Assembly (NCBI GenBank): GCA_943348815.1 | Contig: CALQYT010000001.1 | Coordinates: forward strand, 92,994 to 156,993 | Origin: Candidatus Nomurabacteria bacterium | Lineage (GTDB): Bacteria; Patescibacteriota; Minisyncoccia; Phycocordibacterales; SBAW01 | Length of the DNA stretch: 64,000 nt | Direction of reading: 5' to 3' | Part shown: piece after piece, positions 1 to 64,000 of the stretch | Layout of the letters: every line of letters begins with the position of its first letter | Position numbering within the stretch: position 1 is the stretch's first letter | Translations under genes and position numbers: made by a program | The notes under the pieces: generated by a model | What the model saw: only the letters and a program-made list of their open reading frames with translations | Databases searched by the model: none | What the model was told of the DNA's origin: nothing

Positions 1-595
1 TCGGTTGGAAGATTTGGGATTGGCCCAGCATGTAATCCAGGGTGGGCGAAAAAAGTTTAGTGCCCAAGCACCCCAGCGTATCATTGCTTTAATAGACGAA
101 AAGAAATTGGCCGCGCAATCCATCGCCCGTGAGTTACAAAATCGCTTTGCCGGTGCCCCGGAGCAAAGTTTCGAGGTATTTCAAGGCGAAGATGCGTTTG
201 TGAGTCATGAGTTGGAGATGCTCCGACGTGTACCCGAGGGCTCGCGTATCGATGTCATTACCGGTCTAGAAGAAGATTATCTTTCTGCCATAGGTCATGA
301 GTTTGACGAGTACGAGCGGATACGTTTGGAGAGAAAGATTGAAATTCGTACGGTGTTTGTTTCAACCGGAGTGCAGAAGCAGAAACTTGAAAAGATGCTT
401 AAAGAAAGAAAACTTTGGAGTTATAAAATTTTTCCTGGCGCTGGCACTGGTGTTGTTGATATGGGTATTTGGCACGACTCAATTGTTTACAATATTTTTG
501 GCACCCCGCTTATTTGCTTTGCTCTTACCAACAAAAAAGTCGCGGATGGCTACCGCGACTTTTTCGAGGCTCTCTGGAGCGCATCGAGCAAATAA
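1..595 (+). CDS. TrmB-like winged-helix transcriptional regulator, 5'-truncated by window edge
   Basis: ORF runs off the window start. C-terminal region is a close paralog of the 1780..2544 product (shared ...FNIFG.PL.CF.LTNK..ADGYR.FFEALW... tail). Confidence 0.7.
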   Translation, partial: RLEDLGLAQHVIQGGRKKFSAQAPQRIIALIDEKKLAAQSIARELQNRFAGAPEQSFEVFQGEDAFVSHELEMLRRVPEGSRIDVITGLEEDYLSAIGHEFDEYERIRLERKIEIRTVFVSTGVQKQKLEKMLKERKLWSYKIFPGAGTGVVDMGIWHDSIVYNIFGTPLICFALTNKKVADGYRDFFEALWSASSK

Positions 596-1714
596 TTAAC
601 GAACGATAGATTCGATAACCCAGCTGCCACTTTCTACGTCACCGTCGTTATTGAATTGATACACGCCGCCGTAGCCTTGGTAATTTATTTTTCTTAACTG
701 TGCAGCTATGGCGTCACCGTCGCGGCTTGGGCTATTTTGGATGGCCTGTGCGAGGAGCATCAGCCCATCGTACGCGCGATCTGCGTAGGGGCCGGGTGCT
801 TCGCCATACTTTGTTTTAAACTTTGCTACAAAATCAGGCGAGACGGGGATAGAAACAAAGTACATATCTTTCAGTTCTTCTTTTGATACTGCATTGCGTG
901 AGAGCAAAGAATCGTACACGGTTGAGGCAACTACGACCGGTACCAAAAATTTTAATTCATTACGTTTTTTAGCCAAGGCAACCGCATCCGGATCAAATCC
1001 ACTCCAAAATAATATATCGGCGTTCACGTTTTTTGCTTTCAGCAATGCGGTGGCCATAAGATTTGCTGCATCGGGAGTACCGGACTGGAATGATTCGTCT
1101 AACACCACCGTGGCGCCTGCGTCTTTTGCAGCGGCGCGCATCGCTTTAGCGTTGGTGTCTCCCCAACCGCCCTTGAGTACAACAATAGCGATGCGTTTTT
1201 TATTGTTTTTTTGTAGCCACTCAGCAAGAGGTTGTTCCGAGAGTGCTACGCGCGGTGCGCCGCGGAAGGTGTACGGACTTTTAAAATTTGTATACTCGGA
1301 CGTATCGGCGGGTGCATAGCTCACTGTTTTGGCAGCAGCAATAACCGGGTCAGCCGCATCTTCTAAAAACTCCCATGCCGGCCCCACAATAGCGTTGGGG
1401 CCGTAACTCGTGAGTAGATACTGTGCTGCAGAAACCGATTGTTTAGGATCCGTCTTGTCGTCTTGATAATTGATGTCCACGACAACTCCCTTGGCAGCAA
1501 GATCTGCCTGCGCAAGGTCGAGGCCACGCTTCATATTTAAGGAGTCAGTAGCGGCAGGGCCCGTAAGACCGAGGATTGCGCCTATTTTTATAGATTCGGT
1601 TTTGTGCTGATTAGCCGACCACCCAAAAAAGCCGATCAAAACTACTAATACTAGAGCCCCTAAAGCGGTATATATCTTGTTCATGCCCAAAAAGTGTAGT
1701 GCAGTATGGATCAT
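596..1714 (-). CDS. LivK/type I PBP family substrate-binding protein with N-terminal TM anchor (likely true start MNKIYT near 1684)
   Basis: N-terminal hydrophobic helix, then IKIGAILGLTG; LivJ/LivK-like core. Close paralog of 31306..32400. Confidence 0.8.
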   Translation of the reverse strand: MIHTALHFLGMNKIYTALGALVLVVLIGFFGWSANQHKTESIKIGAILGLTGPAATDSLNMKRGLDLAQADLAAKGVVVDINYQDDKTDPKQSVSAAQYLLTSYGPNAIVGPAWEFLEDAADPVIAAAKTVSYAPADTSEYTNFKSPYTFRGAPRVALSEQPLAEWLQKNNKKRIAIVVLKGGWGDTNAKAMRAAAKDAGATVVLDESFQSGTPDAANLMATALLKAKNVNADILFWSGFDPDAVALAKKRNELKFLVPVVVASTVYDSLLSRNAVSKEELKDMYFVSIPVSPDFVAKFKTKYGEAPGPYADRAYDGLMLLAQAIQNSPSRDGDAIAAQLRKINYQGYGGVYQFNNDGDVESGSWVIESIVR

Positions 1715-1779
1715 TGGTCAATGATTCTTGACTACTAAATTATTGACCATATAGTATTGTTAAATAAAGCTAAAAAACT

Positions 1780-2544
1780 ATGCAGTCAAAAATAATTGAC
1801 CAAAATAAAAAAGCCCTTGAGTCGCTGCAGCAGTTGGGTCTTTCAGAAAAAGAAGCCCTGGTGTACTTTGCCCTACTCTCCCGCAAGGATGTAGGCTCTT
1901 CAAAGCTCGTGTTAGCCACCGGGTTGCACAAACAATTTGTCTACAATGCCCTCGCTCGGCTCGAAGAATTAGGTTTGGTAAAGCATATTTTGCAAAACGG
2001 CCGCAAAAAATTTAGTGCGAGCGCGCCAGGACGTATCCTTTCGCTTGCTGAGGAGAAGAAACTTATTGCACAAAACCTCGTACGTCAATTACAAGATCAA
2101 TATGTACAAACGGTCGAACAAAGCTTTGAGGTATACCAAGGCGCGGATGCGCTTGTGTCGCATGAGCTAGAAATGTTTCGCACTGCACCAATAGGTACCC
2201 GTATCGACGTGATCAACGCATTGCGCGGGCATTACTTTTCGTTGATTGGAGAAGAAAATGAGGAATACGAGCGAATCCGTGCCGAACGAAAGATATCTGT
2301 GCGATACATTGGTCCTGAGTCGGGTCGTGATGAATTTAAAAAGATGGAGAAAAACCGGGTGCTGTGGGAGTATCGCGCCTTCCCCGGTCTCTCGACTGGT
2401 TTAGTTGATATGGCTATTTGGCCAGAGAGTATTGTGTTTAATATTTTTGGCAAACCATTGCTCTGCTTTACTCTCACCAACAAAGAAATCGCGGATGGCT
2501 ACCGCGAGTTCTTTGAAGCACTTTGGAAAGTGTCGAGCAAGTAA
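1780..2544 (+). CDS. TrmB-like winged-helix transcriptional regulator
   Basis: N-terminal LGLSEKEALVYFALL...KLVLATGLHKQFVYNALARLEELGLV is a typical TrmB wHTH. About 170-aa C-terminal domain shared by the paralogs. Confidence 0.8.
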   Translation: MQSKIIDQNKKALESLQQLGLSEKEALVYFALLSRKDVGSSKLVLATGLHKQFVYNALARLEELGLVKHILQNGRKKFSASAPGRILSLAEEKKLIAQNLVRQLQDQYVQTVEQSFEVYQGADALVSHELEMFRTAPIGTRIDVINALRGHYFSLIGEENEEYERIRAERKISVRYIGPESGRDEFKKMEKNRVLWEYRAFPGLSTGLVDMAIWPESIVFNIFGKPLLCFTLTNKEIADGYREFFEALWKVSSK

Positions 2545-3651
2545 TTACTCCGCTTTTACGAATTGCCCTCCTTTGATAGTTTTTAAGACAAGATTTTTAA
2601 GAACGTCGCCGTGGTCGTCGAAAGAGATTACCCCTTCAGCACCTTGGTAATTTTTGAGGTTGTAAAAGTAATTTTTAATACACTCTGTGTTTACCCCGCA
2701 TTTAGTAAGTCCTGCCGCATATAGATTAAACGCGTCGTATCCCATAACTGCAAAGAGTCCTGGCGATCGATGATTAGCGTCCTTGAATGCTTGGGTAAAG
2801 CTCTTTGTCGCGTCGGTTGGAGAGACGTCATTAAATTCGTCAAGGAATATCAGACCCTCGGCGGCACTTCCACCAAGGTTAATCGTTTCGTCACCTATAC
2901 CACCTCTATACGCCGCAAGCTTTGCGCTAACACCCAGCTCTCTTGCCTGTTTTGCTATGAGCCCAGCTTGGCCCGGATATCCAGTCATCATAATGTAGTC
3001 CGGAGCAACGCTCTTTATCTTAGAGAGATACGTCCTAAAATCATTGTCGGTCTGCTTAAATGCATCTGCGGTAACTATCTGTCCGCCTAATTTCTCGAAC
3101 TGAGCACGGAAGTTGACGGCGATGCCTGTTCCCCAATTATCATTTACATGAAGGAGACTAATTTTCCGTGCACCGAAGTCCTTGTAGAGTTTGTCTGCAA
3201 GAGCTTTACTGTCGACTGAAGAATCGAGTTTAAGCCGAAACACATAGTCTCCAGCATCGCGCACCTCCGACTGTGCTGACCCAGTTGACATGACAAGGAC
3301 TTTTGCTGGTTCAGTGATTTTAGCGACAATCTCCGTCCAACATACATCACCGATGATAGCCTGAACGTGATCAATAGTTACCAGTTTGATGGCGGCATCG
3401 GTGGCTGCTTTTACATCACACTTAGAGTCTTCGTAGATAACTTCTATACTGTTCTTCCCATATTGTTTCTGGGCGAGCTCTACCCCAGCACGAACATCCT
3501 CACCGTATGAAGCGGAGGTCTGTGTCAAAGGTACAAGGACACCGATTTTGAGATTTCCAGAGTTTTCTGAATTAGGCTTTTGAGCAAAATACCAAATTCC
3601 ACCTACGGCAATAAGTACCACAACCAATCCAACGAACCATTTTGTGTTCAT
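2545..3651 (-). CDS. LivK-type substrate-binding protein, TM-anchored
   Basis: MNTKWFVGLVVVLIAVGGIWYF TM helix; LKIGVLVPLT, AIIGDVCW, type I PBP pattern. Stop abuts the regulator stop at 2544/2545. Confidence 0.8.
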   Translation of the reverse strand: MNTKWFVGLVVVLIAVGGIWYFAQKPNSENSGNLKIGVLVPLTQTSASYGEDVRAGVELAQKQYGKNSIEVIYEDSKCDVKAATDAAIKLVTIDHVQAIIGDVCWTEIVAKITEPAKVLVMSTGSAQSEVRDAGDYVFRLKLDSSVDSKALADKLYKDFGARKISLLHVNDNWGTGIAVNFRAQFEKLGGQIVTADAFKQTDNDFRTYLSKIKSVAPDYIMMTGYPGQAGLIAKQARELGVSAKLAAYRGGIGDETINLGGSAAEGLIFLDEFNDVSPTDATKSFTQAFKDANHRSPGLFAVMGYDAFNLYAAGLTKCGVNTECIKNYFYNLKNYQGAEGVISFDDHGDVLKNLVLKTIKGGQFVKAE

Positions 3652-3652
3652 A

Positions 3653-4759
3653 TTATTCTGCTTTTACGTACTGACCGTTTTTGACTTGCATGATTATGAC
3701 CTCGCCCATAGCGCGATCGCGCTTGTCGTTGATGGTTATAGTGCCTGAAGCCCCTTGGTAGTCTTTTACTTTCAATAATTCTGCCGAAACTTTTGTGATG
3801 TCGGTCGAGCCCGCGCGCTCGATCGCTTGTGCAAGCAACATCACGCCGTCGTAGGTGGTGTTGGCCGAGGTGCCAGGCTCACGGTTGTATTCTTTTTTAA
3901 ACGCATCGACAAACCCTGGTGTTGATGGCCCGTGGACCGGATATACCAAGCCCTCGAGCGCGGCTACCCCTCCTGCTTTGTTCGTAAACGTCTCGTCGGT
4001 CGCGTCGTTAAACCATGCCATCGCGACATTGAGCCCGATGCGTCGCGCCTCGCGTATGCCAAGCCCGGTGATGGTGTTGAAATAAATTACATCGGGGTTC
4101 GCCTCTTTTATTTTTGCCATCGGCGTTCGTACATCGCTAGTTTGTGCGTCCGGTATCGCTTGGTCGGCAACGAGAGTGAGCCCAAGACGCGCTGCGTCTT
4201 GTTTAAATCGTGCGTACAAGTCGTCTTCGTAAAAGCCCGGGTTATGGAATATGGCTACGCGTTTATAGCCTTTGTCGTGGATATACTCTGCAATAGCCGT
4301 GGCTTGCCCGGCGTCGGCAGGCCAGACGCGGAAGAGGTTAGGGCTCCCATCGGTAACGTTGTTTGAGCCGGCTGAGATAGTAATGCCGAGTACGTTGTTA
4401 GGGACAAGTAATGGAGCGACGGCAAGAGTTTGATCGGTCCAACCGGTGAGCAAGAATTTTGCACCACCCGCAATCAAATTTTGCGCGGCGCTCACCGCAT
4501 CTTTGGCAGTCGACTGATTGTCTTGAATATTTAACTGTAGCGGCCGGCCCAATACTCCGCCTTTTGCATTAATTTCTTTAACCGCAAGCATAGCGGCGTC
4601 GCGGTCGTTCTCTCCCCACCCGGCTCCAAAGCTCGAAAGAGAGAAGTCAGCTCCAATTTTAATAGGCTCGCCACTGGCGACCTTTGGCCGCGCGGCAAAA
4701 TACCAAATTCCTCCCAACACCACAATAATGACTGCCGCAATAAGCCACTTGTTATTCAT
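3653..4759 (-). CDS. LivK-type substrate-binding protein, TM-anchored
   Basis: MNNKWLIAAVIIVVLGGIWYF; IKIGADFSLS..; 1-nt spacing to the upstream paralog, so likely a same-strand operon. Confidence 0.8.
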   Translation of the reverse strand: MNNKWLIAAVIIVVLGGIWYFAARPKVASGEPIKIGADFSLSSFGAGWGENDRDAAMLAVKEINAKGGVLGRPLQLNIQDNQSTAKDAVSAAQNLIAGGAKFLLTGWTDQTLAVAPLLVPNNVLGITISAGSNNVTDGSPNLFRVWPADAGQATAIAEYIHDKGYKRVAIFHNPGFYEDDLYARFKQDAARLGLTLVADQAIPDAQTSDVRTPMAKIKEANPDVIYFNTITGLGIREARRIGLNVAMAWFNDATDETFTNKAGGVAALEGLVYPVHGPSTPGFVDAFKKEYNREPGTSANTTYDGVMLLAQAIERAGSTDITKVSAELLKVKDYQGASGTITINDKRDRAMGEVIIMQVKNGQYVKAE

Positions 4760-4790
4760 GGCTCTACCCTAACACAGCAACAAAAACGCG

Positions 4791-5807
4791 CTACTGCAAT
4801 TTTATTGCCGAACCACTCTCAATTTTTTTGAGGATGATCTCACTTTTATACACGCCCTCGACAAATTTATTTGAGGATTCGAGTTTTTGTTTTACGCAGG
4901 CAACATCGTTTTTGCACTCCACTGCAAGCGGAGCCAAAGTTTCGGCGGCGAGTTTGGCGAGACCGTACACGGCGCCTTCGGAGCCTTTGATATTAGCGGG
5001 GAATGAGTACGTGACGCCCTCAACCAACGGACGCACTCCCGGAAGTTCTGCAACATAGGTGCTCCACACGGGCGTAGTCATTTTGAGTTGCTGCATTTTA
5101 GCAGTTGCTCCGGCAAAAAAGAAAGAGATATCTGGCGCATAGATGGCATCGACGCCCGCTGCTTTAATTTTGGTAAGCACAGGCAAGAGGTCGGTGTTGC
5201 CGTCGAGAATGCGCGTGTCTACAACAATCATGCCTGCAAAGTTAGCGCGGAAGCTTTTGGCATGCGTGTCAGAAAAGGAGTTGGCATAGGTTACGAGCGC
5301 AACTTTTTTGTAGCCTTTGGCATACATTTGAGCAGCCACAAACTTTGACTCATCCTCGAGTGAGTACTGGATATTAAAGAAGTAGCCGCCACTCTTTGCA
5401 TACAAATCTTTAGAGGCGGCCGAGGGCACCACTGCTACCACACCGGCACTCTGCAACAGCGGCACCACAGCCTCTTGGGGGCTGCCGCATCCGGGGCCAA
5501 TAATAAATTTTACGCCGTCGACGCTCGTGAGTTTTTGAAATGCCGATATCGCGGTTTTGGCATCGCACTTTTCGTCCTCAAAAATAAATTCGACATTCGA
5601 GCTGCCGGCGGCGGCAAAGATACCTTTGCGCACCTCCTCTCCATATTGGGCAAAGGCGTCGGTGAGCGGCACGATGACCCCAATCTTGATAGGCGTGTTA
5701 GGTGCGGGCGCCGGTTGGTGGGCCCAGACGTAGATACCCAGCCCCACAACGATGGCCGCCCCTAGTGCTATTAGTGTTTGCTTCATGCCCCGACAGAGTA
5801 CGCTCAT
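4791..5807 (-). CDS. LivK-type substrate-binding protein, TM-anchored (start probably MKQTL)
   Basis: TM helix then IKIGVIVPLTDAFAQYGEEV; FIIGPGCGS motif. Confidence 0.75.
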   Translation of the reverse strand: MSVLCRGMKQTLIALGAAIVVGLGIYVWAHQPAPAPNTPIKIGVIVPLTDAFAQYGEEVRKGIFAAAGSSNVEFIFEDEKCDAKTAISAFQKLTSVDGVKFIIGPGCGSPQEAVVPLLQSAGVVAVVPSAASKDLYAKSGGYFFNIQYSLEDESKFVAAQMYAKGYKKVALVTYANSFSDTHAKSFRANFAGMIVVDTRILDGNTDLLPVLTKIKAAGVDAIYAPDISFFFAGATAKMQQLKMTTPVWSTYVAELPGVRPLVEGVTYSFPANIKGSEGAVYGLAKLAAETLAPLAVECKNDVACVKQKLESSNKFVEGVYKSEIILKKIESGSAIKLQ

Positions 5808-5913
5808 CCTTAGTAAGCAGCAAAAAGGGCCTTTTTTAGGTTCTTCAGATTACATTTTAGCTTGTAAACGCTTGTTAAAAACGCTATTCTGAATTATCAT
5901 AAAATCCGATAAT

Positions 5914-6723
5914 ATGGCTCTCTCTGGCAAGCTACAAAATCTCCTACAATTAGCACCGCATGAGGCGCGGGTGCTTGATGTGCTGACACCCAAGCCGCAG
6001 CGACCGAGCGAGGTCGTGCGTGCGGCGGGTGTGCCTAATGCTAGCGCCTACTTAGCATTTGATTTGCTTTGCAAACGCGGACTCGCCGAAAAGAAAAAAA
6101 TAAAAAATAAAACTGTTTGGTTGCGCGCCGCTCCCCTACCGATTGCCGAGGTGCTTGGGGGCGCCATCAACGAGCTTGAGCATTTAAAAAATTCTTCGGT
6201 GTTTGAGATTAAACACAAAGATGATACGAGCGTTACCATACACCGTGGAGGCGATGCGCTCCAGAAATTAATTTTTAGAGCTGTCGATTTAAATCCACAC
6301 GAGCGGTTTCATATTTTGCAGGGAGCTAATATGGACGATAGTTGGATGGAGATGGTTGGCTATCAAAACGTACTTATCATCAACCGCATGCTCAAGGCCA
6401 AAGAGATTATTGGCGAATCGTTTATCCCTGAAAATTATTTTAAAAATCTTCTGCCCTTTTGGGGGCGCGAGTGGGCCGAAAGTTATGTTGATAGGTTAAA
6501 TGTGGTGTACCTTATTCCGCCCGAATTTATGCCCTCGCATGCAGAAATAATTTTATTCCGCGATCGGGTACTCGTGCTGCATTTTAAAGAAGAAATCGCG
6601 GTGGAGATGAAGGATGCCGAAATGCTCTTGATGTTTAAAATGTTGTTTGAATATTTAAAAACTTTTGCGCGCAAGGTCGACCCCAAAGAGTTTTTGGCTG
6701 CTCACTTGCAGCAAACCAACTAG
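5914..6723 (+). CDS. divergent wHTH regulator, distant TrmB-like paralog
   Basis: N-terminal HTH-like segment (RVLDVL...PSEVVRAAGVPNASAYLAFDLLCKRGLA). C-terminal tail pattern LLMFKMLFEYL resembles the paralog tails. Overlaps the livG 3' end by 4 nt. Confidence 0.55.
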   Translation: MALSGKLQNLLQLAPHEARVLDVLTPKPQRPSEVVRAAGVPNASAYLAFDLLCKRGLAEKKKIKNKTVWLRAAPLPIAEVLGGAINELEHLKNSSVFEIKHKDDTSVTIHRGGDALQKLIFRAVDLNPHERFHILQGANMDDSWMEMVGYQNVLIINRMLKAKEIIGESFIPENYFKNLLPFWGREWAESYVDRLNVVYLIPPEFMPSHAEIILFRDRVLVLHFKEEIAVEMKDAEMLLMFKMLFEYLKTFARKVDPKEFLAAHLQQTN

Positions 6724-7454
6724 CGACCGAGATAAGCTTCGATTACTTTAGAATCTCGTAAAACCTCTTCGGGTGTGCCGTGGGCCAAGACTTTGCCGGA
6801 GTCTAAAACGTAGCAAGTGTCGGCCAACTCGCGCACCAAGGTCATATCGTGCTCGACTAAAATAACGGCAGCCCCCTTGTTTTTTAGCTCGTGCAAAATT
6901 TCTGAAACTATCTTGCGCATTTCGGTAAACAGGCCCGCAAAGGGCTCGTCAAAAAAGTAGATATTCGATTTCATGGCTATAGCACGGGCTATTTCAAGCA
7001 ATTTGCGTTGGCCGTAGGACAAGTTTTCGGCATGAGCCTCGCGCTTTTCCCACAAACCAACTTTCTTTAAAATATCCTCGGCTTGGTCGAGGTGAAATTT
7101 TCCATGCCTCTCAAACAACGCGCCCCACACGTTACGCTCAGTGAGTACAACTAAAATATTCTCTAACACTGAGAGCTGCCCTATTAGTCTTACATTCTGG
7201 AATGTCCGGGTAATTCCATAGCTTGCTATTTGTGAACGTTTGATATTTGTAAGTTTGACGGAGTCACTTATGACGACGGCTCCACCATCCATTGGCAGCA
7301 TGCCGGTGACGGTATTGATGAAAGTAGTTTTGCCCGATCCGTTTGGTCCAATGAGTGCCGTAATTTTTCCTGCATCAAACTCAACATCAACGTGGTCAAC
7401 AGCATGCACCCCGCCGAATCGTTTGACTAGCTGTTTGGTTGCAAGCGCGCTCAT
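6720..7454 (-). CDS. livG: branched-chain amino acid ABC transporter ATP-binding protein (LivG/LivF type)
   Basis: Walker A GPNGSGKTT, signature LSYGQRKLLEIARA, Walker B IYFFDEP. The only ABC ATPase of this type in the window. Confidence 0.8.
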   Translation of the reverse strand: MSALATKQLVKRFGGVHAVDHVDVEFDAGKITALIGPNGSGKTTFINTVTGMLPMDGGAVVISDSVKLTNIKRSQIASYGITRTFQNVRLIGQLSVLENILVVLTERNVWGALFERHGKFHLDQAEDILKKVGLWEKREAHAENLSYGQRKLLEIARAIAMKSNIYFFDEPFAGLFTEMRKIVSEILHELKNKGAAVILVEHDMTLVRELADTCYVLDSGKVLAHGTPEEVLRDSKVIEAYLGR

Positions 7455-7489
7455 GGGTTTAGTATACCAACCCTAATGAAACAGTCTTG

Positions 7490-8626
7490 CTATTGAATAT
7501 CAGTTGGTTTGCCGTCTTTGATTACTCGGACGGTGAAACCAAGATCCGAGTTGCCCTGCGCATCGAGAGAGTAGGTGCCCATGAGCCCTTTGAAGTCTTT
7601 AACGTTCGAGCTTAACCACTGCTGTACCTTTGTGCTGTCATCTCCGACGGCGCGCAGAGCGTTGGTGAGCATCATAATGCCGTCGTAGGTTGATGCTGCG
7701 TGAAACGGCACTACCGAGTCGGTGTTGTAAGTAGTTTTGTAACGCTCGAAGAATGTTTTGGTTGTGGGGTTGTTGAGATCGTACTTAGGATCGGCAAAGT
7801 AAATTCCGTCGAGCGATCCGAGAATTTCTTTGACGCTCCCATTGGTCGCGAGGGTAAAGTCAGTAAAGATCGGCGGCGTGTAGCTTGCCTCGCGTGCTTG
7901 CTTGATAAACTGTGCTGCATCGGTCCCAAGCTGTGACAACACAAGGAGTGCTTGTGGTTGTTTGGAACGAATCTTTGCTATCGTGGTGCGATAATCTTTG
8001 GTACCAGGTTGGAATTCTTCAGAAGCTACAATCGTACCGCCTTGGTCTTTAATCGTTTGCTCAAAAGTTTTCTGGATATCCAACGTGTATTCAGTCACTG
8101 CGGTGATCGTGGCAACTTTTTTGTAGCCCATCTTCAACATTGCGTTAGCTAGGTCGCGCCCAGCCAGGATGTCAGAGTTAGCAATGCGGAAGATATAATC
8201 ACCCGCCTCGTCCACATTTTTGCCGCCGGTGACCGGCGTGAGATATACCGCGTGTTGTGCGTTAGCAAGCGGGGCGGCTGCGAGAGTCCCGTTACTACAG
8301 GTGCCACCAATAATATATTTGATACCGTCTGCTTGGATAAGTTTTTGAGCAGCGTTAAGCCCACCCTTACTGTCGCAACCAGCATCTTGCACCTCAAGAG
8401 TGAGCGGACGGCCATTGATACCGCCGTTTTTATTTACGTCTTCAACAGCGAGTTTAGCCGCATTAACCATGTTCTCTCCTGCTGCCGCAAAATCACCAGT
8501 CAAAATAGTTGAGACGCCAATCGTAATTGGTTCACCACTCGCCTGCTTTGGTTTACTAAAACCAATCCACACTGCAATCACTACGATTACTACAACCAAA
8601 ACCCCGATCCAAATATTTTTGCTCAT
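7490..8626 (-). CDS. LivK-type substrate-binding protein, TM-anchored
   Basis: MSKNIWIGVLVVVIVVIAVWIGF; ITIGVSTILTGDFAAAGE; GGINGRPL; YIIGGTCS. Confidence 0.8.
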   Translation of the reverse strand: MSKNIWIGVLVVVIVVIAVWIGFSKPKQASGEPITIGVSTILTGDFAAAGENMVNAAKLAVEDVNKNGGINGRPLTLEVQDAGCDSKGGLNAAQKLIQADGIKYIIGGTCSNGTLAAAPLANAQHAVYLTPVTGGKNVDEAGDYIFRIANSDILAGRDLANAMLKMGYKKVATITAVTEYTLDIQKTFEQTIKDQGGTIVASEEFQPGTKDYRTTIAKIRSKQPQALLVLSQLGTDAAQFIKQAREASYTPPIFTDFTLATNGSVKEILGSLDGIYFADPKYDLNNPTTKTFFERYKTTYNTDSVVPFHAASTYDGIMMLTNALRAVGDDSTKVQQWLSSNVKDFKGLMGTYSLDAQGNSDLGFTVRVIKDGKPTDIQ

Positions 8627-8629
8627 ATA

Positions 8630-9751
8630 TTATTTAATTTGATTAATTTCTCCGTTTTGAACTTCGAAAATATGGAGAGGGAAGGTCGCCCGATAGGTGT
8701 CATCAAAGGTTACCTGGCCCGAAACACCACCATACGATTTTAGATTTTTCATCGCGTTAAGGATCGCTGTGCGGTCGCCGTTGTTGTCGACAAACAGTTT
8801 AAGTGCCAGTGCTGTTGCGTCATAGGCCTGACCCGCCGGTAGCGTAGGTTTGTCGCCGTAGGCTGCTTGGTAGCGAGTCACAAAGTCGGTGGTGTAGAAG
8901 TTAGGTGAGATAAATTGTAGACCATCCGAAAGTCCTTTCGTTTCTTCCACCATGTGGGTATCAACTTCCTCGCTGTACATTTTGCCTTTAAATCCCAACT
9001 GCTTGGCGTTTTTTACAAAGTCGTAAAATTTATAATACGTGCCAAAAAACAGTGATTCAGGCTTGCTTGCCAAGACTTTGGTTACTGCAGAGCGTGAGTC
9101 TTTGGTATCGGGTAGCGTTACTTCGTGCGCGGTTACGGTGCCACCAAGCTCGGTAAACTTCCTGGCAAACGCATCAGAAATTTCGCTCTCCCAAGTATCT
9201 CGCGTGCTTAATATCCCCACACTCCGCACCCCTTGGTTGTACACGTACTCCGCAATCTGCTCGGTCTCGCGGGTTGGGTCGGGCCACATCACCACCGGGT
9301 TGTAATATTTGCCTCGGTCTTGCGGCCGCGTCGTGCCAATACTTACTTGCGGAACGCCGCTCTGAGCAACGAGCGGTAAAAGTGTGGTCATCTCGATTTG
9401 GATCATCGGCCCTACAACCATATCGACGTTGTCGACGTTTATGAGTTTTTGGTAACTGTCGAGTACTTGCTTTGGATCAGCGCGTGTATCTTCGTATATC
9501 ACTTGCACATTGGTACCCGTGTGAGCTTTTTTAAAATCAGCAATAGCGAGGTTGGTGGCATTGCGCGCCTGCTCGCCATAGGCGGTAAAGTCGCCACTCA
9601 ATAAATACACAGCACCAAGTTTTATAGTGCCAGCTTGGTGCTCGGACTTTTGAGAAATCACGTAGACTCCAACTATCACCGCAAGCACGAGCAGTATTAC
9701 GGTATTTGCCGTCCAAAACTTTCTAATATCGTTATCGCTCCACCGGTACAT
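8630..9751 (-). CDS. LivK-type substrate-binding protein, TM-anchored
   Basis: TM helix, IKLGAVYLLSGDFTAYGE, MVVGPM. More divergent paralog. Confidence 0.75.
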   Translation of the reverse strand: MYRWSDNDIRKFWTANTVILLVLAVIVGVYVISQKSEHQAGTIKLGAVYLLSGDFTAYGEQARNATNLAIADFKKAHTGTNVQVIYEDTRADPKQVLDSYQKLINVDNVDMVVGPMIQIEMTTLLPLVAQSGVPQVSIGTTRPQDRGKYYNPVVMWPDPTRETEQIAEYVYNQGVRSVGILSTRDTWESEISDAFARKFTELGGTVTAHEVTLPDTKDSRSAVTKVLASKPESLFFGTYYKFYDFVKNAKQLGFKGKMYSEEVDTHMVEETKGLSDGLQFISPNFYTTDFVTRYQAAYGDKPTLPAGQAYDATALALKLFVDNNGDRTAILNAMKNLKSYGGVSGQVTFDDTYRATFPLHIFEVQNGEINQIK

Positions 9752-9795
9752 GCCGCCACAATATCACAATGGCAGAAAACAAAAAGCCCCACCAA

Positions 9796-10491
9796 CTATG
9801 GCAGGACTCTTCGCACAAATTGCAGGATCCGAGGCGGGTTTGGCTCGAACATCCGGAGCCACGACCACTGGACGATGATGGCAGTGATGATTATTCCGCC
9901 ACCACTCATCGCGATCTTGAAGAACGTCTCGTTGGTTTGGAAGGCATACGCTACCCAAACTCCCGTCGAAATATAGAACGAAACGTAGAGCGAGATATCG
10001 ACGGCGCCTGTCTTTCCACTTCTACGGAGTTTTAGGAACTGCTGAATAAATGCTCCCCATAGCCCGATGGCGAAGAACATATAGACCGCACCCCAATAGG
10101 TGGCACCGGCTTCGATGACCGGCATCAATGCATACGCCGAGCCCACGATCCGCTCCCGCTCTGTAAGACCGCGAAAGCGGATGATCCCTCGCAGGATTGG
10201 GATCTGGGCTACGGCGGTGACGAAGCAATTAATAATCATCGCCATACTGTGGAGATAAAACCCGTATATTCCACAGAGCAAGAAGAACCAGAACGTGTAG
10301 AGAAACAGCTCGGTCTCTACCGACTCCGCGCTCTCCTTTTCCCAAATGGTTTTGCCTTGTTGAATGATCCCCCACGTCTCGAGCACGGTGAAGAGGAGCA
10401 TGAGCACGGCGCTCAGGGTGGAGTAATTCCACCCAAAGTTTTGGTATTCGACCGTCCATTCAAGGGCGGCCCAGAAGATGCTCTCGAGCAT
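9796..10491 (-). CDS. polytopic membrane protein of unknown function (about 6-7 predicted TM helices)
   Basis: Hydrophobic segments throughout; no recognisable family motif. Embedded in the SBP array. Confidence 0.55.
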   Translation of the reverse strand: MLESIFWAALEWTVEYQNFGWNYSTLSAVLMLLFTVLETWGIIQQGKTIWEKESAESVETELFLYTFWFFLLCGIYGFYLHSMAMIINCFVTAVAQIPILRGIIRFRGLTERERIVGSAYALMPVIEAGATYWGAVYMFFAIGLWGAFIQQFLKLRRSGKTGAVDISLYVSFYISTGVWVAYAFQTNETFFKIAMSGGGIIITAIIVQWSWLRMFEPNPPRILQFVRRVLP

Positions 10492-10560
10492 CTGAACCTC
10501 CTTGTTTGGTTACGGCCTAACTAAAGCCGCACGCAAAATAGCACTAAAATTAGGAAACGC

Positions 10561-10593
10561 CAAACAAAAAGCCCTACCGGTTGGCGGGGCTTG
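10561..10593 (-). terminator. intrinsic terminator downstream of SBP gene 10745..11845
   Basis: Minus strand reads AAGCCCCGCCAACCGGTAGGGCTT followed by TTTTTGTTT. Confidence 0.55.
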
Positions 10594-10744
10594 AGCAGGT
10601 TGTCTCAGACTTTTCTATAAATCGTATTGGAAACTCACCCCTTACTAGGGTGAACATTATGAGTGCTACCACCAAGGATGTGGTCCACGCCCCCACGCGT
10701 TCGAGAAAAGACATCTTCTCTTTCTCCTGTTGTAGAACTACCCA

Positions 10745-11845
10745 CTACGGCATAACCTCAACCGGTTTGCCGTTTTGGATGCGATAGATTTTTTCGATGC
10801 GTTCTGAAGATTGCGTGCCACCCAGGTCGATTGCGGTGCCCAAACCTTGCACTTTGACTTTGCTCAGCGCGTCGCGTAGCGGAATATTTTCTTTTTGTGC
10901 GATGTCGTGCGCCGCAAGCAAGGTTGTAATGCTGTCATAGCCAAACGAAACAAGCGTCGTTTCGTTGGTGTCCGTGCCAAAACGCTCTTTATATTTCTTT
11001 TTCAACTCATCAGGATTGGTGGCGTAGGTGTTGGCAAAGTACACACCCTCGGCTGCTACACCTGCGCCTTCGATGTCAGAAGATATAAGCGTGTCGGCAG
11101 AGAGGATGGGTTTGGTGTATCCGGCGCGCTTGAGTTGCGGCAAGAAGCTAATATTTTGTGGCGGCACCATGATTAGATAAACGCCATCTGCCTTGCTCTG
11201 ATTTATTTTGGCAATGGTGGTTCGATGGTCAGTTTGGCTGTACTGCTCTTTCTCACGCATCAGCACCACTCCCCCATCTTGTTCAAATTTTTGCTGGAAA
11301 GAGTCGCCAAGCACCAGCGCAAGCGGGTCGATGGTTTCGGCTATGGCAATAGTACGCAACCCAAGTTTGTTGTACGCATAGTCGGCCATCAGAGCACCAT
11401 CTTTTTCGGTAGAAAATCCGATACTAAAAATATAATTGCCTGCATGTTTGAGATACTCGTTGCTGTCCCACGCAACCAAGAGCGGTACTTTTGCCGATTG
11501 AAAGATGGGAGTAATAGGTTTTGCCTCTTCTCCCAACACCGTAAAGACCGCATCGACCTTGTCGGTCGAAACCAATTTGCTGGCAGCGCGCACGCTTTGG
11601 GTTGGGTCAAACGCGTCGTCTTCGGGAATATAGTTGACCATGACTCCCCTGGCTTGCGCTTCCTCGACTGCCAATAGCGCACCGCGGGTCACCTCCTCGC
11701 CCAAAAAGCCGAAGTCTCCGGTCGACGGGAGCACCGAGCCGATAGTAAAAGTATCCGTTGATGGCCCGTTCGCCCCCTTCTCTATATAAAGTCCAATACC
11801 TACTACTAAAATGCCTATGGCAATAACGCCTGCTATCTTTTTCAT
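10745..11845 (-). CDS. LivK-type substrate-binding protein, TM-anchored
   Basis: MKKIAGVIAIGILVVGIGLY; FTIGSVLPSTGDFGFLGEE. Confidence 0.8.
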   Translation of the reverse strand: MKKIAGVIAIGILVVGIGLYIEKGANGPSTDTFTIGSVLPSTGDFGFLGEEVTRGALLAVEEAQARGVMVNYIPEDDAFDPTQSVRAASKLVSTDKVDAVFTVLGEEAKPITPIFQSAKVPLLVAWDSNEYLKHAGNYIFSIGFSTEKDGALMADYAYNKLGLRTIAIAETIDPLALVLGDSFQQKFEQDGGVVLMREKEQYSQTDHRTTIAKINQSKADGVYLIMVPPQNISFLPQLKRAGYTKPILSADTLISSDIEGAGVAAEGVYFANTYATNPDELKKKYKERFGTDTNETTLVSFGYDSITTLLAAHDIAQKENIPLRDALSKVKVQGLGTAIDLGGTQSSERIEKIYRIQNGKPVEVMP

Positions 11846-11988
11846 ACGGCCACACTATGTGCTTGTTGGCAAGTATAGTCAATAGATTTTGACCAAAAAT
11901 AGGCTTATTTTAGAGCTTTTGAGGGCAATTTAGGTAGCGTGTTGTCAGACTCAATTGACAAAGTACATTTTAGCCTTATATTGCAAGG

Positions 11989-12729
11989 ATGGACCCAAAA
12001 GAGGTATTGGCCCGGGTGGGGGTGGCCGGCAAGGAGGGCGAGGTCTACCTCACGCTTATAGAGCTGGGGGAAGCAGCGCCCAAAGTAATAGCCCAAAAAG
12101 CGGGTATCAAGCGCCCCACCGCCTATGCAGTCCTCAGCGCGCTCGAGGCTAAAGGTCTTGCCCAAAAGGTGGTGCGCGATACCAAAGTGTTTTTTGCGCC
12201 GCATCATCCAGCCAAACTTTTGACCGACGCCGAGGTACGCCTGCGGGAGTTGAAGGAAACCATTCCGCAGCTGGAGTCGATGTTCCACAGCAAAGATCCG
12301 CGGCCGCGCGTCGTTATGTATCACGGCAAGCAAGCGCTCGACAAAGCCTATGACGAAATATTTTTGATGGAGGGTGAGGCGGTGGCGCTCAGCAACTCGT
12401 CTTTGGTACAAGAGTTGTTTGGTCGCACGTTGCAAAAACTTACGTACCGCACGTCGGCAAAGTTCCGCACGCGCGAGCTGCTCGACGACAGCGAAGCCGC
12501 GCGGCTGTATGCCGCGCGGCACGCTGGGCCCTATCGCCAAGCTCGCATCATGCCCAAGGAATTTATGCCGTTCGAAACCGACATCGCCGTGTGCGGCAAT
12601 ATCTCGCTCATCACCTCCGGCAAGAAGGAATTATTTACGGTTAAGATTGAGAGCCAAGAGATTGCGAACGCTTTCCACGCGATGTTCGAAGCGATGTGGC
12701 GGATCTCTGCGCCCGCGCTTAAGGAATAA
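11989..12729 (+). CDS. TrmB-like winged-helix transcriptional regulator
   Basis: GKEGEVYLTLIELGEAAPKVIAQKAGIKRPTAYAVLSALEAKGL wHTH; tail ...AMFEAMWRIS. Stop abuts the convergent SBP stop. Confidence 0.8.
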   Translation: MDPKEVLARVGVAGKEGEVYLTLIELGEAAPKVIAQKAGIKRPTAYAVLSALEAKGLAQKVVRDTKVFFAPHHPAKLLTDAEVRLRELKETIPQLESMFHSKDPRPRVVMYHGKQALDKAYDEIFLMEGEAVALSNSSLVQELFGRTLQKLTYRTSAKFRTRELLDDSEAARLYAARHAGPYRQARIMPKEFMPFETDIAVCGNISLITSGKKELFTVKIESQEIANAFHAMFEAMWRISAPALKE

Positions 12730-13917
12730 TTACTCCACCACAAACTGTCCATCATGTATCGTTTTGATTTGATACGTAAGATTGCTCAGTTGATGGGTCT
12801 GGTCGAACGAGAGCGTCTTAGTAACCGTACCAGGCAGCGAGGTAGTCTCCAGTGCTTTGGTAAGGTCGGTACCTGTAAGCCCCTTTTCGCCAAGAGCGAA
12901 TATAAGTATCTGCGCTGCATCATACGCATTGCTTGCACTCGGACCTTGCGGTTCGGTTTGATACTTGGCTACGTACTTTGCTTTAAAGCCGTCGTAGTTG
13001 CCTGAGACATCGGGGTAGGCATAGACCGCGCCTTCCATCCCGCTTGCAAAGTTTTGCAAGAGCGAGGCGTCTTCTATCTGCGAGCTGGTAAACAAACGAG
13101 CGGTAAGGCGCAACTCGTGAGCTTGTTTCATAAACGTGGCTTGCGCGGCCGGCGTCTTGAAGGATACAAACACCGCGTCAGGCTTAAGCGATTTGATCGT
13201 AGCGATCGTAGTTTTGTAATCGCCGTAATCAATAGGCAAGCGGTAATCTTTTAGTACTTCCAAGCCATGTGCGCTCGACTGTTGAGCAAACGTCTCGGCA
13301 ACAATGGCGCCATACGGGTCGTTGTCGTGCACGAGCACAATATTTTTTACTCCAACCTGGTGCATATACGCGCCGAGCGCGCTCATCTCACTCTCGACGG
13401 GGAACCAGGTCGAGAAGATATGCTCCACCGACAATTGGTTATCTACCAATGCCTTGAGTACTGCCGACGGTGCAACTGCAACAACTCCTTGCTTGCTGCT
13501 TAGCTCAAACCCAGCCTGAAAGCTGTCGCCCCAGGTAGGCCCAAGGATCGCCTCGACTTTATCTATACTGATCAACTTTTGTACGGCATTAAAGGTGCCG
13601 TCCGGGTCGCACTGCGTATCTTCGGTTTGAAGATCAACTGCGCGACCACTAATGCCACCGCGAGCGTTTATTTCGTCGATCGCAAGTTTGTACGACTTCA
13701 ACTCGCCCTCGCCCCACTCGGCACAGTCGCCACTAAGCCCGACCGCTGCGCCGATTTTTATCACGCCACTATTCTGATGATTCTGAGAAAACAAAACACC
13801 AAGCCCAAGCACGAGCAGAATGAGTATCCCGCCAAAAACAAGTTCCTTTTTCATAGGTTTATCGATAAGCGAATAACCCGTCAGTAGTGAGTATTTATAC
13901 GGAGAAAGCCCCTCCAA
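12730..13917 (-). CDS. LivK-type substrate-binding protein, TM-anchored (start probably MKKELVF)
   Basis: TM helix, IKIGAAVGLSGDCAEWGEGE, AILGPTWGDS. Confidence 0.8.
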   Translation of the reverse strand: MEGLSPYKYSLLTGYSLIDKPMKKELVFGGILILLVLGLGVLFSQNHQNSGVIKIGAAVGLSGDCAEWGEGELKSYKLAIDEINARGGISGRAVDLQTEDTQCDPDGTFNAVQKLISIDKVEAILGPTWGDSFQAGFELSSKQGVVAVAPSAVLKALVDNQLSVEHIFSTWFPVESEMSALGAYMHQVGVKNIVLVHDNDPYGAIVAETFAQQSSAHGLEVLKDYRLPIDYGDYKTTIATIKSLKPDAVFVSFKTPAAQATFMKQAHELRLTARLFTSSQIEDASLLQNFASGMEGAVYAYPDVSGNYDGFKAKYVAKYQTEPQGPSASNAYDAAQILIFALGEKGLTGTDLTKALETTSLPGTVTKTLSFDQTHQLSNLTYQIKTIHDGQFVVE

Positions 13918-14020
13918 AAATCCTCCTCCCTGCGGAGAAAGTTTTTTAGAGAGGCTTTACTGATCCTCTTACCCCCTATTATACTCCCCTATTAGGTTTT
14001 GTCAAGCCCCCTACTCCACC

Positions 14021-14075
14021 ACCACAACCGATGTTTGAGGCGATGTGGATGATTAGCAAGCCGGTTGAGACTACT
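14021..14075 (+). pseudogene. vestigial 3' end of a TrmB-like regulator gene (encodes ...PMFEAMWMISKPVETTQP*)
   Basis: Nucleotide and peptide similarity to the last about 50 nt of the 11989..12729 gene (HAMFEAMWRISAPALKE*), in the same stop-to-stop position relative to the following SBP gene. Confidence 0.5.
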
Positions 14076-15198
14076 CAACCGTGACGAACTGATTATCTTT
14101 TATGGTTTTTATTTCGAACTCAGCGCCACTAATTTGACCATTTGAATTAAAACTCAAATCTTCCACTCCAACACCAGGAGTATGTACTTTATTAAGGGCG
14201 GCTTTTAATTGCTCTCCCGTCGTTGCTCCGGTGTTGAGTGCCGCGAGGAGCATGAGCGCAGCATTATAGCCGGCCACTACTGAAGGCCCTGCAGGAGCTT
14301 GCCCGTATCTTTGTTTGAAGGCTTGAGCGAAGCTCTGGTAACTAGCGGTTTGGGATATATGAGGGAAGGAGTAAACCATTCCATCAAAAAAGTGCGGAAA
14401 TTTTTGTAGATTCTCTGGATTTTCAACACTGGTGACGCCAAACAGAAGGGTCTTTACCCCCAGATCTTTTAATTGCTGATTAAACGGTCCGATGGAAGAA
14501 GTGTCTTGTAAGTTAACAAATACCGCTTGCGGTTGGAGACTTTTAAGTTTAGTAATCAATGTGCGGAAGTCAGTCGTCCCGATAGGTACTTCTTCGTGAG
14601 AAACAACCGTCAGCCCTTTTGCAGTTGCGGTCGCTATAAAAATCTCTGTAGCTTTTTTGTTGAAAGCATCGAGGTCGGTTACGGTCGCAACGCGCGTTAG
14701 ATTATGGTTGAGTAGGTACTGAACCAGGGCGGCTGTCTCTGGTTGTTGGGGTAACCACGTTGAAAAAAGATAATCAAGTTTGCTTTTATTTTCTATAGTT
14801 TCCATCGCTCCAGATGGAGTGATGATGGGCACGTGCTTTTGCTGCGTAAGCGGGTAGGCACCCTGGAAGCTATCACCCCAGGTAGGGCCAATGATAGCTA
14901 GCACATGATCGACATTTACCAATTTTGTTATTGCGTTGACTGTACCTTCCCCGGTTGATTTTGTGTCTTCAGTGATAACTTGAACCTGGAGAGCGCCTTT
15001 CGCGTTGAATTCTTCCACGGCGAGCTGGATTGCTTCTCGTTCCCCTTCTCCCCATGCAGAGCCGTATCCAGTAAGTCCCAAAGCGGCTCCTATTTTGATT
15101 GCCCCGCTAGTGTTCAGGCTATGTTTTTGATAAGCGTATATGCCTACGCCTATCACCACTAGCACTCCTAGGCCGATCCACCAAGCAGCTTTATTCAT
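14071..15198 (-). CDS. LivK-type substrate-binding protein, TM-anchored
   Basis: MNKAAWWIGLGVLVVIGVGIYAY; IKIGAALGLTGYGSAWGEGE; AIIGPTWGDS. Close paralog of 12730..13917. Confidence 0.8.
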   Translation of the reverse strand: MNKAAWWIGLGVLVVIGVGIYAYQKHSLNTSGAIKIGAALGLTGYGSAWGEGEREAIQLAVEEFNAKGALQVQVITEDTKSTGEGTVNAITKLVNVDHVLAIIGPTWGDSFQGAYPLTQQKHVPIITPSGAMETIENKSKLDYLFSTWLPQQPETAALVQYLLNHNLTRVATVTDLDAFNKKATEIFIATATAKGLTVVSHEEVPIGTTDFRTLITKLKSLQPQAVFVNLQDTSSIGPFNQQLKDLGVKTLLFGVTSVENPENLQKFPHFFDGMVYSFPHISQTASYQSFAQAFKQRYGQAPAGPSVVAGYNAALMLLAALNTGATTGEQLKAALNKVHTPGVGVEDLSFNSNGQISGAEFEIKTIKDNQFVTVE

Positions 15199-15239
15199 GC
15201 CGCAAGAATAACACTCAGTTATAGTGAGAGCAATCGTAT

Positions 15240-16364
15240 TTATTTAACCGGAACTGAAATAAAGTTTTGAATTTTTGCGATCGACGGCTGCACGTTGGTG
15301 ATGTCAGCGTCGTTGGCGTCGAAACGATACGTACCCAAGATGCCGGTAAAGGCTTTAGGCATATGGTGGAGATAGTCTTTGAGTTTGGTCGGATCATCAC
15401 CCACCGCAAGGAGTGCATCTTTAAGAATATAAATTGCGTCGTAGCGAGAACCCACCGGCCACTCCATATCTGGTTGTTCGTAGCGGTGTATATACGCGGC
15501 AAAGACTTTTTGTTTGAGCGGACTTTCGACAAAGACCGGATCCGAAACATAAACCATACCTTGGGCTTGGGTAGAAAGTTGTACGTCTCTGCTCCCACCG
15601 AAGAAGTTGCCAACCAGTGGTCCTTGGTAACCTTGATCGCTCAATTGTTTTAGTATCGCAAGCCCCGTATCGCGTCCGTTGGGGTTGAGTACTACCACAT
15701 CGGGCTTGCTTGCTAGTAGTTTGGTGATTTGCGTGCGCATATCACGAGTCCCTTGCTCAAAAATTTCTTGAGCGACCACTGCGCCCCCACCTGCGGGTAC
15801 GTCTTGTACAAAAAAATGCTCAAGGTCAGAGGCGAACGCGCTGTGCTCGGTAATAATTGCAACCCGTTTGCCTTTTTTAAGCGCTTGGGTAGCCATAGCT
15901 TGTGCCATGTCGATATTGCTATAGGAGTTGCGGAAAATATAATCACCCGCATGGGTGATTGTGGATGCTGAAGCATATGAGGTCCATGCGATAACCTTGT
16001 GCGCTTGAGCGTACGGAGCAATAGATTGCATTTCTTGTGAGCAGGAGACGAACAAAATTTTTATCCCATCGACTTCTACGAGTTTTTTGGCGGCAGAAAG
16101 CCCGGTTGTGCCCTCGCAACGTCCGTCTTCGTACGCAACTTCGATACGTCGGCCGTTTATACCACCCGCAGTGTTGACCTCATCGACGGCGAGTTCCATG
16201 ACATTCTTTTCTATCACTCCCCACGCGGCACCATCTCCTGACAGGGGGCCGATAAGTCCGATTTTTATGGGAGCAACGGGGGTGGTTGGCGTTTGATGCA
16301 GTATGCTCACGACTGCTACAACCCCGGCTATAAGGAGTGCCCCGACAACATATTTGGTATTCAT
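15240..16364 (-). CDS. LivK-type substrate-binding protein, TM-anchored
   Basis: IKIGLIGPLSGDGAAWG; GGINGRRIEVAYEDGRCEG; LFVSCS. Confidence 0.8.
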   Translation of the reverse strand: MNTKYVVGALLIAGVVAVVSILHQTPTTPVAPIKIGLIGPLSGDGAAWGVIEKNVMELAVDEVNTAGGINGRRIEVAYEDGRCEGTTGLSAAKKLVEVDGIKILFVSCSQEMQSIAPYAQAHKVIAWTSYASASTITHAGDYIFRNSYSNIDMAQAMATQALKKGKRVAIITEHSAFASDLEHFFVQDVPAGGGAVVAQEIFEQGTRDMRTQITKLLASKPDVVVLNPNGRDTGLAILKQLSDQGYQGPLVGNFFGGSRDVQLSTQAQGMVYVSDPVFVESPLKQKVFAAYIHRYEQPDMEWPVGSRYDAIYILKDALLAVGDDPTKLKDYLHHMPKAFTGILGTYRFDANDADITNVQPSIAKIQNFISVPVK

Positions 16365-16479
16365 GAATTAACACATTAATCTAACCTGTCAATTGCTCAA
16401 GCATACTTTTGTAACAAAAATAATCTATAAATAGACTTAAAAACTAAAACTGTACACTTTTTTGTGATACAGTTTAGAA

Positions 16480-17229
16480 ATGCAGAAAGAACTCCAGCTG
16501 TTGGGTCTGACTGAGACAGAGGCTGAGGTCTACGAAGCTCTGGTAAACCATGGTCCCTGTAAGGCGGGGGTTTTGATCAATAAATTGAACCTGCACCGCA
16601 CACTCGTCTATCGGGCGCTCGATTCCCTAGTCGCAAACGGCCATGTAACCAAAATAGTGCGCAATGGGGTGTGGCATTTTCAGATTTCGGATCCCGAAAA
16701 CTTCTTGATCAGTATGAATCGGCAAGAAACGGTCTTGGGGGAACTGACCAAACTTATTGCCGAGCGTCAGCACCGAGCCAGTTCGCAAATTGTCGTGTAC
16801 GAGGGACTTGCGAGCTACAAAAATTATTGGCTGCGTTCACTGGAGCGTTTGCCCGATGGCACCGTCGACTATATCGCCGGCGGCGAGATTGAAGTGTGGA
16901 CCAAACTGATGGGTAAACGCAAAGAAGAATATTTACGCCGGGTGCGACAAAAGAAAATGAGCTGGAAAAGTCTCTACCTCGATCCTCTGAGCGCGCACGA
17001 ACTAGCGTTGCTTAAAGAAGCGCGGGTACAAACCGAGTGTCGGGTGTGGGAGCCGGCTGACCCAAAGTTTTTTGGTAACTTTAATGTACTTGGGGACACC
17101 GTGATTTTGCAAACACCGGGTGAAAAAATGCCCCGCGTCATCGAGATGCGCGATGAGGCGCTCGTAAGAATGTTTCAGTCTTTGTTTGATCTGATGTGGG
17201 AGAAGGCAAAGCCGGTGGACCTTACGTGA
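16480..17229 (+). CDS. TrmB-like winged-helix transcriptional regulator
   Basis: LGLTETEAEVYEALVNHGPCKAGVLINKLNLHRTLVYRALDSLVANGHV; tail SLFDLMWEKA. Stop abuts the livM stop. Confidence 0.8.
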   Translation: MQKELQLLGLTETEAEVYEALVNHGPCKAGVLINKLNLHRTLVYRALDSLVANGHVTKIVRNGVWHFQISDPENFLISMNRQETVLGELTKLIAERQHRASSQIVVYEGLASYKNYWLRSLERLPDGTVDYIAGGEIEVWTKLMGKRKEEYLRRVRQKKMSWKSLYLDPLSAHELALLKEARVQTECRVWEPADPKFFGNFNVLGDTVILQTPGEKMPRVIEMRDEALVRMFQSLFDLMWEKAKPVDLT

Positions 17230-18102
17230 TCACATGCGGAAGGTTCCCATCAAGCCTTGCGGGCGGTAGAGCATAAGGAGAATGAGGATCAGGCCATAAA
17301 CCATCTGGCGCATTTGGGCGGCGACGTCTGGGGGGAAGCCGACGAAACGCAGCGCCTCGGGGAGCACGATGAGAAAGAGTGCGCCCATTACGGCTCCACG
17401 GCTAGAGCCAAGGCCGCCGAGAATTACAATCGAGAGCAAGAAGATCGATTCGTTGAGCGAGAAGGACGACGGATCGATAAAGGTGATGTACGAGGCAAAT
17501 AGTGCACCCGCTATGGCCGCAAGTGATGCGGAGATAACAAACGTAACCAATTTGTAATACGACGTAGCGTAGCCAAAAACTGATATTGCTTCTTCGTCTT
17601 CGCGCAGCGCCTTGAGTACGCGACCAAAAGATGATTTGGTAATAAAGGTTGAGATCCCATACACGAGCGCTAAAAATACGGCTGCAAGAATAAGAAAAGT
17701 AAGATTTTCGGAAAAAGTAAATCCAAACAGTGCGGGGCGTGCGATACCCGGGATGCCCAAGGGGCCGTGCGTTACATCTTGCCAGTTGAGCATGATGCTC
17801 CAAACAATGACGTTGAAACCAAACGAGCCAAGGGCGTAGAAGTCGCCCCTAAAGCGCGAAAGCACGAGGCCGATCAGCAAAGATCCAAACGCGGAAATGA
17901 TGATACCCCCCAGCAGCGCCAAAAAGAAGTTAATGTCGTAGTTGGTAATAAGTAGCGCTGCGCCGTACGCTCCCATACCGTAGAAAGCCGCCTGCGTGAC
18001 ATTAAGCAACCCCGCCTCCCCTATCACCAAGTTGAGCGAGAGGCCCAAGATGCCGTAGATGCAGACAAGGATCGCGATATGTATTAGGTATTCCATAATC
18101 AA
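17230..18102 (-). CDS. livM: branched-chain amino acid ABC transporter permease LivM (ORF track start is TTG; ATG MEYLIHIA about 6 nt inside)
   Basis: Multi-TM permease with the LivM-type conserved block ...VGFPPDVAAQ...RPQGL. Confidence 0.8.
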   Translation of the reverse strand: MIMEYLIHIAILVCIYGILGLSLNLVIGEAGLLNVTQAAFYGMGAYGAALLITNYDINFFLALLGGIIISAFGSLLIGLVLSRFRGDFYALGSFGFNVIVWSIMLNWQDVTHGPLGIPGIARPALFGFTFSENLTFLILAAVFLALVYGISTFITKSSFGRVLKALREDEEAISVFGYATSYYKLVTFVISASLAAIAGALFASYITFIDPSSFSLNESIFLLSIVILGGLGSSRGAVMGALFLIVLPEALRFVGFPPDVAAQMRQMVYGLILILLMLYRPQGLMGTFRM

Positions 18103-18104
18103 TT

Positions 18105-18135
18105 AAGCACGAAGCACGAAGTTCGAAATCCGAAA
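18105..18135. repeat. left inverted-repeat arm flanking the four-helix-bundle gene cassette
   Basis: AAGCACGAAGCACGAAGTTCGAAATCCGAAA. Its reverse complement matches the right arm (TTTCGGATTTCG.., GTGCTTCG) plus an AAATTTTAAA/TTTAAAATTT pair. Confidence 0.6.
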
Positions 18136-18169
18136 CAATTTCTAAGCACCAAATTTAAAATTTTAAACG

Positions 18170-18541
18170 TCATACTTCAGACTTTCTCATTATGGCACTC
18201 AATATCATCATAAGCTCGGTCGCTTCTTGTAAGAGTTTTTTCCGAGTATGGTCTAATTCCTCTACTGTGCCCGTGTCTAAAAGATCAAGCCAGTACTTGC
18301 TTTCTTTGGCTTCTTTTCGGGCAATACGTACCCTGAGTAAAAAATCTTTTTTGCTCAATGATTCGTTCGCTTCTATATAGTTTGCGCCGACCGATCCTGA
18401 TGACCTAACGAGCTGTTTTGTATCTTCAAAGTTTGCTTGATTTTTTGGAAGCTCTTTCACAAACGAGCGTACTTCCCTTGCAAAGGCGCGCGTCCTGTCT
18501 TCCAAATCGTATTGTTTTTTAATTGGTGCTTTTGTTTCCAT
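18170..18541 (-). CDS. four-helix-bundle protein of the 23S rRNA intervening-sequence protein family (PF05635/TIGR02436-like)
   Basis: SGSVGANYIEANES and FLLRVRIARKEAKESKYWLDLL match the family's hallmark helices. 123 aa. Confidence 0.7.
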   Translation of the reverse strand: METKAPIKKQYDLEDRTRAFAREVRSFVKELPKNQANFEDTKQLVRSSGSVGANYIEANESLSKKDFLLRVRIARKEAKESKYWLDLLDTGTVEELDHTRKKLLQEATELMMILSAIMRKSEV

Positions 18542-18550
18542 TTAAAATTT

Positions 18551-18580
18551 ATTTCGGATTTCGTGCTTCGGATTTCGAAT
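18551..18580. repeat. right inverted-repeat arm flanking the four-helix-bundle gene cassette
   Basis: ATTTCGGATTTCGTGCTTCGGATTTCGAAT immediately after the livH stop. Pairs with 18105..18135. Confidence 0.6.
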
Positions 18581-19447
18581 TTACTTCCCAAGTATCCCTT
18601 TCGGACGAAAGAGGAGGAACAAAATGAGTACGAGGAAAGCTATCGCATCCTTCCACTCGCCACTAAATTGCCAAGCGCCCAAGTTCTCTACTAGCGCCAA
18701 GACAAACGCGCCGATGACACCACCCCACACGTTGCCTATGCCGCCGATGATTGCGGCGATGACGCCTTTAAGCAGGAGTGCCAAGCCCATCGTTGGTTGA
18801 ATGCCAGTGTCGAACCCAACCGATATGCCCGCAAGCCCCCCTATCATTGAGCCTACAAAAAACACGCCGCCCATTATGCGTTGCGCGTTGATACCCACAA
18901 TAGTTGCTACCTCTTCGTCGTCGGCAACAGCGCGTACTGCTTTGCCGACGCGCGTGTATTTAAGCACCACACCAAGCAACACCATGATGATCAGCCCGGC
19001 GGCGAGTATGAGCACCTGCGTTTGGGTAATCACGCCGCCCAGGATGGTGTAGGTTTGTTGCTCGGCAACGTAGCGTGAGAGAGTTTGGAATTGACTCGTG
19101 AAAAGTATCGCGATGCCTGCTTGAATAACGGTTAGCACCCCAAGCGCGGCTACCAATAGTACGGTGTTAGAGGCCTTGCGCGCACGCAGCGGGCGGTATA
19201 CTAGCTCGCTCACACCCCATCCCAAGATGCCCGCCATAATCATCCCAAAAATAATCGAGGGTATGAGTGGCAGACCCAATATTTTGTAGAGAAAAAACAC
19301 CGAATAACCGCCGACGGCGGTGAGTGCCCCGTACCCGAGGTCAAAAAACCGCGCGGTGGAGTAGATGAGATTAAACCCAAGCGCCAAGAGCGAGTAGATG
19401 GCGCCGGCAATAACGGCGTTCAGTAATATTTGGACTACGATGTCCAC
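18581..19447 (-). CDS. livH: branched-chain amino acid ABC transporter permease LivH
   Basis: LivH-type permease; 8 or more TM segments; conserved ...LGYGALTAVGGY...GIQPTMG... blocks. Confidence 0.8.
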   Translation of the reverse strand: MDIVVQILLNAVIAGAIYSLLALGFNLIYSTARFFDLGYGALTAVGGYSVFFLYKILGLPLIPSIIFGMIMAGILGWGVSELVYRPLRARKASNTVLLVAALGVLTVIQAGIAILFTSQFQTLSRYVAEQQTYTILGGVITQTQVLILAAGLIIMVLLGVVLKYTRVGKAVRAVADDEEVATIVGINAQRIMGGVFFVGSMIGGLAGISVGFDTGIQPTMGLALLLKGVIAAIIGGIGNVWGGVIGAFVLALVENLGAWQFSGEWKDAIAFLVLILFLLFRPKGILGK

Positions 19448-19460
19448 GGCTCTCAGTATA

Positions 19461-19495
19461 ACGCAAAACGCCCCAGCAAAAGCCGGGGCGTTTTG
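19461..19495 (-). terminator. hairpin terminator between SBP gene 19509..20660 and livH
   Basis: AAACGCCCC-N10-GGGGCGTTTT; the minus strand reads a stem followed by TTTTGCGTT. Confidence 0.5.
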
Positions 19496-19508
19496 AGGGA
19501 GATTTTTG

Positions 19509-20660
19509 CTATTGCACTAACACCGCGGTCCCATTTTTGACTTGGAATATGGAGTCGCCGCTCTGTCGCTCTCCATCCGGACCGATGGTGATCGAGCCCG
19601 ATGCACCTTCCCAATTTTTAACTGAGCTACGACCCCAGGCGGCTATTTTAGTGCCGTCATAGCCAACCGCTTCTATCGCCTCTTTTATAAGATAGAGAGA
19701 GTCGTACACCGCAGTTGAGTAGGTGGGGTATCCCATATCTTTGCCATACGCGGCTTTGTACGCATCGCGCAGCGCCACAAACTTTGGAGTGTCGTTGAGG
19801 TTAAAGTTTGCCCCAATATCACCCTCGAGAAAGTCTTTGAATTTAGTAAGAGTGGCCGGGTCACCGATCGTTACATCGTTGAGCATGAGTTTTGGCTTCC
19901 AGCCTAGTTTCTGCATCTGGTCAAAGATACGCTGTGCCGATGCGGCTGTCTGGACAGAGACAAGCACTGCGTCTGGTTTATCAGCTTTTAATTTAGCGAG
20001 TACCGAACGAAAGTCGCTTATATTACTTGCAAACTCCTCTTTAACAATGGTGCCGCCCAATTGTTTGTAGCGGGCCTCAAAGGCTTGGAAGATTCCAAGT
20101 GCATAGTCAGTTTGTTCCTGAATTACTGCCACCTTTTTCCAACCCTCTTTCGTGTATGCTTGGTCGGCGAGTACTACGCCTTGTGAAGAGTCGTTCGGAT
20201 AGTCGCGGAAGAAATAAGGACTCTTATTGATGAGCGCTGGGCTGGTTGCCGAGCCAGTGATGATGGCCACTTTTCCTGCTTCAGCGACCGGTACTGCGGC
20301 GAGCGTCTCGCCACTGCATGAACCGCCAAGTATCACCTGTACCTTATCAACGTTTACAAGTTTAGAAGCGGCGTTTGCTCCGTCGGGACCTTTGCATTTT
20401 GCGTCTTCGTAAATGATCTCTACTTGCTTGCCCGCTATACCACCATGGTCATTGATGTCTTTAGCTGCCAGTACAAGTACGTTTTTCTGTGGCTCACCGT
20501 AGTCGGCGGCGTCTCCAGTTAGGGCGCCGATGAAGCCGATTTTTATTGTGTCGGCACTTGCCCCCGGCGTTTTTTGCCCAAGCACCCACCAACCGCCGAG
20601 CACTACGACGAGCAAAACCACTATGCCCCAGATCCAACCCTTGTTTGAGCCTTCTTCCAT
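19509..20660 (-). CDS. LivK-type substrate-binding protein, TM-anchored
   Basis: IKIGFIGALTGDAADYGE; GGIAGKQVEIIYEDAKCKG; ILGGSCS. Confidence 0.8.
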   Translation of the reverse strand: MEEGSNKGWIWGIVVLLVVVLGGWWVLGQKTPGASADTIKIGFIGALTGDAADYGEPQKNVLVLAAKDINDHGGIAGKQVEIIYEDAKCKGPDGANAASKLVNVDKVQVILGGSCSGETLAAVPVAEAGKVAIITGSATSPALINKSPYFFRDYPNDSSQGVVLADQAYTKEGWKKVAVIQEQTDYALGIFQAFEARYKQLGGTIVKEEFASNISDFRSVLAKLKADKPDAVLVSVQTAASAQRIFDQMQKLGWKPKLMLNDVTIGDPATLTKFKDFLEGDIGANFNLNDTPKFVALRDAYKAAYGKDMGYPTYSTAVYDSLYLIKEAIEAVGYDGTKIAAWGRSSVKNWEGASGSITIGPDGERQSGDSIFQVKNGTAVLVQ

Positions 20661-20740
20661 ACAAAAATAAATTTAAAAATAAAAGGTGAACACTTCTCAA
20701 AACTTCTAACCCAAGCATATCCCGCTAGAAGTGCGTGTCA

Positions 20741-20773
20741 AATCAACAAAACCCCCGCACGAGGCGGGGGTTT
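20741..20773 (-). terminator. intrinsic terminator downstream of SBP gene 20786..21934
   Basis: Minus strand: CCCCCGCCTCGTGCGGGGG followed by TTTTGTTGATTT. Confidence 0.6.
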
Positions 20774-20785
20774 GGGAGGGGACTT

Positions 20786-21934
20786 TTACTCCACGTACGA
20801 CTCGGATTTGCCGTTTTTGACTACCCGGATCTCAAACTGGGCCGCCTTGAGGTCGCCGTTTTGCTCGAAGCTAATATTGGGGAAGGATACTCCGGTGGTG
20901 TAAGAGGTAGCCGCAATTGCTTGGCGCAATTTTTCAGGATTAGTCCCAGCCTGCTTCAGTGCGCTGGCAATAATCTCTACTCCGTCATACCCAAGCGGGG
21001 TGAGCAAGCCCGCGTCGACACCGGTCGCGGCTTTGACGCGCGCTTTAAAGTCGTCGGAGTTATTAATTTTGCCGATCGTAAAGAATATACCGTTGGTGTC
21101 GACCACCGAAGTAAATTCTTTGGTGTCAAAGTAGTCGCCCCCAATAAGCGGCACCGCAAGCCCGAGCTGTCGGGACTGTTTAGCTACCGCCACTCCCCCA
21201 CTTGCATGCAACGGGATGTAGACGAGCTCAGGGTTCGAAGTTTTTATTTTAGTAAGCGGCGTGCGCAGGTCGGTCGCGTTGACGTCTGCCCCTTCGCTGT
21301 CGGTGATGGTGCCGCCAAGCTCAGTAAAGCGCGCTGAAAAAGTTTTTTCCAAACCCGTGCCCCACTCGTCCTTTGCGTAGAGGATAGCTACCTTTTTCTT
21401 GCCCAAGGTATTGAAGACATACTCTGCGGCGAATTTGCCTTGCAACAGGTCAGAAGGATAGATACGGAAAATGTCGTCGCCTATATCGGTGAGCCCGGGC
21501 GCCGAAGCGATAATAAGCGTCGGTACGTGGTGTTGCTGCGCGAGCGGGAGCGCAGGCGCCGCCGAGGGCGAGCACACCGGACCAACGATGGCCGAAACCT
21601 GGTCGGCGTCGAGCAACTTGGTAAACGCGGTAGTGCCGCCGGTAGGAGAGCAAGCGTCATCTTCGTATACGACCTCAAGTTGGCGGCCGTTGATACCGCC
21701 TTGGTCGTTAATTTCTTTGACTGCCAACTCAATACCGCCACGCATCATTTCGCCATAGCTTGCGGCGTCGCCCGTAAGCGGCAGTGATGCGCCGATGCGG
21801 ATGGGCCCGGTTTGGGTATCGCCCTTACCAAACAGCGCCCAACCTCCTGCGACCAGCACAACGAGGATCATTAAAATACCTACTGTTTTTGTAGTACTCA
21901 TAAGTAAAATTATTAATTGACGAAATAAATCCAC
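20786..21934 (-). CDS. LivK-type substrate-binding protein, TM-anchored (true start probably MSTTKTVG near 21901)
   Basis: IRIGASLPLTGDAASYGE; GGINGRQLEVVYEDDACS; IVGPVCS. Confidence 0.8.
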   Translation of the reverse strand: MDLFRQLIILLMSTTKTVGILMILVVLVAGGWALFGKGDTQTGPIRIGASLPLTGDAASYGEMMRGGIELAVKEINDQGGINGRQLEVVYEDDACSPTGGTTAFTKLLDADQVSAIVGPVCSPSAAPALPLAQQHHVPTLIIASAPGLTDIGDDIFRIYPSDLLQGKFAAEYVFNTLGKKKVAILYAKDEWGTGLEKTFSARFTELGGTITDSEGADVNATDLRTPLTKIKTSNPELVYIPLHASGGVAVAKQSRQLGLAVPLIGGDYFDTKEFTSVVDTNGIFFTIGKINNSDDFKARVKAATGVDAGLLTPLGYDGVEIIASALKQAGTNPEKLRQAIAATSYTTGVSFPNISFEQNGDLKAAQFEIRVVKNGKSESYVE

Positions 21935-22016
21935 AGCAATATAGCATATATAGCTTGTAAATCAAGCCCTTTTAGGTTAAACTGTCGGTACTTTTCCACA
22001 ACAGTCTGAAGAAACC

Positions 22017-22781
22017 ATGCTGCCGCCTCTTAAAAAAGCCCTAGAAGTTTTAGACCTTAGCGATAAGCAAGAGGCTGTCCTTGGCGTCCTGCTGGAGAAT
22101 GGCCCTCTGTTAGTCGCAACCATTGCGCGTGGGGCAAAACTCAATCGCACCACCGCTTACGACATAGTTAAAGAGCTCGTCGATCTTGGGCTGGTTTCGC
22201 ATACTAAAAAAGACGGGGCTACGCGGTATCAGGCGCTTGCCCCGGAGCTCCTCCCCTCTTATATAGAACATCGTCGCCAGGTGCTTGAGGAGAGTAAAAA
22301 ACAGATCGAAGAGTTGGTGCCGCAGCTCAAACTTTTGCGCGCTAAAGGCAAATCGCTCCCCAAGGTGCAATTTTTTGAGGGGCTCGAGGGAGTTAAGCAC
22401 GCCTACGAAGACGTGCTCGAGAGCAATAAAGAAAAGTTTTTGCGCGGCATTACCGACATGGGTTCGGTGTACAAGGAGTTCGACGCTACCTGGCTCGACT
22501 ACTACCTTACAAAGCGGACACGGCTTGGCATCCGCTGCACGGATTTAGTACCTGAGGGTGAAGCCGGCCGTCGCAGCAAGGGTGATGACGAAAAATATAT
22601 CCGTACAACCAAGTTTCTTCCGCCCGACTACGACCTGGGCGGCGATATCAGCATTTATGACGACCGAGTCGCGATTTTTTCTTACGCACACGAAAGCCCG
22701 GTCGCGGTCATCATCGAGGACCAAACTATCTCAGGTATGCTGAAGAAACTTTTTGATTTTATGGAGACGCACTGCAAGTAA
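22017..22781 (+). CDS. TrmB-like winged-helix transcriptional regulator
   Basis: LDLSDKQEAVLGVLLENGPLLVATIARGAKLNRTTAYDIVKELVDLGLV. Sigma70-like TTGACG-17-TATAGC lies upstream (21917..21945). Confidence 0.8.
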   Translation: MLPPLKKALEVLDLSDKQEAVLGVLLENGPLLVATIARGAKLNRTTAYDIVKELVDLGLVSHTKKDGATRYQALAPELLPSYIEHRRQVLEESKKQIEELVPQLKLLRAKGKSLPKVQFFEGLEGVKHAYEDVLESNKEKFLRGITDMGSVYKEFDATWLDYYLTKRTRLGIRCTDLVPEGEAGRRSKGDDEKYIRTTKFLPPDYDLGGDISIYDDRVAIFSYAHESPVAVIIEDQTISGMLKKLFDFMETHCK

Positions 22782-22782
22782 T

Positions 22783-23922
22783 TTAGATCGTATAAGCCTC
22801 GGATTTGCCGTTCTTGATCGTCTTGAGCACGTACTCTTTGATTGCGTCACCGTTGCTGTCCATCGTAAGGGAGCCAGCGGCACCGACACGATCTTTTACT
22901 TGATACAGACACGCTTTGACTTGGTCAGCAGTATCGCCGCACTTGCCTATGGTTTCGAAGAGTATCTTTGCGGCGTCATAGGCTGAAGCTAAGTACACCG
23001 GAGGTGTGGTAGGATCTACCATTTTGTAGTGCGCAATGTAGCTGTCGAAGAAAGCTTTTGCCGCAGGAGCGTTTTGGTCAAAGACGACCTCGGTATAGAC
23101 AACGTTGTCGGCGAGGCCGGTTTTGAGTATCGAGGGGGTCGTTATAAGTTCGTTAGAGTATTTTGGTAAGGTGATACCGGCATTTTTTATTTGTTGAAGC
23201 AAAGCCTGTCCGTCTACCGGTCCACCCGGTATTAAGTAGAGAGCTTCGGCACCCGACACTTTGATTTTGGCGAGTAGTGTACGGAAGTCTTTGTTGTCGG
23301 TGACATAGCCCTCGGAGGCGACCACGTCTCCGCCTAGACCCTTATAAGTGGTTTCAAATACATTCCGCAATGCTTGTGCGTATTCATTTCGTACGGATAT
23401 AACGGCTACTTTTTTGTATCCGCGTTCTTTCATTGCTTGGGCGGCCTTGTTGCCCGAGGTCGCGTCAGAAGCAAAGCTACGGAAGACGTAGTCGCCTGCC
23501 CCTGTAATGTCGGGGCTACTCGATATCCCCGAAAAAAGTATGACGTGATTTTTTTCGGCAATGGGTGCTGCGGCAAGTGTTTCGCCACTGCATACTCCAC
23601 CCAGGATATAGTTGACCCCGTCGACGTTGATAAGTTTTTGTGCTGCGTCGGCGGCGGCTTTGTCGCACTGACCGTCTTCGTAAATCACTTCGACTTGGCG
23701 GCCGTTAATGCCGCCGGCGTCGTTGGTTTCTTGGACTGCCAGCATAACGGTTTGACGGACCGATTCCCCAAACGACCCAAGGTCACCGGTGAGCGGCGCA
23801 ATAAACCCAACTTTAATAGGGCCGGTTTCGGTCGGAGTCGTTTTTCCTTGCAAGAAGTACCACCCACCCACAACCACTACCAGCACGATGAGACCCAAAA
23901 TCCACTTAGCGGTGCTATTCAT
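22783..23922 (-). CDS. LivK-type substrate-binding protein, TM-anchored
   Basis: IKVGFIAPLTGDLGSFGE; GGINGRQVEVIYEDGQCD; ILGGVCSGET. Alignable with E. coli LivJ along the full length. Confidence 0.85.
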   Translation of the reverse strand: MNSTAKWILGLIVLVVVVGGWYFLQGKTTPTETGPIKVGFIAPLTGDLGSFGESVRQTVMLAVQETNDAGGINGRQVEVIYEDGQCDKAAADAAQKLINVDGVNYILGGVCSGETLAAAPIAEKNHVILFSGISSSPDITGAGDYVFRSFASDATSGNKAAQAMKERGYKKVAVISVRNEYAQALRNVFETTYKGLGGDVVASEGYVTDNKDFRTLLAKIKVSGAEALYLIPGGPVDGQALLQQIKNAGITLPKYSNELITTPSILKTGLADNVVYTEVVFDQNAPAAKAFFDSYIAHYKMVDPTTPPVYLASAYDAAKILFETIGKCGDTADQVKACLYQVKDRVGAAGSLTMDSNGDAIKEYVLKTIKNGKSEAYTI

Positions 23923-24044
23923 ATAAACAAAAAATAATAGAAAATAATAAGTTGACTAAATTAATCCACAGAAAAGTATATAGTTTGCTTGACAAAAGTC
24001 AAGTTTATTGAAATATTGTTGATGTAACTCAACAACATTAATTT

Positions 24045-24836
24045 ATGGCTATTCCTGCATCAGTACAAAAAGAACTCCATGGTGCGCTCGCTAACGTGGG
24101 GCTCTCATCTTCTGAGACGGTAGTTTTGTTAGCCCTTTTGCAGAGTAGTAAGGGTATCCGGGCGACTGAGTTGGCCAAAAAGACCAAACTTAACCGCACG
24201 ACACTTTATGGAGTGGCTAAGTCACTTATCGAAAAGGGTCTTGCCTCTTCGGTCGAGGAGCGCGGCGTGCTCCGCTATCACTCTATCCAGCCCGATTTGT
24301 TGGTTAACTATATCGAGCAGGCCAAAGAGCGTTTGGTACAAGATGCCGAGCGGATAAAAAAAGCGCTCCCTATACTTAATGCCCAGCGCTCGGGCGAAGG
24401 GCGCTCCTACCCTACCGTGCAATTTTTCGAAGGAGTGGAGGGTATTAAACAAGCGTACGAAGACACGATTCAAAATAACAAACACAAAGTCATGTACGGC
24501 TTTTTGGGCACCGATGCGGTTTTGCGGCTCATGGATCCGGCGTGGCTCATCTATTACATCACTAAGCGTGTGCATCTGGGGGTCAAAGCTTTTACTATCG
24601 CAATAGACACGCCTAGTTCGCGGCACTATAAAGGGTACGACGGCAAACAGTTGCGTACCACCAAACTGTTACCCCCTGGTTATGACTTTGAAATAGAGGT
24701 AGTCGCCTACGATGACAAGGTGCTCATAACCTCTTTTTCAGAAGATCACCCTCTCTCGGTGCTGATTGAGGATGAAAAGATCGCGCAGCTTATGGTGGCA
24801 CTCTTCCGCTACATGGACAGCACGCTGCTGGCTTGA
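24045..24836 (+). CDS. TrmB-like winged-helix transcriptional regulator
   Basis: Paralog of 22017..22781 (shared VQFFEG.EG.K.AYED..., YDD.V.I.S..E..P..V.IED). Followed by a hairpin at 24856..24882. Confidence 0.8.
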   Translation: MAIPASVQKELHGALANVGLSSSETVVLLALLQSSKGIRATELAKKTKLNRTTLYGVAKSLIEKGLASSVEERGVLRYHSIQPDLLVNYIEQAKERLVQDAERIKKALPILNAQRSGEGRSYPTVQFFEGVEGIKQAYEDTIQNNKHKVMYGFLGTDAVLRLMDPAWLIYYITKRVHLGVKAFTIAIDTPSSRHYKGYDGKQLRTTKLLPPGYDFEIEVVAYDDKVLITSFSEDHPLSVLIEDEKIAQLMVALFRYMDSTLLA

Positions 24837-25219
24837 TTTTTAAAACAACAATCCCCCAGCGGGGTTCGCTAGGGGATTTCCTCCCCCCGTTAGTAGTATG
24901 TTTGGAGGGTAGGGTGTTTGTCGGTGCATTCAGAACCGGTTAATCAAGGAGCTGGTGTGCCTCTTGGTTTTATTTTTGTCGAAGTTTGGGAGGTACCCGC
25001 CACGCCGACTAATAGATTTAGAATGCGACAAACTGACATGTCTGACTGCCCGAGGAACTGGTGTTTAAACCGATTCCTACAGGGTGAAGGAGTCGCGTCT
25101 AAACTATTTTTATCTAAAGTAATAGTACAACGCTAAAGGACAGTGTAAAGGACATGGGTGGGGATAAGCCTGCCTGCCGGCGGGCAGGTAAAGGACAGTA
25201 GGCAAAAAACCTAGTCTAA

Positions 25220-25258
25220 GCCGACGTTTTAGTCGGCTCCCCGACCAAAGCGTCGGGG
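25220..25258. repeat. GC-rich double-hairpin miniature repeat (GCCGAC-N6-GTCGGC + CCCCGAC-N6-GTCGGGG)
   Basis: Near-identical (inverted orientation) to 53152..53190 and similar to 54760..54801. Confidence 0.6.
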
Positions 25259-25263
25259 CGAAA

Positions 25264-26754
25264 TTAATCCACAAAGTATTTCTTTTGTATGTCCTTTATC
25301 TCCGCTTCTTCGGCAGCCTCCTTTTTTTCTTTACCCTCCTCCCCTATTGCTCGAAGGTCTTTGTCCGAAAGTTGGAGCAATTCTTTGGTCCGATTTTCCA
25401 AATACTCATCGGTATTTTTGGTCGGATCTTCCAAAACCTCTTCCAAAAGGGCGTGTAACACCCAACCGATACGAGGGCCGGCCTTCTCCCCCATCTGGAG
25501 AATACGCCCACCGTCTATCTTTAACATTCCTACGGAAATGGGGTCGCGCATAGCCTGCTCGATCATCGCTTGGTACTTGCGGAGGCGGAAAGGTTGCTCT
25601 TTGGGGCGCCCGGTACCGATGCGGTCGCAGATGCGGAGGTTAACGAGGTCCCAAATATGCTCTTTGCCCACGTTGGTGACGATCCGGCGCACCGCCGAGA
25701 GCGTTACGACGGCAGGGTCGCTAAAAAACATATGCCAGCGGACAAGGTTGGAGACTTTGTCGATAGTTTCGCGTGAAAACTTGAGGTCCTCGAGGTTTTT
25801 TTTGGTCATCCGGGCGCCTACCACATCGTGACCATGAAAGGTCCAATCTCTCTTTTCGTCCGACCAGCGGCGGGTCTTGGGTTTGCCGACATCGTGGAAG
25901 ACTGCAGCCAAGCGGACCAAGAGCGGCCAGTCTTTGTCGGCCGCATGTTGGAGCGTGCGAAGGTTATGCTCAAAAACATCGAAGCTGTGCGCTTGATTTT
26001 GTTCGACCCCTATCCCCTGCTCAAGTTCAGGGGCAATATACCGCAAAATACCTAATTTATGGCTTAAAATAAGGGCATTTTTAGGCTGCGTTGAGTTTAA
26101 AATCCGCACAAATTCATCGCGGATGCGCTCTTTAGAAATTTTTTCTAGCTGTGTTGCACAGTCACGCATGGCAGCCTCGGTGCGCGGCTCGATTTTGAAA
26201 TCTAGTTCTGCAGAAATGCGCACCGCGCGCAAAATACGAAGGGCGTCTTCGGCAAATCGCTCCTGCGGCTCCCCCACTGCCCGCACCCAACCTGCCGAAA
26301 TGTCTTTGATCCCGCCGTAGAGGTCGAGCAAGTCGCCACGCGAGGCACTATAGGCCATTGCATTGATCGTAAAGTCGCGACGCTTAAGGTCATCCTCAAT
26401 TTTTTGGCTAAAGACCACACTGTCGGGGCGGCGTGCGTCGCTGTACTTCCCTTCTAGACGGTACGGCGTCACTTCGATCACCGCCTTTGGCGGGACCCCG
26501 CCTTCGGCGGTGGCGACCACATCCTTAATTACTACCCCGACGGTGCCAAACTCATTGGTGTAATAGGTGTTCTCAAACAAGCCTTGAATTTGCTCTGGTG
26601 TGGCATTGGTCGTGACATCCCAGTCTTTGGGCGTGCGGTCAAGCAGCAAATCACGCACGCACCCGCCTACTACCCACGCTTCAAAACCCGCTTTTTCGAG
26701 CGTGCCGGTTACCCGGGTAACTTCTTGAGGTATTTGGCTGGGGCGCAACTGCAT
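25264..26754 (-). CDS. cca: CCA-adding tRNA nucleotidyltransferase with HD domain (start chosen at the internal Met so as not to overlap tRNA-Gly)
   Basis: Pol-beta NTase head (GGCVRDLLL...DWD), RRDFTINAMAY, HD domain (FHDVGKP...HG.). The ORF track's N-terminus overlaps a tRNA gene. Confidence 0.75.
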   Translation of the reverse strand: MQLRPSQIPQEVTRVTGTLEKAGFEAWVVGGCVRDLLLDRTPKDWDVTTNATPEQIQGLFENTYYTNEFGTVGVVIKDVVATAEGGVPPKAVIEVTPYRLEGKYSDARRPDSVVFSQKIEDDLKRRDFTINAMAYSASRGDLLDLYGGIKDISAGWVRAVGEPQERFAEDALRILRAVRISAELDFKIEPRTEAAMRDCATQLEKISKERIRDEFVRILNSTQPKNALILSHKLGILRYIAPELEQGIGVEQNQAHSFDVFEHNLRTLQHAADKDWPLLVRLAAVFHDVGKPKTRRWSDEKRDWTFHGHDVVGARMTKKNLEDLKFSRETIDKVSNLVRWHMFFSDPAVVTLSAVRRIVTNVGKEHIWDLVNLRICDRIGTGRPKEQPFRLRKYQAMIEQAMRDPISVGMLKIDGGRILQMGEKAGPRIGWVLHALLEEVLEDPTKNTDEYLENRTKELLQLSDKDLRAIGEEGKEKKEAAEEAEIKDIQKKYFVD

Positions 26755-26763
26755 TGCATTTTG

Positions 26764-26834
26764 TGCGGATAGGGAGAATCGAACTCCCGTCTCATCCTTG
26801 GCAAGGACGTGTTCTACCACTAAACCATATCCGC
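26764..26834 (-). tRNA. tRNA-Gly (anticodon GCC), no encoded CCA
   Basis: Reverse complement GCGGATATGGTTTAGTGGTAGAACACGTCCTTGCCAAGGATGAGACGGGAGTTCGATTCTCCCTATCCGCA folds as a cloverleaf. 7-bp acceptor stem, TTCGATT T-loop. Confidence 0.75.
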
Positions 26835-26901
26835 AGTTTCGAAATGAATATAGCATGCTTTTCTGTTAGGATTAAGCAGTCAGGCTAAAAGTGCAGATAA
26901 T

Positions 26902-26973
26902 GCGCCTGTGGTGAAATGGATATCACGGCTGGCTTCGAACCAGTTGTTCCAGGTTCGAGTCCTGGCAGGCGCA
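26902..26973 (+). tRNA. tRNA-Arg (anticodon TCG), no encoded CCA
   Basis: GCGCCTG..GTGAAATGGATATCAC..GCTGG-CTTCGAA-CCAGT..CCAGGTTCGAGTCCTGG-CAGGCGC-A. Canonical stems; U33 and A37 present. Confidence 0.7.
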
Positions 26974-27183
26974 CACCAGATAAGAAAAAGGACAGCAAGG
27001 GTGTGGATAGCAAAAAGGTTGAAAAGTAAGGGCTAAAAGAAGGTTCTGGGGATAAGACTGGGGATAGGTGGACTAAAGGACAGTAAAATATGGCTTAAAT
27101 ACGTATCTTCATGTCTTTTTCAGGTAAAATAGGGGTTTTGGTTACTAAGTAACCCTGCCCGCCGGCAGGCGGGATAGTTACAC

Positions 27184-27609
27184 ATGAAAACGGCCAAAAG
27201 ACAAATAGGCGACCTAGGCGAGGATGTGGCCTGCAAATACCTCGAAAACAAGGGTTTTCGGATTGTCGAGCGAAACTATCTGCGCAAATGGGGAGAAATA
27301 GATGTTATAGCCGAAAAGGGGGATTTGCTGGCTTTTGTGGAGGTAAAGTCGGTTTCACGTGAATCCCGCCTAGGGATTCATCCCGAGTCTGCGAGGGGTG
27401 AAAGTGGGATTTTACGGGAAACCCGCTTTAGGCCAGAAGACAACGTTCATCCGGCTAAGCTTCAGCGGCTGCACCGGGCGATCCAAACCTACCTGCTCGA
27501 CCATAAGGTGCCTGAGAGCAAGCAATGGAGGGTCGATGTGGCTTGTGTTTACTTGGACTTTTCGACCCGGCGGGCTAAAGTAGAGGTGTTAGAGAACGTG
27601 ATACTCTAA
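27184..27609 (+). CDS. yraN: YraN-family (UPF0102) endonuclease
   Basis: GEDVACKYLENKGFRIVERNYLRKWGEIDVIAEKGDLLAFVEVK is the YraN signature. Confidence 0.7.
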   Translation: MKTAKRQIGDLGEDVACKYLENKGFRIVERNYLRKWGEIDVIAEKGDLLAFVEVKSVSRESRLGIHPESARGESGILRETRFRPEDNVHPAKLQRLHRAIQTYLLDHKVPESKQWRVDVACVYLDFSTRRAKVEVLENVIL

Positions 27610-27660
27610 AGGACATCATCAAGGACATTGCGGGCTCGCCCGCCGTAGCCTTGGCGAAGG

Positions 27661-27731
27661 CGGGGCGTAGTATACCGGTAGTACGTCTGCTTTGGGAGCA
27701 GATAGACCGAGTTCGATTCTCGGCGCCCCGA
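27661..27731 (+). tRNA. tRNA-Pro (anticodon TGG), C1:G72 pair, no encoded CCA
   Basis: CGGGGCG-TA-GTATACCGGTAGTAC-G-TCTGC-TTTGGGA-GCAGA-TAGA-CCGAG-TTCGATT-CTCGG-CGCCCCG-A. Ends 2 nt before the next start codon. Confidence 0.7.
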
Positions 27732-27732
27732 C

Positions 27733-28605
27733 ATGGAACGAAAAACGTTAGTTACAAAGGCAAGTTCGGATTACGAACTCCTCGACTCTGGTAGGGAAGA
27801 GAAGCTCGAGCGCTATGGCGAGGTGGTTTTGGCGCGCCCGGACCCGCAAGCACTTTGGGAAAAGGGGTTAGCCACTAGCGACTGGGGTTTAGCTAACGCG
27901 AAATACAAAAGGGAAGGGAAGGATGGTGCATGGGAGGGGACTGTCCCGAAACAGTGGGAGATAGAATTTGGAGGGCTTAAGCTGCTCATAAAACCTACAA
28001 GCTTTAAACATGTGGGACTGTTTCCCGAACAACTTTCTAACTGGGAGTGGATTGCCGATCAAAAAGCGACCAACGTTTTAAACTTGTTTGGGTACACGGG
28101 TGGAGCTACTTTAGCTGCAGCAAAAAATGGATCGAAGGTGACACATGTAGATGCAAGTAAAACGGCGGTTGCGTGGGCCCGGGAGAATGCAAAACTTTCG
28201 GGGTTGGAAGAAGCGCCGATTCGTTGGATTACCGAAGATGTTTTGACCTTTGTTAAGCGCGAAATAAAGCGCGGCAATAAATACGACGGCGTGATTATGG
28301 ACCCTCCGGCATTTGGCCACGGCCCGTCGGGCGAATTGTGGAAGATAGAAGAAGATTTTTTGGAGTTGGTGAAGCTGCTCCCAGAACTTTTGTCTGATGC
28401 GCCCAAATTTGTTTTGATCAACGGTTACGCTGCCGGCTACTCACCGCTCGCCTTTGCCTATAACTTAGAATTTCTTACCAAAAAGTTCGGCGGGGAAGTG
28501 GAGTTTGGTGACCTAACGATCGCCGAGAGTGGAGCTGCACCCGACGGTGCGGCGATGCGCCGAGTGTTGCCGTGCGGTATCTTTGCGCGGTGGAAAGCAG
28601 TATAA
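27733..28605 (+). CDS. class I SAM-dependent RNA methyltransferase (RlmI/YccW-like)
   Basis: LLDSGREEKLERYGE, FGYTGG, DASK, MDPPAFG motifs. Confidence 0.55.
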   Translation: MERKTLVTKASSDYELLDSGREEKLERYGEVVLARPDPQALWEKGLATSDWGLANAKYKREGKDGAWEGTVPKQWEIEFGGLKLLIKPTSFKHVGLFPEQLSNWEWIADQKATNVLNLFGYTGGATLAAAKNGSKVTHVDASKTAVAWARENAKLSGLEEAPIRWITEDVLTFVKREIKRGNKYDGVIMDPPAFGHGPSGELWKIEEDFLELVKLLPELLSDAPKFVLINGYAAGYSPLAFAYNLEFLTKKFGGEVEFGDLTIAESGAAPDGAAMRRVLPCGIFARWKAV

Positions 28606-28620
28606 AATAATGCAATACCT

Positions 28621-30414
28621 ATGGGATTGAAGAACTCTTTACTACAAGAGCCGACTATTTTCCTAACCCGAAAGTATTGGCAATTTTCGAAAGGCAGACA
28701 CGGTCTGATGCTTTTATACGTGGTGATGTTTATCATCGCCAACCTCATCCAACTTTTACCGCCGGTCATTTTTGGAGCCTTTGTGCGCGAGATACAGACG
28801 AGCGGCATTAGCAACGCTACGCTCCCGTATCTTATGTTTCTTTTGTTTTTGCTTTTTATTAACGAAATTGTTTTTTGGGCATTTCATGGACCGGCACGCG
28901 TGATCGAACGCTCGGTGGCATTTTGGACCGACGTGGTCTACCGCAAGCATTTGCTTGGTGGGGTATTGGACTTGGGGATCACCTGGCACGGCGAGCACGA
29001 CTCGGGCGACACTATTGATAGGGTAAATAAGGCGGGTGATGGCTTAAGCCGCTTTGGGCAAAATACGTTCCAGGTATTGCAGTTGCTGGTCAAATTTATT
29101 GGGACATCGCTCGCCCTTTGCGTTTTTGCGCCGTTTATTGGGGCGCTCGTCATCGTGCTCGTGCTCCTTTCGTTTGTAGCAATATTTCAATTTGACCGCG
29201 CGCTGATACCGCAGTACAGGCAGCTTAACGAATTTAGCAACAAGGTAAGCGCGCGCGTTTTCGACGCACTCTCCAACATCACGAGCGTCAAGATACTCCA
29301 TATTGAAAAGCCAGTACTCGATGGTCTTATGACGCGCCTCAAGGCGTCGTATGGGCTCTTTCAGAAAAATTCAAAATTAAATGAGTCAAAGTGGTTTACG
29401 GGAGGAGTCTTCTATCAAGCGATAGCGGTAGTGCCGCTGGTGTTTTATGTCTATTACAGTATCTCGAGAGGTGTTGCGGTCGATGCCGGCACGCTTTCCA
29501 CCTTGTATCTCTACTTGTCGGGTATGATTTATGTCTACTTTGGTTTCACCGACTTTTACGAAAAGCTTTCTATCTACAAAAACCAAGTAATCAACGCCAA
29601 ACCGATTGAGGATGCTTTTGATGCTAAAACAACCGTTCATCGGCACGCCGTGCCCGGCTGGCAGTCGTTGGGTATACAAAACCTGTCTTTTGCCTACGAG
29701 GGAGTAGGCGAGGTCCCCAACCTCAATAACGTTGAACTTACGGTCCAAAAAGGTGAGCGGGTGGCACTGATTGGCGAGTCGGGGTCGGGCAAGACAACGT
29801 TTCTTAAAGTATTTCACGGCTTGTATCCCAAAGCGCAGGCCGAGTTGAGTTTGGACGCCAAAGCTCCGCACAAAACTTCGTTTGCGGATTTGGATCTTAA
29901 AACCATGCTCGTGCCGCAAGAGCCGGAAATATTTTCCTCGACGATAAAAGAAAATATTACGCTCGGTGTCGAGTACTCGCAGCAAGATATTGAAGAGGCA
30001 ACGCGAATTGCGCGCTTTGATACGGTGGTAGCCAACTTGCCGCGAGGTTTTGATTCAGTAATCAACGAAAAAGGCGTCAATCTTTCGGGTGGTCAAAAAC
30101 AGCGGTTGGCACTGTCGCGCGCACTTCTCTTTTCGAAAGAAAAAGATATTATTTTGCTCGACGAGTCGACCAGTTCGGTTGACTCCGAAAATGAGACGCA
30201 AATCTACCTCAATATTTGGGAGGCCTTTGCCGGTAAAACGGTGATAGCCTCTATCCACAAAATGAACCTGCTCAAGCTGTTTGATCGCATTTATATCTTC
30301 GAAAAAGGCCGCATTGCCGACGAGGGAACCTTTGACGAGTTGCTCGATAAAAATGACTCCTTCAAAAAATCCTGGGAGCAGTTTGTTGCGACGGAGTCGG
30401 AAGGGGAAAACTAA
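28621..30414 (+). CDS. fused TMD-NBD ABC transporter (exporter-type architecture)
   Basis: N-terminal about 300 aa with 5-6 TM helices; C-terminal NBD with Walker A GESGSGKTT, signature LSGGQKQRLALSRA, Walker B ILLDESTS. Confidence 0.75.
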   Translation: MGLKNSLLQEPTIFLTRKYWQFSKGRHGLMLLYVVMFIIANLIQLLPPVIFGAFVREIQTSGISNATLPYLMFLLFLLFINEIVFWAFHGPARVIERSVAFWTDVVYRKHLLGGVLDLGITWHGEHDSGDTIDRVNKAGDGLSRFGQNTFQVLQLLVKFIGTSLALCVFAPFIGALVIVLVLLSFVAIFQFDRALIPQYRQLNEFSNKVSARVFDALSNITSVKILHIEKPVLDGLMTRLKASYGLFQKNSKLNESKWFTGGVFYQAIAVVPLVFYVYYSISRGVAVDAGTLSTLYLYLSGMIYVYFGFTDFYEKLSIYKNQVINAKPIEDAFDAKTTVHRHAVPGWQSLGIQNLSFAYEGVGEVPNLNNVELTVQKGERVALIGESGSGKTTFLKVFHGLYPKAQAELSLDAKAPHKTSFADLDLKTMLVPQEPEIFSSTIKENITLGVEYSQQDIEEATRIARFDTVVANLPRGFDSVINEKGVNLSGGQKQRLALSRALLFSKEKDIILLDESTSSVDSENETQIYLNIWEAFAGKTVIASIHKMNLLKLFDRIYIFEKGRIADEGTFDELLDKNDSFKKSWEQFVATESEGEN

Positions 30415-31227
30415 ATGCACACTACGCTCGCGCAAAAAATTGTTGATGTTGTCTCGCGCGGGCCGTGCGCAAAGTCGGAGCTTTTAGAAAAGCTTACGAA
30501 AGAAAGGGGAGTGACTATTCAGGGAGTTTATAAAGCGCTGAAACAACTGAGAGCTGAGGAAATTGTGACCGTTCATAAAAACACCGTGAGTCTTTCGGCA
30601 GTATGGATTCAAAAACAGTTTGATCACATTTCCGAGGTCGCGTCCCGCTACCAAGCCCCGGTCTATCAGAGTTATTTTGGCGCTCTAAAACCAGGCGAGA
30701 AAGTGACCTACCGGTTTAAAACGCTTAAAGAATTGCATGCGTTTTGGGTGCACGCGATTATGATCGCCGTACGCGGCAAACATAAGGAGGCTACCATCAT
30801 CACTCTTGCGCCCCACGATTGGTTTGAGTACTTGCGCCCAGGGATGTCGGGCATGTGGGATAAAGTTTTGGGGTCACATAACCCGCATCTTTCCATCATG
30901 ACCCACTCGGGGGTAGAAGAAAAAAAGAAATCAACTCATCCAGGAGTACGCAAGTGGCAGCGGCTCTTTAATGTTAACCCTCTCAAACAAAAAGAATCGG
31001 TTTATATTAATATTGTAGGAAATTTAATCTTTGAAGCACATCTAGACGAGCCGACGGTCTCAAAAATACGCGACGTTATGGTTGATAAGCAGGTTGATGT
31101 CGAAAAAATTCTTTCAACGGCGGGGAAATTTAGATTTACCGTAGTAAATGACCCCCGGAAGGCAAACTCGTATAGAAAGCGTTTGTATAAGTACTGTCCG
31201 CCTGAGGTTTTTAAACTTGAAGTTTAA
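30415..31227 (+). CDS. wHTH-containing protein, distant paralog of the TrmB-like set
   Basis: N-terminal SELLEKLTKERGVTIQGVYKALKQLRAEEIV helix-turn-helix. Start ATG overlaps the preceding stop (TAAATG). Confidence 0.5.
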   Translation: MHTTLAQKIVDVVSRGPCAKSELLEKLTKERGVTIQGVYKALKQLRAEEIVTVHKNTVSLSAVWIQKQFDHISEVASRYQAPVYQSYFGALKPGEKVTYRFKTLKELHAFWVHAIMIAVRGKHKEATIITLAPHDWFEYLRPGMSGMWDKVLGSHNPHLSIMTHSGVEEKKKSTHPGVRKWQRLFNVNPLKQKESVYINIVGNLIFEAHLDEPTVSKIRDVMVDKQVDVEKILSTAGKFRFTVVNDPRKANSYRKRLYKYCPPEVFKLEV

Positions 31228-31305
31228 AAGTGAGCACTACCGGTTTGTTTTGTTGACCCGGGAAGAATAGGTAGTTATAGTCGCGCCAGCCTTAATGGCT
31301 TTTAT

Positions 31306-32400
31306 ATGAACAATAAATGGTGGGTGGCGGTTGTAATTTTGGTAGTCATCGGTGTCGGTATTTATTATTGGCAAAAAACGCCCCTGTCCTCTGGTGAAAA
31401 CATTAAAATTGGCGCAGTACTCAGCCTTACGGGGGATGCTTCTGTCGATGCGTTAAATATGCAGCGGGGGATAGAGCTTGCGCGCGGAGATTTAGCCGCA
31501 AAAGGAATTGTGGTTGACATACAGTATCAAGATGACAAGACTGATCCAAAGCAAACGGTTTCTGCGGCGCAGTACCTTGCTAGTACCTACCAACCCCAAG
31601 CACTACTGGGGCCGGTCTGGTCATTTTTGGCCGATGCTATTGCTCCTACTATTGCGTCCCAGAAAATTGTCACTCTCTCACCCGCGGTAACCACCGAATT
31701 TGTCAGTGCCCGCAGTCCGTATCTCTTTTTGGGTGGGATGAAAAACGAGTTGACGCGGCCAATCCTCGCCGATTGGCTGAAACAGCACAAGGTCATGCGA
31801 GTCGCTATGGTTACTGACACCAGTGCCTGGAGCCAGAGTCTCGCGAAACCTTTTAGAGAAGCAGTGAAAGACGCCGGAGCACAAATGGTGCTAGATGAAG
31901 ATGTATCACTGCAGGCAGATGCAAGCACTATCGCCTCGGTATGGTTAAAAGCAAAAGCTGCCAAGGCCGACCTTGTGTTGCGTACGGGAGGCGCCAGCGC
32001 GGAGACCGCTTACTTTGTACAAAAACGCGCAGAACTCAATCTGCCCGTTCCTGTTATATCTGCTTCCGCTAGTCTGTACCGGGATTTACTCTCTCGAGGA
32101 AGTATCTCAGCAGACAGCCTTAAAGATATATATGCCATTGACGCACAATTGTCGCCCGATTTTGTTGCCAAGTTTAAAGCAAAATATAACCAAGAACCGG
32201 GTAACTACGCGGACCGAGGTTATGACAGTTTGATGATAGTGGTAGAAGCTATCCGCAACGCGCCGAGCAAGGATGCCGATGCTCTTTCGCAGTACTTGCA
32301 CACGGCACTGCACTACCAAGGCTACGCGGGGACCTATGAGTTTGGTGAAGATGGGGGAGTAAAGGGAGGGGTTTGGATGATCCAGCCGATTATTAAATAG
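31306..32400 (+). CDS. LivK-type substrate-binding protein, TM-anchored
   Basis: IKIGAVLSLTGDASVDALNMQRGIELARGDLAAKGIVVDIQYQDDKTDPKQTVSAAQYL, near-identical block to the 596..1714 product. Confidence 0.8.
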   Translation: MNNKWWVAVVILVVIGVGIYYWQKTPLSSGENIKIGAVLSLTGDASVDALNMQRGIELARGDLAAKGIVVDIQYQDDKTDPKQTVSAAQYLASTYQPQALLGPVWSFLADAIAPTIASQKIVTLSPAVTTEFVSARSPYLFLGGMKNELTRPILADWLKQHKVMRVAMVTDTSAWSQSLAKPFREAVKDAGAQMVLDEDVSLQADASTIASVWLKAKAAKADLVLRTGGASAETAYFVQKRAELNLPVPVISASASLYRDLLSRGSISADSLKDIYAIDAQLSPDFVAKFKAKYNQEPGNYADRGYDSLMIVVEAIRNAPSKDADALSQYLHTALHYQGYAGTYEFGEDGGVKGGVWMIQPIIK

Positions 32401-32409
32401 AAATATTTT

Positions 32410-33522
32410 ATGCAAAAGTGGATTATTGGTGCAGTAGTTTTGGTGGTGGTCGTGGGTGGAGTTTGGTTGGGGACGCGGCAAAAGCAGGCGACGGGCAACC
32501 CTATTAAGTTGGGGGCGAGCATATCGCTTACGGGCGTTGCGTCGGCCTTCGGCGAGATGTCCAAAGACGGCATCGAACTGGCGGTTAAAGAAATAAATGC
32601 TAATGGCGGCGTTGATGGTCGCCCGGTTGAGGTGGTGATCGAGGACGACCAAACTGATGGCGCTAAGGCAGTCGGTGTCTACCAAAAACTTACGAGCGTT
32701 GACCATGTCGACGCGATAGTCGGCACCAACTTCGATTTTGTGGCCAAAGCGCTGTTTGATGTGGCCAAAGGAGGCAACACGGTAATCGCAACACCCTCGA
32801 CTCCGCGCGTCGGGAGTTACTATGGCGAAAATGGTAATGCCTTCTTTATGATGGCGAACCTCGACGAGATCGTCGACAACTTTCGCAGTTATTTGGCGAC
32901 CCAAACGTATCACCAAATTGCTATCGTGCGCTTTGAGTCAGCCTTTGGCGAGGTGTTTGCGGGCCAGTTAAGCAAAATTGCCACCGACTCGGGGCATCCG
33001 GCGATTATAAACGAGACCTACAAACAATTTGGACTGAGTGACTTCCGTACGACTATACTACGGCTCAAAAATGCAGGCGCGGATCTGGTATTCCTCGACA
33101 TGATTGGGTCCGATCCAGTTACGTTTGTTACGCAGGCCAACCAACTTGGCTTTCATCCGCACTACTTAACGCACAACGGGCTCAATACGACGCTCGCTAT
33201 CAGGGGCGTGGATCCGAATCTCTTTAATGGCATTGTCGACTTGGATTGGAACGTGAGCACCCCGCAGTTTGTTGAAGCATTTACCAAAGCGTATGGCATC
33301 GCTCCGACCAACTCTGCTAACCGCGCATACGAGGCAGTGTATGTGCTTGCCGATGCGGTCGCGCACGCGCAGAGCCGAGTCGGTATCCCTGACTACATTG
33401 CACGAACGACCTTCAAAACTCCCTACAGCACGGTGAGCTTTGCCCCTGACCATTCAGCGGCACACACGGCGATTGTTTTGTTACAAATGAAAGACGGCAA
33501 ACTGGTGCCGCTTCCGCAGTAA
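32410..33522 (+). CDS. LivK-type substrate-binding protein, TM-anchored
   Basis: IKLGASISLTGVASAFGE; GGVDGRPVEVVIEDDQTD; AIVGTNFD. Confidence 0.8.
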   Translation: MQKWIIGAVVLVVVVGGVWLGTRQKQATGNPIKLGASISLTGVASAFGEMSKDGIELAVKEINANGGVDGRPVEVVIEDDQTDGAKAVGVYQKLTSVDHVDAIVGTNFDFVAKALFDVAKGGNTVIATPSTPRVGSYYGENGNAFFMMANLDEIVDNFRSYLATQTYHQIAIVRFESAFGEVFAGQLSKIATDSGHPAIINETYKQFGLSDFRTTILRLKNAGADLVFLDMIGSDPVTFVTQANQLGFHPHYLTHNGLNTTLAIRGVDPNLFNGIVDLDWNVSTPQFVEAFTKAYGIAPTNSANRAYEAVYVLADAVAHAQSRVGIPDYIARTTFKTPYSTVSFAPDHSAAHTAIVLLQMKDGKLVPLPQ

Positions 33523-33562
33523 TTCTTGACAGCTCAGCCGCAGACGGGTAAGGTAGGAATGT

Positions 33563-33646
33563 ATGGAGCACTATAGCTCGCAGCCGCAGTTCTGGATGTA
33601 CCGTCACCTTCTTAGTGGCGGGGTCTTCTGCGTTGCGAGAGATTAG
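33563..33646 (+). CDS. candidate 27-aa small ORF (MEHYSSQPQFWMYRHLLSGGVFCVARD) with its own promoter-like element and terminator
   Basis: TTGACA (33526..33531)-17-TAAGGT; AGGTAGGA RBS 8 nt upstream of the ATG; strong terminator 33682..33716. No homology support. Confidence 0.25.
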   Translation: MEHYSSQPQFWMYRHLLSGGVFCVARD

Positions 33647-33681
33647 TATCTATACCATCTAATCTAAACCAATTAAGCAGA

Positions 33682-33716
33682 GGGCCCCGGCACAAACCGG
33701 GGCCCTTTGTTTTTTT
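33682..33716 (+). terminator. strong rho-independent terminator
   Basis: GGGCCCCGG-CACAAA-CCGGGGCCC followed by TTTGTTTTTTT. Confidence 0.8.
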
Positions 33717-33765
33717 GGAGGTAGAGTACTTCGACATCGACGAAAGATAGACAGAAAGGGAAGCA

Positions 33766-35007
33766 ATGCTCAATCAAATGCAGATGGCCGCGCAACTCTA
33801 CCAGGGTGGCGACCACGCAAGACTCCTCGAATATCTTTGTGCGATCGGGATGTCAGAACCCCATGCGCGTGAGTTGGCCGAGGACAAACTGACGAGACCT
33901 GAGCCCGAAACTCTTGCTCAGCTTTTGGCCAAGGTCGGCAGCAATGCGTGCACCACAACAAAGGTGGTACGCGCACTTGGCCTTCAAAGCACGACCAAAA
34001 CGCCGCAAAACGTCCATGCGTGGCGAATGGCGGCAGCGCTCGGGGGATTCCCCGTCCGCATTGGGCCAAGATATGTGGTGTCGGGCAACACGAGCCCGTT
34101 CTTAAAGGCGAGGGGCGGACTCGAGCATGTGCCCTTTGCCAAACTCCTGTTGGGCGAACCGGTGGGCACCCCGCTTTCGGCGGCGCTTGCGTCAGTGCTG
34201 CCGTCGACTCAAGGTGTGCGCGTTGCTCGGCAGATCCACGAAGCACGGTGCGTTGAGCCAAACGAAACCATTCGTGCGCTCATTGCACAAACTCTGCGAA
34301 TTGCGCGTGAGCGCGGCTCACTGACGCTCTGCGGGGCTTGTTGCCCCGACTATGAGTATGTGCGGACGGGCAATCCGTCTGCGCCCTTCAAATACACCTT
34401 CGCCAAAGTGGGCGATGGGGTGGGGCTTGTCGCCAAGGCGCTGATTGAGACGATGGTCCAACTGCACACGGTCTTTAGCGAGGTCGTGCCGGTTAAGATT
34501 GTGGTCTATATGGCCGACACCGAAGTGCGAGGTGATGGGCTGTGCGAGAAGCTCGGTGTCACGCCGGAGGAGTTTCTGTCCCGGTGTGTCAGATCAACCA
34601 AAGCGGTCCAGGTTGCGCTCGGTGAGCGTGGCATTGTTGCTGAAGTGCGGATGTTCCACGAGCACTTCGGTCAGCGTTTTGACAACCACGAGTCGCAGGC
34701 GCGCAAACGGATGCTCGTAGGCGACTACGGCCTTATCGCGCACTTGACCAAGGACCCGAACAAGTTGGTGCGGGAGCTGGCGGAGAAGTATCGCAGCTTC
34801 TACGTCAACTGGTATGGGCCCATGACTGATGCGGAGATCGAAAGACGCATCATACTGCAGGCGGCCGATTATGCTGCCTACGGAAAGCTGCTCGCCGATG
34901 AGCACGACGGCTGTTTGCAGGTTGCGGCGGACCGGCCGGACATGCAGATATTCGGGGCATTCTACAAGCATGTGTCCTACCTTGTTCGTCGTCGATACTA
35001 CGAGTAG
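33766..35007 (+). CDS. hypothetical protein (413 aa) in a GC-rich island
   Basis: Long ORF, about 60% GC versus about 50% in flanks; no recognisable family motifs. CGACCPDYEY cysteine cluster. Confidence 0.55.
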   Translation: MLNQMQMAAQLYQGGDHARLLEYLCAIGMSEPHARELAEDKLTRPEPETLAQLLAKVGSNACTTTKVVRALGLQSTTKTPQNVHAWRMAAALGGFPVRIGPRYVVSGNTSPFLKARGGLEHVPFAKLLLGEPVGTPLSAALASVLPSTQGVRVARQIHEARCVEPNETIRALIAQTLRIARERGSLTLCGACCPDYEYVRTGNPSAPFKYTFAKVGDGVGLVAKALIETMVQLHTVFSEVVPVKIVVYMADTEVRGDGLCEKLGVTPEEFLSRCVRSTKAVQVALGERGIVAEVRMFHEHFGQRFDNHESQARKRMLVGDYGLIAHLTKDPNKLVRELAEKYRSFYVNWYGPMTDAEIERRIILQAADYAAYGKLLADEHDGCLQVAADRPDMQIFGAFYKHVSYLVRRRYYE

Positions 35008-35077
35008 TAGTTTTCGCGCCCGGGCTTTAGGCTCGGGCGCGGGGACTTTTTATAAATTTCTAAGTTAGGATTACTTT

Positions 35078-36196
35078 ATGCAAACAGAACTATTAATTGA
35101 TTCTATCGGGCCAGACATTCGCCGCCGCACGGGCATCACCGCGCCGGACGAATTTTTCTATATCAAAGAGGCAAGCGGAAAAGAAACCGTATTTTTTGAC
35201 GCGCGCGAGTTTGAAGTACAAAAGAAAAAACTCGAGGCACTGGGGAGCACGATAGTTGTTGAAGCGCTCGAGCCGTACACAGACCGTGCGCGCGGTAGTA
35301 CGCTGCTAGGCTCGATGGGGGAAAAGACGTTGTTCGAAATTTTGCGCGCCAAAAATATTACTGAAGTAAAAGTTTCTGACACGGTGCCGTATGGTTGGGC
35401 GTTGGCGCTCCAACGTGATGGCATTACGGTGACTCCTAAAAATTTTAGTGCCGAGCGGGTGCACAAAACCGCCGCAGAATTTGAGCATATGCGCCGCGCG
35501 CAGCAAGCAACCGACGACGCTTTTGCCCTGGCCAAAAAGATTTTGAGCGAAAGTACTATCGTGGGGAATACGTTGCAATGGCAGGGTGCCGCACTCACGA
35601 GCGAGCGGATGAAAGTCGAATTAGAAACGCATTTTTTGCAGAGGGGGTTGTGGTCGCCCTCAAGTATGATTGTGGCGTGTGGCGAGCAGAGCGCCCGCCC
35701 GCACGATGAGGGTGAGGGCGAGTTGCGGCCAAACGAACTTATTATTGTTGATCTATTTCCGCAAGACCGGGCGAGCGGCTACTTTGCCGATATGACGCGG
35801 ACTTTTTGCAAAGGTCAGCCATCACCCAAACAAGCGGCGCTCTATGCGGCGGTGCAGCAGGCTCAAGCGGCAGTGCTTGCGGCGGCAGCGCCAGGCGTTG
35901 CCTGCAAGGCGCTGCATCAAATAGCTATCGATATTTTTGCCAAACTCGGGTTTGAAACCTCACCAAAAGGCGGGTTCATGCACGGGACCGGGCACGGACT
36001 GGGGCTGGCGATCCACGAGGGGCCGCGCATTAACAAAGATTCTACCAATGTGTTGGAGCCGGGTATGGTGGTCACTGTCGAGCCGGGGCTCTACTACCCC
36101 GAGTTGGGCGGCGTGCGCTTGGAGGATGTGATCTTTGTGCACGAAACAAGCGTCGAAAATATTACGAAGTTTGAAAAAGGATTAATCATTACGTAA
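35078..36196 (+). CDS. M24-family Xaa-Pro aminopeptidase/dipeptidase
   Basis: HGTGHGLGLAIHEGP, VEPGLY, LEDVIFV metal-ligand blocks typical of M24B. Confidence 0.75.
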   Translation: MQTELLIDSIGPDIRRRTGITAPDEFFYIKEASGKETVFFDAREFEVQKKKLEALGSTIVVEALEPYTDRARGSTLLGSMGEKTLFEILRAKNITEVKVSDTVPYGWALALQRDGITVTPKNFSAERVHKTAAEFEHMRRAQQATDDAFALAKKILSESTIVGNTLQWQGAALTSERMKVELETHFLQRGLWSPSSMIVACGEQSARPHDEGEGELRPNELIIVDLFPQDRASGYFADMTRTFCKGQPSPKQAALYAAVQQAQAAVLAAAAPGVACKALHQIAIDIFAKLGFETSPKGGFMHGTGHGLGLAIHEGPRINKDSTNVLEPGMVVTVEPGLYYPELGGVRLEDVIFVHETSVENITKFEKGLIIT

Positions 36197-36208
36197 AAAT
36201 CTAAAATT

Positions 36209-36559
36209 ATGTACGAAGCTTATGTGGCCCGCAAAAAAGATGCCAAAGTTTACGATATCCCCGGCGGATCGGTGTGCACGCTCTACGCCGACAGCCCGGT
36301 GGGCAACTTGTCGTGCGCCTATGTTGAGACAGATGGCCGCTATCCGGCAGAAGGCAGCCGCAAAAATATCGTGTGTACTGAAGCCACGTTTGTGATCGAA
36401 GGTTCGATGGAATTTACGTTAGGTGATGAAAAGTTTTTGCTCGAAGCGGGCGATGTAATCTACGTGCCGGTCAACGTGCCGTACACGGTGGTGGGCAAAG
36501 GCAGGAGTTTGGTCTTTATTAATCCCAAGTGGGATTCGGCCCAAAACGTGGCGGTTTAG
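36209..36559 (+). CDS. cupin-domain protein
   Basis: Small beta-barrel pattern (EATFVIEGSMEF...GDVIYVP). 116 aa. Confidence 0.5.
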   Translation: MYEAYVARKKDAKVYDIPGGSVCTLYADSPVGNLSCAYVETDGRYPAEGSRKNIVCTEATFVIEGSMEFTLGDEKFLLEAGDVIYVPVNVPYTVVGKGRSLVFINPKWDSAQNVAV

Positions 36560-37290
36560 ATACGCTGCCAGAGCATCTCAAAAATTTCGCGAACCGTTTT
36601 GGCCACTTCTTCGTTTTCGATAACGATCCCCTGGAGGTTTTTAAAATCTTGCACGCGTACCACGTCGCCCACCGTATCGATCGAAACTTCTGAAGAATAT
36701 TGTTCGTAGGGTACGGTCTTCACTTTGCGATTGTGAGTTGCATCAAGCACGCGATATTCGTGTAGATTTTCGTGTAGGGGAGCAATGGCTCTGGTCGAGC
36801 CTCCTCCTTTTTTGATCTGAGCAACGTAATCTTTTTTAAAATAATCTCGCAGTTCTTTTGGTGCGTTGTGATCGGTTGCCCAAAATGCAACCGTCTCTTT
36901 TCCCTCCAAATCTTTGGCACGGTATTCCAAAATTTGTTTTATACCGGCGATACCTTCAAAATAAATTGTGTTTACTTTTGTGGCCTCGCCTTTGGTGAGC
37001 GCCAAAATTTCTGGCAGCTTTTTCTTGGCCAAATCGAGTCGCTCTTGTGCCAGTGCAAAGGCCTCTTCGGGCGGACGGGCGACATAGAGTTGCTTTTTCT
37101 CTCGCGGAATTTGCACCACCAGACCTTTTTTGATCAACTCTTCCAAAATTACGTACGTGGTCGGGCGTTTGAGCCCACTTTTGGTCGCAATAGAGTAGGC
37201 CGGTGCCCGCCCCAGCTGCAAAAGTGCCAAATAAACGGCTGCTTCTTTGTCGCTCAGCCCTAATAACTGCAGCGCGTCTTTCGTTTCCAT
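36556..37290 (-). CDS. TrmB-like winged-helix transcriptional regulator
   Basis: LGLSDKEAAVYLALLQLGRAPAYSIATKSGLKRPTTYVILEELIKKGLV; tail REIFEMLWQRI. 3' end overlaps the cupin gene by 4 nt. Confidence 0.8.
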   Translation of the reverse strand: METKDALQLLGLSDKEAAVYLALLQLGRAPAYSIATKSGLKRPTTYVILEELIKKGLVVQIPREKKQLYVARPPEEAFALAQERLDLAKKKLPEILALTKGEATKVNTIYFEGIAGIKQILEYRAKDLEGKETVAFWATDHNAPKELRDYFKKDYVAQIKKGGGSTRAIAPLHENLHEYRVLDATHNRKVKTVPYEQYSSEVSIDTVGDVVRVQDFKNLQGIVIENEEVAKTVREIFEMLWQRI

Positions 37291-37728
37291 CTTTTCAGTT
37301 TAGAGGGGAAATACGATACTGTCAACAATTTTGACAACCTAAATCAGAATTATAAAAATAAGCCTCAAAATAAGGTTATTTAATAATTAAAATAAAACCA
37401 TACTTTTGACATAAGTGTAATCTTTACGCATACTCTACCTAGGCTCAAACCGAGGAACTGGCCATGAAAATCAACGTCCTTCTGCATCATGCGGACAATG
37501 GGAAGTTGCTTGAGCTAAAAGAAGAACGGATATGAAGTTGTTCCCTCAAGAGGCGGTTCTGCGCCGATCGATAGTAGTGACATGATGGATGCGCTTCGGA
37601 AGTGGCTGCACCAGAAAGGAGAAGAAAAAATACCTTTGCTCTTTATTTGAGCAAAGACGGGGGATCGGTGGGTCCCCCGCTCAGCTGAGAGCCTGATGTC
37701 TTCGGGCTCTCTTTGAGAAGTTTTATAT

Positions 37729-38835
37729 TTGTTTATCGATTTAATTTATATGAAAAAAATATTACTTGGTCTCGGTGTATTGGTCGTGCTTGGTGTGGGG
37801 GTCGTGATAGTTGGTCATCCATCTGCGCAAAAAGGATCGGTTTCTCTGGGTGTTATCGCCGGAGTAACGGGTGATTACGCCGCTGCCGGGGAAGGGTATG
37901 TTAAAGGATTTGAGTTGGCGCGCGAAGAGTGGAATAAATCGCATGCGTTGCAATTTGAAGCGGTGTTTGAGGATGATGGCTTTAATGCGCAAAAGGGTGT
38001 TGCTGCTTACAACAAAATAAAATCCGTTGATAAGCCGGACGCGTATGCAATTGTTTCTTCGTTTACGATCGACGCAATTGCGGACAACTTACACCAAGAA
38101 GGTTTGCCAGTGGCGCTTGGGTTTGAACAGGGTGTGGCGGCGACTGACGACAATATCTTTCAGGTATTCCCGGCAGCGCGGCCTATTATGGAAGGCTTGG
38201 GTAAGCAAGAAAAAAGCGATGGGTATAAAAAGCCCTTGGTGTTATTTAGTAACAATAGCCCGGTATACCAAAACTTTGTGGCAGGTTTTGTCGACGGGTA
38301 CGGCGAGGATGTTGTTAAAGAAGTTATAAGTGGTACCGATGGTAATACTATCCGTGCGGCGGCAACTCGTGCGCTCGCCGACAGGCCAGACTCGATTAAC
38401 TTCTTTATGGATCCGCCGGCCGGTGCACTGTTAGCTAAAGAAATACTTTTGCAGTCAAAAGGTAACCATCCGCCGTTCGTGTTCGATCAGAGCATACAGT
38501 CAGGCAAGCCGGATTATGAAAAGGTGTTTGGTAAAGGTTTGGCAGCGCTCGATGAGTCTATGGTTGTGCTCTCTAGAAATGATCTGACCCAAGACTTCAA
38601 AACTCTCTACAAAAATAAATACCAGAGTGAGCCGCCATTTGGTGCTGATATTGGGTACAACTCATTTGAGTTGTTGGCCTCGACCTATGCAAGTTCGCCA
38701 CAGACGTGGATCAAAAATATGAAACAAGCGGACTTTGTGGGTGCCGATGGAAAGGTATTATTTAACCAAGTTGGCTTACGGGTGCCCAATCTCGCGTTCG
38801 GCACGCTTAAAAACGGGGAAGTGGTGCTGCCGTAA
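37729..38835 (+). CDS. divergent LivK-type substrate-binding protein, TM-anchored
   Basis: TM helix, VSLGVIAGVTGDYAAAGEGY. Preceded by an about 300-nt structured leader. Confidence 0.7.
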   Translation: MFIDLIYMKKILLGLGVLVVLGVGVVIVGHPSAQKGSVSLGVIAGVTGDYAAAGEGYVKGFELAREEWNKSHALQFEAVFEDDGFNAQKGVAAYNKIKSVDKPDAYAIVSSFTIDAIADNLHQEGLPVALGFEQGVAATDDNIFQVFPAARPIMEGLGKQEKSDGYKKPLVLFSNNSPVYQNFVAGFVDGYGEDVVKEVISGTDGNTIRAAATRALADRPDSINFFMDPPAGALLAKEILLQSKGNHPPFVFDQSIQSGKPDYEKVFGKGLAALDESMVVLSRNDLTQDFKTLYKNKYQSEPPFGADIGYNSFELLASTYASSPQTWIKNMKQADFVGADGKVLFNQVGLRVPNLAFGTLKNGEVVLP

Positions 38836-39942
38836 TTAGTGATTGAGATAGTACTGGAGCGCGTTGCGCTCTTGGTTGCCCTCGCCTGCGTTAAAGACCG
38901 CTGCTTTGGCAGAAAGATCGCCAGCAAGGATTGCCGCTATGCCGCCCATGCCCCCCGCGGCAAGACTCGCGTTGATGTGTGTAATGGTGACTGCGCGCAG
39001 GTCGCGCTCGGAGGTTACGGTGCCCACCGTTGCCGTGGCGATTATGCCCGCAAGTGTGCCGTCGCTGAGGTGTACGGCCGCACCACCTGAGGAGCCGGCT
39101 TGCGACACGACCGTGCCGCCGATTGAAAAAAGGTCTAGACGATTGGCGCTATCGAACGAAAAGAATTGTGTTACGTACGCGACGGCCGAACTCTGGTACA
39201 AACTTTTTTCTATCAACTCGCCTGAAAGAAAACCTGCAGGGTAAGAGGCCAACAGCATCGATTCGCCGATCTTAACCGGGGTTGTATCGATGGTGAGCGC
39301 AGGGAAACTTGTAGGCAGAACACCTGCCGGGTCGGTCGTGGAGTTGATGAGGAGGAGCGAGTAGTCGTTTTCGCCGGTGCCCGTTGCTTGCTGCGCGATA
39401 ATTTCTTGCGCGTTAGCGTTGATCCAACTGGGTGGCAAGTACAGCAGGGTTGCGCGGTAGAGTCGTGCGGCGGGCGAGCCGACGCGGATCGTGCAATCGA
39501 CATTGTTGGCGGTTGGGTAATCGCGCAGCAAAAAATATTGCCCGATGTGTGCGTTGGTGAGTATGACGCCGCGGCTGTCGATGACGACACCACTCCCGGA
39601 GATGGAGCCCACGCCACCGCCTTGTGAAATGCAAAGAATATTAACCAGTGCTGCACGTGTCTCTTCGTTGACTTGCTCCTCCGACGCCTTGGTCGGAGCC
39701 CCGACCTCGTCCGACGAGCGTCGGGGTTGAGAAATGTTGGTGGATACAGAGATTGTGCCAGACTTTTGCCCCGCCCCCTGTGACTTCGCTACAGTGCTCA
39801 TTGCGATTACAGTAGTAGTTGCTTGTTGGGTGGGAGATGACGTTACTGCAACATGCGGTCCACCCAAAAAAGTAGAAATTACAACACCAAGCGCGATGAA
39901 AGCCCCGATTATTTTTTGGAGTAGCGTGGCGAGTAATTCCAT
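38836..39942 (-). CDS. membrane-anchored trypsin-like (S1 family) serine protease
   Basis: N-terminal TM helix; ILTNAHI (His), AGSSGGAAV (Ser) active-site-like motifs. Confidence 0.6.
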   Translation of the reverse strand: MELLATLLQKIIGAFIALGVVISTFLGGPHVAVTSSPTQQATTTVIAMSTVAKSQGAGQKSGTISVSTNISQPRRSSDEVGAPTKASEEQVNEETRAALVNILCISQGGGVGSISGSGVVIDSRGVILTNAHIGQYFLLRDYPTANNVDCTIRVGSPAARLYRATLLYLPPSWINANAQEIIAQQATGTGENDYSLLLINSTTDPAGVLPTSFPALTIDTTPVKIGESMLLASYPAGFLSGELIEKSLYQSSAVAYVTQFFSFDSANRLDLFSIGGTVVSQAGSSGGAAVHLSDGTLAGIIATATVGTVTSERDLRAVTITHINASLAAGGMGGIAAILAGDLSAKAAVFNAGEGNQERNALQYYLNH

Positions 39943-39958
39943 ATATACTGCAGTATAA

Positions 39959-40029
39959 GCGGGATTAGTTTAATGGTAGAACATCAGTTTTCCAAACTGA
40001 TGGCGGGAGTTCGATTCTCCCATCCCGCA
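39959..40029 (+). tRNA. tRNA-Gly (anticodon TCC), no encoded CCA
   Basis: GCGGGAT-TA-GTTTAATGGTAGAAC-A-TCAGT-TTTCCAA-ACTGA-TGGC-GGGAG-TTCGATT-CTCCC-ATCCCGC-A. Confidence 0.75.
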
Positions 40030-40045
40030 CTGGTATAGTAAGGGT

Positions 40046-40780
40046 ATGAATTTCACCAAAACTTTGGTCACCTTGGTCGTCCTTAGTATCCTCGCGGTCG
40101 GGTTTGGGTATTGGGCTTCTAAAACTAAGCCAGCCGCTACAGTACCCATGCAACAAACGCACGTACTTGCGGGCGAGCAGGTAGGCGAGGGCGATCTCTA
40201 TCGATATGCGGAGAGCGGACAGTACTATACCGTTGAGGCGAACTACCCCGGCAGCCGGCCAATTATTGAGGCAGCACTCAAAACAGACATAGATCAATTT
40301 AAACAAAATATTGAAGGGCTCGATGCCACGGTAATGCCGAGCCTGGCGGATGGCAACAAACTTGCCTTTAACGCGGAGTTTAAAACCTACACTTCTGGTC
40401 AACTGCACACGACTTCGTACGCCTACACTATTTATGAGAACACCGGTGGTGCACACCCCAACACCTACTTTAAAACGTTTACCTTCGACCAAAATGGTAA
40501 AGAGGTGGGTATTAAGGAGGTGATCGCCTCGAACCCAAATGGGTTAGAAGAGTTGTCGTTGTTGGTGTCTAACGAAGTAACGGCGCAGATGAAGCAGCGT
40601 TTGAGTCAAGATGACGTGACGGGTGCGATCTTTGCCGAAGGTCTTGCAGCCAAAGAAGAAAACTTTAGCAACTTCGTGGTCGATGGCGACACGCTCGTGA
40701 TCCTCATCCCGCCGTACCAAGTCGCCGCCTATGTGATGGGGAGTTTTGAGGTGCGGATCAAACTGAAAGACATTCAGTAA
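40046..40780 (+). CDS. secreted DUF4163/DUF3298-domain protein (RsiV/PdaC C-terminal-like)
   Basis: N-terminal TM/signal; YENTGGAHPNTY...ILIPPYQVAAYVMG characteristic of DUF3298. Confidence 0.6.
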   Translation: MNFTKTLVTLVVLSILAVGFGYWASKTKPAATVPMQQTHVLAGEQVGEGDLYRYAESGQYYTVEANYPGSRPIIEAALKTDIDQFKQNIEGLDATVMPSLADGNKLAFNAEFKTYTSGQLHTTSYAYTIYENTGGAHPNTYFKTFTFDQNGKEVGIKEVIASNPNGLEELSLLVSNEVTAQMKQRLSQDDVTGAIFAEGLAAKEENFSNFVVDGDTLVILIPPYQVAAYVMGSFEVRIKLKDIQ

Positions 40781-41467
40781 TTATTTTGTTTCGCTCAGGT
40801 GGAAGGGGTTGTAGCTGATGCCACGATCGTAGGTGTCGATACCTTCGGCGCGTTTGAGCCAGGCAACTACGGCGTAGGTAACCGGGGTGAGCACAACCTC
40901 GACTGCAACTTTGAGAATGTAGCCCGACCAAATTACTGAGACGATTGCATCGGGAGGGAAGATGCCCCAGAAGGCGATCATGACAAAGATTACTGAGTCG
41001 ATGGCTTCGCCCACGATGGTCGAGCCAATAGTGCGTATCCACAAATGGCGGCCCTGCGACCACACTTTCATTTTAGAGAGCACGTACGAGTTGCAAAACT
41101 CGCCGGCAAAATAGCCGAGCATCGAGCCGAGCACAATGCGTGGGACGAGCCCCAAGATTGAGTCATAGGCCGCCTGACCTTGCCAGAACGGGGCCGAAGG
41201 CAGTTGGCCTACGAGCCAGTAGCACAGCGACATAAACACGAGCGCGCCAAATCCACACCAAATGATTTTGCGCGAAGCACGGTAGCCATACACCTCGGTC
41301 AAGATATCACCGAAGATATAACTAATAGGGAAGATAAAGATTGCCCCTGCTACGGTAAAGTCACCGAGCGACACAATCTTGACTGCGACTGTATTTGAAA
41401 CCATGAGCACTGCAACGAACGCGACTGCTACGTATAAAAAGTATTTATAATTCTTTTCGTTTTCCAT
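40781..41467 (-). CDS. yhhQ: queuosine-precursor transporter YhhQ (VUT/DUF165 family)
   Basis: FPISYIFGDILTEVYGYRASRKIIW and the multi-TM profile match the YhhQ family. Confidence 0.7.
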   Translation of the reverse strand: MENEKNYKYFLYVAVAFVAVLMVSNTVAVKIVSLGDFTVAGAIFIFPISYIFGDILTEVYGYRASRKIIWCGFGALVFMSLCYWLVGQLPSAPFWQGQAAYDSILGLVPRIVLGSMLGYFAGEFCNSYVLSKMKVWSQGRHLWIRTIGSTIVGEAIDSVIFVMIAFWGIFPPDAIVSVIWSGYILKVAVEVVLTPVTYAVVAWLKRAEGIDTYDRGISYNPFHLSETK

Positions 41468-41506
41468 GCGGAGAGGATATCACACAAAAATCTGGTAAGT
41501 GTCAAT

Positions 41507-42262
41507 TTGTCCGTTTTTCGGTTATTTGCTATCGTAAAGGAGATGAAAATCCCGGTAGCTCTGGCCCGACTGCTTGCGCTCTCGGCCCATGAAGAGCGGC
41601 TCTTAGGTGCGGCTTCGGCGACACCGCAAAGTACGAGTACGCTTGCCCGCAAGGCACGCGTGCCGCGCACTTCTGCATTGCGCACACTCGAGGGATTGCA
41701 AGAACGCGGTTTGTTGCGGCAAGAAAAACTGAGCAAGCGGCGCTCGGGTTGGGTTGAAGGAGATCTTTCATTGCTCGCTAATAAGAATCAAAAAGAAAAA
41801 GATCACGAAGTGATGGTCTATCGCGGCCGCAAAGAGTTGATGGAACTTGCACGCATGGCCGACACCTTTGAGGGCGAGCGTATTGTGTGGTTACGCGGCA
41901 GCCGCGTTTGGGAAGGGTATAACAAACAAGATTTGCGTGGACGATTTGTATTCTTGTTGCGGCTTTTTGCCAAGAAGGGTGTCGTAGTTGAGGAGATAGC
42001 GAGCGACCGCGCACCGGGGCTCGATATTAAACACGGCGGGCGCGAGGTGAGCGCCGCGCACGAAAAGCTTTTGCGGATACTCACGGTGGTACCCGACCGC
42101 TACCTCAGCAACTCCTACTCAGACATGATGCTCTTTCGCGACTCGGTGTCGTTTATGAATTGGTACGACGAGACGGCAGTACTGGTGCGCAACCCCGACC
42201 TGGTGCGACTCTTTAAACAATTGCTCGAATATATGGGCGACACCGGTAAGCGGTTGCACTAA
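41507..42262 (+). CDS. distant TrmB-like wHTH regulator (true start possibly MKIPVAL near 41543)
   Basis: HTH-like segment STLARKARVPRTSALRTLEGLQERGLL; tail LFKQLLEYMG resembles the paralog tails. Confidence 0.5.
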   Translation: MSVFRLFAIVKEMKIPVALARLLALSAHEERLLGAASATPQSTSTLARKARVPRTSALRTLEGLQERGLLRQEKLSKRRSGWVEGDLSLLANKNQKEKDHEVMVYRGRKELMELARMADTFEGERIVWLRGSRVWEGYNKQDLRGRFVFLLRLFAKKGVVVEEIASDRAPGLDIKHGGREVSAAHEKLLRILTVVPDRYLSNSYSDMMLFRDSVSFMNWYDETAVLVRNPDLVRLFKQLLEYMGDTGKRLH

Positions 42263-42267
42263 CGAAA

Positions 42268-42292
42268 AAATCCCCCGGAGGGGATTGTTTCG
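42268..42292 (+). terminator. hairpin terminator after 41507..42262
   Basis: ATCCCC-CGGA-GGGGAT followed by TGTTTCGT; then the GC palindrome CTGCCCGCCGGCAGGCGGG. Confidence 0.5.
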
Positions 42293-42330
42293 TCTCGACC
42301 TGCCCGCCGGCAGGCGGGGAAGTATCAAAA

Positions 42331-42603
42331 TTACCTAACCGCTTCTTTGAGCGCTTTGGCCGGTTGGAACTTCGGCACGCGCATCGAGGGAACCTGTACG
42401 GTCTCGCCCGTGCGTGGGTTGCGTGCGGTGCGGGCAGCGCGCATCTTGGTCTTAAAGATCCCAAGACCTGCTACTGACACCTCGCCGCCCTTTTTGAGCT
42501 CACCGACGATGCAGTCGATCATCGCCTCGACGGCGCGCTCGGCATCTGCCTTAGTGGTGCCCAAAACGCTGTGCACTTTTTCGGCTATATCCTGCTTATT
42601 CAT
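42331..42603 (-). CDS. hup: DNA-binding protein HU
   Basis: 90 aa; GLGIFKTKMRAARTARNPRTGETVQVP arm motif. Confidence 0.85.
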   Translation of the reverse strand: MNKQDIAEKVHSVLGTTKADAERAVEAMIDCIVGELKKGGEVSVAGLGIFKTKMRAARTARNPRTGETVQVPSMRVPKFQPAKALKEAVR

Positions 42604-42726
42604 ACGGGTACGTATTAATTGCTAAGCTAAAACCCTGTGCCGCGTAGTATACCTGTAGCAAAAAACCGCGCAATGGTAGGGTTATTTGACACGAGGCCGC
42701 GATTTTGTGTTATTCTGGGCCACACC

Positions 42727-43347
42727 ATGACAGCCACACACAAAAAGGCATCAGCCAAAGGCCTCAAATACTCAAAAAACGTTGAAATCATTGGGGTTTC
42801 TGGCGTGGCCGGCAGCTTTTCTGAGGAGGCCGCCCGCACCTACGCGCACGAGGCGGGCCTTAAATCCTACAAAATCAAGTACTTAGTAACTGTGGAAAAT
42901 GTACTTGCGGGGCTAGAGGCAGGGGAGATTACGCTTGGGATCTTCCCAGTAGAAAATTCCAACGGTGGGATCGTAATTGAGGCGGTCCATGCTATGGCGC
43001 GTCACCGATTCCACATCAAAAAACTGTTCGAAATCGAGGTGCGGATGAACTTGTTGGTCAAAAAGGGCACCACGGCCGACAAAATAAAGAAGATCACCTC
43101 GCACGACCAGGCGCTTAAGCAGTGTCGGATGTACCTCAAGCGTCGCTGGCCGAAAATAAAAGTAGTTGAGTACCCCGACACCGCCAAAGCGGCCGAAGAT
43201 TTGGCTAAAGGCGTGCTGCCGCCATCAACTGCGGCGATAGCCTCGCGCGCGGCAGCCAAACTCTACAAGTTGGATATTTTAGAAGACTCCATTCAGGATT
43301 TGAAATTTAATTACACTTCGTTCATTGCCGCTGTGGCGTTGAAATAA
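42727..43347 (+). CDS. pheA: prephenate dehydratase catalytic domain, no ACT domain (start at the internal Met)
   Basis: GVSGVAGSFSEEAA, GIFPVENSNGGIV, NYTSFIA (ESRP/NxTRF-like) blocks. Confidence 0.6.
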   Translation: MTATHKKASAKGLKYSKNVEIIGVSGVAGSFSEEAARTYAHEAGLKSYKIKYLVTVENVLAGLEAGEITLGIFPVENSNGGIVIEAVHAMARHRFHIKKLFEIEVRMNLLVKKGTTADKIKKITSHDQALKQCRMYLKRRWPKIKVVEYPDTAKAAEDLAKGVLPPSTAAIASRAAAKLYKLDILEDSIQDLKFNYTSFIAAVALK

Positions 43348-43367
43348 AAAGAACCCCCGAAGGAGTT

Positions 43368-43898
43368 CTAGGACCCAAGAATCATCCGCTTGGTAGCCTC
43401 TGCAGACAGCAACTCGATGAGTTGATGGGTGATGAAGGAACCATCCACTTGCGGCTGTTTGCTAGGGTCAGTAGGAAATTTCGCTGTGATCTGTGCAAAG
43501 TCCTGGGTGTTGTTGAACAATCCAGGATCGATGCTAGCAGCAAATAATCCCACTGGCCCGCCTGGGTATGCTCCGGTGACGGCAATGATAGGCGTACGTC
43601 CCCAGATCGATCTCGTATAGCCCATGCATGTGTAGAAGCACATGTGACAATTTGTATCATGGCCCACCCGACTTGTGGCCTTTTGCAGGAGGCTTTCGAT
43701 GTAGCTTAGTACCTTTCTGCGTTTGGGTGGTTGAGCGTCGGCACGTTCGAAGTTGAAAGTAACAAAAGGCCGAGATCTGGTATAGCGGGCTAGTAGCTCG
43801 CGCTGGATCATTGCGAGCCCCTCATCGGTGGTGGAAGTCACACTCTTGCTCGCTACTTCCATAACTACCACTACCGTGGGAAGGATAGAGTCGAGCAT
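43368..43898 (-). CDS. hypothetical protein (176 aa)
   Basis: ORF with coding-like composition; HDTNCHMCFYTCMGY Cys/His cluster; no family assignment. Confidence 0.4.
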   Translation of the reverse strand: MLDSILPTVVVVMEVASKSVTSTTDEGLAMIQRELLARYTRSRPFVTFNFERADAQPPKRRKVLSYIESLLQKATSRVGHDTNCHMCFYTCMGYTRSIWGRTPIIAVTGAYPGGPVGLFAASIDPGLFNNTQDFAQITAKFPTDPSKQPQVDGSFITHQLIELLSAEATKRMILGS

Positions 43899-43949
43899 TG
43901 CACGTTCTCCTCAATGTTCTACTCACCGCGCACAATATACTTTTTCTAT

Positions 43950-45479
43950 TTATCGTGCAAACTCGATAGCCCTGGTTTCGCGGATTACAATCACCTTAAT
44001 TTCGCCGGGATATTTGAGTTCGTTCTCGATGCGGAGTGCGACTTGGCGGGCAAGTTCGCGCGCCTGGAAGTCGTTCATCGTGTCGGGCTTTACAAACACG
44101 CGGACCTCGCGACCGGCGGAGATGGCATACGATTTTTCAACACCCTCAAACGAATTAGCGATGCCTTCGATGTCGGCAAGACGTTTGATGTATTGCTCGA
44201 CCGAGTCGCGGCGCGCACCGGGGCGACCACCCGAGATAGCGTCGGCCACCTGCACGATGTACGACTCGAGTGTTTCGTACGGATATTCCTCGTGGTGGGC
44301 CTGCATCGCTTTGATAACCTCTTCTTGCACGCCAAATTTCTGCAAGATACGGCGGCCAATCTCGACGTGCGTACCCTGCACCTCGTGGTCGAGGGCTTTG
44401 CCGATGTCGTGGAGGAGTGCGCCGGCCCGAGCGATCTGCGGATTGGCACCCAACTCCTCGGCTATCATGCCGGCGATGTGGGCCATTTCAACACTGTGTT
44501 GCAACACCGATTGACCATAGGAGGTGCGGAAGTGCAGGCGCCCAAGGATCATCAGGAGGCGCGGGTCGAGATTGAGCACGCCGGTCTCAAAGGCGGCTGC
44601 CTCGGCCTTTTCTTTAATTATTTTGTTGACTTCACCCTTGGCCTTTTCGACGATCTCCTCAATTTTGGCAGGTTGGATGCGACCGTCGATAATTAAATTT
44701 TCGAGCGCGACGCGCGCAACCGCGCGGCGCAGCGGATCGTAACTTGAAAGTACGATCGAGCCCGGCGTATCGTCGATAATTACTTCGACGCCCGTTGCGC
44801 GCTCAAAGGCCTTAATATTGCGACCTTCTTTGCCGATGATTTTGCCCTTGATGTCGTCGTTGGGGATGGTGATAGCCGTGGCCATCGTATCGCTGGCAAC
44901 CGAGTTGCCCAACCGGTGGATTGCGGTCGTCAAAATTTCGCGGGCGCGGCGCTCGAGGCGCTCCATGCCGTCGCGCTCAAGCTTGGCGGTGCGCATCATC
45001 AAGTCTTCGCCGTTCTCGCGCTCAAGCTCTTGGTAGAGCTGCGTAAGCGCGGCGTCTTTAGAGAGCCCGGCCACTTTGGCAAGCTCGCCGGCGCGCTCTT
45101 GCACCAGCGCTTCGGCGCGTTCTTTGATCGCTCTGACCTCTTCGATTTTTTGCTTAGCGGTTGTTATCTCAACCTCAAGCTCGCCTTGTTTTTTATCCAA
45201 AGCTTCCTCACGTTTAAAAACGCGCTCTTCTTGTTTGCTGAGCTTCTCTTCTTTCTCGGAATGGGCACGCTCAATTTCGGCCGTCAGCTCTTTGGCCTTT
45301 TCTTGCGCTTCCCCCGTTATTTTTTTTGCATCCTCGCGAGCGTCGAGGAGTATCTGTTTGACCTCTACTTCGATCGAACCCTTACGCGCAAGAACCAGCA
45401 GCCACCGAAAGACAAAGCCGATTACCGCACCCCCCGCGGCTGCAAGCGCGATGAGCAGGAACACTAGTTTTAATGACAT
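43950..45479 (-). CDS. rny: ribonuclease Y
   Basis: N-terminal TM, coiled coil, KH (IIGKEGRNIK), HD domain (LHDIGKA...H). Confidence 0.85.
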   Translation of the reverse strand: MSLKLVFLLIALAAAGGAVIGFVFRWLLVLARKGSIEVEVKQILLDAREDAKKITGEAQEKAKELTAEIERAHSEKEEKLSKQEERVFKREEALDKKQGELEVEITTAKQKIEEVRAIKERAEALVQERAGELAKVAGLSKDAALTQLYQELERENGEDLMMRTAKLERDGMERLERRAREILTTAIHRLGNSVASDTMATAITIPNDDIKGKIIGKEGRNIKAFERATGVEVIIDDTPGSIVLSSYDPLRRAVARVALENLIIDGRIQPAKIEEIVEKAKGEVNKIIKEKAEAAAFETGVLNLDPRLLMILGRLHFRTSYGQSVLQHSVEMAHIAGMIAEELGANPQIARAGALLHDIGKALDHEVQGTHVEIGRRILQKFGVQEEVIKAMQAHHEEYPYETLESYIVQVADAISGGRPGARRDSVEQYIKRLADIEGIANSFEGVEKSYAISAGREVRVFVKPDTMNDFQARELARQVALRIENELKYPGEIKVIVIRETRAIEFAR

Positions 45480-45560
45480 ATGAGGAAATCATATAAGTTT
45501 TGATATGAGAAACGAACAACCCAACAATACCATACGGCTTTGGGGAAGCAAGGTTTGCCC

Positions 45561-46181
45561 TTATTTTGCCTTAGGGGAGGGCTGCTCGGTCAAAACGTCA
45601 TCGATAATGCCGTATTTCTTGGCATCGTCCGCCATCATAAAGTAGTCGCGGTCGACGTCTTTTTCGATCTTGTCGAGCGGTTGGCCGGTGGCCTTGGCAA
45701 GGATCTTGTTGAGGCGCTCACGGGTGGCAATAATGTGCTTGGCCGTAATCTCGATGTCGGTGGCCTGACCCTGCGCGCCGCCCCACGGTTGGTGGATCAT
45801 CACCTCGGCATTCGGGAGTGCAAAACGTTTGCCCTTTTTGCCCGCGCCCAAAATAACGGCGGCTGCCGATGCGGCGATACCAATGCATACCGTTGCAACA
45901 TCGGGTTTAACAAAGTTCATCGTGTCGAGTATTGCCAAACCGGCCGTGACCGAACCGCCGGGGGAGTTGATGTAGAGCTGGATATCTTTTTTAGGGTCTT
46001 CGGACGCGAGGAAAAGGATTTGGGCAATCACCAAGTTGGCGGTGTGGTCCTCGATAGGCCCGGCCAAAAACACGATGCGCTCCTTGAGCAGACGCGAGTA
46101 AATGTCGAACGCGCGCTCACCGTAAGGCGACTTTTCGACGACCATCGGCACGAGTTGGCTGTATTCAGGTTTGTGTGACAT
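45561..46181 (-). CDS. clpP: ATP-dependent Clp protease proteolytic subunit
   Basis: [22 protein letters not shown] (Ser), MIHQP (His) motifs. Confidence 0.85.
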
Positions 46182-46190
46182 GCGTGTACT

Positions 46191-46577
46191 TTATGCTTTT
46201 TGCGAGTTCTTTTCAAGCCACGCGGCGATTTCTGTAAGACTCTTTTGTTTTTGAGCCACTGCAATAATAAGTTGTTCCGCGTCGACAATTTCAAATGTCG
46301 GTATATCAAAACCGTTTGCTCTGAGAAACACCTCTGCAACCATGGCCGAAGTTCGCTTATTGCCGTCTACAAATACGTGATAGGTCGCGATTGCCTCGAG
46401 ATACGCAGCTGCTTTAAGAAAGAGAGTAGGGAACTGAGCTTGTCCGCCAAAGGATGTTTTGGGCCGCTCTGCGATAGAACGAAGCAATCCTTCCTCGCGT
46501 AAGCCCAACGAACCTCCTATTTGTTCGATAAGGAGGTCATGGAGGGCTAGTATTTCTTCGGCGGACAAATATCGCAT
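46191..46577 (-). CDS. doc: Doc (death-on-curing) toxin, Fic family
   Basis: HVFVDGNKRTS matches the Doc/Fic motif H.F.(D/N)GNKR. Confidence 0.7.
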   Translation of the reverse strand: MRYLSAEEILALHDLLIEQIGGSLGLREEGLLRSIAERPKTSFGGQAQFPTLFLKAAAYLEAIATYHVFVDGNKRTSAMVAEVFLRANGFDIPTFEIVDAEQLIIAVAQKQKSLTEIAAWLEKNSQKA

Positions 46578-46814
46578 CTACTTGTCTTTGAGACGTTTAA
46601 GAAGTTCGCGATTTTTTGCAATGAACTCGCTGCCCCACTGTAAGATCTGAGGATCTACGTTTCCGGTATCTTTTTGCTCTGGTTTGACCGTAAAAGTCCG
46701 ATTGGAGGAGCTTGTCTCCACAAAGTCGCCGACAGCAACCCCTAATTCCTCAAGAGTTTCTTTAGACATGGTGACACCCACCGAACTCCCTATTTTAATA
46801 ACTTTTTGCTTCAT
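46578..46814 (-). CDS. AbrB/MazE (SpoVT-AbrB) fold antitoxin, cognate to Doc
   Basis: IKIGSSVGVTMSKETLEELGVAVGDFV swapped-hairpin motif; immediately upstream of doc with no spacer. Confidence 0.6.
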   Translation of the reverse strand: MKQKVIKIGSSVGVTMSKETLEELGVAVGDFVETSSSNRTFTVKPEQKDTGNVDPQILQWGSEFIAKNRELLKRLKDK

Positions 46815-46886
46815 GGCTCTAGTATATTATAATGTAATTATAATGCAAGACTTGACAAGTAATCTATAAGATGCTACGATCTCCGG

Positions 46887-47015
46887 TGGGAGCTGTGCGA
46901 AGATGCGGCGCGGATGCAGCGCAATCGTTAGCCGAAAGGCACGAGAGGTGCAGGTTTCAACCCTGTCGCTTTGTGCGGTTCCCACCCCAGACTTGCTGTC
47001 TGGGGTTACTGCTTT
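46887..47015 (+). ncRNA. candidate small RNA, antisense to the 3' end of tig
   Basis: Sigma70-like TTGACA (46852..46857)-17-TACGAT (46875..46880). Closing stem GGTGGGAGC/GTTCCCACC. Terminator CCCCAGAC-TTGCTG-GTCTGGGG plus a T-rich tail (46985..47021). Confidence 0.35.
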
Positions 47016-47911
47016 TCTCCCTCAAGCACTTTGAGCGCTTGTTCGTTTTTTAAAACAGTTTCGATATGGATTTTGAGTAAGTCCTTCCGTGCTTCGGGAA
47101 AGTGCTCGAGCGCATGCTTCATTTCGGCCTCTACCGCTGCAGGGTCGGCTACCAACTTTTCTTCTTCAGCAATTTTGTTTAACAGCAATTGTAGCGCCGC
47201 GCGTTTTTTGGCCTGATCGCGAAAGTCGTCGCGGATCTGCGCCTCGGTTTTTTGCACGTGTTTAAGATAGTCATCAAACTGCACGCCCATGCGCTGAATA
47301 TCATCGCGCATTTGGCCCATAATCTTTTCCAGCTCGCTTTCAATAAAAATGCGCGGCACCGTTAGTTGTGCGCGCTCAAGCAGCGCGTCAATAAGTTTGC
47401 CGCGGCGGATGTTGCGGGCCAGCATTTCGCGCGCCTTAGCCTGGTCTTCTTCGCTTGGCATCGGTTCGGCCTTGGGCAGCTCGCCGGTGTAGGGCTCGAC
47501 CGGTACCTTTTCGTGCAGCTCCTTCCAATTTTTTGGGAGTGGTACCTCCGGGTAAATAGTAGTTTGCACCAAGAGGCCGATCGGATTTTGCGGGGCTAAT
47601 TTAGTGACTTTAATTTCGGGCCGGCCAACCACACCAACCTTCTTTTCTCCCACCAAGACAGGGTAAAAGTCGCGGACAAACAGCTCGACCGCCTCTTCGA
47701 GTACGGCCAGGTCGCCAACTTTTTTGAGCGCCATGTCGGTGGGGACTTTGCCGGGGCGGAAGCCGGGCAGCTCCATATGCTCGGCAATGTGCAGGAGTGC
47801 GTGTGCGCGATAGGCCTCTACCGCTTCGTAGGGGACATCACCCGCGAGTTCTATTTCAGACTCGGGGAGGGTTTTGAGAGAAAATTTTTGCGCGATGTCT
47901 TGCAAAGACAT
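47006..47911 (-). CDS. tig: trigger factor, short form lacking a PPIase domain
   Basis: N-terminal ribosome-binding signature GFRPGKVP; helical C-terminal domain. 301 aa. Confidence 0.7.
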   Translation of the reverse strand: MSLQDIAQKFSLKTLPESEIELAGDVPYEAVEAYRAHALLHIAEHMELPGFRPGKVPTDMALKKVGDLAVLEEAVELFVRDFYPVLVGEKKVGVVGRPEIKVTKLAPQNPIGLLVQTTIYPEVPLPKNWKELHEKVPVEPYTGELPKAEPMPSEEDQAKAREMLARNIRRGKLIDALLERAQLTVPRIFIESELEKIMGQMRDDIQRMGVQFDDYLKHVQKTEAQIRDDFRDQAKKRAALQLLLNKIAEEEKLVADPAAVEAEMKHALEHFPEARKDLLKIHIETVLKNEQALKVLEGEKQ

Positions 47912-47920
47912 CAGGCAATC

Positions 47921-48232
47921 CTACAAGGAATTGTTGAGATTATCAACGTCGCCGCTGGCCGAGCCCTGCGCCGACGCGTTGAGGTCGCTCTGGATCGAAT
48001 CTTCAGGCGTATTTTGTGCGGCCGTATTGGTAGTGTCGGCGGGGACAGGAGTAGAAGTGCTTTGCTGTTGCGTGTACCAAAAGTACGCGCCACCCGCAAC
48101 AAGGAGCAGAACAACTATGCCGATACCAATAGCCGGACCCCAACCACCTTGTGCGGGAGCCGGAGCGGGGGTCATGGGTGCAGGATTAGCCTGTCCTGAG
48201 CTTGTCGAAGGGTTTTGTGTTTGTGGAGGCAT
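47921..48232 (-). CDS. small membrane-anchored low-complexity protein (hypothetical)
   Basis: Pro/Ala/Gln-rich N-terminus, one TM (IGIGIVVLLLVAGGAYFW), Thr/Ser-rich tail. Confidence 0.4.
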   Translation of the reverse strand: MPPQTQNPSTSSGQANPAPMTPAPAPAQGGWGPAIGIGIVVLLLVAGGAYFWYTQQQSTSTPVPADTTNTAAQNTPEDSIQSDLNASAQGSASGDVDNLNNSL

Positions 48233-48239
48233 GATTTTG

Positions 48240-48959
48240 TTAGTTAGTTACCGTAGTAGTGGCGTTGGCGTGTGCTTGCGCTCGCATCGACTTGAGCACG
48301 TTTTGCAGCGACTCTTTGGCGGTATGTGTCGCATCCTCGGCTGCCTTGACCGCATCGCGTACTTTAGACACCTCGTTTTTTGGGTTACTGCTTGCGAGTG
48401 CTGCCGAAAGGGCGACGCCAACCGCTGCAACTTTGTCTTGGGCTACGGCGATATCGGCGCGGGCGGTCGCCATCAGTGCCACCGAAGCGCTCATATCGCT
48501 GCCGGCGGTCTGCAATTCTTGAATCCGTGCATCGATGCGGTCGGCAATTTTAGTAAGTTCGTCGACGTGGCGCGTCAGCATGTCGGTGATATTGCCGACG
48601 CTTCGTTGTACCGTCTCGCCAAACTTCTGCTTAGCTTTTTCTTTGGCGGCTTCAACTTTGGCGCGGACATCGTCGCGCTTCTGCTCCATTTTCATGCGGA
48701 ACTCCTCGTTCATTCTTGCAGACATAGTTGAAGAGGCGTGCGTATCCATCCCTGTAGTACTCGATGCGTGATCACGACCCTCTTTAGGAGGTAGAGGGAA
48801 GAGCGGCTTAGGCATAAGTGGACGTGGTTTTTCTGGGCGACTGGTCGAAGCGTGGGCAGTAACCTCTACCTCAACTCCAACCTGCGCGTCCTCGGCAAGC
48901 ACTAACACCGGGCTTAGTAATAGAGCGGCACTGAGCACACTGGTAATAAAAATTTTCAT
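48240..48959 (-). CDS. secreted coiled-coil protein (hypothetical)
   Basis: Signal peptide MKIFITSVLSAALLLSPVLVLA; long K/E/A-rich helical region. Confidence 0.5.
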   Translation of the reverse strand: MKIFITSVLSAALLLSPVLVLAEDAQVGVEVEVTAHASTSRPEKPRPLMPKPLFPLPPKEGRDHASSTTGMDTHASSTMSARMNEEFRMKMEQKRDDVRAKVEAAKEKAKQKFGETVQRSVGNITDMLTRHVDELTKIADRIDARIQELQTAGSDMSASVALMATARADIAVAQDKVAAVGVALSAALASSNPKNEVSKVRDAVKAAEDATHTAKESLQNVLKSMRAQAHANATTTVTN

Positions 48960-48989
48960 ACCGCTAGTATATCAGGTATACTAGCCACC

Positions 48990-49907
48990 ATGATAAAAGT
49001 ATTTGGCCACAAATCGCCCGATACCGACACCACCTGCTCGGCTATTTTGTGGGCGTGGTATCTCAGCAACCACACCGCCACTCCGGCAACCCCTTTTGTA
49101 CTCGGCGAGCTCAATAAGGAGACGAGTTTTGTGCTTAATCACTGGAAGGTGGCCCAACCGGGGCTTTTGGAGCTTGGCAAAGGAGATGAGGTTGTCATTG
49201 TGGACACCAATAATCCACAGGAGCTCCCCGAAAATATTAACGACGCGCAAATTATCGCGATCATCGACCACCACAAACTGGTAGGAGGGCTTAAAACGGA
49301 CAACCCTCCAACGGTGACCATGCGCCCCCTGGCCTGCACCGCAACGCTGCTGCACGACCTGATGGGTGATGCCGCAGAAAAACTCCCTAAAGAAATGGCA
49401 GGCATCATGCTCTCGTGCATACTCTCTGACACACTCGAGTTCCGCTCGCCGACCACGACCGCACACGACAAAGCGGTTGCGGAGAAGCTTGCTAAAAATC
49501 TTGGCATAAAAATTTCTGAGTACGCGCAAGCAATGTTTGCGGCAAAGTCTGATGTGTCTGACTACACCGACGTAGGGCTCATACATTTGGACAGCAAACA
49601 GTTTGAGGTAGGCGGCAAAAATATCCGCGTTTCGGTAGTCGAGACTGCTGCTCCGGCACAAGTGCTCGAGCGCAAAGAGGGGATAGTAAAAGCGATTAAA
49701 GAATTGATTGCGCAAGAAAAAGATACCGACGACGTACTCTTTTTTGTCGTCGATATTCTTAAAGAACAGGCGACGGTGTTTGCCTACAGCGACCTTACGA
49801 AACAATTGGTAGAAAAGTCGTTTGAAACGAATGTAGAGGATGGGGTGGCCGTATTGCCCGGCGTTGTCTCACGCAAAAAACAAATTTTGCCCGCGCTTAA
49901 GATCTAG
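48990..49907 (+). CDS. ppaC: manganese-dependent inorganic pyrophosphatase (family II, DHH)
   Basis: HKSPDTD, IIDHHK DHH motifs; DHHA2-like C-terminus. Confidence 0.8.
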   Translation: MIKVFGHKSPDTDTTCSAILWAWYLSNHTATPATPFVLGELNKETSFVLNHWKVAQPGLLELGKGDEVVIVDTNNPQELPENINDAQIIAIIDHHKLVGGLKTDNPPTVTMRPLACTATLLHDLMGDAAEKLPKEMAGIMLSCILSDTLEFRSPTTTAHDKAVAEKLAKNLGIKISEYAQAMFAAKSDVSDYTDVGLIHLDSKQFEVGGKNIRVSVVETAAPAQVLERKEGIVKAIKELIAQEKDTDDVLFFVVDILKEQATVFAYSDLTKQLVEKSFETNVEDGVAVLPGVVSRKKQILPALKI

Positions 49908-51091
49908 TTCTCACTTGCCACCGCTTCTGGCGGGGTCCCGCCGTCGGCGGTGACTTCGGCGACCTTTTCGCCACCTACCGATTGTATATCGATACGCCAG
50001 CCGGTTAGTTTGGCAGCCAAACGTACGTTTTGTCCGCCGCGGCCAATCGCCAAGCTCTGTTGATCTTCGGCAACTTTAACCGTTGCTTTGCGCTCGGCCT
50101 CGTCGAGGTCGACACCCAAGATGCGTGCGGGCGAGAGCGCCTCTTCAATAAATGCTTTTGGATCCTCGGACCACTCGATAATGTCGATCTTTTCGCCTCC
50201 AAGTTCGGAGGTGACGGTCGAGACGCGTACGCCGCGCTGGCCAACAAGAGAGCCAACTGGGTCGACATGCGGGTCGGTCGAGGCGACGGCTACTTTAGAG
50301 CGGCTGCCGGCCTCGCGTGCTATCGCTTTAAACACCACGGTACCGTGCGCGGCCTCGGGCGCCTCCATCTCAAACAGTTTGGCCAAAAACTCGCCGCGTG
50401 CGCGCGAGAGGCGCAGGTAAATACCCCGCGGAGACTCTTCTACTTGGTACAGAAGTCCGCGGATGCGCTCGCCTTGGCGATAGCGTTCGCCGGGGATCTG
50501 CTCTTCGTACGGCAAAATACCGGTCGCGCGACCGAGGTCGATATACATATTGCCGCGCTCCATGCGCTGCACGGTACCGCTCACAATTTCGCCTTGGCGT
50601 GCGCCATACTCGGCCACCACCGAAACCTTTTCGGCCTCGCGGATTTTTTGGATAATAACTTGCTTGGCCGTTTGTGCGGCAATGCGGCCGTAGTCCTCGT
50701 GCGGCTCGAGCGGGAAGATAAGTTCGTCGCCGACCTTGGTGTCGCGTTTAATAAATTTGGCGTCCTCTACTTTGATGTGCTGCTCTTCGTTGTAGCGAGG
50801 CAACAGCGCAATAGGGTTGCCCTCGGCGTCCATCTCGGGTTCAGGATCCTCTTCGTCATCCGCAATAAAGCGCACGGTCGTGTCGTCGACGACCAATTTA
50901 ACTTGGGCAAATTCGGTGGTGCCGGCGTTCAGGTCGATGTGGGCACGGATCACTTGGCCTTTTTTGGCGTACTCTTTTTTGTACGCGGTTGCGAGCGCAG
51001 CCTCGATAGCCTCGATAACTTTGGCACGCGGTATACCCCGCTCGTCTTCGAGCTCGCCCAGGACTGAGTTCATTACTTTGAGGTCAAACAT
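49904..51091 (-). CDS. nusA: transcription termination/antitermination factor NusA
   Basis: N-terminal domain, S1 and two KH domains (GRGGQNVRLAAKLTGWRIDI). Confidence 0.85.
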   Translation of the reverse strand: MFDLKVMNSVLGELEDERGIPRAKVIEAIEAALATAYKKEYAKKGQVIRAHIDLNAGTTEFAQVKLVVDDTTVRFIADDEEDPEPEMDAEGNPIALLPRYNEEQHIKVEDAKFIKRDTKVGDELIFPLEPHEDYGRIAAQTAKQVIIQKIREAEKVSVVAEYGARQGEIVSGTVQRMERGNMYIDLGRATGILPYEEQIPGERYRQGERIRGLLYQVEESPRGIYLRLSRARGEFLAKLFEMEAPEAAHGTVVFKAIAREAGSRSKVAVASTDPHVDPVGSLVGQRGVRVSTVTSELGGEKIDIIEWSEDPKAFIEEALSPARILGVDLDEAERKATVKVAEDQQSLAIGRGGQNVRLAAKLTGWRIDIQSVGGEKVAEVTADGGTPPEAVASEN

Positions 51092-51210
51092 AAAGTTAGT
51101 TGTTAGCCATTAGCCACTAGGGTTTAGTAAAGTCTGGCCTTAAAAACAAGAAAACCGCCCACTCGGGGCAGTTACCAGATAATGCAAGTATAGGGGCTAC
51201 CCGCTTATTG

Positions 51211-51576
51211 TCAAGCAGCCTGTGTTTTGTCGGGACCAAAAAGCTTGGTCGTTTCTGCTTCTAGTGCCTTCATCGACTCCATACTTTTTGCAGTGAGGTC
51301 CGCCAAAAATACTTGCTGATCTGGCGTAAGCGTAACCGCTTTAATTTCGGCGTTGTATTGGTCCAAGAGAGCAGTCTGTTCGCGAATAGTTTGTACTTGC
51401 TGAGAGATAGCACGCTCGCCATTTGGAGTTTTGGCTTCAGCCGAATTCTCCCCCATGTACTTACGCAGCCCTTCTATCGCTCTAATGACTCCTGCGGTTT
51501 GTATAGCGATTTGATTGATCCGATCTTGCGGCGTGCGGGGGACTTCGGGAGGGCTGTCAGGGTCTTTCATAAACAT
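51211..51576 (-). CDS. hypothetical protein (121 aa) upstream of nusA
   Basis: ORF only; not RimP-like. Confidence 0.4.
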   Translation of the reverse strand: MFMKDPDSPPEVPRTPQDRINQIAIQTAGVIRAIEGLRKYMGENSAEAKTPNGERAISQQVQTIREQTALLDQYNAEIKAVTLTPDQQVFLADLTAKSMESMKALEAETTKLFGPDKTQAA

Positions 51577-51615
51577 GTTCAGATTCTAACACAACCTACA
51601 TGCTAGAATGCCAAC

Positions 51616-52362
51616 ATGCTGAAAGAGCTCCAAGATATTGGTCTCTCCGAAAAAGAAGCACGCGTCTATTTGGCGGCTCTAGAGTTGGGGAAGACTACGG
51701 CAGAAAAACTGGCCACCCATGCCAAGGTCAACCGCTCGACCACCTACGTGCAGCTGGAGTCTTTGATGAAAAAGGGCCTCATGAGCACCTACGAAGAGGC
51801 CAAAAAAACTTATTTTGCGCCCGAGTCGCCCGAACTTCTGCGCCGCTTGCTTGCCAAGCAGCGTGACGAGATGAGTACGAAAGAGCGCGACCTCTCTAGC
51901 CTCCTCCCCGCACTCCTGCAGCAGTACGATGGCGCGGGCGAGCGCCCCGTGGTGCGGTTTTATAGCGGTAAAGAGGGGATTACCGCTATGCGCGAGGATA
52001 CCCTTTCGCTAAATGGAGGAGACGAAATGCTCATTATTTATTCTTTAGATGCTTTGCAGGGTTTATATACTGAGAAGGAAACTGCAGATTATGTACGCCG
52101 CCGCATCGAAAAAGAAATACGAGTACGATGTGTTTACACGAGGAAAGAAGGTAAACTGCCACCCGATACCCTCCCTGCGCTTATGGAGCGGCGGTTTGTG
52201 CCAGAGAAAAAGATGCCTTTAACTACTGATTTTTTTGTACATAAGAATAAGGTTGCGATGATGGCTTTGCGTGGCCATCTCTTCGGTGTAGTGATTGAAA
52301 GTAAAGAAATAAGCGAAAGCTTCAGAAGCCTTTTTGAAATGATTTGGGCTGGAGGCGAATAG
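51616..52362 (+). CDS. TrmB-like winged-helix transcriptional regulator
   Basis: IGLSEKEARVYLAALELGKTTAEKLATHAKVNRSTTYVQLESLMKKGLM; tail SLFEMIWAGGE. Confidence 0.8.
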   Translation: MLKELQDIGLSEKEARVYLAALELGKTTAEKLATHAKVNRSTTYVQLESLMKKGLMSTYEEAKKTYFAPESPELLRRLLAKQRDEMSTKERDLSSLLPALLQQYDGAGERPVVRFYSGKEGITAMREDTLSLNGGDEMLIIYSLDALQGLYTEKETADYVRRRIEKEIRVRCVYTRKEGKLPPDTLPALMERRFVPEKKMPLTTDFFVHKNKVAMMALRGHLFGVVIESKEISESFRSLFEMIWAGGE

Positions 52363-52766
52363 CCATTTTCGTAAACGTAGAAGGGACGGCTTCGCGCATT
52401 TCGCCGCTAGGCCGTCCCCCTTGAGCACAAAACTCCCTATTTACCGCCAGCCTATTGTAAGGCGGTCAATGCTGAGAGCGAGTGCTCCTCGCGCTCAGCG
52501 TTACCAGCCCACGGCCGGCCTCATGGTGATAAGCATGGTTGTGCTCTCTGCTTTGTGGGGCGGCCACGTGGCCCACCCCGGGTTGCCGGGAGTACTCACG
52601 TACTGTCATCCCGGACAAGTTTGATTCTACTTTAGTTAAAGGAAATTGGCAAACAATTTGTGCACAAAACACCTGTTTGTTACTCTAAACCAACTATTTA
52701 ATCTGTCAAAAAAGGCTTTAAATAAAGCCATTTTGTACTTATCCACAGTGTTCATGTTAATATTCA

Positions 52767-52794
52767 TTGACAGTCCAGAGCGTTGGAATATAGT
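52767..52794 (+). promoter_or_regulatory. near-consensus sigma70-type promoter (TTGACA-16-TATAGT) inside an ORF-free region
   Basis: TTGACA at 52767..52772, TATAGT at 52789..52794. No protein gene downstream for about 400 nt; terminator at 53120..53151. Confidence 0.45.
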
Positions 52795-53014
52795 TACTGT
52801 GTCAAACGAAATTGACATCGTATGAAAAGCCAAAACACACGAGAACCGCCGTAACGAAAGAGGAAATGCCGAGGTTTTAAGATGCAGAAGATTAACAGAA
52901 TAAAAATTTCAAAACAATGAACAAAATAAACGGGTCGCCGCCAGGAGGTAGAGCAGAGAGGGGAGAGAAGGTAGAGAAAGACAAAGTGCAGCCGACAGAC
53001 TCAGGTGTTACCTT

Positions 53015-53102
53015 GCTCCCCGCCCCAAGTGCATAGGACTACGAGCCCGCTCTCGGATTTAGATAGACAAAACCGATACAGAGCGAGCACTTGGGGCGGG
53101 GA
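53015..53102. repeat. long imperfect hairpin (16-bp perfect outer stem TCCCCGCCCCAAGTGC / GCACTTGGGGCGGGGA)
   Basis: Arms at 53017..53032 and 53087..53102 are perfect reverse complements. Confidence 0.6.
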
Positions 53103-53119
53103 ATAGATCACAGCTGAGC

Positions 53120-53151
53120 GGAACGAACCGGAACACGGTTCGTTTTTGCTT
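53120..53151 (+). terminator. intrinsic terminator
   Basis: AACGAACCG-GAACAC-CGGTTCGTT followed by TTTGCTT. Confidence 0.6.
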
Positions 53152-53190
53152 CCCCGACGCTTTGGTCGGGGTTCCGACTAAAACGTCGGG
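53152..53190. repeat. GC-rich double-hairpin miniature repeat (CCCCGAC-GCTTTG-GTCGGGG + CCGAC-TAAAAC-GTCGG)
   Basis: Reverse-complement copy of 25220..25258. Confidence 0.6.
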
Positions 53191-53206
53191 ATATAATAAG
53201 TGAGTA

Positions 53207-54652
53207 ATGGAACCGAGTAACTGGTTACGCCGGGAGGTCATGAGTGATGACGAGCGACGACATGCGCTCGCGCACGAACTTGGGTTGCCCTTTGTGGCGC
53301 TCGGGCGCGACGACATTGCGCCCGAAGCAATGATGCTGATACCCGAGCCGCTCTCGCGCGAGCACAATGCGGTTGGCTATCAGGTAGGAGAAGGTGGTTT
53401 AGAGGTTGCACTGCTCGACCCGGCCGACTTGGACGCACTCTACTTTTTGCGCTCGCAATACCGCCTGCTGCCGCGGTTGGTCACGCGCGAGGATATGATC
53501 CGCGCTCTCCTGCACTACCAAAAACATCTCTACGAGGTATACGGCCGGCATCTGGAGCGTGGCGAGGGCCAAGGCGCGCTCGACACGCTGTTGCGCCACG
53601 CGCTGGTGAGCCACGCGAGCGACATACATTTGCAAACAACCGACAAAGGATTTTTGGTGCGGTACCGCATTAACGGCACACTCAAAGACGCGATGACGCT
53701 GCCGGCCGCTACGGGAGCGCGATTGGTTGATAAGTTGCGTACGCTTGCGCGCTTGCCTGCAAGCAGTTTGCCGCGCGAGGCGAGACTCCGCGTCGACTTG
53801 GGGCATGGCGAAGAAATAAATATTGGCGTCGCGAGCATGCCGACCATTGGCGGCGAAAAATTATTACTGAGCCTTACGCGCAACCGCGAGCGGCGCGGTT
53901 GGACGCTCCACTCGCTGGGGTTGCACGGCGAGGCGCTCGAGCGCGTGCACAAAACGCTACTGCATCGCCGCGGCGTCATTGCCATAACCGGCGCGCCGGC
54001 ATCGGGCAAAACTACGCTCTTGTATACGATGCTCGATTTGCTTAATACGCCCGAAATTTCGGTCGCGACGGTGGAGCAGTCGGTCGCAGAGATTTTACCG
54101 CGCGTCGCCCAAACCGATCTTGCGGTAACAGGCCTTAGTGTTGGTGCGGCATTGCGCGCGGCACTACGCACCGACCCAGATGCGGTGCTCCTTGATGAGC
54201 TCGGCGACTCTAACAGCGCGGCGGTTGCCGGTGCAGCGGCGCTGCGCGGACTTTTGATTGTTGCCACCACGACGCAAGCAGAACTTCTGCCGCAAGCGAC
54301 GTTTACGGTCCGCACGGCGCTGTTGCGCAAACTTTGCGACAAAAAGTTTTTGCAAAAATCAAAACTCACTCGAGCCGAGGCCGACACGCTTGAAGATGCC
54401 GGTGCAAACTTTGCCAACGTACTTGCGGCACTCAAAGAAGAAGATAAGGTAGCCAAAGACACCGCATGGAAGGATATTACGTTTGCCCGTGCAAGCGGCT
54501 GCAGCGAGTGCGATGGCGGGTACCAAGGGCTGCTTGGCGTGCAAGAGGTTGCGGCGCAAGAGGGGGTGGTTGGGCTCAATGTGCTCGAAGATGCACTCTA
54601 TAAGGCGGCGCAAGGGCTAACTTCGATAGAAGAGGTGCTTGCGCTCGTATAG
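53207..54652 (+). CDS. GspE/PilB-family secretion ATPase homolog, GC-rich, with a degenerate His box
   Basis: T2SSE_N-like N-terminus; Walker A GAPASGKTT; Asp box DPDAVLLDELGD; His-box position reads LLIVATTTQ; C-terminal GCSECDGGYQG tetracysteine-like motif. Confidence 0.6.
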   Translation: MEPSNWLRREVMSDDERRHALAHELGLPFVALGRDDIAPEAMMLIPEPLSREHNAVGYQVGEGGLEVALLDPADLDALYFLRSQYRLLPRLVTREDMIRALLHYQKHLYEVYGRHLERGEGQGALDTLLRHALVSHASDIHLQTTDKGFLVRYRINGTLKDAMTLPAATGARLVDKLRTLARLPASSLPREARLRVDLGHGEEINIGVASMPTIGGEKLLLSLTRNRERRGWTLHSLGLHGEALERVHKTLLHRRGVIAITGAPASGKTTLLYTMLDLLNTPEISVATVEQSVAEILPRVAQTDLAVTGLSVGAALRAALRTDPDAVLLDELGDSNSAAVAGAAALRGLLIVATTTQAELLPQATFTVRTALLRKLCDKKFLQKSKLTRAEADTLEDAGANFANVLAALKEEDKVAKDTAWKDITFARASGCSECDGGYQGLLGVQEVAAQEGVVGLNVLEDALYKAAQGLTSIEEVLALV

Positions 54653-54661
54653 AGTGCTATA

Positions 54662-55465
54662 TTGGCATCAATGAAAAAGCTCGTCGTCGCCAACTGGAAG
54701 ATGTATGTCGAGGACAAGGCGAGTGCGAGCCGCTGGCTCAGCAAAGTTTCGCGGGCTAACCCCGACGCCAAAGGGTCGGGGCCCCGACCGAAGCGTCGGG
54801 GAAAACTAAATATAGAGGTGTGGGTGGCAGCGCCTGTGGTGTTTATTAAAAAGAGTTCGCTACCGATGGGCGCGCAAACCGTTTCGCAATTTGAAAATGG
54901 TGCGCATACGGGCGAGCTAAGCGCTGCCGTACTTAAGGAAGCGGGCGCAAAATTTGCAATAGTTGGACATTCCGAGCGCCGTGCTATGGGCGAAAATAAT
55001 GATGCGGTGCATGCACAGCTGGTGCAAGCCACACACGCGGGACTAACCCCATTACTTTGTGTGGGCGAAGGTGAGCGCACGGCAGAGGGCGCGCATTTTA
55101 CCTTTATAGAAGAGCAGCTAACCTCGGCGCTACGCGGTATGCAGTCGATTGTCGAAAAGTTGGTGGTAGCCTACGAGCCGGTCTGGGCGATAGGTAAAAG
55201 TGCGAGCGAGGCAATGAAGCCACAGGAGGTTGAAGAGACGGTAATTTTTATCCGCAAAGTATTGAGTGATGTGCTTGGGCGCGAGCCGGCACGCAAAGTA
55301 CGTGTACTCTACGGCGGTTCGGTCGAGGGAGAAAACGCACATACCCTTTTGCACGATGGCGGGGTTAATGGATTTTTGGTTGGTCACGCGAGCGCGACAC
55401 CCGAGTCATTTATAGAAATATTAAAAGAAACCGGCCGCCTTTCAAAGGACGTTAAGGCGGCATGA
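54662..55465 (+). CDS. tpiA: triosephosphate isomerase
   Basis: ANWKM, IVGHSERR, YEPVWAIG, GGSV motifs. Carries an in-frame 42-nt GC hairpin repeat at 54760..54801. Confidence 0.85.
   Translation: MASMKKLVVANWKMYVEDKASASRWLSKVSRANPDAKGSGPRPKRRGKLNIEVWVAAPVVFIKKSSLPMGAQTVSQFENGAHTGELSAAVLKEAGAKFAIVGHSERRAMGENNDAVHAQLVQATHAGLTPLLCVGEGERTAEGAHFTFIEEQLTSALRGMQSIVEKLVVAYEPVWAIGKSASEAMKPQEVEETVIFIRKVLSDVLGREPARKVRVLYGGSVEGENAHTLLHDGGVNGFLVGHASATPESFIEILKETGRLSKDVKAA
54760..54801. repeat. GC-rich double-hairpin repeat copy embedded in-frame in tpiA (encodes NPDAKGSGPRPKRRG)
   Basis: CCCCGAC-GCCAAAG-GGTCGGGG-CCCCGAC-CGAAGC-GTCGGGG. Same family as the 25220 and 53152 repeats. Confidence 0.55.
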
Positions 55466-56574
55466 TTTCGCTAAATCACATGTCAGAGCTAAAATCGGTG
55501 CGTAATGCAGACGTGCGGGGTAAGCGCGTGCTCGTGCGCACCGACTTTAATGTCCCCCTGCACGATGGGAAAATCGAAAATGATCTGCGCATCCGCGCTT
55601 CGGTAGCAACGCTCGAACTTTTGCACCAAAATGGCGCGGCCAAAATAATAATCCTCACGAGTTTGGGCCGGCCGGAAGGAAAAGTAGTTGAAGGATTGAA
55701 ACTCGCGCCGGTCGAGGCGCGCTTGCGCGAATTAACGCAGGTACCGTTTGAAATGCACGAAAATTTGCGCTTTGACCCGCGCGAAGAGGCGGGAGACGAA
55801 GGGTTTGCCAAAGAGTTGGCGGCGCTCGGCGATGTGTTTGTAAACGAGGCGTTTGCCGACTCGCACCGTGCGCACGCATCGATTGTGGGCGTACCAAACT
55901 ATATTCCGGGGTTTGCCGGATTGCGATTTGGAGAGGAGGTTGAGCGTTTGCGTACGGCACTCACGCCGCCGCAGGGGAGTGTGGCGCTTATTGGCGGTGC
56001 AAAATTTGAAACAAAAGAGCCGCTGATTAAAAAATTACTGACGCTCTATAGCGAAGTACTGCTTGGTGGCGCGCTCGGCAACGATGTCATCAAAGCGCGC
56101 GGCATGCCCTTTGGCGACTCGCTGACCTCGAAAGTTCCTGTTGATCCGGACGTGGCAGGCAACGAGCGATTGGTAGTAGCGACCGATGCTTTTGTGGTGG
56201 AGGGTGAGGTTAACGCAGAGCGTGTTGCAAGCATCGCTGATATTCGTAAGAATGAAAGCGTAATCGACATTGGTCCACAAACCGCTGTTCTGTGGAGTGA
56301 CAAAATTTCGAAAGCGCCGTTTGTGCTCTGGAACGGCCCCATGGGTGTCTACGAGCGCGGGTATGCCGATGGCACCGATGCACTGGCACAAACCTTAGCT
56401 CGCTCGGGCGTGCAGGCAGTGGTCGGCGGTGGTGACACAGCCGCAGCGGTCGAAAAATATCAATTTGATTCTGCAAAAGTATTTGTCTCAACCGGCGGGG
56501 GAGCGATGCTCGACTTTTTGACCGAAGGAACGTTGCCGGGGGTAGAGGCGCTAGAGGGAAACGCTGTCGCTTAA
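55462..56574 (+). CDS. pgk: phosphoglycerate kinase
   Basis: VLVRTDFNVP...DGKI.ND.RI; SLGRPEGK; GGGDTAAAV. Confidence 0.85.
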   Translation: MISLNHMSELKSVRNADVRGKRVLVRTDFNVPLHDGKIENDLRIRASVATLELLHQNGAAKIIILTSLGRPEGKVVEGLKLAPVEARLRELTQVPFEMHENLRFDPREEAGDEGFAKELAALGDVFVNEAFADSHRAHASIVGVPNYIPGFAGLRFGEEVERLRTALTPPQGSVALIGGAKFETKEPLIKKLLTLYSEVLLGGALGNDVIKARGMPFGDSLTSKVPVDPDVAGNERLVVATDAFVVEGEVNAERVASIADIRKNESVIDIGPQTAVLWSDKISKAPFVLWNGPMGVYERGYADGTDALAQTLARSGVQAVVGGGDTAAAVEKYQFDSAKVFVSTGGGAMLDFLTEGTLPGVEALEGNAVA

Positions 56575-56880
56575 TTTGCGCGGCAAAAGATGTACGTGTA
56601 CATGGGCTACGCCCTCGCCCACGATAGAAAGTTGCACATAGTCGGCGCCATATTCTTTTTTAAGCTCTTGAGCGACTACGCGCGCCGCCCGGTACAGCTT
56701 ATTTGAAAGCTCGTCGGGGATGTCATAAAACCAGCGGTGGTGGCTCGTCGGGATAACTAAGGTGTGACCAGGGATGCGTTGGTCGAGATCAAGAAAGGAG
56801 ACGATTTCGCCGTCTTCATGATGTATTTTGCGTTTTGGCACCTCGCCTGCCGCTATTTTGCAAAAAATGCAGTCTTCCAT
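56551..56880 (-). CDS. HIT-family (histidine triad) protein
   Basis: CIFCKI...; HVHVHLLPR histidine triad. Confidence 0.75.
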   Translation of the reverse strand: MEDCIFCKIAAGEVPKRKIHHEDGEIVSFLDLDQRIPGHTLVIPTSHHRWFYDIPDELSNKLYRAARVVAQELKKEYGADYVQLSIVGEGVAHVHVHLLPRKLSDSVSL

Positions 56881-56903
56881 GGGTTTCGCTTATACTATAA
56901 CAA

Positions 56904-58571
56904 ATGAAGTCCTATCAGGTACGGGAGCAATTGCACGAAGATCTGCTGCCGCACCTGCTACTCTCCCGTGGTATCGAGCTACCCGAGCACGAAACGTTTT
57001 TGGCGCCCGATTTTGAGCGCGACTCGCACGACCCGATGCTTTTGCCCGACATGGCTTCGGCGGTTGAGCGGATTTTAGCCGCTGCAAAAAACGGCGAGCA
57101 GGTGGCGGTGTGGAGCGATTACGATTGCGACGGCATTCCTGGCGGTGTTTTGCTCTCTGAATTTTTACGCACCCTTGGTTTGCGCATCACACATTACATC
57201 CCGCACCGCCACAAAGAGGGCTACGGGTTAAATGTTGAAGGATTACAAGAATTAAAAACACAGGGCGTATCTTTGGTGATCACGGTCGACTTAGGCACGA
57301 CCGATATCGAACCGATTGCACAGGCAAAAAGTTTTGGGGTAGAGGTGATAGTCACCGACCATCACTTGGTGTCGGGCCTGTTGCCGGAGGCTTTGGTTAT
57401 TAATCCCAAACGTCCCGAATCGCGCTACCCGTTTGCCGACCTGTGCGGTGCGGGTGTTGCGTGGAAGTTGGTACAAGGGATTCTTTTGAAGAATCGTCCC
57501 GAGGGCTTTGCCGAGGGAAGAGAAAAATGGTTGCTCGATTTGGCCGGCCTGGGCACACTCTCCGACATGGTGCCGCTGCGCGGCGAAAATCGCCTCCTTG
57601 CCTACTACGGGCTTACGGTAATGCGGCGCGGACGCCGGCCGGGGCTCGCGGCGTTGTTAAAACTTTTGCGCATCCGCCCGAGCACGCTGACCGAAGACGA
57701 TGTTGGTTTTATGGTGGCACCCCGGATCAACGCCGCATCGCGTATGGACTCTCCTGCGGTAGCAGCGCGCTTGTTGGCTGCAACCGATGGGGAAGAGGCC
57801 GCAGCACTCGCCGCACAATTAAATAGTATTAATGACGAGCGCAAAGGGTTGGTGGCTGCGACGGTTAAAGAAGCTAACAAACGTTTTGCGTTGGGTGGTG
57901 GCGAAGCGCAACCGGTTATTGTGATGGGGAGTGTCGACTGGCGGCCGGGGATTTTGGGGTTAGTCGCTAACAAATTGGTAGAAGCGCACGGCAAGCCGGT
58001 GTGTTTGTGGGGGCGCGAGGGTGGCGAGGTGGTGCGCGGTTCGTGCCGAGGTGATGGCGAAATAAATATTGTCGAGTTGATGGCGCAGGCGCGCGATTTG
58101 TTTGAGGATTTTGGTGGGCACCATGGCTCGGGCGGATTTTCTTTGGCGCAGGAGCGTGTGCACGAGTTGCCAGGAAGGCTTGCGCAGGCGTACGAGCTCT
58201 TGCGTGCCCAAGCGCAAACCCAAAGCGCAGTGGGTGTCGATCGCGAACTGGATCTCGAGGAGGTGTCGCGCACGCAGCAAAGCCTCCGCAGACTCTCGCC
58301 GTTTGGCACCGGGTTTGAAAAACCGCTTTTTATATTCCCTGGTCTACAAATAACCGCGGTACGTACTTTTGGGAAGCAACAGAATCATCTAGGATTGTCG
58401 CTTGCCCCGCGGAGCCTTGGCGGAGTGGGGCGCGTGGACGGGATAGCGTTTTTCTCAACGCCCGATTCGTTTAATAAAAAAGTAGTGGCGGGCGAACGCG
58501 CCGATATTGTCGGCCATGTCGAGCTCGACTGGCGCGGCCAACCGCGGGTGAGGGTGGTAGATGTTATTTAA
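56904..58571 (+). CDS. recJ: single-stranded-DNA-specific exonuclease RecJ
   Basis: DHH motifs (DYDCDG, VTDHH), DHHA1, C-terminal OB-like region. Confidence 0.8.
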   Translation: MKSYQVREQLHEDLLPHLLLSRGIELPEHETFLAPDFERDSHDPMLLPDMASAVERILAAAKNGEQVAVWSDYDCDGIPGGVLLSEFLRTLGLRITHYIPHRHKEGYGLNVEGLQELKTQGVSLVITVDLGTTDIEPIAQAKSFGVEVIVTDHHLVSGLLPEALVINPKRPESRYPFADLCGAGVAWKLVQGILLKNRPEGFAEGREKWLLDLAGLGTLSDMVPLRGENRLLAYYGLTVMRRGRRPGLAALLKLLRIRPSTLTEDDVGFMVAPRINAASRMDSPAVAARLLAATDGEEAAALAAQLNSINDERKGLVAATVKEANKRFALGGGEAQPVIVMGSVDWRPGILGLVANKLVEAHGKPVCLWGREGGEVVRGSCRGDGEINIVELMAQARDLFEDFGGHHGSGGFSLAQERVHELPGRLAQAYELLRAQAQTQSAVGVDRELDLEEVSRTQQSLRRLSPFGTGFEKPLFIFPGLQITAVRTFGKQQNHLGLSLAPRSLGGVGRVDGIAFFSTPDSFNKKVVAGERADIVGHVELDWRGQPRVRVVDVI

Positions 58572-58600
58572 CCCAAGAAGTTTGTTATAGTGGCAAAAAC

Positions 58601-60565
58601 ATGTTTACCGAAGCGCGGCTGAAGACTAAGTTTGGGGACTTCAATATCCGCGTCTACCCAGACGTCCAGGGTAAAGAGACGGTGGTGCTCTCTACACTTT
58701 CGATCGACACCGCTTCGGCCCCACTGGTACGGATTCATAGCGAGTGTCTTACCGGAGACGTATTTAGCAGCTTGCAGTGTGATTGCGGAGACCAACTTCA
58801 CCGTTCGTTAGAGGAAATCCAGGCAAGTAATAATGGCGTGCTCGTTTATTTGCGCCAAGAGGGAAGAGGTATTGGTTTATTTGAAAAGATCAAAAGCTAT
58901 CAGTTGCAGGAAAAGGGCTACGACACGTTTGAGGCGAATGTTCTGTTGGGTCATAAACCAGATGAGCGCACGTACGAAAAAGCAAAAATTGCTCTAGGTG
59001 ACTTGGGTATACAAACTATTCGACTGCTTACGAATAATCCCTCGAAAGTTTCTGAGATCGCTAAGTTGGGGATCAAAGTAGTTGAGCGGGTGCCTTTAGT
59101 AGTAGCTTCCAATCCTTATAACCAGCGCTACTTCGCTTCGAAGCGAGACAAATTTAAACATTTCTTCAACGCAGAGGTTAGTTACTATTTTTATCAGTTC
59201 CATGCCGATACTCCTGCACAGGTAGAGGAGGTGGGTGAGTTTTTGAAAGATAAAAAGCGAGACCCGTTGCTTAAAATTTGTGTCGGAGTATCTGCAGATC
59301 ACACGGTGTTAGAGGATACTCAAAAGATTGCTGTTATAGAAACGCTTTTTAGCACATGCAATTTGTACGAAGGATTTGTTCCTATTCTCCATTTTTCCTT
59401 CCGCAACTCGCCGAATGCAGCTGACGACGTAAAAAAAATTCACGAAATCTTGCCGTTTGTAAAATATTTGCAGACTAACGACCTACAAGCGCCAGAGCTA
59501 GATACCATTAAGCTGGCCTGCAAAACATTTTTGGCTGACATTCCTTTGTCGGACGAAAACTTTAGTTTAGTTGAGGACCCGGAGTTTCGCTCCACGATAG
59601 TAGAAAATAAGGCTTTCGTGCTGTTAGACAACAGTAAGGGGAGGGGGATTAAAGAAACCAAAGAGGCTCTTATGAAAAAAATCGATACACTGCTCGGGTA
59701 TGGGCTCAATGATATAGCGATTTTTGGCGGATTTGGTCCAGATGATCTTGAAACGTATTTTGAACTACGCCGATATTACAAAATAAATTTCTCCGTCGAT
59801 GCAGAAACTAAATTGAAGACCAATGGAGAGATTGATATGGAAAAAGCGAAATTGTATCTCTCACAATTGATCCGCTTTGATGATCCTAAGGAGGCGAGCA
59901 TAGAACAGACACGGACCTTTTTGCAGCAGAGCAAGCAAACCGCATGGCAGACAACAACCATCGATGGAGTTGAATTTTCGGTGCATCCGGCGGTATTTAA
60001 TCCGGGCTCTTTTCCTTCTACCGAGTGGTATGCGTCGGAAGTGAAAAAGTACGCCAAAGGTCAGCAAGATTTTTGCGAAATCGGATGCGGCGCCGGAGTG
60101 GTAAGTTGCTTGGTGGCGCTCGATAACCCGCAGATGCAGGTAGTGGCTAGCGATATTAATCCTTTTGCAAGCGAAAATACCAAGTTGAATGCAAAAAAGT
60201 TGGGACTTATCGATCGGATAGAAGTTACGAACGGCGATGTTTTGGATGGAGTAAGAACAGATAAAAAATTTGATTCTATATTTTGGTCATTGCCGTTTGG
60301 TTTTCTTGATCCTGGTACCTCCATTAGTTTGGAAGAGATGCAAGTATTTGACCCGGGGTATCGCGCGACCCGTAAGTTTTTTAAAGATGCACGAAAGTTT
60401 TTGAAACCGGGTGGGCAATTACTGGTTGGATTTTCTACAGACTTAGGTCATGAAGAATTGTTGGTACAACTTGCTGCAGAAGCCGGGATTACTCTAGAGC
60501 ATGTGGCAGAGAAAGAAATGAAAGAAAAAGAGCAATTGAAGTTTCAACTCCTCAGAGGAATATAA
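58601..60565 (+). CDS. three-part fusion: GTP cyclohydrolase II (RibA-like) + uncharacterised middle region + class I SAM-dependent methyltransferase
   Basis: N-terminus has the RibA zinc motif (CLTGD...CDCG), RQEGRGIGL, TNNP. C-terminus has MTase motif I (EIGCGAGVVS) and motif IV (FWSLPF). Single uninterrupted 654-aa ORF. Confidence 0.6.
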   Translation: MFTEARLKTKFGDFNIRVYPDVQGKETVVLSTLSIDTASAPLVRIHSECLTGDVFSSLQCDCGDQLHRSLEEIQASNNGVLVYLRQEGRGIGLFEKIKSYQLQEKGYDTFEANVLLGHKPDERTYEKAKIALGDLGIQTIRLLTNNPSKVSEIAKLGIKVVERVPLVVASNPYNQRYFASKRDKFKHFFNAEVSYYFYQFHADTPAQVEEVGEFLKDKKRDPLLKICVGVSADHTVLEDTQKIAVIETLFSTCNLYEGFVPILHFSFRNSPNAADDVKKIHEILPFVKYLQTNDLQAPELDTIKLACKTFLADIPLSDENFSLVEDPEFRSTIVENKAFVLLDNSKGRGIKETKEALMKKIDTLLGYGLNDIAIFGGFGPDDLETYFELRRYYKINFSVDAETKLKTNGEIDMEKAKLYLSQLIRFDDPKEASIEQTRTFLQQSKQTAWQTTTIDGVEFSVHPAVFNPGSFPSTEWYASEVKKYAKGQQDFCEIGCGAGVVSCLVALDNPQMQVVASDINPFASENTKLNAKKLGLIDRIEVTNGDVLDGVRTDKKFDSIFWSLPFGFLDPGTSISLEEMQVFDPGYRATRKFFKDARKFLKPGGQLLVGFSTDLGHEELLVQLAAEAGITLEHVAEKEMKEKEQLKFQLLRGI

Positions 60566-60567
60566 GT

Positions 60568-61275
60568 ATGCAAAAAATTATTATTTTCGCCGATGGTGCA
60601 AGCAAGGGGAATCCGGGTCCCGGTGGATGGGCGGCCGTTATTGTTGGAGGGGAGCAGGTGACCGAGCTTGGCGGCAGAGAGGAGCACACCACTAATAATC
60701 GGATGGAGTTGCGCGCGGCTATCGAAGGGTTGCGCGGAGCAGTCGTAGGCAGCCAAATAATTTTATATACCGACTCCTCGTATGTGATTAACGGCATCAC
60801 TAAGTGGGTGCACGGATGGAAGAAAAACGGTTGGCAGACCAAAGAAAAAAAGCCGGTGGTGAATCAAGACCTTTGGGAGTCGCTCGACTCTGCCGTTGCG
60901 GGCCACGGTCGCGATATTGAGTGGCAGTATGTTGGCGGGCACGTGGGTATTGCGGGCAATGAGCGTGTTGACGCGATTGCCTCTGATTTGGCCGACGGCA
61001 AAAAAGTTGAGCTGTATCGCGGGGCACGAAGCGGTTATGGTGTCGACGTTGCCAACCTAAAACTCGACACCACAAAACAAAAAGCAAAATCCGCTTCGGG
61101 TACGCGCTCGAAAGCAAAAGCCTATTCGTATGTGAGTTTGGTAGGAGGGAAAGTTATGACCCACAAAACTTGGGCAGAGTGCGAGGCAAGGGTTAAGGGT
61201 AAAAAAGCACGATTTAAAAAAGCACTTTCTGTACAGGACGAGAAAGAGATCGTCGCTGATTTTTCGAAAAAATAA
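60568..61275 (+). CDS. rnhA: ribonuclease HI with a basic C-terminal extension
   Basis: DGASKGNPGPGGWA, TNNRMEL, YTDSSYV, DIEWQYVGGHVGIAGNERVD motifs. About 90-aa Lys-rich tail. Confidence 0.8.
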   Translation: MQKIIIFADGASKGNPGPGGWAAVIVGGEQVTELGGREEHTTNNRMELRAAIEGLRGAVVGSQIILYTDSSYVINGITKWVHGWKKNGWQTKEKKPVVNQDLWESLDSAVAGHGRDIEWQYVGGHVGIAGNERVDAIASDLADGKKVELYRGARSGYGVDVANLKLDTTKQKAKSASGTRSKAKAYSYVSLVGGKVMTHKTWAECEARVKGKKARFKKALSVQDEKEIVADFSKK

Positions 61276-61281
61276 AAAACC

Positions 61282-62625
61282 ATGCAGCGCAAAAGCGCAC
61301 TCGTTTTATTTTTTGTAGTAGGAGTGGCACTCGGTGCGCGGCTTTGGCTTGGGCTTACCAATGATGAGCAATCATTTGCTTCGTACCTTGGTAGCACAGC
61401 AGTAGTGATAGGAACTGTCGTTGATGATGTGGATCTACGTGCAACCTCGCTGCGGGTGACGGTTGCGGTCCAAAAGATAAATGGAGAGAAAGTGGCAGGG
61501 ACTATTCTTGCCGTACTTCCTCCTGACACAAACCTGCAATACGGCGATGCAGTAGCAGTCCGCGGCGCTTTGGAATCGCCGCAAAGTTTTTTAACACAAC
61601 AAGGCCGCACGTTTGATTATCCGGGCTATTTGCGTGCGCGCGGCATCACCGCACTGATGCAGCGGGCGACTCTTAGTAGTAGCGAAGCGGGGAGTTGGAG
61701 CGTGTTGCGTACGCTCTACCAACTCAAACACGCGTTCGAACATGCGCTCGAGCGGGTGATACACGGGAGCGCGGCTGCACTAATGGAAGGATTTTTGTTA
61801 GGCGAAAAGCACGGGCTCTCGAGCACGCTTACGCAAGCGTTTGTGTTGGTAGGGCTCATACACGTGGTCGTACTCTCGGGCTATAACATCGGCGTAGTCT
61901 CGGACTACACGTTGCGGTTGTTGGGGAGTTTCCTGCCGCGACGCGCAGCGTTAGTTGTTGCCGCTGTTTTTATTACACTCTTCGCACTTATGGCCGGTGG
62001 GGGGATGGCTACTATGCGCGCGTTACTCATGGGCCTTATTGCCGTCATCGCGCGCTTTTTCCGCCGTCCGACGGCGGCCCTGCGAAGCCTTGGCGCAGCA
62101 GGGGTGGTTATGTTGCTCTGGAATCCACTTGTACTATTTGATGTTGGATTTGTGCTTAGTGTCTTGGCGACCTTTGGTCTAATTACCCTTGCGCCCGCAG
62201 TGGAGCGGCGGCTTACGTTTTTGCCCGCGTGGAAAAATTTTGATGTGCGCGCCACTGCAGCCACCACTATTGCCGTACAAATTTTTGTTTTGCCTGCGCT
62301 GCTCTACTACACCGGTGTATTGTCGTTTGTCTCAGTGCCTATCAATGTGGTGGTGCTACCGTTTATTCCGCTCGCAATGCTCTTAGGATTTATTTCCGGC
62401 ATGCTCGCACTCGTGCATCCGTATCTCGCGCTTGTTCCTGCGCTTTTGAGCGAAGGATTGCTCTGGTTGATGGTCATGCTCGTGCAATGGGCGGCAGCGC
62501 TCCCGTTTGCCGCAGCAATAGTACCCGCATTCTCCGGGTGGGTTGCAGTGCTTTTATACGCACCACTTACGGGGCTAACTATTTGGGCAGCGCGGCGAAG
62601 CGTGCCTCGGCAACTCCCCAGTTAA
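61282..62625 (+). CDS. comEC: ComEC/Rec2-family DNA internalisation channel protein, short form without a metallo-beta-lactamase domain
   Basis: DUF4131-like N-terminus plus competence-domain TM core. 447 aa. Confidence 0.65.
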   Translation: MQRKSALVLFFVVGVALGARLWLGLTNDEQSFASYLGSTAVVIGTVVDDVDLRATSLRVTVAVQKINGEKVAGTILAVLPPDTNLQYGDAVAVRGALESPQSFLTQQGRTFDYPGYLRARGITALMQRATLSSSEAGSWSVLRTLYQLKHAFEHALERVIHGSAAALMEGFLLGEKHGLSSTLTQAFVLVGLIHVVVLSGYNIGVVSDYTLRLLGSFLPRRAALVVAAVFITLFALMAGGGMATMRALLMGLIAVIARFFRRPTAALRSLGAAGVVMLLWNPLVLFDVGFVLSVLATFGLITLAPAVERRLTFLPAWKNFDVRATAATTIAVQIFVLPALLYYTGVLSFVSVPINVVVLPFIPLAMLLGFISGMLALVHPYLALVPALLSEGLLWLMVMLVQWAAALPFAAAIVPAFSGWVAVLLYAPLTGLTIWAARRSVPRQLPS

Positions 62626-63178
62626 TATTTTTGAAAAAGGCGTCTACGTATTTGCCTTTGCCTTGGGCACCATAGTCCAACAAATAGGCGTGCTCCCAGA
62701 CATCGAGTGCAACAATAATCGGCAGGGTAGCGAAGTGTCCTTGGTGTTGCTCGCCCACGAACCCCATATGAAACGCGCCGTTCTCAGGATTGAAATAGAG
62801 TATTGACCAACCCGGCCCGCGCATCATTGCCGTTTGGCGCATGCGGTCGATTGCCGACTGCGCGCTGCCCCAGTGTTTAGTGAGTGCCTGTGCGAGTGCA
62901 GAATCCTCTTTGAGCGCTGCCGGAGTGCCCTCCCATTGCGGGAAGTAGAGCTCGTGGAGTTTCATCCCGTCAAACTCAAACGAGTGACGACGACGCAGCT
63001 CGGCTATCGCAAGCGCGTTCTTTTCCGCATCTCCAAGTAATTCTTCTATCGCTGCAGAAATTGCATTAAAGTTTTTTACATAGCCGGCGTACAATCCCAG
63101 GTGCTCTTCAACTGACTTGGCGGAAATCCCGTCGAGTGTTGGAATAGTAAATTTTTTCGCTTCGTATTGCATATACAA
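62579..63178 (-). CDS. sodA: Fe/Mn superoxide dismutase (start probably MQYEAKKF)
   Basis: DVWEHAYLLDY, HxxxH metal-ligand pattern. Confidence 0.85.
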   Translation of the reverse strand: MYMQYEAKKFTIPTLDGISAKSVEEHLGLYAGYVKNFNAISAAIEELLGDAEKNALAIAELRRRHSFEFDGMKLHELYFPQWEGTPAALKEDSALAQALTKHWGSAQSAIDRMRQTAMMRGPGWSILYFNPENGAFHMGFVGEQHQGHFATLPIIVALDVWEHAYLLDYGAQGKGKYVDAFFKNINWGVAEARFAALPK

Positions 63179-63189
63179 TAGTATAGCAA

Positions 63190-63831
63190 ATGACTTGGTT
63201 AAGACGGCCTGAGTTGGTTTTGTTAGTGCTGCTGGCGGTCGCTTGTATGGGAGTGTGGAGTTTTGTACTGGGCCCTAAGGTCGAGGAAATAGAGTTAGCC
63301 GCAAGCCCCGAGGGCAAGGTTGCCGCGCTCGTTGAGGCTATCCCGGAGAAAGACTACTCGCTCGATCCGCGCACCAAAACTTCTTTGTGCGAGGTAGCGG
63401 GTCCGCTGCCCGACCATGCGTGCACTCCCGGGGCGGTGTTTGCCACCACGACGGCAGAAACAATTTGCGTAACGGGCTACACCAAAACGGTGCGTAGTGT
63501 GTCGACCAAACTGCGCAAACAACTTTTTGCCGCGTATGGAGTTAGCTACCCGCCGCCCAGTGGCGCGTACGAGCTCGACCACCTGGTGCCGTTGGAGTTG
63601 GGCGGCAACAACGACGCGGCAAATTTATTTCCCGAAGCGGCAGCGCCGAACCCCGGATTTAAAGACAAAGACGTGGTCGAAAATTATTTGCACGACGAGG
63701 TATGCGCCGGGCGCCTTGGGTTGCGCGCCGCGCAAAAACAAATTGCCGACGACTGGCTGAGTGTCTACCGTGCGCTCGACCAAAGCACGATCGATTTTTA
63801 TAAACAAAAATTCCGCAGCTGGGCCAACTAG
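63190..63831 (+). CDS. membrane-anchored HNH/His-Me-finger nuclease-like protein
   Basis: N-terminal TM; YELDHLVPLELGGNNDAANLFPE resembles the HNH motif (DH..P...GG....N). Confidence 0.5.
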   Translation: MTWLRRPELVLLVLLAVACMGVWSFVLGPKVEEIELAASPEGKVAALVEAIPEKDYSLDPRTKTSLCEVAGPLPDHACTPGAVFATTTAETICVTGYTKTVRSVSTKLRKQLFAAYGVSYPPPSGAYELDHLVPLELGGNNDAANLFPEAAAPNPGFKDKDVVENYLHDEVCAGRLGLRAAQKQIADDWLSVYRALDQSTIDFYKQKFRSWAN

Positions 63832-63882
63832 CCTTTGCAGTCTCAAAAGAGTTTGGTATGGTCAAAAGAGGGGAGGTGGAAG

Positions 63883-64000
63883 ATGCACTTTTTACTCTGT
63901 GCCCTCGGCTTCGCGCTGTGGCTTTACGTTTTGGTCGACCAGCTGGTGGCGGGCAACCCGGTTAAGCCGTACCTGCTTCTGACGTGGGCGATATTTGCTG
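63883..64000 (+). CDS. membrane protein, 3'-truncated by window edge
   Basis: GGAGGTG RBS 6 nt upstream of the ATG; hydrophobic N-terminus MHFLLCALGFALWLYVLV. Confidence 0.4.
   Translation, partial: MHFLLCALGFALWLYVLVDQLVAGNPVKPYLLLTWAIFA

Follow-up and report, generated by a model that had tools for sequence, protein, structure and literature searches.

The 64,000-nucleotide stretch analysed here (the window) belongs to what is best read as a single Liv/HAAT-type ABC importer locus of an ultra-small Paceibacteria (CPR) bacterium, with an operon about 42 kb long that holds 17 binding proteins (SBPs) and is subdivided by wHTH regulators of TrmBL2 architecture. Sequence comparisons suggest that the locus encodes a repertoire of binding specificities under local regulation, with one translocator in common, a reading to which we assign a probability of roughly 0.6. 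Our literature search found no description of this SBP/TrmB-like layout around one Liv importer.

Organization of the locus

Inspection of 76 kb of the source contig revealed one translocator. The window contains one livH–livM pair and one livG (Table 1), as an earlier note on this DNA had stated. The same note reported that livF was missing, which was an artefact of the window edge: a 17th SBP (S0, 358 aa) and a LivF/UrtE-type ATPase (best matches UrtE 5.9e-64 and LivF 4.9e-51) lie left of position 1 (~1.5 kb), with the rest of the truncated regulator R0 also directly left of it. The translocator genes lie within SBP operons, with livF downstream of S0, livG downstream of S10745-S8630-S7490, and livHM downstream of S19509. 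The LivG-type ATPase matched UrtD (3.3e-61) and LivG (1.2e-58), both under the equivalog cut-offs. LivM shares 70% identity or more with most of the 120 homologues listed (range 68–100%), which are nearly all 288 aa long and, where named, come from Paceibacteria/Patescibacteria. The 23S_rRNA_IVP gene between livH and livM (18170-18541, minus strand; PF05635 E 3.3e-16) is flanked by the 45-nt inverted repeat I4. The multi-pass membrane protein in the S10745 operon showed similarity to MtN3_slv (E 8.8e-5, below cut-off) and SemiSWEET (1.4e-4); its counterpart adjoins livM in L008 and L011.

Table 1. Genes and candidate regulatory sites in the window
Feature	Position	Strand	Remarks
Regulator R0, C-terminal 196 aa, cut by window edge	5..595	+	60% identity to R1780
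SBP S596, 372 aa, divergent from R1780	596..1714	-	Peripla_BP_6 E 1.5e-37
Divergent promoter region S596/R1780, 65 bp	1715..1779	.	Inverted repeat TGGTCAAT (1715-1722) / ATTGACCA (1742-1749)
Regulator R1780, 254 aa	1780..2544	+	PF01978 E 3.5e-11; stop abuts S2545 stop
SBP S2545, 368 aa	2545..3651	-	Peripla_BP_6; signal-anchor
SBP S3653, 368 aa	3653..4759	-	Peripla_BP_6; signal-anchor
SBP S4791, 338 aa, shorter subfamily	4791..5807	-	Peripla_BP_6; 331 aa in public annotation
Regulator R5914, divergent TrmB-like subgroup with R41507	5914..6723	+	PF01978 22.4 bits, below cut-off
LivG-type ABC ATPase	6720..7454	-	Last gene of S10745 operon; ABC_tran + BCA_ABC_TP_C
SBP S7490, 378 aa	7490..8626	-	Peripla_BP_6; signal-anchor
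SBP S8630, 373 aa	8630..9751	-	Peripla_BP_6; signal-anchor
Multi-pass membrane protein, 231 aa, within S10745 operon	9796..10491	-	Weak SWEET/PQ-loop similarity
SBP S10745, 366 aa, heads operon ending in livG	10745..11845	-	Peripla_BP_6; signal-anchor
Candidate operator TGTCAGACTCAATTGACA	11943..11960	.	Overlaps -35 of R11989 promoter
Regulator R11989, 246 aa	11989..12729	+	AF2 model and Foldseek
SBP S12730	12730..13917	-	Peripla_BP_6; signal-anchor
SBP S14071, 375 aa	14071..15198	-	Peripla_BP_6; signal-anchor; 36% identity to S12730
SBP S15240, 374 aa, divergent from R16480	15240..16364	-	Peripla_BP_6; signal-anchor
Regulator R16480, 249 aa	16480..17229	+	PF01978 in public annotation; stop abuts livM stop
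LivM-type permease, 288 aa from second Met	17230..18102	-	BPD_transp_2 E 1.5e-46; LivM 2.1e-52
Insertion between livH and livM	18101..18586	.	23S_rRNA_IVP four-helix-bundle gene within 45-nt inverted repeat
LivH-type permease, 288 aa	18581..19447	-	BPD_transp_2 E 8.1e-37; LivH 7e-35
SBP S19509, 383 aa, co-operonic with livH-livM	19509..20660	-	Peripla_BP_6
SBP S20786, divergent from R22017	20786..21934	-	Peripla_BP_6; signal-anchor
Regulator R22017, 254 aa, TrmB-like	22017..22781	+	39% identity to R24045
SBP S22783, 379 aa, divergent from R24045	22783..23922	-	Peripla_BP_6; solved-HAAT match
Two palindromes CTTGACAAAAGTCAAG + TTGTTGATGTAACTCAACAA, S22783/R24045 spacer	23988..24035	.	Overlap back-to-back promoter-like sites
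Regulator R24045, 263 aa, TrmB-like	24045..24836	+	Profile search and public annotation
wHTH-like protein, 270 aa, upstream of S31306	30415..31227	+	TrmB membership doubtful
SBP S31306, 364 aa	31306..32400	+	Peripla_BP_6; signal-anchor
SBP S32410, 370 aa	32410..33522	+	Peripla_BP_6; signal-anchor
Regulator R36556, 244 aa, TrmB-like, divergent from S37729	36556..37290	-	Profile search and BLAST
Candidate operator TGTCAACAATTTTGACA	37320..37336	.	Back-to-back -35 boxes; conserved in orthologous modules
SBP S37729, 368 aa, most divergent paralog	37729..38835	+	Peripla_BP_6; signal-anchor
Vut_1/YhhQ-type transporter gene	40781-41467	opposite to R41507	Divergent from R41507
Regulator R41507, subgroup with R5914	41507..42262	+	Divergent from Vut_1/YhhQ-type transporter gene, not SBP
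Regulator R51616, 248 aa, not SBP-linked	51616..52362	+	Widely conserved "core" family member

Regulators and divergent modules

Ten of the 11 ORFs listed earlier as TrmB-like regulators are, as judged from their sequences, TrmB-family proteins of TrmBL2-like architecture, while the gene at 30415 is doubtful. The TrmB wHTH profile PF01978 matched nine of the 11 at E<=0.01, and the full-length copy of R0 (257 aa; L005 11120-11893) also has it. The regulator profile aligned over its full length with TrmBL2 (E 7e-11), the DNA-recognition Tyr included, and the F..(L)W tail motif of the regulators lined up with the archaeal TrmBL2 C-terminus. The AF2 model of R11989 (pLDDT 89) gave TrmBL2 5box as the top Foldseek match (E 4e-14), together with TrmB 3qph (2e-9), and its C-terminal domain matched PLD-like folds. 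R5914 and R41507, both under the Pfam gathering threshold, are full-length homologues of each other (BLAST E 1e-19); R5914 also shows weak similarity to R11989 (BLASTP E 2e-5). The ORF at 30415 showed neither a PF01978 match nor BLAST similarity to the other regulators, and its TrmB-like signals were faint and remote: its hhalign probability was 12%, only two homologues were found, and the top PDB match of its low-confidence model (pLDDT 66) was TrmB 3qph (E 9e-3).

A profile search of the regulators gave no match to PF11495, the TrmB effector subdomain. The regulators resemble TrmBL2 in architecture and differ from TrmB by the absence of this known subdomain, so that ligand sensing by them is hypothetical. 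The gating in the "regulator-gated" repertoire of the earlier note is conjectural given this architecture.

The modular layout that had been proposed was clear in the window and in 81 related Paceibacteria loci from about 80 species. In this combined set, 94 of 115 regulators are immediately preceded by a divergent SBP gene, the median spacer being 120 bp. The identity matrices of regulators and SBPs co-vary (Mantel r 0.72, reached by 0 of 999 permutations), and in 54 of 63 cases the nearest regulator was partnered with the SBP that was also nearest. Palindromes of the TGTCA-N7-TGACA type are present in 15 of 78 module spacers versus 2.3±1.3 in shuffles, and begin at a fixed position about 46 nt upstream of the regulator's start codon; S32410-type modules carry another conserved palindrome. 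The halves of the palindromes coincide with -35 hexamers, and back-to-back promoters alone might account for them. Promoter-like sites were found for R11989 (11/12 match, 11955-11982), S10745 (11882 to 11854), S12730 (perfect 12/12 match, 14005 to 13978), S31306 (31253-31281), and S19509, whose own site (20741 to 20714) follows a terminator-like hairpin (20773-20749).

The TrmB-like proteins might instead be DNA packagers of the TrmBL2 type or global repressors that adjoin SBP genes incidentally, which we regard as unlikely. TrmBL2 of Thermococcales, their best match in sequence and structure, is an effector-domain-free, non-specific chromatin protein (PMC4158304), and neither R41507 nor R51616 is SBP-linked, the latter having 543 homologues (50–71% identity) named Kaiserbacteria, Adlerbacteria, Paceibacterota and similar. 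Large SBP arrays without any regulators also exist in many relatives (e.g., L028, L032, L070); the array therefore does not depend on regulation by TrmB-like proteins. However, 12–13 diverged paralogs, mostly 15–30% identical, lie within about 80 kb, unlike a single abundant chromatin protein, and the divergent pairing of about 80% of regulators with an SBP gene, the co-variation of the partners, and the palindromes, specific to module type and at a constant spacing from the start of the regulator, all argue for local regulators.

Binding proteins and predicted pockets

Pfam Peripla_BP_6 matched all 16 SBP ORFs of the window (best E 1.4e-64), which resemble the solved HAAT binding proteins 4gnr, 3td9, and LivJ 1z15. 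An HMM scan of every window ORF 120 aa or longer recovered exactly these 16, as listed in the earlier note, and the consensus motifs that the note quoted for SBPs and regulators are present. Each SBP has only a few cytoplasmic N-terminal residues and an uncharged segment of 17–21 residues (residues 14-34 in S596), followed by a polar linker of about 8–12 residues and the "IKIG" first strand; a lipobox Cys was absent in 16 of 16, in agreement with the single N-terminal TM helix described before. The true start of S12730 is probably about 21 codons downstream of the longest-ORF start. A qualifying hydrophobic run was found in 270 of 297 SBPs of relatives, and attachment by a signal-anchor helix is predicted to be the rule for SBPs of this lineage.

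The SBP paralogs share a mean pairwise identity of 24% (range 17–47%; S596 and S31306, 47%). The array is thus not a recent expansion, contrary to the "hyper-expanded" of the earlier note if taken as recent duplication. These comparisons indicate an old, lineage-wide feature of Paceibacteria, neither peculiar to one genome nor recently expanded.

Seven pocket positions were mapped from a list of residues that we take to form the ligand pocket in the LivJ and LivK structures; the alignment, at 20–25% identity, is uncertain in the C-lobe. The pocket positions diverged more than average, a point on which the earlier note had proposed a check: identity among the 17 paralogs was 0.15 in these columns versus 0.245 on average (P~0.025). 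Within orthogroups the pocket positions were more conserved (0.74 vs 0.62, P~0.005), and between orthogroups there were more distinct consensus residues (5.4 vs 4.0 of 7, P~0.0006). A predicted pocket that is constant within orthogroups and different between them is what the repertoire idea predicts. The most LivJ-like predicted pocket was that of S19509, and that of S4791 is hydrophobic (consensus Y18/G79/A101/A102/L121/F150/Y226).

It seems quite unlikely that the SBPs have no part in transport and serve instead as surface receptors or adhesins, such as those by which an episymbiont might recognize its host, or as sensors via an unknown partner. The SBPs are surface-tethered and highly diverse, none keeps the full LivJ amino-acid-binding signature, and 198 of the 297 SBPs from relatives belong to none of the 17 types known from the window, resembling a fast-turnover surface repertoire. 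The sensing system built from PBP folds that was once suggested nevertheless finds no support in such short cytoplasmic tails or in a locus in which no kinase, chemoreceptor/MCP, or cyclase genes were found. Translocator genes are co-operonic with SBPs here and in the ~80 relatives, where SBPs stand between H, M, G, and F, and the pocket conservation within orthogroups is expected for small-ligand binding. Orthogroups also retain their operon slot: orthologues lie upstream of livH for S19509 (9 of 11) and S20786 (13 of 14), mostly between livM and livG for S8630 (8 orthologues) and S32410 (18), and after livG for S4791 (8 of 10; 47–74% identity). S37729 has 17 orthologues.

Translocator genes in related loci

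Across the 81 loci, the operon ranges from a canonical S-H-M-G-F form to arrays with 12 or more SBPs in 20 kb. The synteny with relatives, a point raised in the earlier note, places the SBPs within one H-M-G-F operon: the H-M-G-F order is constant, and SBPs or divergent regulator/SBP modules are inserted between translocator genes (0 to at least 12 SBPs and 0–6 regulators). The SBPs could serve several translocators encoded elsewhere, their clustering being a neighbourhood effect and the one translocator an illusion of the window, but we consider this improbable. The region covered is about 76 kb of the genome, and two livM loci (L015, L084) occur in one related genome. Against this, the operon of canonical relatives is a compact S-H-M-(S)-G-F, and the extra SBPs of expanded relatives sit inside it; genomes in the group are small (the complete OZ246403.1 is 716 kb); and one livM locus was found in 78 of ~79 genomes scanned, weak evidence from a pattern-based search.

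An assembly artefact of collapsed or chimeric repeats has a negligible probability, since contigs of three independent assemblies/runs (ERZ27280317, ERZ27280321, ERR5863124) show the same gene order, the paralogs are too divergent for mis-assembly, and a shorter but collinear array is found in a species whose LivM is 81% identical; no point was found in its favour.

Proposed function

In the regulated repertoire that we favor, the SBPs would be held on the external side of the membrane by the uncleaved N-terminal helix and each would capture a different small solute. The S19509/S20786/S22783 group may bind amino-acid-like ligands, and the S4791, S32410, and S37729 types other chemistries. The SBPs would compete for docking on one LivH-LivM-LivG-LivF translocator, a sharing that we infer from gene linkage; ligand diversity, the choice between repression and activation, and whether and what the regulators sense are likewise matters of inference.

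Each regulator, divergent from one SBP operon, would bind a module-specific palindrome over back-to-back -35 boxes and thereby control itself and the adjacent SBP gene(s). Such control would be analogous to that of TrmB, which represses the malE ABC operon in Thermococcales; TrmB acts through a palindrome on an ABC operon that begins with an SBP gene, and the sugars that are transported release it (PMC4158304). Because livG and livF often share a transcript with regulator-linked SBP genes, simple independent repression of modules would also switch off the shared ATPases. If the proposed arrangement is true, a genome-reduced auxotroph would gain broad uptake for the price of a single set of genes for membrane components and ATPases.

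Locus layout and translocator

The locus encodes a complete Liv-type translocator (LivH, LivM, LivG and LivF), since an ATPase with UrtE and LivF matches in the left flank joins the components found in the window. Profile searches bear out the single LivH/LivM pair and single LivG ATPase that the earlier note had counted within the window; the missing LivF that it reported is an artefact of the window cut, as livF adjoins the window on the left. The set comprises two BPD_transp_2 permeases and two ATPases, one of them with a BCA_ABC_TP_C tail, which is the composition of LivHMGF. The NCBIfam equivalog cut-offs for LivH, LivM, LivG and LivF were not reached (198 against 362 for LivG; 174–177 against 441 for LivF), and urea-transporter models of NCBIfam scored equal to or above the Liv models on the translocator proteins. 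At the level of profile matches, membership of the LivHMGF-type family holds and branched-chain specificity is not established.

The features of the locus are collected in the table below, where S and R followed by a window start denote genes for substrate-binding proteins (SBPs) and TrmB-like regulators, respectively, and L005 is the source flank recovered with S596. A module is a regulator gene divergent from an SBP gene or operon.

Features of the locus, with positions in the window unless a flank is named
Feature	Position	Strand	Detail
LivG-type ATPase	6720–7454	minus	ABC_tran and BCA_ABC_TP_C tail
LivM-type permease	17230–18102	minus	BPD_transp_2
LivH-type permease	18581–19447	minus	BPD_transp_2
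LivF/UrtE-type ATPase	L005 13123–13800		just outside window; best NCBIfam matches UrtE 5.9e-64, LivF 4.9e-51
Module S0-livF / R0			outside window
Module S596 / R1780		minus / plus	SBP unit facing regulator
Module S4791-S3653-S2545 / R5914		minus / plus	SBP unit facing regulator
Module S10745-(SWEET-like)-S8630-S7490-livG / R11989		minus / plus	unit facing regulator
Module S15240-S14071-S12730 / R16480		minus / plus	SBP unit facing regulator
Module S20786 / R22017		minus / plus	SBP unit facing regulator
Module S22783 / R24045		minus / plus	SBP unit facing regulator
Unit S19509-livH-(IVP)-livM			own promoter-like site, behind terminator-like hairpin
S31306 and S32410		plus	behind doubtful regulator R30415
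S37729		plus	divergent from R36556
Stop-to-stop junctions	595/596, 2544/2545, 6720–6723, 12729/12730, 17229/17230, 22781/22783		0–1 bp gap or 4-bp overlap
Candidate operator, R11989 spacer	11943–11960		TGTCA-N7/8-TGACA
Candidate operator, R36556 spacer	37320–37336		TGTCA-N7/8-TGACA
PF05635 gene (23S_rRNA_IVP/Avd fold)	within 18101–18586		between livH and livM
Inverted repeat around PF05635 gene	18101–18145 / 18542–18586		45 nt, 73% complementary
Multi-pass membrane protein	9796–10491		231 aa, weak SWEET/PQ-loop similarity
Long spacers	24837–25263, 37291–37728		427 bp and 438 bp
REP-like element, three copies	25209–25268, 53152–53201, 54775–54811	both	GTCGG..CCGAC-AAAGC-GTCGGGG
CCA-adding enzyme, longest ORF	25264–26856		same strand as tRNA-Gly(GCC)
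tRNA-Gly(GCC)	26763–26834		
GC-rich ORF	33766–35007		413 aa, 56% GC, no Pfam match
Terminator-like hairpin	35009–35047		strong 18-bp stem, after 413-aa ORF
Vut_1/YhhQ-type transporter gene and R41507	40781–42262		divergent, 39-bp spacer
Fic/DOC-family gene	46191–46577	minus	directly downstream of clpP

An HMM built from the SBPs was run against every window ORF of 120 aa or longer and returned exactly the 16 SBP genes. Every minus-strand module unit starts with an SBP gene, and the spacer between unit and regulator is 65–143 bp and AT-rich. Housekeeping genes lie between the main array and the plus-strand genes S31306, S32410 and S37729, and make up the rest of the window (CCA-adding enzyme, tRNAs, RNase Y, ClpP, trigger factor, NusA, PGK, TIM, RecJ). 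The longest ORF of the CCA-adding enzyme overlaps tRNA-Gly(GCC); since the public call is 518 aa, the longest-ORF start is over-extended, and similar over-calls affect S12730, S20786, S4791, R5914 and R11989. A GC-rich palindromic element, REP-like and with no Rfam match, occurs three times in or near intergenic regions.

The stop codons of regulators meet or overlap that of the next convergent gene by 0–4 bp, and 37/84 such junctions in relatives measure at most 5 bp. Because the stops adjoin or overlap, there is no room for a terminator between the two genes; convergent read-through and antisense effects are possible at these junctions.

Directly to the left of window position 1, L005 holds the rest of R0 (the regulator truncated at ORF 5–595; 257 aa, PF01978), a 17th Peripla_BP_6 gene (S0, 358 aa) and the ABC ATPase, with another TrmB-like gene 2 kb past these SBP and ATPase genes. 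In total, one translocator and 17 SBPs were found in the 76 kb inspected of the 87.5-kb contig. Collapse of the array by mis-assembly, through which the earlier note had supposed that its reading might fail, is excluded by the identical gene order on contigs of three independent assemblies/runs (ERZ27280317, ERZ27280321 and ERR5863124) and by paralog identities of just 17–47%.

The PF05635 gene is bracketed exactly by its inverted repeat, and IVP genes occupy the same place between livH and livM in some relatives (loci L011, L032, L054 and L059). It looks like an IVS-like cassette in an mRNA operon, resembling an rRNA intervening sequence. A diversity-generating retroelement, considered for the Avd fold of PF05635, was rejected, as the scanned window ORFs contained no reverse transcriptase domain and no TR/VR-type near-identical repeats were found. 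The SWEET-like membrane protein inside the SBP-livG operon has a counterpart directly after livM in the closest relative (L008/L011).

Substrate-binding proteins

All 16 window SBPs exceed the gathering score of Pfam Peripla_BP_6 (PF13458) and match it along the entire two-lobe domain, in line with their initial description as LivK-like, and S0 matches as well. Most window SBPs also match ANF_receptor and Peripla_BP_5. Similarity to solved HAAT proteins, including 4gnr, 3td9 and E. coli LivJ (1z15), reached E values of 1e-14 to 1e-31, for example S22783 with 4gnr (5e-31) and 1z15 (4e-26), S19509 with 4gnr (2.5e-30) and S596 with 4n0q (2e-14).

Each of the 17 SBPs begins with a basic N-terminus, followed by an uncharged segment of 17–21 aa with an aromatic/polar C-side, a polar linker of about 8–12 residues and the first beta-strand; neither an AXA motif nor a lipobox was found in these N-termini. 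All 17 fit the proposed N-terminal TM helix without a lipobox Cys and are consistent with an uncleaved signal anchor. Among SBPs of relatives, an uncharged stretch of 16 or more residues was found in 270/297 and a lipobox-like motif in just 2, so that the predicted anchor is a lineage-wide trait. The C53–C78 disulfide pair of LivJ is kept in 9/17 SBPs, which fits an extracytoplasmic location.

Pairwise SBP identity averages 24% (range 17–47%), with only two closer pairs, S596/S31306 (47%) and S12730/S14071 (36%). These values mark the genes as ancient paralogs and not a recent burst, and speak against a "hyper-expanded" array in the sense of recent expansion.

The SBPs were aligned to a LivJ sequence identical to 1z15_A. 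None of the 17 keeps the full alpha-amino-acid-binding set, which we take from the LivJ/LivK structures to comprise S79, A100–T102, Y202, E226 and others. S19509, S20786 and S22783 come nearest to it, and the pockets of the S4791 type (hydrophobic) and the S32410 type (D79/N101) are quite unlike that of LivJ. The missing set is evidence about specificity for branched-chain amino acids and leaves fold membership untouched. Divergence among the 17 paralogs is concentrated at the presumed pocket columns, as the earlier note had proposed to check (identity 0.15 versus 0.245 in other columns, P~0.025, with an uncertain C-lobe alignment). Within seven orthogroups from relatives, the pocket columns are more conserved than average (0.74 versus 0.62, P~0.005, with the same C-lobe uncertainty), and between these orthogroups they carry more distinct consensus residues (5.4 versus 4.0 of 7, P~0.0006). 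This pattern would be expected for distinct, selected ligand specificities.

Regulators and candidate operators

PF01978, the TrmB wHTH, was detected at E<=0.01 in 9/11 proposed regulators; R5914 and R41507, which form one subgroup, scored below the gathering score. The two ORFs without such a match were the edge-truncated ORF 5–595, whose full-length copy R0 carries PF01978, and 30415–31227. The claim of 11 TrmB-like regulators therefore stands for these ten and fails to find Pfam or BLAST support for R30415. This protein has an hhalign probability of 12% and just two homologues among 5.8e9 proteins, and its three-sequence AF2 model, of low confidence (pLDDT 66), has TrmB 3qph as top match (E 9e-3); its status as a TrmB paralog is doubtful. 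Paralog identities are mostly 15–30%, with R0/R1780 at 60% and R22017/R24045 at 39%.

The regulator family profile aligns over its full length with archaeal TrmBL2 (5box/5bpd, E 7e-11), including the R-T-Y of the recognition helix and the C-terminal F..W, the tail motif already noticed in the sequence. A nearly invariant Tyr (Y46 of R11989) aligns with this RTY, and Tyr50 is the DNA-recognition residue of TrmB proteins (PMC4158304). The AF2 model of R11989 (pLDDT 89) has TrmBL2 (E 4e-14) and TrmB (2e-9) as best PDB matches in Foldseek, and PLD-like folds, NucT and PLD3 among them, are the matches of its C-terminal domain. No regulator paralog matched the TrmB effector (sugar-binding) domain PF11495. 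This result, the length of about 250 aa and a model with a PLD-like subdomain only, without the sugar-binding barrel, make the regulators TrmBL2-like and not TrmB sensu stricto; the predicted architecture is wHTH, coiled coil and PLD-like domain. The 12–13 diverged paralogs and their pairing with modules argue against a single non-specific binder of the TrmBL2 type. R41507 is divergent from a gene for a Vut_1/YhhQ-type vitamin/queuosine-precursor transporter, and the family may pair with uptake genes besides SBPs.

The best sigma-70-like matches sit in module spacers. Promoter-like counts over the whole window did not exceed those of shuffles; therefore, just the placement of the best matches is informative. 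The palindrome TGTCA-N7/8-TGACA, with at most one mismatch, occurs in 15/78 module spacers versus 2.3±1.3 in shuffled spacers, and starts 44–49 nt before the regulator start codon in 12 of these 15. Orthologous modules carry near-perfect versions, for example TGTCAAGATTCTTGACA, and another palindrome, ATTCGGCGAAAAGCGAAT, is conserved in S32410-type modules. The -35 element of the regulator promoter falls on the right half of the palindrome, and a leftward -35 on the left half. The palindrome could thus be an autoregulatory operator common to both divergent promoters, or it could simply reflect constrained back-to-back promoters. The two unusually long spacers each contain several GC-rich hairpins, and 37291–37728 holds a 23-codon ORF; no riboswitch or other RNA was matched in either by Rfam, even at E 0.1.

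Related genomes

Homologues of R51616 and LivM were named Candidatus Kaiserbacteria, Adlerbacteria, Taylorbacteria, Paceibacterota or Patescibacteria, which places the source organism in the Paceibacteria (Parcubacteria) of the CPR; among the matches listed, LivM homologues were mostly at least 70% identical and nearly all 288 aa long. We annotated 80 LivM loci from species-representative genomes, with flanks of ±10 kb, using the window SBP and regulator HMMs and the translocator proteins; SBP and regulator counts are lower bounds given these flanks and many short contigs. Apparent livM "insertions" of 370–400 bp in eight relatives were rejected, because tblastn traced them to LivM matching the neighbouring LivH paralog in its C-terminal half.

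At one extreme the locus is a canonical S-H-M-G-F operon, and at the other it has at least 12 SBPs in 20 kb, with a median of 3 SBPs overall, at least 5 in 29/81 loci and at least one TrmB-like gene in 43/81. The H-M-G-F order is kept, and SBPs and regulator-SBP modules lie between the translocator genes; the synteny comparison proposed earlier places the SBPs of relatives inside the same locus within the ±10 kb flanks. In a relative whose LivM is 81% identical, at least 7 SBPs form a collinear array, which lacks several of the window modules and lies in a 20-kb locus that stops at the truncated livF. The design is likewise modular in a Taylorbacteria genome, which has livHM in one module and livG in another; a further relative has just two SBPs, in a compact operon that lacks regulators. 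One related genome (assembly CAZBVQ01) has two livM loci on separate contigs (L015 and L084), both with an SBP set of their own; the lineage therefore includes an exception to one translocator per genome.

An SBP gene lies divergently just upstream of 94/115 regulators, with a median spacer of 120 bp; the 115 include those of the window and its flank, and two are counted twice. Identity matrices of regulators and SBPs across the 94 pairs gave a Mantel r of 0.72, which 0/999 permutations reached, and the partner of the nearest regulator was the nearest SBP in 54/63 cases versus ~43% by chance. Shared descent accounts for much of this correlation, which nevertheless shows inheritance of the modules as units.

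Just 99/297 SBPs of relatives fall into orthogroups of the 17 window types, and two thirds are types absent from the window genome; the lineage-wide repertoire is therefore much larger. Orthogroup slots are mostly kept, with S20786 and S19509 types before livH, the S4791 type after livG, and S8630, S32410 and S37729 types between livM and livG. The kept slots suggest that the multi-SBP locus is old and has undergone gain, loss and some rearrangement; in the window genome, the S32410 and S37729 types have left the core.

Discussion

The best-supported reading of the locus is a repertoire of signal-anchored SBPs with different specificities, which would serve one common Liv-type translocator and be expressed from locally regulated modules. 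There are precedents in which several SBPs serve one ABC translocator and in which a TrmB regulator acts on an SBP-first ABC operon. The reading is weakened by large arrays that have no regulators and by the lack of the known effector domain in the regulators. Simple all-or-none repression is, in addition, hard to reconcile with the frequent placement of livG and livF on regulator-linked units. The sensing system that the earlier note offered as an alternative finds no supporting gene content.

The SBPs, both permeases and both ATPases belong to the same families as E. coli LivJ/LivK and LivHMGF (HAAT, TC 3.A.1.4), in which more than one SBP uses one translocator. In contrast to the two SBPs of E. 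coli, which are periplasmic, the present locus has 17 that are predicted to be signal-anchored, with diverged pockets that in no case carry the full alpha-amino-acid signature. LivM is a short 288-aa form compared with that of E. coli. The E. coli liv genes are under Lrp control, whereas the operon here is split into modules that have separate promoters and separate TrmB-like regulators.

In Pseudomonas aeruginosa, paralogous DppA1–A5 of different specificities use one DppBCDF translocator (PMC4206461). Sharing is deduced here from the genes, and Dpp is a different ABC family (peptide/cluster C SBPs), with five SBPs and no interleaved dedicated regulators. A large excess of SBP genes over membrane components is also seen for Bug/TTT proteins, over-represented in Bordetella and Rhodoplanes and read as a specificity repertoire (PMC5994714, PMC11452294). 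However, TTT is a secondary transporter family, and its genes are scattered, mostly "orphan", in large proteobacterial genomes, in contrast to this contiguous, operon-embedded array in a presumably sub-megabase genome. GlnPQ/OpuA-type importers of monoderm bacteria have tethered or fused binding domains (PMC11331510, PMC2861598), and likewise hold several specificities per translocator at the membrane, as gene content suggests here. In those importers each complex has two to four domains covalently joined to the permease, whereas the present SBPs are separate proteins from 17 genes.

In Thermococcus/Pyrococcus, TrmB acts at a palindromic operator in the SBP promoter and so controls an SBP-first trehalose/maltose ABC operon (PMC4158304). 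The similarity extends to a wHTH regulator encoded with an SBP-first importer operon, a candidate palindrome at the promoter and the DNA-recognition Tyr. In contrast, the present regulators lack the C-terminal sugar-binding subdomain and are bacterial, with sigma-70-type promoters, a different palindrome and many paralogs, one per module. TrmBL2 is closer in full-length profile and structure, but it is a single, abundant and non-specific archaeal chromatin protein, whereas the paralogs here are diverged, paired with modules and accompanied by conserved palindromes. The locus departs from these precedents in scale, at 17:1 within a single locus of a tiny genome, in having TrmBL2-like regulators for individual modules in a bacterium, and in its variability across the lineage. 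The literature searched, with incomplete coverage, contained no account of this SBP/Liv/TrmB arrangement in CPR bacteria.

We also put forward a bolder proposal, tentatively and with the odds in our judgement against it, in which the liv operon of Paceibacteria is an evolutionary platform for interchangeable specificity cassettes. Each cassette would be an SBP or a regulator-SBP module, and a single translocator would serve a large, lineage-variable pan-repertoire of ligands. The TrmBL2-architecture proteins would then be an unrecognised class of bacterial one-component regulators, whose PLD-like domain would sense the imported solute. If so, the SBP types would show which host- or community-derived metabolites each ultra-small symbiont needs.

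CPR/Patescibacteria have minimal biosynthetic capacity and few transcription factors, and to our knowledge the metabolites that they draw from hosts or neighbours are largely unknown. The window genome is probably well under 1 Mb, and about 40 kb of it is given to 17 distinct SBPs for one importer; dozens of related species have the same design with different SBP sets. Competition of many SBPs for one ABC translocator would thus reach an extreme in this locus, and archaeal-type TrmB/TrmBL2 proteins are apparent local regulators in this bacterial lineage. SBP ectodomains lend themselves to expression and screening, and the array therefore offers a concrete handle on nutrient dependencies, and may provide a tractable route to those of uncultured ultra-small bacteria.

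Follow-up and report, generated by a model that had tools for sequence, protein, structure and literature searches.

The first 24 kb of the window, which is the whole stretch of 64,000 nucleotides that was analysed, consist of head-to-tail modules, each made of a substrate-binding protein (SBP)/ABC transporter operon on the minus strand and a divergent gene for a TrmB-family regulator on the plus strand. Each TrmB is thus transcribed away from the operon of its own module and towards the 3' end of the module that follows, which places the convergent junctions between modules. The initial annotation had paired each regulator with the gene that it faces at such a junction. This pairing is not supported here. 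The promoter-like sites and palindromes are located in the divergent regions, between TrmB and its own operon, and the target of TrmB is most plausibly the operon divergent from it. Regulators are probably frequent at the junctions only because of gene order.

Ten of the 14 convergent gene pairs of the window are separated by -4, 0 or +1 nt (referred to as tight below). The coordinates of the junctions, obtained from a mechanical listing of the open reading frames and from a direct reading of the sequence letters, are as follows.

593-598: TAA/TTA, 0 nt; TrmB, partial in the window, ending at 595 (+), against a Peripla_BP_6 binding protein, 596-1714 (-)
2542-2547: TAA/TTA, 0 nt; TrmB, 1780-2544 (+), against a binding protein, 2545-3651 (-)
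6720-6723: CTAG, 4-nt overlap; TrmB-like protein, 5914-6723 (+), against a LivG-type ABC ATPase, 6720-7454 (-)
12727-12732: TAA/TTA, 0 nt; TrmB, 11989-12729 (+), against a binding protein, 12730-13917 (-)
17227-17232: TGA/TCA, 0 nt; TrmB, 16480-17229 (+), against a BPD_transp_2 permease, 17230-18102 (-)
22779-22785: TAA-t-TTA, 1 nt; TrmB, 22017-22781 (+), against a binding protein, 22783-23922 (-)
36556-36559: TTAG, 4-nt overlap; cupin, 36209-36559 (+), against TrmB, 36556-37290 (-)
38833-38838: TAA/TTA, 0 nt, without a regulator; binding protein, 37729-38835 (+), against a trypsin-like peptidase, 38836-39942 (-)
40778-40783: TAA/TTA, 0 nt, without a regulator; DUF3298/PdaC protein, 40046-40780 (+), against a Vut_1 transporter, 40781-41467 (-)
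49904-49907: CTAG, 4-nt overlap, without a regulator; DHH/DHHA2 phosphoesterase, 48990-49907 (+), against NusA, 49904-51091 (-)
56551-56574: 24-nt convergent overlap; phosphoglycerate kinase (PGK), 55462-56574 (+), against a HIT protein, 56551-56880 (-)

The initial annotation had described seven of these junctions, between 590 and 37290, in which a TrmB-family regulator or a cupin faces a Peripla_BP_6 protein, a LivG-type ATPase, a BPD_transp_2 permease or a TrmB. Every one of its coordinates agrees with the listing and with the sequence, but seven is an undercount, as it leaves out 38835/38836, 40780/40781, 49907/49904 and the 24-nt overlap, all of which lie beyond that range. Pfam domains are present on all 20 partner proteins of the ten tight junctions, which indicates that these are real genes. 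The N-terminal winged-helix domain of TrmB (PF01978) is found in the regulators 1780, 11989, 16480, 22017 and 36556, with E values from 1e-10 to 3e-17, and in the full-length, 257-aa form (in locus L083) of the regulator that is truncated by the left edge of the window; in protein 5914-6723 the TrmB domain scores under the Pfam cut-off (22.4 vs 25.6 bits). Abutment at 0 nt is the commonest state (6/14 convergent pairs). A stop tetramer is shared at three of the ten tight junctions, and the other seven, at 0 or +1 nt, are not strict overlaps.

When the left flank is included, 11 of 16 convergent pairs are at -4, 0 or +1 nt, and no spacer of +2 to +19 nt occurs among the pairs of the window and left flank. 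In related Patescibacteria (79 loci, ~1.2 Mb, with genes called by our own caller), the background is about 10% tight (13/145 to 17/177 convergent pairs), against which the 10/14 of the window have a binomial P of ~7e-8 and a Fisher P of ~4e-7. The convergent spacers in the first 50 kb of E. coli K-12 measure 152, 34, 193, 190 and 85 nt. In the window, the median spacer is 0 nt for convergent pairs, 39 nt for co-directional pairs and 92 nt for divergent pairs. The coding density is ordinary (91%), the collapse of the spacers is limited to convergent pairs, and the sampled DNA, about 76 kb of this genome, contains long gaps without explanation (844, 564 and 438 nt). A neutral ratchet alone fails to explain a loss that is restricted to convergent spacers in a genome that is not globally squeezed, which speaks against a purely passive deletion. 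The usage of stop codons at the tight junctions is no different.

Four convergent spacers survive (+20, +68 and +427 nt in the window, +35 nt in the left flank) and each contains a canonical intrinsic terminator, a GC-rich hairpin followed by a T-run. Hairpins are also embedded in two TrmB genes. The terminators of the window and the embedded hairpins are listed below.

24850-24878: intrinsic terminator hairpin in the +427 spacer, directly after the TrmB-like gene 24045-24836
25210-25249: second terminator of the +427 spacer, which serves the gene of the CCA-adding enzyme
42269-42286: intrinsic terminator of the bidirectional type, AATCCCCCGGAGGGGATT, each strand having T-runs; located in the +68 spacer that separates the TrmB-like gene 41507-42262 from the HU gene 42331-42603
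43350-43369, minus strand: terminator hairpin that occupies the entire +20 spacer, with a U-tract that covers the stop of the convergent gene 42637-43347
533-564, minus strand: terminator-shaped hairpin, GTCGCGG-7 nt-CCGCGAC, with an A-run on one side and a T-run on the other, embedded in the last ~20 TrmB codons (z = -4.4)
2482-2514, minus strand: embedded hairpin, paralogous to 533-564, at the 3' end of TrmB 1780-2544 and downstream of 2545-3651 (z = -3.8)

The embedded hairpins accompany only two of the ten tight junctions (595/596 and 2544/2545). They lie 35-65 nt beyond the stop codon of the binding protein, and termination would therefore be possible only after the transcripts already overlap. 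In the 84-nt 3' flanks, no significant structure was detected at the other eight (z from -0.9 to +0.4). As conservation of the embedded hairpin does not extend to TrmB homologues that are 50-58% identical, these two are only putative terminators. The claim that the junctions leave no room for a terminator, so that the transcripts must overlap, thus stands in part. A zero spacer has no room for an intergenic terminator, and by geometry alone the 3' ends overlap if both genes are expressed; at 595/596 and 2544/2545, termination may nevertheless occur inside the partner gene.

These observations are probably, if far from certainly, explained by a "terminator or nothing" architecture of convergent junctions in the Patescibacteria lineage (CPR, class Paceibacteria) to which this uncultivated genome belongs, in which a spacer that has not kept a terminator is deleted to the limit set by the stop codons. 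A terminator would be the sole function that a convergent spacer can carry. Where it is kept, a short spacer would persist (20-70 nt, more where there are two terminators), and where it is not, deletions would remove the spacer until the stop codons meet. Opposed stop codons cannot overlap by 1, 2 or 3 nt, which leaves +1, 0 and the 4-nt tetramers CTAG, TTAG, CTAA and TTAA as the tightest states. The states observed at the tight junctions are exactly the tightest ones that the genetic code allows. The stop codons would act as a barrier at which junctions pile up, because further deletion destroys a stop codon or C-terminal residues. Both transcripts would enter the coding region of the partner as antisense. 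An embedded hairpin might stop them (two cases), or else termination might be factor-dependent, driven by collision or unspecific. As read from the sequence, the overlap of the 3' ends is most likely a tolerated by-product and not a designed coupling between a regulator and its target.

A check of orthologous loci, which the initial annotation had proposed, indicates that tightness is retained in near relatives only, whereas the exact nucleotide geometry and the partner change. TrmB16480 and the permease abut at 0 nt here and their orthologues overlap by 4 nt in L103, while in L101 the TrmB16480 orthologue adjoins a DLH hydrolase at -8. The NusA/DHH pair is at -4 here, +40 in L014 and 0 in L018, and the spacing of the PGK/HIT pair ranges from -24 to +101 nt across about 18 relatives. 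Near relatives that have such arrays show two-mode spacing (L088: +49, 0, 0; L103: -8, 0, -4; L087: 0, 3, 11, 15, 68, 70), and the more distant CPR relatives L104 and L106-L108 have ordinary convergent spacers. Tightness is kept across orthologues that are merely 62-67% identical; selection for tightness would equally yield such persistence, which is a second point against passive deletion.

It is unlikely, but worth considering, that the loss of terminators was selected in an excludon-like coupling, in which the mRNA of TrmB and the tail of the neighbouring operon would act as mutual antisense, or collide, and so link adjacent uptake modules. One of the recognised layouts of the excludon is a convergent gene pair that lacks a terminator (PMC7154746), and the geometry of the junctions forces the 3' overlap. 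In at least one case, a perfect consensus promoter would send transcription of the SBP gene 12730-13917 into TrmB 11989-12729 as antisense, with no detectable terminator hairpin in between, and the overlap at this junction may not be negligible. The TrmB/SBP arrays of L088, L101 and L103 also stay tight. Among the metagenomic relatives, 9 of 14 TrmB-containing pairs are tight vs 1 of 22 other pairs, which hints at an array-specific or regulator-specific effect; this contrast is confounded by the pooling of different organisms and by the noise of our gene caller. Against the coupling, and unlike what was initially suggested, tight junctions occur in this genome with and without regulators alike: 7/9 TrmB pairs and 4/7 non-TrmB pairs are tight (Fisher p = 0.6). 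Unrelated housekeeping genes are joined in the same way, namely NusA/DHH phosphoesterase, SBP/protease, DUF3298/Vut_1 and, within the 10 kb to the left of the window, a YcaO/Xer integrase pair at 0 nt. In addition, orthologous TrmBs have various partners (permease, DLH hydrolase), and the gene that is faced belongs to a different module from the operon divergent from the regulator. Abutting convergent stops look like the usual way in which this genome packs such genes and not like a switch tied to regulators.

An adaptive version of terminator loss, which we regard as quite unlikely, would go further. The repressor of the adjacent module would be silenced by read-through from an induced uptake operon, through antisense pairing or collision of polymerases, and the lineage would more generally end its convergent units by head-on transcription in place of terminators. 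Such a cis-acting cascade or priority circuit would wire together about 16 binding-protein modules with a single ABC translocator in common.

It is very unlikely that the junctions were inherited by duplication, i.e. that an ancestral module (an SBP operon and its divergent TrmB) with a tight junction was multiplied by unequal crossing-over. The array is indeed a head-to-tail repeat of like modules, the arrays of relatives are tight too, and the two leftmost TrmBs, which are 60% identical, have a common C-terminus, the TAATTA junction and the embedded hairpin. However, neither the SBPs that these two face nor those divergent from them are similar (a small sample). The remaining TrmB paralogues are 15-24% identical, apart from one pair at 39%, and the SBPs 25-37%. 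The 39% pair, TrmB22017 and TrmB24045, differs in its state, one junction being at +1 and the other having the +427 spacer with terminators. Among the partners are also LivG, a permease and a cupin, with a hydrolase in one relative, and the junctions outside the array are left unexplained. The paralogues are thus too diverged and their partners too varied for recent copying, and the earlier proposal that the junction was copied with the module is not supported, since the state of the junction does not follow paralogy.

Lists of open reading frames are mechanical and some CPR lineages recode UGA, but the probability that an alternative code, wrong gene calls or a misassembly produced the abutting ends is practically nil and this reading was rejected: no evidence in its favour was found, convergent spacing depends on stop codons alone and not on the choice of starts, TAA, TAG and TGA are all in use as stops, the Pfam domains of the partners reach their C-termini, the C-termini of the TrmBs align with those of paralogues that have ordinary spacers, and the identical sequence occurs in three independent assemblies, which argues against an assembly artefact.

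The CPR/Patescibacteria are uncultivated, and experiments have, to our knowledge, revealed nothing about how their transcription terminates. The clean split seen in this genome, where a convergent junction has either a canonical hairpin terminator or a zero spacer, implies that most convergent units do without an intergenic signal at their ends, and the junctions offer a testable handle on the means by which a reduced bacterium copes with pervasive antisense transcription or restricts it. They also call for caution in annotation and regulatory inference, as a recurrent zero spacer beside regulators can come from gene order and spacer loss. A coupling of adjacent uptake modules, if true, would be a new way to coordinate many substrate-binding proteins on one transporter.

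In streamlined genomes such as that of Pelagibacter, intergenic spacers are minimal. The tight junctions resemble this situation in that functionless DNA is lost and neighbours abut, but with 91% coding DNA, a co-directional median of 39 nt and several gaps above 400 nt, the compaction of the window is selective for convergent pairs. In the reduced genome of Rickettsia prowazekii, read-through at convergent pairs yields antisense RNA (Woodard & Wood 2011, PMC3027695). Both are small genomes of the host-associated type with many convergent pairs that lack site-specific termination (judged from sequence here), but the spacers of Rickettsia remain, often long and degraded, whereas here the spacer itself is removed.

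The junctions are like the excludon (Sesto et al. 2013; Toledo-Arana & Lasa 2020, PMC7154746, Figure 3b) in being convergent, with no terminator between the genes (the tight junctions have no spacer) and with mRNAs predicted to be partly complementary. The excludon is defined, however, by a demonstrated reciprocal repression, usually between functionally opposed genes, whereas the partners in the window are functionally arbitrary, and the feature looks general to the genome and not particular to certain loci.

Short tail-to-tail overlaps are well documented (Fukuda 2003 and Johnson & Chisholm 2004, as cited in PMC10666635), and the 4-nt overlaps via CTAA, TTAA, CTAG or TTAG are the modal class of convergent overlap (Lillo & Krakauer 2007, PMC2174442). 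The CTAG at 6720 and 49904 and the TTAG at 36556 belong to this type, 0 and +1 nt being the adjacent minimal geometries. In E. coli, terminators are also embedded in the partner gene (PMC2174442), as are the putative intrinsic terminators of some partners in the window. The window differs in that its commonest state, abutment at 0 nt, is left uncounted in overlap surveys, and in that ~70% of its pairs are at the limit vs ~10% in relatives; for E. coli, the figure available, 58 overlaps of any length in the whole genome (PMC2174442), counts overlaps only.

The window holds 14 convergent gene pairs, with stop-to-stop spacings of -24, -4, -4, -4, 0, 0, 0, 0, 0, 0, +1, +20, +68 and +427 nt. The initial annotation described seven tight junctions (stops at -4, 0 or +1 nt). 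All seven are present in a mechanical ORF list and on direct reading of the sequence, but seven is an undercount: the window contains three more, and a 24-nt overlap. The pairs are the following (stop of one gene/stop of the facing gene):

595/596, TAA/TTA, 0 nt
2544/2545, TAA/TTA, 0 nt
12729/12730, TAA/TTA, 0 nt
17229/17230, TGA/TCA, 0 nt
22781/22783, TAA-t-TTA, +1 nt
6723/6720, CTAG, both stop codons within four bases
36559/36556, TTAG, both stop codons within four bases
38835/38836, binding protein and trypsin-like peptidase, additional tight junction
40780/40781, DUF3298 and Vut_1, additional tight junction
49907/49904, DHH-DHHA2 phosphoesterase and NusA, additional tight junction
56551-56574, PGK and HIT protein, 24-nt convergent overlap

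At the first seven of these, the plus-strand gene encodes a TrmB-family regulator (PF01978) or a cupin, and the minus-strand gene a Peripla_BP_6 binding protein, a LivG-type ATPase, a BPD_transp_2 permease or a TrmB. The genes at the junctions are real; ORF 5-595 is the 3' portion of a 257-aa TrmB whose start precedes the window. The 10 kb to the left contain one further 0-nt junction, YcaO/Xer integrase. There, a YcaO-domain gene and an Xer-type tyrosine recombinase gene (16371-18692 in L083, a locus which includes this flanking DNA) abut as TAG/TTA; the start of YcaO is uncertain, because a second assembly (L084) gives the gene 21 more residues. Convergent spacing is set by stop codons only, so uncertainty over starts is immaterial.

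The possible spacings are restricted by the stop codons themselves. The last base of any plus-strand stop is A or G; on that same strand, a minus-strand stop reads TTA, CTA or TCA. For the two to share 1 or 2 nt, some stop would have to end in T, C, TT, CT or TC, and for them to share 3 nt, some stop would have to be the reverse complement of a stop codon. No such stop exists. The minimum convergent overlap is 4 nt (TTAA, TTAG, CTAA or CTAG), as follows from the code (see also PMC2174442). Since overlaps of 1-3 nt are impossible, the observed -4, 0 and +1 are the three tightest permitted states. No shared motif or palindrome was found at the junctions beyond the stops. TAATTA occurs in five of the seven 0-nt junctions, which is plausible from TAA usage alone (p = 0.06), and stop-codon usage at tight junctions is the same as in the rest of the window. 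C-terminal truncation of the abutting TrmBs is not seen: their tails past LFExMW match the length of paralogues with ordinary spacers.

Tight junctions make up 10 of the 14 pairs in the window, against 13/145 to 17/177 pairs at -4 to +1 in 79 related loci totalling about 1.2 Mb (binomial P ~7e-8, Fisher P 4e-7), the latter figures being approximate because they come from a simple purpose-made gene caller which is noisy (e.g., for LivF in the relative L087). The contrast is large even so. In E. coli K-12 (RefSeq annotation), the convergent spacers of the first 50 kb measure 152, 34, 193, 190 and 85 nt, and for the entire E. coli genome Lillo and Krakauer counted only 58 convergent overlaps, whatever their length (PMC2174442). 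Tightness is not a trait of all CPR bacteria: about 10% of pairs are tight in the NusA-neighbourhood loci of the 79 relatives, and at distant loci with TrmB homologues (45-54% identical; L104, L106-L108) the spacers are of ordinary length, about 80-570 nt.

A canonical intrinsic terminator is present in each of the convergent spacers that remain:

24850-24878 and 25210-25249, terminators in the +427 spacer
42269-42286, bidirectional AATCCCCCGGAGGGGATT hairpin with T-runs on both strands, adjoining the HU gene
43350-43369, hairpin filling the whole 20-nt spacer, with its U-tract over the opposing stop codon
left of the window, two hairpins in a +35 spacer

In the 20-nt spacer (43345-43370), the right arm of the hairpin overlaps the minus-gene stop and the U-tract crosses the plus-gene stop; even terminators are thus packed to the limit. 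The same two modes appear in relatives (0, 3, 11, 15, 68 and 70 nt in L087; 0, 0 and 49 nt in L088), where the spacers of about 50-70 nt are clear hairpins. The organism therefore uses standard terminators, with none at its tight junctions. The 84 nt downstream of ten tight-junction stops fold with z of -0.9 to +0.4 in eight cases. The two exceptions are paralogous and lie downstream of the binding-protein genes 596-1714 (z = -4.4) and 2545-3651 (z = -3.8), in the last ~20 codons of the facing TrmB:

533-564, embedded hairpin, GC stem of 7 bp, flanked by an A-run and a U-run
2482-2514, embedded hairpin, GC stem of 6 bp, flanked likewise

Both resemble terminators placed within the coding sequence of the facing gene. 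The hairpin is missing from TrmB homologues that are 50-58% identical, so its terminator function is something we only infer. In the two paralogous TrmB genes, the hairpin is formed by the codons for ADGYR(D/E); on the sense strand the structure would precede the TrmB stop codon, and could attenuate the TrmB mRNA too, unless melted by translation. Hidden terminators in partner genes are not the general solution, as they occur at these two paralogous junctions only. A consensus scan gave 33-39 terminator-like matches per 20 kb compared to 24-28 in shuffled sequence, and these are mostly noise. No tblastn match to E. coli Rho was found in the available loci, which span only small parts of each genome.

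The explanation that we favour, and consider probable, is 'terminator or nothing'. Termination would be the sole function of a convergent spacer; where no terminator is maintained, deletion would shrink the spacer to the stop-codon barrier, and shrinking would halt where two stop codons and two C-termini must be kept. We infer both this deletion ratchet and the way transcription would end. Several observations fit it less well. The window is only 91% coding, with a median co-directional spacer of 39 nt; given also its long gaps, compaction is selective, not global. Tightness persists across deep divergence. Finally, a perfect TTGACA-16-TATAAT promoter (14005-13978, minus strand) lies upstream of the binding-protein gene 12730-13917, which runs with no hindrance into the antisense of TrmB 11989-12729.

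It is odd that a genome which loses its convergent spacers should keep large gaps; these are unexplained: 52363-53206 (844 nt), 62626-63189 (564 nt) and 37291-37728 (438 nt). None of the three matches an Rfam family at gathering score, and 52363-53206, which carries three strong promoter-like sites (52624-52794), has no credible match. They could hide small genes or unidentified RNAs. Elsewhere (27661-27733), tRNA-Pro ends at 27732 and the ATG of the next gene is at 27733 (0 nt). tRNA-Gly (26763-26834) lies within the mechanical 5' extension of ORF 25264-26856 (CCA-adding enzyme), so the true start of this enzyme must lie further downstream.

It had been proposed that the overlap couples each regulator to the gene it faces. 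The underlying geometry is sound: there is no room for terminators, and if both genes are expressed the transcripts must overlap, with mRNAs complementary at their 3' ends; the embedded terminators would act only past 35-65 nt of overlap. Convergent genes without a terminator are also a recognised layout. Selection for such coupling is nevertheless unlikely, because tight junctions are generic across gene kinds. In about 76 kb of this genome, 7 of 9 TrmB-containing pairs are at -4 to +1, vs 4 of 7 TrmB-free pairs (Fisher p = 0.6), and regulator specificity is rejected, since pairs without a regulator are equally tight. Among pooled metagenomic relatives 9 of 14 TrmB pairs are tight vs 1 of 22 others, a further weak point of 'terminator or nothing', though the comparison is confounded by mixed organisms and gene-caller noise. 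Regulators are over-represented among the first seven cases because the first 24 kb are a head-to-tail array of modules, each a minus-strand operon followed by its plus-strand TrmB. Every TrmB forms a divergent pair with the operon to its left, so that the junction lies between modules and the faced gene is part of the next one; it is not internal to a module. Promoter-like sites and palindromes are located in the divergent regions (1728-1755, 11955-11982, palindrome 1715-1749).

Less likely still is inheritance of the junction by duplication, the idea that it was copied with paralogous modules. Low paralogue identities and mismatched partners lead us to reject recent module duplication. Nine aligned TrmB-like proteins are 15-24% identical to the reference, with only two closer pairs (60% and 39%), and the 16 binding proteins of the array share 25-37% identity. 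For the 60% TrmB pair, neither the facing nor the divergent binding proteins are similar; in the 39% pair (TrmB 22017 and 24045), one is at a +1 junction and the other at a +427 spacer. The TrmB-facing partner varies: binding protein, LivG, permease or cupin. An artefact is scarcely credible; the window sequence is present in two ENA assemblies, one Logan assembly and a 207-kb NCBI contig. The source is an uncultivated CPR bacterium (Paceibacteria), as NusA shows: it shares 88% identity with the NusA of a 'Candidatus Nomurabacteria' MAG, and the best 80 NusA loci are all from Patescibacteria/Parcubacteria-group MAGs.

Comparison with orthologous loci, which the initial annotation had proposed, shows that tightness is kept in near relatives, but not the exact geometry or the partner. 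The orthologue of TrmB 16480 in L103 (62% identical) also faces a permease, with a 4-nt overlap vs 0 nt here, and is one residue shorter; the other two convergent pairs of that contig are at -8 and 0. In L101/L102 (67%) it overlaps a dienelactone-hydrolase gene by 8 nt, and the adjacent pair is at +1. For TrmB 1780, homologues (50-58% identical) are at 0 and 0 in L088, -4 in L094/L095, +395 in L089 and +52 in L093, the last two spacers having hairpins. NusA/DHH spacing is -4 in this genome, +40 in L014 and 0 in L018; a co-directional gene follows NusA in most relatives. PGK/HIT is a convergent pair conserved in about 18 relatives, with spacings of -24, -17, -17, -9, -9, -4, 0, 0, +1, +6, +8, +13, +24, +24, +32 and +101. 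Tightness thus characterises this genome together with its near relatives.

The 64 kb of the window, from a small CPR genome, carry 16 Peripla_BP_6 paralogues and about 10 TrmB-like regulators (596-23922, 31306-33522, 37729-38835), alongside just one LivG-type ATPase (6720-7454) and a pair of BPD_transp_2 permeases (17230-18102, 18581-19447). It looks as if a single translocator were served by many binding proteins, each under its own regulation. The permease genes are separated by a gene for a 23S_rRNA_IVP/bAvd-like four-helix protein (18170-18541, minus strand), an arrangement kept in the relative L103 (6238-6633). bAvd-like proteins are found with diversity-generating retroelements, but the window showed no reverse transcriptase. 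A TTGACA-16-TATATT promoter (11955-11982, plus strand) ends 7 nt before the ATG of TrmB 11989, which suggests a leaderless mRNA. The palindrome 1715-1749 (12-nt arms, TGGTCAATGATT-N11-AATTATTGACCA), a candidate TrmB operator, overlaps the promoters from which binding protein 596-1714 and TrmB 1780-2544 are divergently transcribed. Other divergent regions carry different palindromes of their own.

The main value of the tight junctions is the handle they offer on transcription termination in CPR bacteria, for which we found no specific literature on termination or spacer architecture. What is unusual here is that about 70% of convergent pairs are tight, that exact 0-nt abutment dominates, and that the two-mode pattern is clean in a genome otherwise not extremely compact. 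Convergent overlaps of 4 nt and terminators embedded in partner genes are already known, at textbook level; in E. coli, embedded terminators like those proposed at 533-564 and 2482-2514 are known for about 20% of genes in convergent overlaps (PMC2174442). Rickettsia prowazekii, whose genome is reduced, has been shown to produce antisense RNA by read-through at convergent pairs (PMC3027695). Convergent genes without a terminator are one configuration of the excludon (PMC7154746); the tight junctions of the present genome share this layout, and their geometry predicts overlapping transcripts.

Follow-up and report, generated by a model that had tools for sequence, protein, structure and literature searches.

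Why does a small gene bracketed by inverted repeats lie precisely at the stop/start junction of two permease genes, how did it come to be there, and what might its repeats do? These questions are raised by a locus within the 64-kb stretch of DNA analysed here (termed the window), and they touch on others that date from the 1990s: the origin, mobility and function of the intervening sequences (IVSs) of rRNA and of the S23p, or four-helix-bundle (4HB), protein. The rRNA IVSs and the 4HB family are already known; no description was found in the full-text literature either of 4HB cassettes flanked by hairpins or heptamers outside of rRNA or at operon junctions, or of diminutive 4HB derivatives (termed here minis) or of a link to heptanucleotide arrays. 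The element examined here is real and is IVS-like but resides in an mRNA operon, and it has the look of a kind of selfish gene cassette not described before.

A 4HB gene between two permease genes

The cassette lies on the minus strand within the gene order SBP-livH-4HB-livM, the first gene of which (19509-20660) encodes a solute-binding protein (SBP). The upstream host gene (18581..19447) encodes a LivH-like and the downstream host gene (17230..18096) a LivM-like ABC permease. A profile search identifies both flanking permeases as BPD_transp_2 (PF02653; E=8e-37 and E=1.5e-46, respectively); because their best NCBIfam matches, LivH and LivM, score below the equivalog cutoffs, the names 'livH' and 'livM' are approximate. 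The TAA stop codon of livH (18583-18581) directly adjoins the cassette, and livM starts at the ATG at 18096 (MEYLIH) rather than at the TTG at 18102, a start that is kept in 80 relatives. The whole cassette spans ~484 nt (18097-18580), with non-coding flanks of 39 nt from the livH stop to the 4HB ATG and of 73 nt from the 4HB stop to the livM ATG.

Read in the sense of the message, the cassette opens with a 5' arm (18551..18580) of four heptamer units, ATTCGAA ATCCGAA GCACGAA ATCCGAA (+AT), and continues with an inner leader, AAATTTTAA (18542..18550), which lies immediately 5' of the 4HB ATG and forms part of a 10-nt inverted repeat (100%). The gene itself (18170..18541) is followed by an inner segment of the 3' UTR, CGTTTAAAATTTTAAATTTGGTGCTTAGAAATTG (18136..18169), that is complementary to the leader and start-codon region, and then by a 3' arm (18107..18135) of inverted heptamer units, TTTCGGA TTTCGAA CTTCGTG CTTCGTG (+C), which an A/T-rich spacer, TTAATTGATT (18097..18106), separates from the livM ATG. 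A period of 7 in both arms was reported independently by TRF, which found no other comparable heptamer array in the window. Because the identical arrangement occurs on 4 contigs from at least 3 different samples, it is not an assembly artefact.

Within the region scanned for expression signals (16400-21000), the minus strand has a single promoter-like site, located 5' of the gene for the binding protein (20741-20714), and neither a promoter-like nor a terminator-like site was found inside the cassette, which therefore presumably is co-transcribed as part of an SBP-livH-4HB-livM message. None of the genes within +/-10 kb of the cassette has a Pfam match to a transposase, integrase or reverse transcriptase (RT). 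The window contains no second copy of the arms or of the gene, nor was any rRNA found in it. Apart from the arms themselves, nothing in the region was reported as duplicated by a repeat search, and neither at the gathering threshold nor at E<=10 do the arms match any Rfam family.

The 123-aa ORF, which contains GSVGANYIEANES and FLLRVRIARKEAKESKYWL, is a PF05635/TIGR02436 four-helix-bundle protein, as the earlier note had proposed: it matches PF05635 with E=3.3e-16 (59.9 bits; cutoff 33.8) and TIGR02436 with E=1.6e-22 (79.8 bits; cutoff 24). Its closest solved relative is a Bacteroides "S23 ribosomal protein family" protein (PDB 2RLD; phmmer E=1.5e-13). An AF2 model of the monomer, built on 32 homologues, has a pLDDT of 91.9 and consists of four helices (14-29, 35-59, 64-87 and 94-122). 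Foldseek matches this model best to 2RLD (TM 0.74-0.84) and then to 2GSC, both of which were deposited with five chains; Avd structures (4DWL and 8UB7) are also among the matches, but these are weaker (E about 0.1, 12% identity). The conserved IVS-protein motif, (G)xxRxxxSxxxNxxE (PMC3936711), occurs as VR46-SSG-S50-VGA-N54-YI-E57, with the leading G not at the stated spacing; the R, S, N and E of the motif are nearly or fully invariant in the homologue alignment.

Filled and empty junctions

GTDB species genomes were scanned with the LivM-like protein, which yielded 80 Patescibacteria loci at 61-81% identity (from Taylorbacteria, Kaiserbacteria, Paceibacteria and others), 73 of them containing both permease genes. 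The gap between these genes is 0-15 nt at 36 of the 73 loci (at 17, exactly 1 nt, as TAA/TAG/TGA-N-ATG) and 22-65 nt at 8; 4 loci harbor an ORF-less insert of 112-304 nt, 9 a 4HB gene, and 16 other genes, namely those for binding proteins, for TrmB plus a binding protein, for an NYN protein, for a PemK-like toxin, or for an RHH plus RelE-like pair. From these gap classes it follows that abutting permease genes are ancestral and that the cassette is derived. That is, the cassette entered a LivH-like/LivM-like pair at its ancestral TAA-N-ATG junction, in agreement with the claim of the earlier note that the element sits exactly between the livH stop and the livM start, relatives typically reading TAA-N-ATG. 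The possibility set against that claim--that related genomes carry the same gene at this site without repeats, as an old resident--fails, most relatives having an empty site. Apparent inserts inside livM at some loci were rejected, the long matches being those of LivM to the adjacent LivH.

In a neighbour-joining tree of LivM, occupied sites are interspersed among empty ones: the window groups with its nearest sequenced relative (L011) in one clade; L032 has the empty L085 as its sister; and L023 is nested among the almost identical, empty-site L014 and L084. The 4HB proteins at this junction belong to a subfamily A (GANYIEANES motif; the window, L011, L012, L032, L054, L065 and L077) and to a divergent subfamily B (SNIAEGFGR motif; L023, L047 and L066), which matches PF05635 with E=1e-31 to 1e-37. 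On the protein tree the subfamily-A occupants fall into three groups, each of which also includes cassettes from outside liv contexts, and hence represent several independent arrivals at the junction. Given that the junction also accepts unrelated genes (SBP, TrmB, TA, NYN), it may be permissive rather than targeted. The subfamily-B cassettes at this junction have arms composed of GAATRAG, AATTACG or ATTTATG units.

The insertion in the window is older than the split from L011. Between these two, the 4HB gene has dN=0.126 with dS saturated (dN is 0.185 for livH and 0.161 for livM) and the arms are about 90-97% identical; a low 4HB dN and arm identity despite saturated dS imply that the ORF and the arms have both been maintained in place.

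More generally, the window cassette is a member of a very large family of cassettes that occurs across phyla and between co-oriented genes. The 4HB protein has more than 8000 database relatives, the best 120 of which are 63-83% identical to it; among the sources named are Berkelbacteria, Paceibacterota, Moranbacteria, Planctomicrobium and Sedimentisphaerales. In other contexts, dozens of homologues with 58-83% identity have the same arms. On a Berkelbacteria contig, for example, the gene lies between the gene for a 623-aa protein (with no Pfam match) and an exosortase-like gene, and in a complete Planctomicrobium genome between those for CTP synthase and MetRS, in both cases with arms of the same kind. 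A further 80 metagenome loci (58-73% identity), none of which is in a liv context, give a consensus whose 5' half reads stop-(T)AA-[NNNCGAA]x3-5-ACAAATTCAA-ATG and whose 3' half reads stop-N20-50-TTGT-[TTCGNNN]x3-5-TT(A). One 7-nt register is shared by 48 of 66 homologues with both flanks, the 5' arm of the window having the same register and core as the 47 others; the termini of the aligned elements have the consensus TAAATYCGAA...TTCGRATTTA.

When neighbouring ORFs are called crudely, 55 of 63 upstream genes and 41 of 57 downstream genes point the same way as the 4HB gene. By the same call, the distance from the upstream stop to the 4HB ATG is modally 38-50 nt, so that the arm occupies the entire spacer. 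Some 10 nt separate the end of the 5' arm from the 4HB ATG, and 5-30 nt the end of the 3' arm from the start of the downstream gene. Near full copies there are ORF-less minis of 150-170 nt, in which the two arms, the ATG and a portion of the 3' trailer survive; on other contigs several arms or minis occur within 2-3 kb, while the 64-kb window has a single copy. Among 40 homologous loci scanned for rRNA, none had an rRNA context and only tRNAs were found. Collections of phages, plasmids and viral contigs, which might have revealed a vector, yielded no close homologues (matches were at most 42% identical or absent), and neither PADLOC nor PHROGs gave a meaningful match for the cassette. No target-site duplication is consistent across elements, many of which lack a TAA...TTA or TA pattern; in one close pair (L019 and L033), the difference is a 38-nt insert of heptamers with TA on either side.

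Inverted arms occur in more distant relatives as well. They were present at all six of the 4HB genes examined, which come from plasmids of Nostoc, Aulosira, Dolichospermum and Anabaena and from Chondrinema, and are composed of other heptamers (GGAAGTC, CAAAATT, CGTAATT, AAAAGTR and CAGTNNN); in Chondrinema, the gene separates the adaptor gene of an RND pump from its permease gene. The mobility envisaged in the earlier note thus gains indirect support from patchy occupancy of the LivM tree, from divergent subfamilies at the same junction, from the same arms elsewhere and from the ORF-less derivatives.

Pairing and proposed recognition in the arms

The claim that the flanks form an imperfect inverted repeat able to fold into a long stem also held up. 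The arms, taken as 18101-18145 and 18542-18586, are complementary at 73% over 45 nt, with a 20-nt core at 90%, and the two flanks pair in an RNA fold of 18090-18600 (minus strand; 511 nt) that is more stable than shuffled versions (z=-3.1; 0/100 shuffles). The 5'UTR/3'UTR duplex has an energy of -32.2 kcal/mol, as compared with -12.0 +/- 3.1 for a shuffled 3'UTR (0/2000), and 3.8% of random, equally spaced segments of the more GC-rich window match the flank-duplex energy. The inner leader pairs with 18158-18167, which places the 4HB start-codon region inside of the stem. The fold of a mini-construct contains 45 inter-arm pairs, arranged as a near-perfect helix of ~17 bp with flanking helices; the last livH codons and stop lie in the basal helix and the 4HB AUG lies in the apical helix.

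Comparison of 48 elements reveals which features of the arms are kept. Across these, 84% of stem cells pair, and double changes occur in 18 of 32 stem pairs, a number reached by none of 500 shuffles. Changes of the core are concerted, every unit of both arms switching together from CGAA to CTAA, CCAA or ACAA (z=8.1), and such switches arose more than once on the protein tree. The spacer triplets between cores pair with their own partners at 61% versus 62% for shuffled partners, only the innermost being marginal (z=2.3); selection therefore does not keep full-length pairing. The mean cognate flank duplex (-42.9 kcal/mol versus -26.6 for shuffled flanks) is little stronger than that of non-cognate arm pairs (-39.1 kcal/mol), which fold almost as well because the arms are conserved in sequence; hence duplex energy is no test of specificity. 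A strand-asymmetry test, based on G·U versus A·C mismatches and on sense versus antisense energies, found no strand bias (sense and antisense arm duplexes at -39.4 and -38.9 kcal/mol, respectively; p=0.61), so that this test does not separate RNA-level from DNA-level selection.

Judging from the sequences, pairing does occur in the inner 15-20 bp and in the start-codon helix, and the outer arms appear to behave like arrays of a common recognition unit rather than like a stem kept for pairing alone. The lack of a sense-strand bias and the confinement of covariation to the core mean that the arms look at least as much like arrays of recognition heptamers as like a pairing-selected stem.

Explanations for the cassette and its relation to known systems

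We consider it probable that the element is an IVS-type selfish gene cassette consisting of an S23p/Avd-like 4HB gene whose whole leader and trailer form an inverted repeat of 7-nt units, and that these units serve in processing and recognition in roughly the following manner. Within the message the arms would pair to form an interrupted stem of roughly 45 bp, with the livH stop at its base, the 4HB start codon inside it and the livM start about 10 nt beyond; such a stem would bring the livH stop and the livM start together while burying the 4HB AUG. By analogy with 23S rRNA IVSs and with Correia/ERIC repeats, the stem is a likely substrate for RNase III, whose cut might split the livHM transcript, as the earlier note suggested; alternatively, it might be melted by translation of livH. 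Either cleavage or melting would limit polarity on livM and would gate translation of the 4HB gene. The heptamer units, moreover, are likely sequence-specific sites for a factor that moves or copies the cassette, inasmuch as the units of both arms share one core and change together; the obvious candidate for the reader of these units is the cassette's own 4HB protein (a putative pentamer), a mobilising enzyme being another. Equally, the gene may by now serve its host, given how long it has been retained vertically under purifying selection.

The closest alternative is a MITE-like transposon that acts at the level of DNA, in which the heptamer arrays are terminal inverted repeats (TIRs) bound by a transposase supplied in trans (possibly IS630/mariner-like and TA-targeting), the 4HB gene is carried as cargo or supplies an accessory DNA-binding factor, and any RNA hairpin is incidental. 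This reading overlaps with that of a selfish IVS-type cassette, the main difference being where the arms act, and we regard it as possible, though we would not favor it. It would account well for arm pairing without strand asymmetry, for covariation that is restricted to the repeated core and concerted over all units, for the termini consensus, for the TA-flanked insert that distinguishes L019 from L033, and for the minis, which are comparable to autonomous element/MITE pairs. Yet no transposase is linked to any examined locus, TA duplication is inconsistent among elements, and arms are conserved in an old, vertically inherited copy; strong co-orientation, too, is unexpected for an element acting purely at the DNA level, unless it is imposed by selection for expression of the ORF. 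A quite unlikely alternative dispenses with mobility sites altogether: the arrays would be modules of translational or mRNA control that tune initiation, one serving the cassette's own ORF and the inverted one serving the downstream gene or restoring coupling. Both arms do end shortly before start codons; Beggiatoaceae, cyanobacteria and Bacteroidetes have an abundance of heptamer direct repeats that end 1 nt before a start codon (PMC4679880); and L019, L020 and L041 have solo arrays of 41-55 nt directly 5' of the livM ATG. But such control leaves unexplained the inverted arrays with the same core, the ORF-less minis and the insertion polymorphism.

Two further readings assign the gene a role within a larger system. 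That it is a resident gene belonging to this operon by function, and encodes an accessory or regulatory subunit of the branched-chain amino-acid-type transporter, might be suggested by its tight spacing on the same strand, by its presence at the same site in the nearest relative and by purifying selection on the 4HB gene; the gene is missing, however, from most orthologous operons, where the permease genes abut, its homologues occur in unrelated operons and its family has no link to transport. The empty sites thus exclude such a role, to which we give very little credence. Scarcely credible, likewise, is that it is the Avd accessory gene of a diversity-generating retroelement (DGR): despite a shared fold and family relation (PF05635/bAvd) and the matches to Avd structures (PMC10053308), no gene within +/-10 kb has an RT Pfam match, which excludes a DGR role, and the Avd matches are weak relative to the strong ones of the 2RLD/IVS type. 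An integron cassette was considered as well and rejected, since the repeat brackets the ORF, whereas an attC would be a compact structure downstream of it, and since no integrase lies within +/-10 kb.

As an IVS-type cassette, the element invites comparison with the ORF-containing 23S rRNA IVSs of Coxiella burnetii, Leptospira, Brucella and Xanthomonas, with which it shares the S23p/PF05635 family and a length of about 430-480 nt (PMC4990558; 10.1101/2024.02.27.582315). The Coxiella IVS has a 28-bp terminal stem and GACAGAT heptamers directly 5' of its S23p ORF, and is excised by RNase III (PMC4990558); rRNA insertions of the CPR also contain 23S_rRNA_IVP ORFs (10.1101/2024.02.27.582315). In both the rRNA IVS and the window cassette, the ORF forms the loop of a hairpin arising from terminal inverted repeats, tandem heptamers lie directly 5' of the ORF, and no mobility gene is encoded. 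The two differ in their host sites (helix 25/45 of 23S rRNA for the IVS and the stop/start junction of a protein operon for the window cassette), in that excision by RNase III is established for rRNA IVSs whereas for the window cassette it is proposed by analogy, and in that the Coxiella ORF is decaying whereas the window's 4HB ORF is under purifying selection. Ribosomal RNA may be only one landing site among many: the package of gene and heptamer arms occurs at the stop/start junctions of ordinary operons in at least 5 phyla. The questions about rRNA IVSs thereby become open to testing, since naturally filled and empty sites number in the thousands, the cores of arm variants change in concert, and some carriers are in culture. 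For genome annotation, the cassette constitutes a recurrent insert that splits tightly coupled gene pairs.

The Correia/nemis elements of Neisseria and the ERIC/IRU elements of Enterobacteria and Yersinia, as studied by De Gregorio and colleagues, reportedly are inverted-repeat elements that insert at A/T-rich (TA) targets, reside in transcribed spacers and are co-transcribed, with RNA hairpins that RNase III can cut and that alter the expression of flanking cistrons. They are, however, said to be non-coding, to be 100-150 bp in length and to have arms that are not heptamer arrays. Unlike these, the window cassette carries a conserved 123-aa ORF, while its minis resemble deletion derivatives. 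Its terminal inverted repeats are a feature in common with MITEs and other TIR transposons. Avd and the cassette protein have a homologous four-helix-bundle fold with low sequence similarity, and Avd is a pentamer that binds RT and template RNA (PMC10053308). Unlike in a DGR, there is no RT or pair of template and variable repeats near the cassette. To our knowledge, Avd genes have not been described as flanked by hairpins.

A broader and rather doubtful conjecture is that all PF05635 4HB genes are the protein part of one mobile, heptamer-armed cassette superfamily, of which rRNA IVSs, operon cassettes, minis and at least some STRR/TAACTGA arrays are products or footprints. The 4HB protein, as a putative pentamer, would then read inverted arrays of 3-5 heptamers at both ends; the arrangement 5'-(TCCGAAA)n...(TTTCGGA)n-3' is what one would expect had each 3' end of a linear intermediate received the same repeat; and, given its homology to Avd, the protein might act with a polymerase or RT in trans. 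Genes annotated as 23S_rRNA_IVP have been found wedged between cas genes, as between cmr3 and cmr2 in Pleurocapsa (PMC3936711). Such genes, though "associated" with cas operons, may be hitch-hiking insertions rather than functional partners.

Finally, the cassette is a candidate source of enigmatic heptanucleotide repeat arrays. The STRRs of cyanobacteria are heptamer repeats. For the TAACTGA direct repeats of Beggiatoaceae, cyanobacteria and Bacteroidetes a regulatory role has been proposed (PMC4679880). Both kinds of array resemble the cassette arms in being intergenic, tandem 7-nt units located immediately 5' of start codons; the TAACTGA arrays are described, however, as direct repeats rather than as inverted pairs around a 4HB gene, and with no link to PF05635 (PMC4679880). 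Read on the opposite strand, the arms of the Chondrinema 4HB gene (CAGTTAA/CAGTGAT) belong to the TAACTGA type.

Triplets of the CGAA arms, and miniature elements

When the window cassette and 47 other elements are aligned in a single 7-nt register (48 elements), the variable triplets that separate the CGAA cores form a small recurrent set--ATC, ATT, GCA, TAT, ACT and ATA, together with their complements--and both arms draw on this one set, in an order that does not match between arms. It is as though whole units had been shuffled or duplicated.

Miniature elements of 120-190 nt, which lack the ORF and keep the ATG, a short internal remnant and the same CGAAA arms as full cassettes, adjoin full cassettes at the comparison loci L104 (1380-1500), L110 (810-1000), L118 (497-680), L125 (185-345) and L130 (862-1040). 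A tRNA gene directly follows the cassette in L104.

Other occupants of the livH/livM junction in relatives

Among relatives having the same junction, four carry inserts of 112-304 nt without an ORF: L076 (1031-1142), where the insert is a hairpin built from ATCCGCG/CGCGGAT units; L069 (2324-2500), whose insert has the ends TGTCATTCCC...GGGAATGACA; L070 (2197-2500), with AATTACG units, as in the cassette arms of L047; and L046 (2308-2500). These inserts may be decayed or miniature elements.

Lone arrays of 7-nt units, 41-55 nt long, occur immediately 5' of the livM ATG in L019 (2459-2500), L020 (2446-2500) and L041 (2460-2500), their units being AATTTCT, AATTTTC and ACTTTCN. A 38-nt insert bordered by TA...TA distinguishes L019 from L033, to which it is closely related. 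Such solo arrays are similar to the TAACTGA direct repeats described upstream of start codons (PMC4679880).

Small, selfish-looking genes other than 4HB genes also occupy this junction: an RHH and RelE/YafQ-like pair in L061 (1973-2459), a PemK/MazF-like toxin gene in L051 (990-1382) and a gene for an NYN-domain protein in L048 (1907-2428).

4HB genes of cyanobacterial plasmids and Chondrinema

Inverted heptamer arms of unrelated sequence flank the 4HB genes of cyanobacterial plasmids and Chondrinema (L171-L176), where the arm units are GGAAGTC, AAAAGTR, CAAAATT, CGTAATT plus TGGAATT, and CAGTNNN. The 4HB gene adjoins XisH/XisI in L171 (1446-2015) and XisI in L173; it has an RND adaptor gene on one side and an RND permease gene on the other in L172 (1272-1940); and in L174 it has cas2 and cas1 on either side and lies on the opposite strand. 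L175 and L176 likewise contain 4HB genes with such arms. In both L171 and L173 an ATG at the usual cassette start position lies upstream of the annotated GTG start.

Transporter genes around the window cassette

No ABC ATPase gene adjoins the permease pair within window positions 14000-24000 or positions 1-20372 of comparison locus L001. Over these same intervals, the single permease pair is surrounded by genes for Peripla_BP_6 solute-binding proteins, of which there are at least nine, interspersed with at least four divergently oriented TrmB-family regulator genes.
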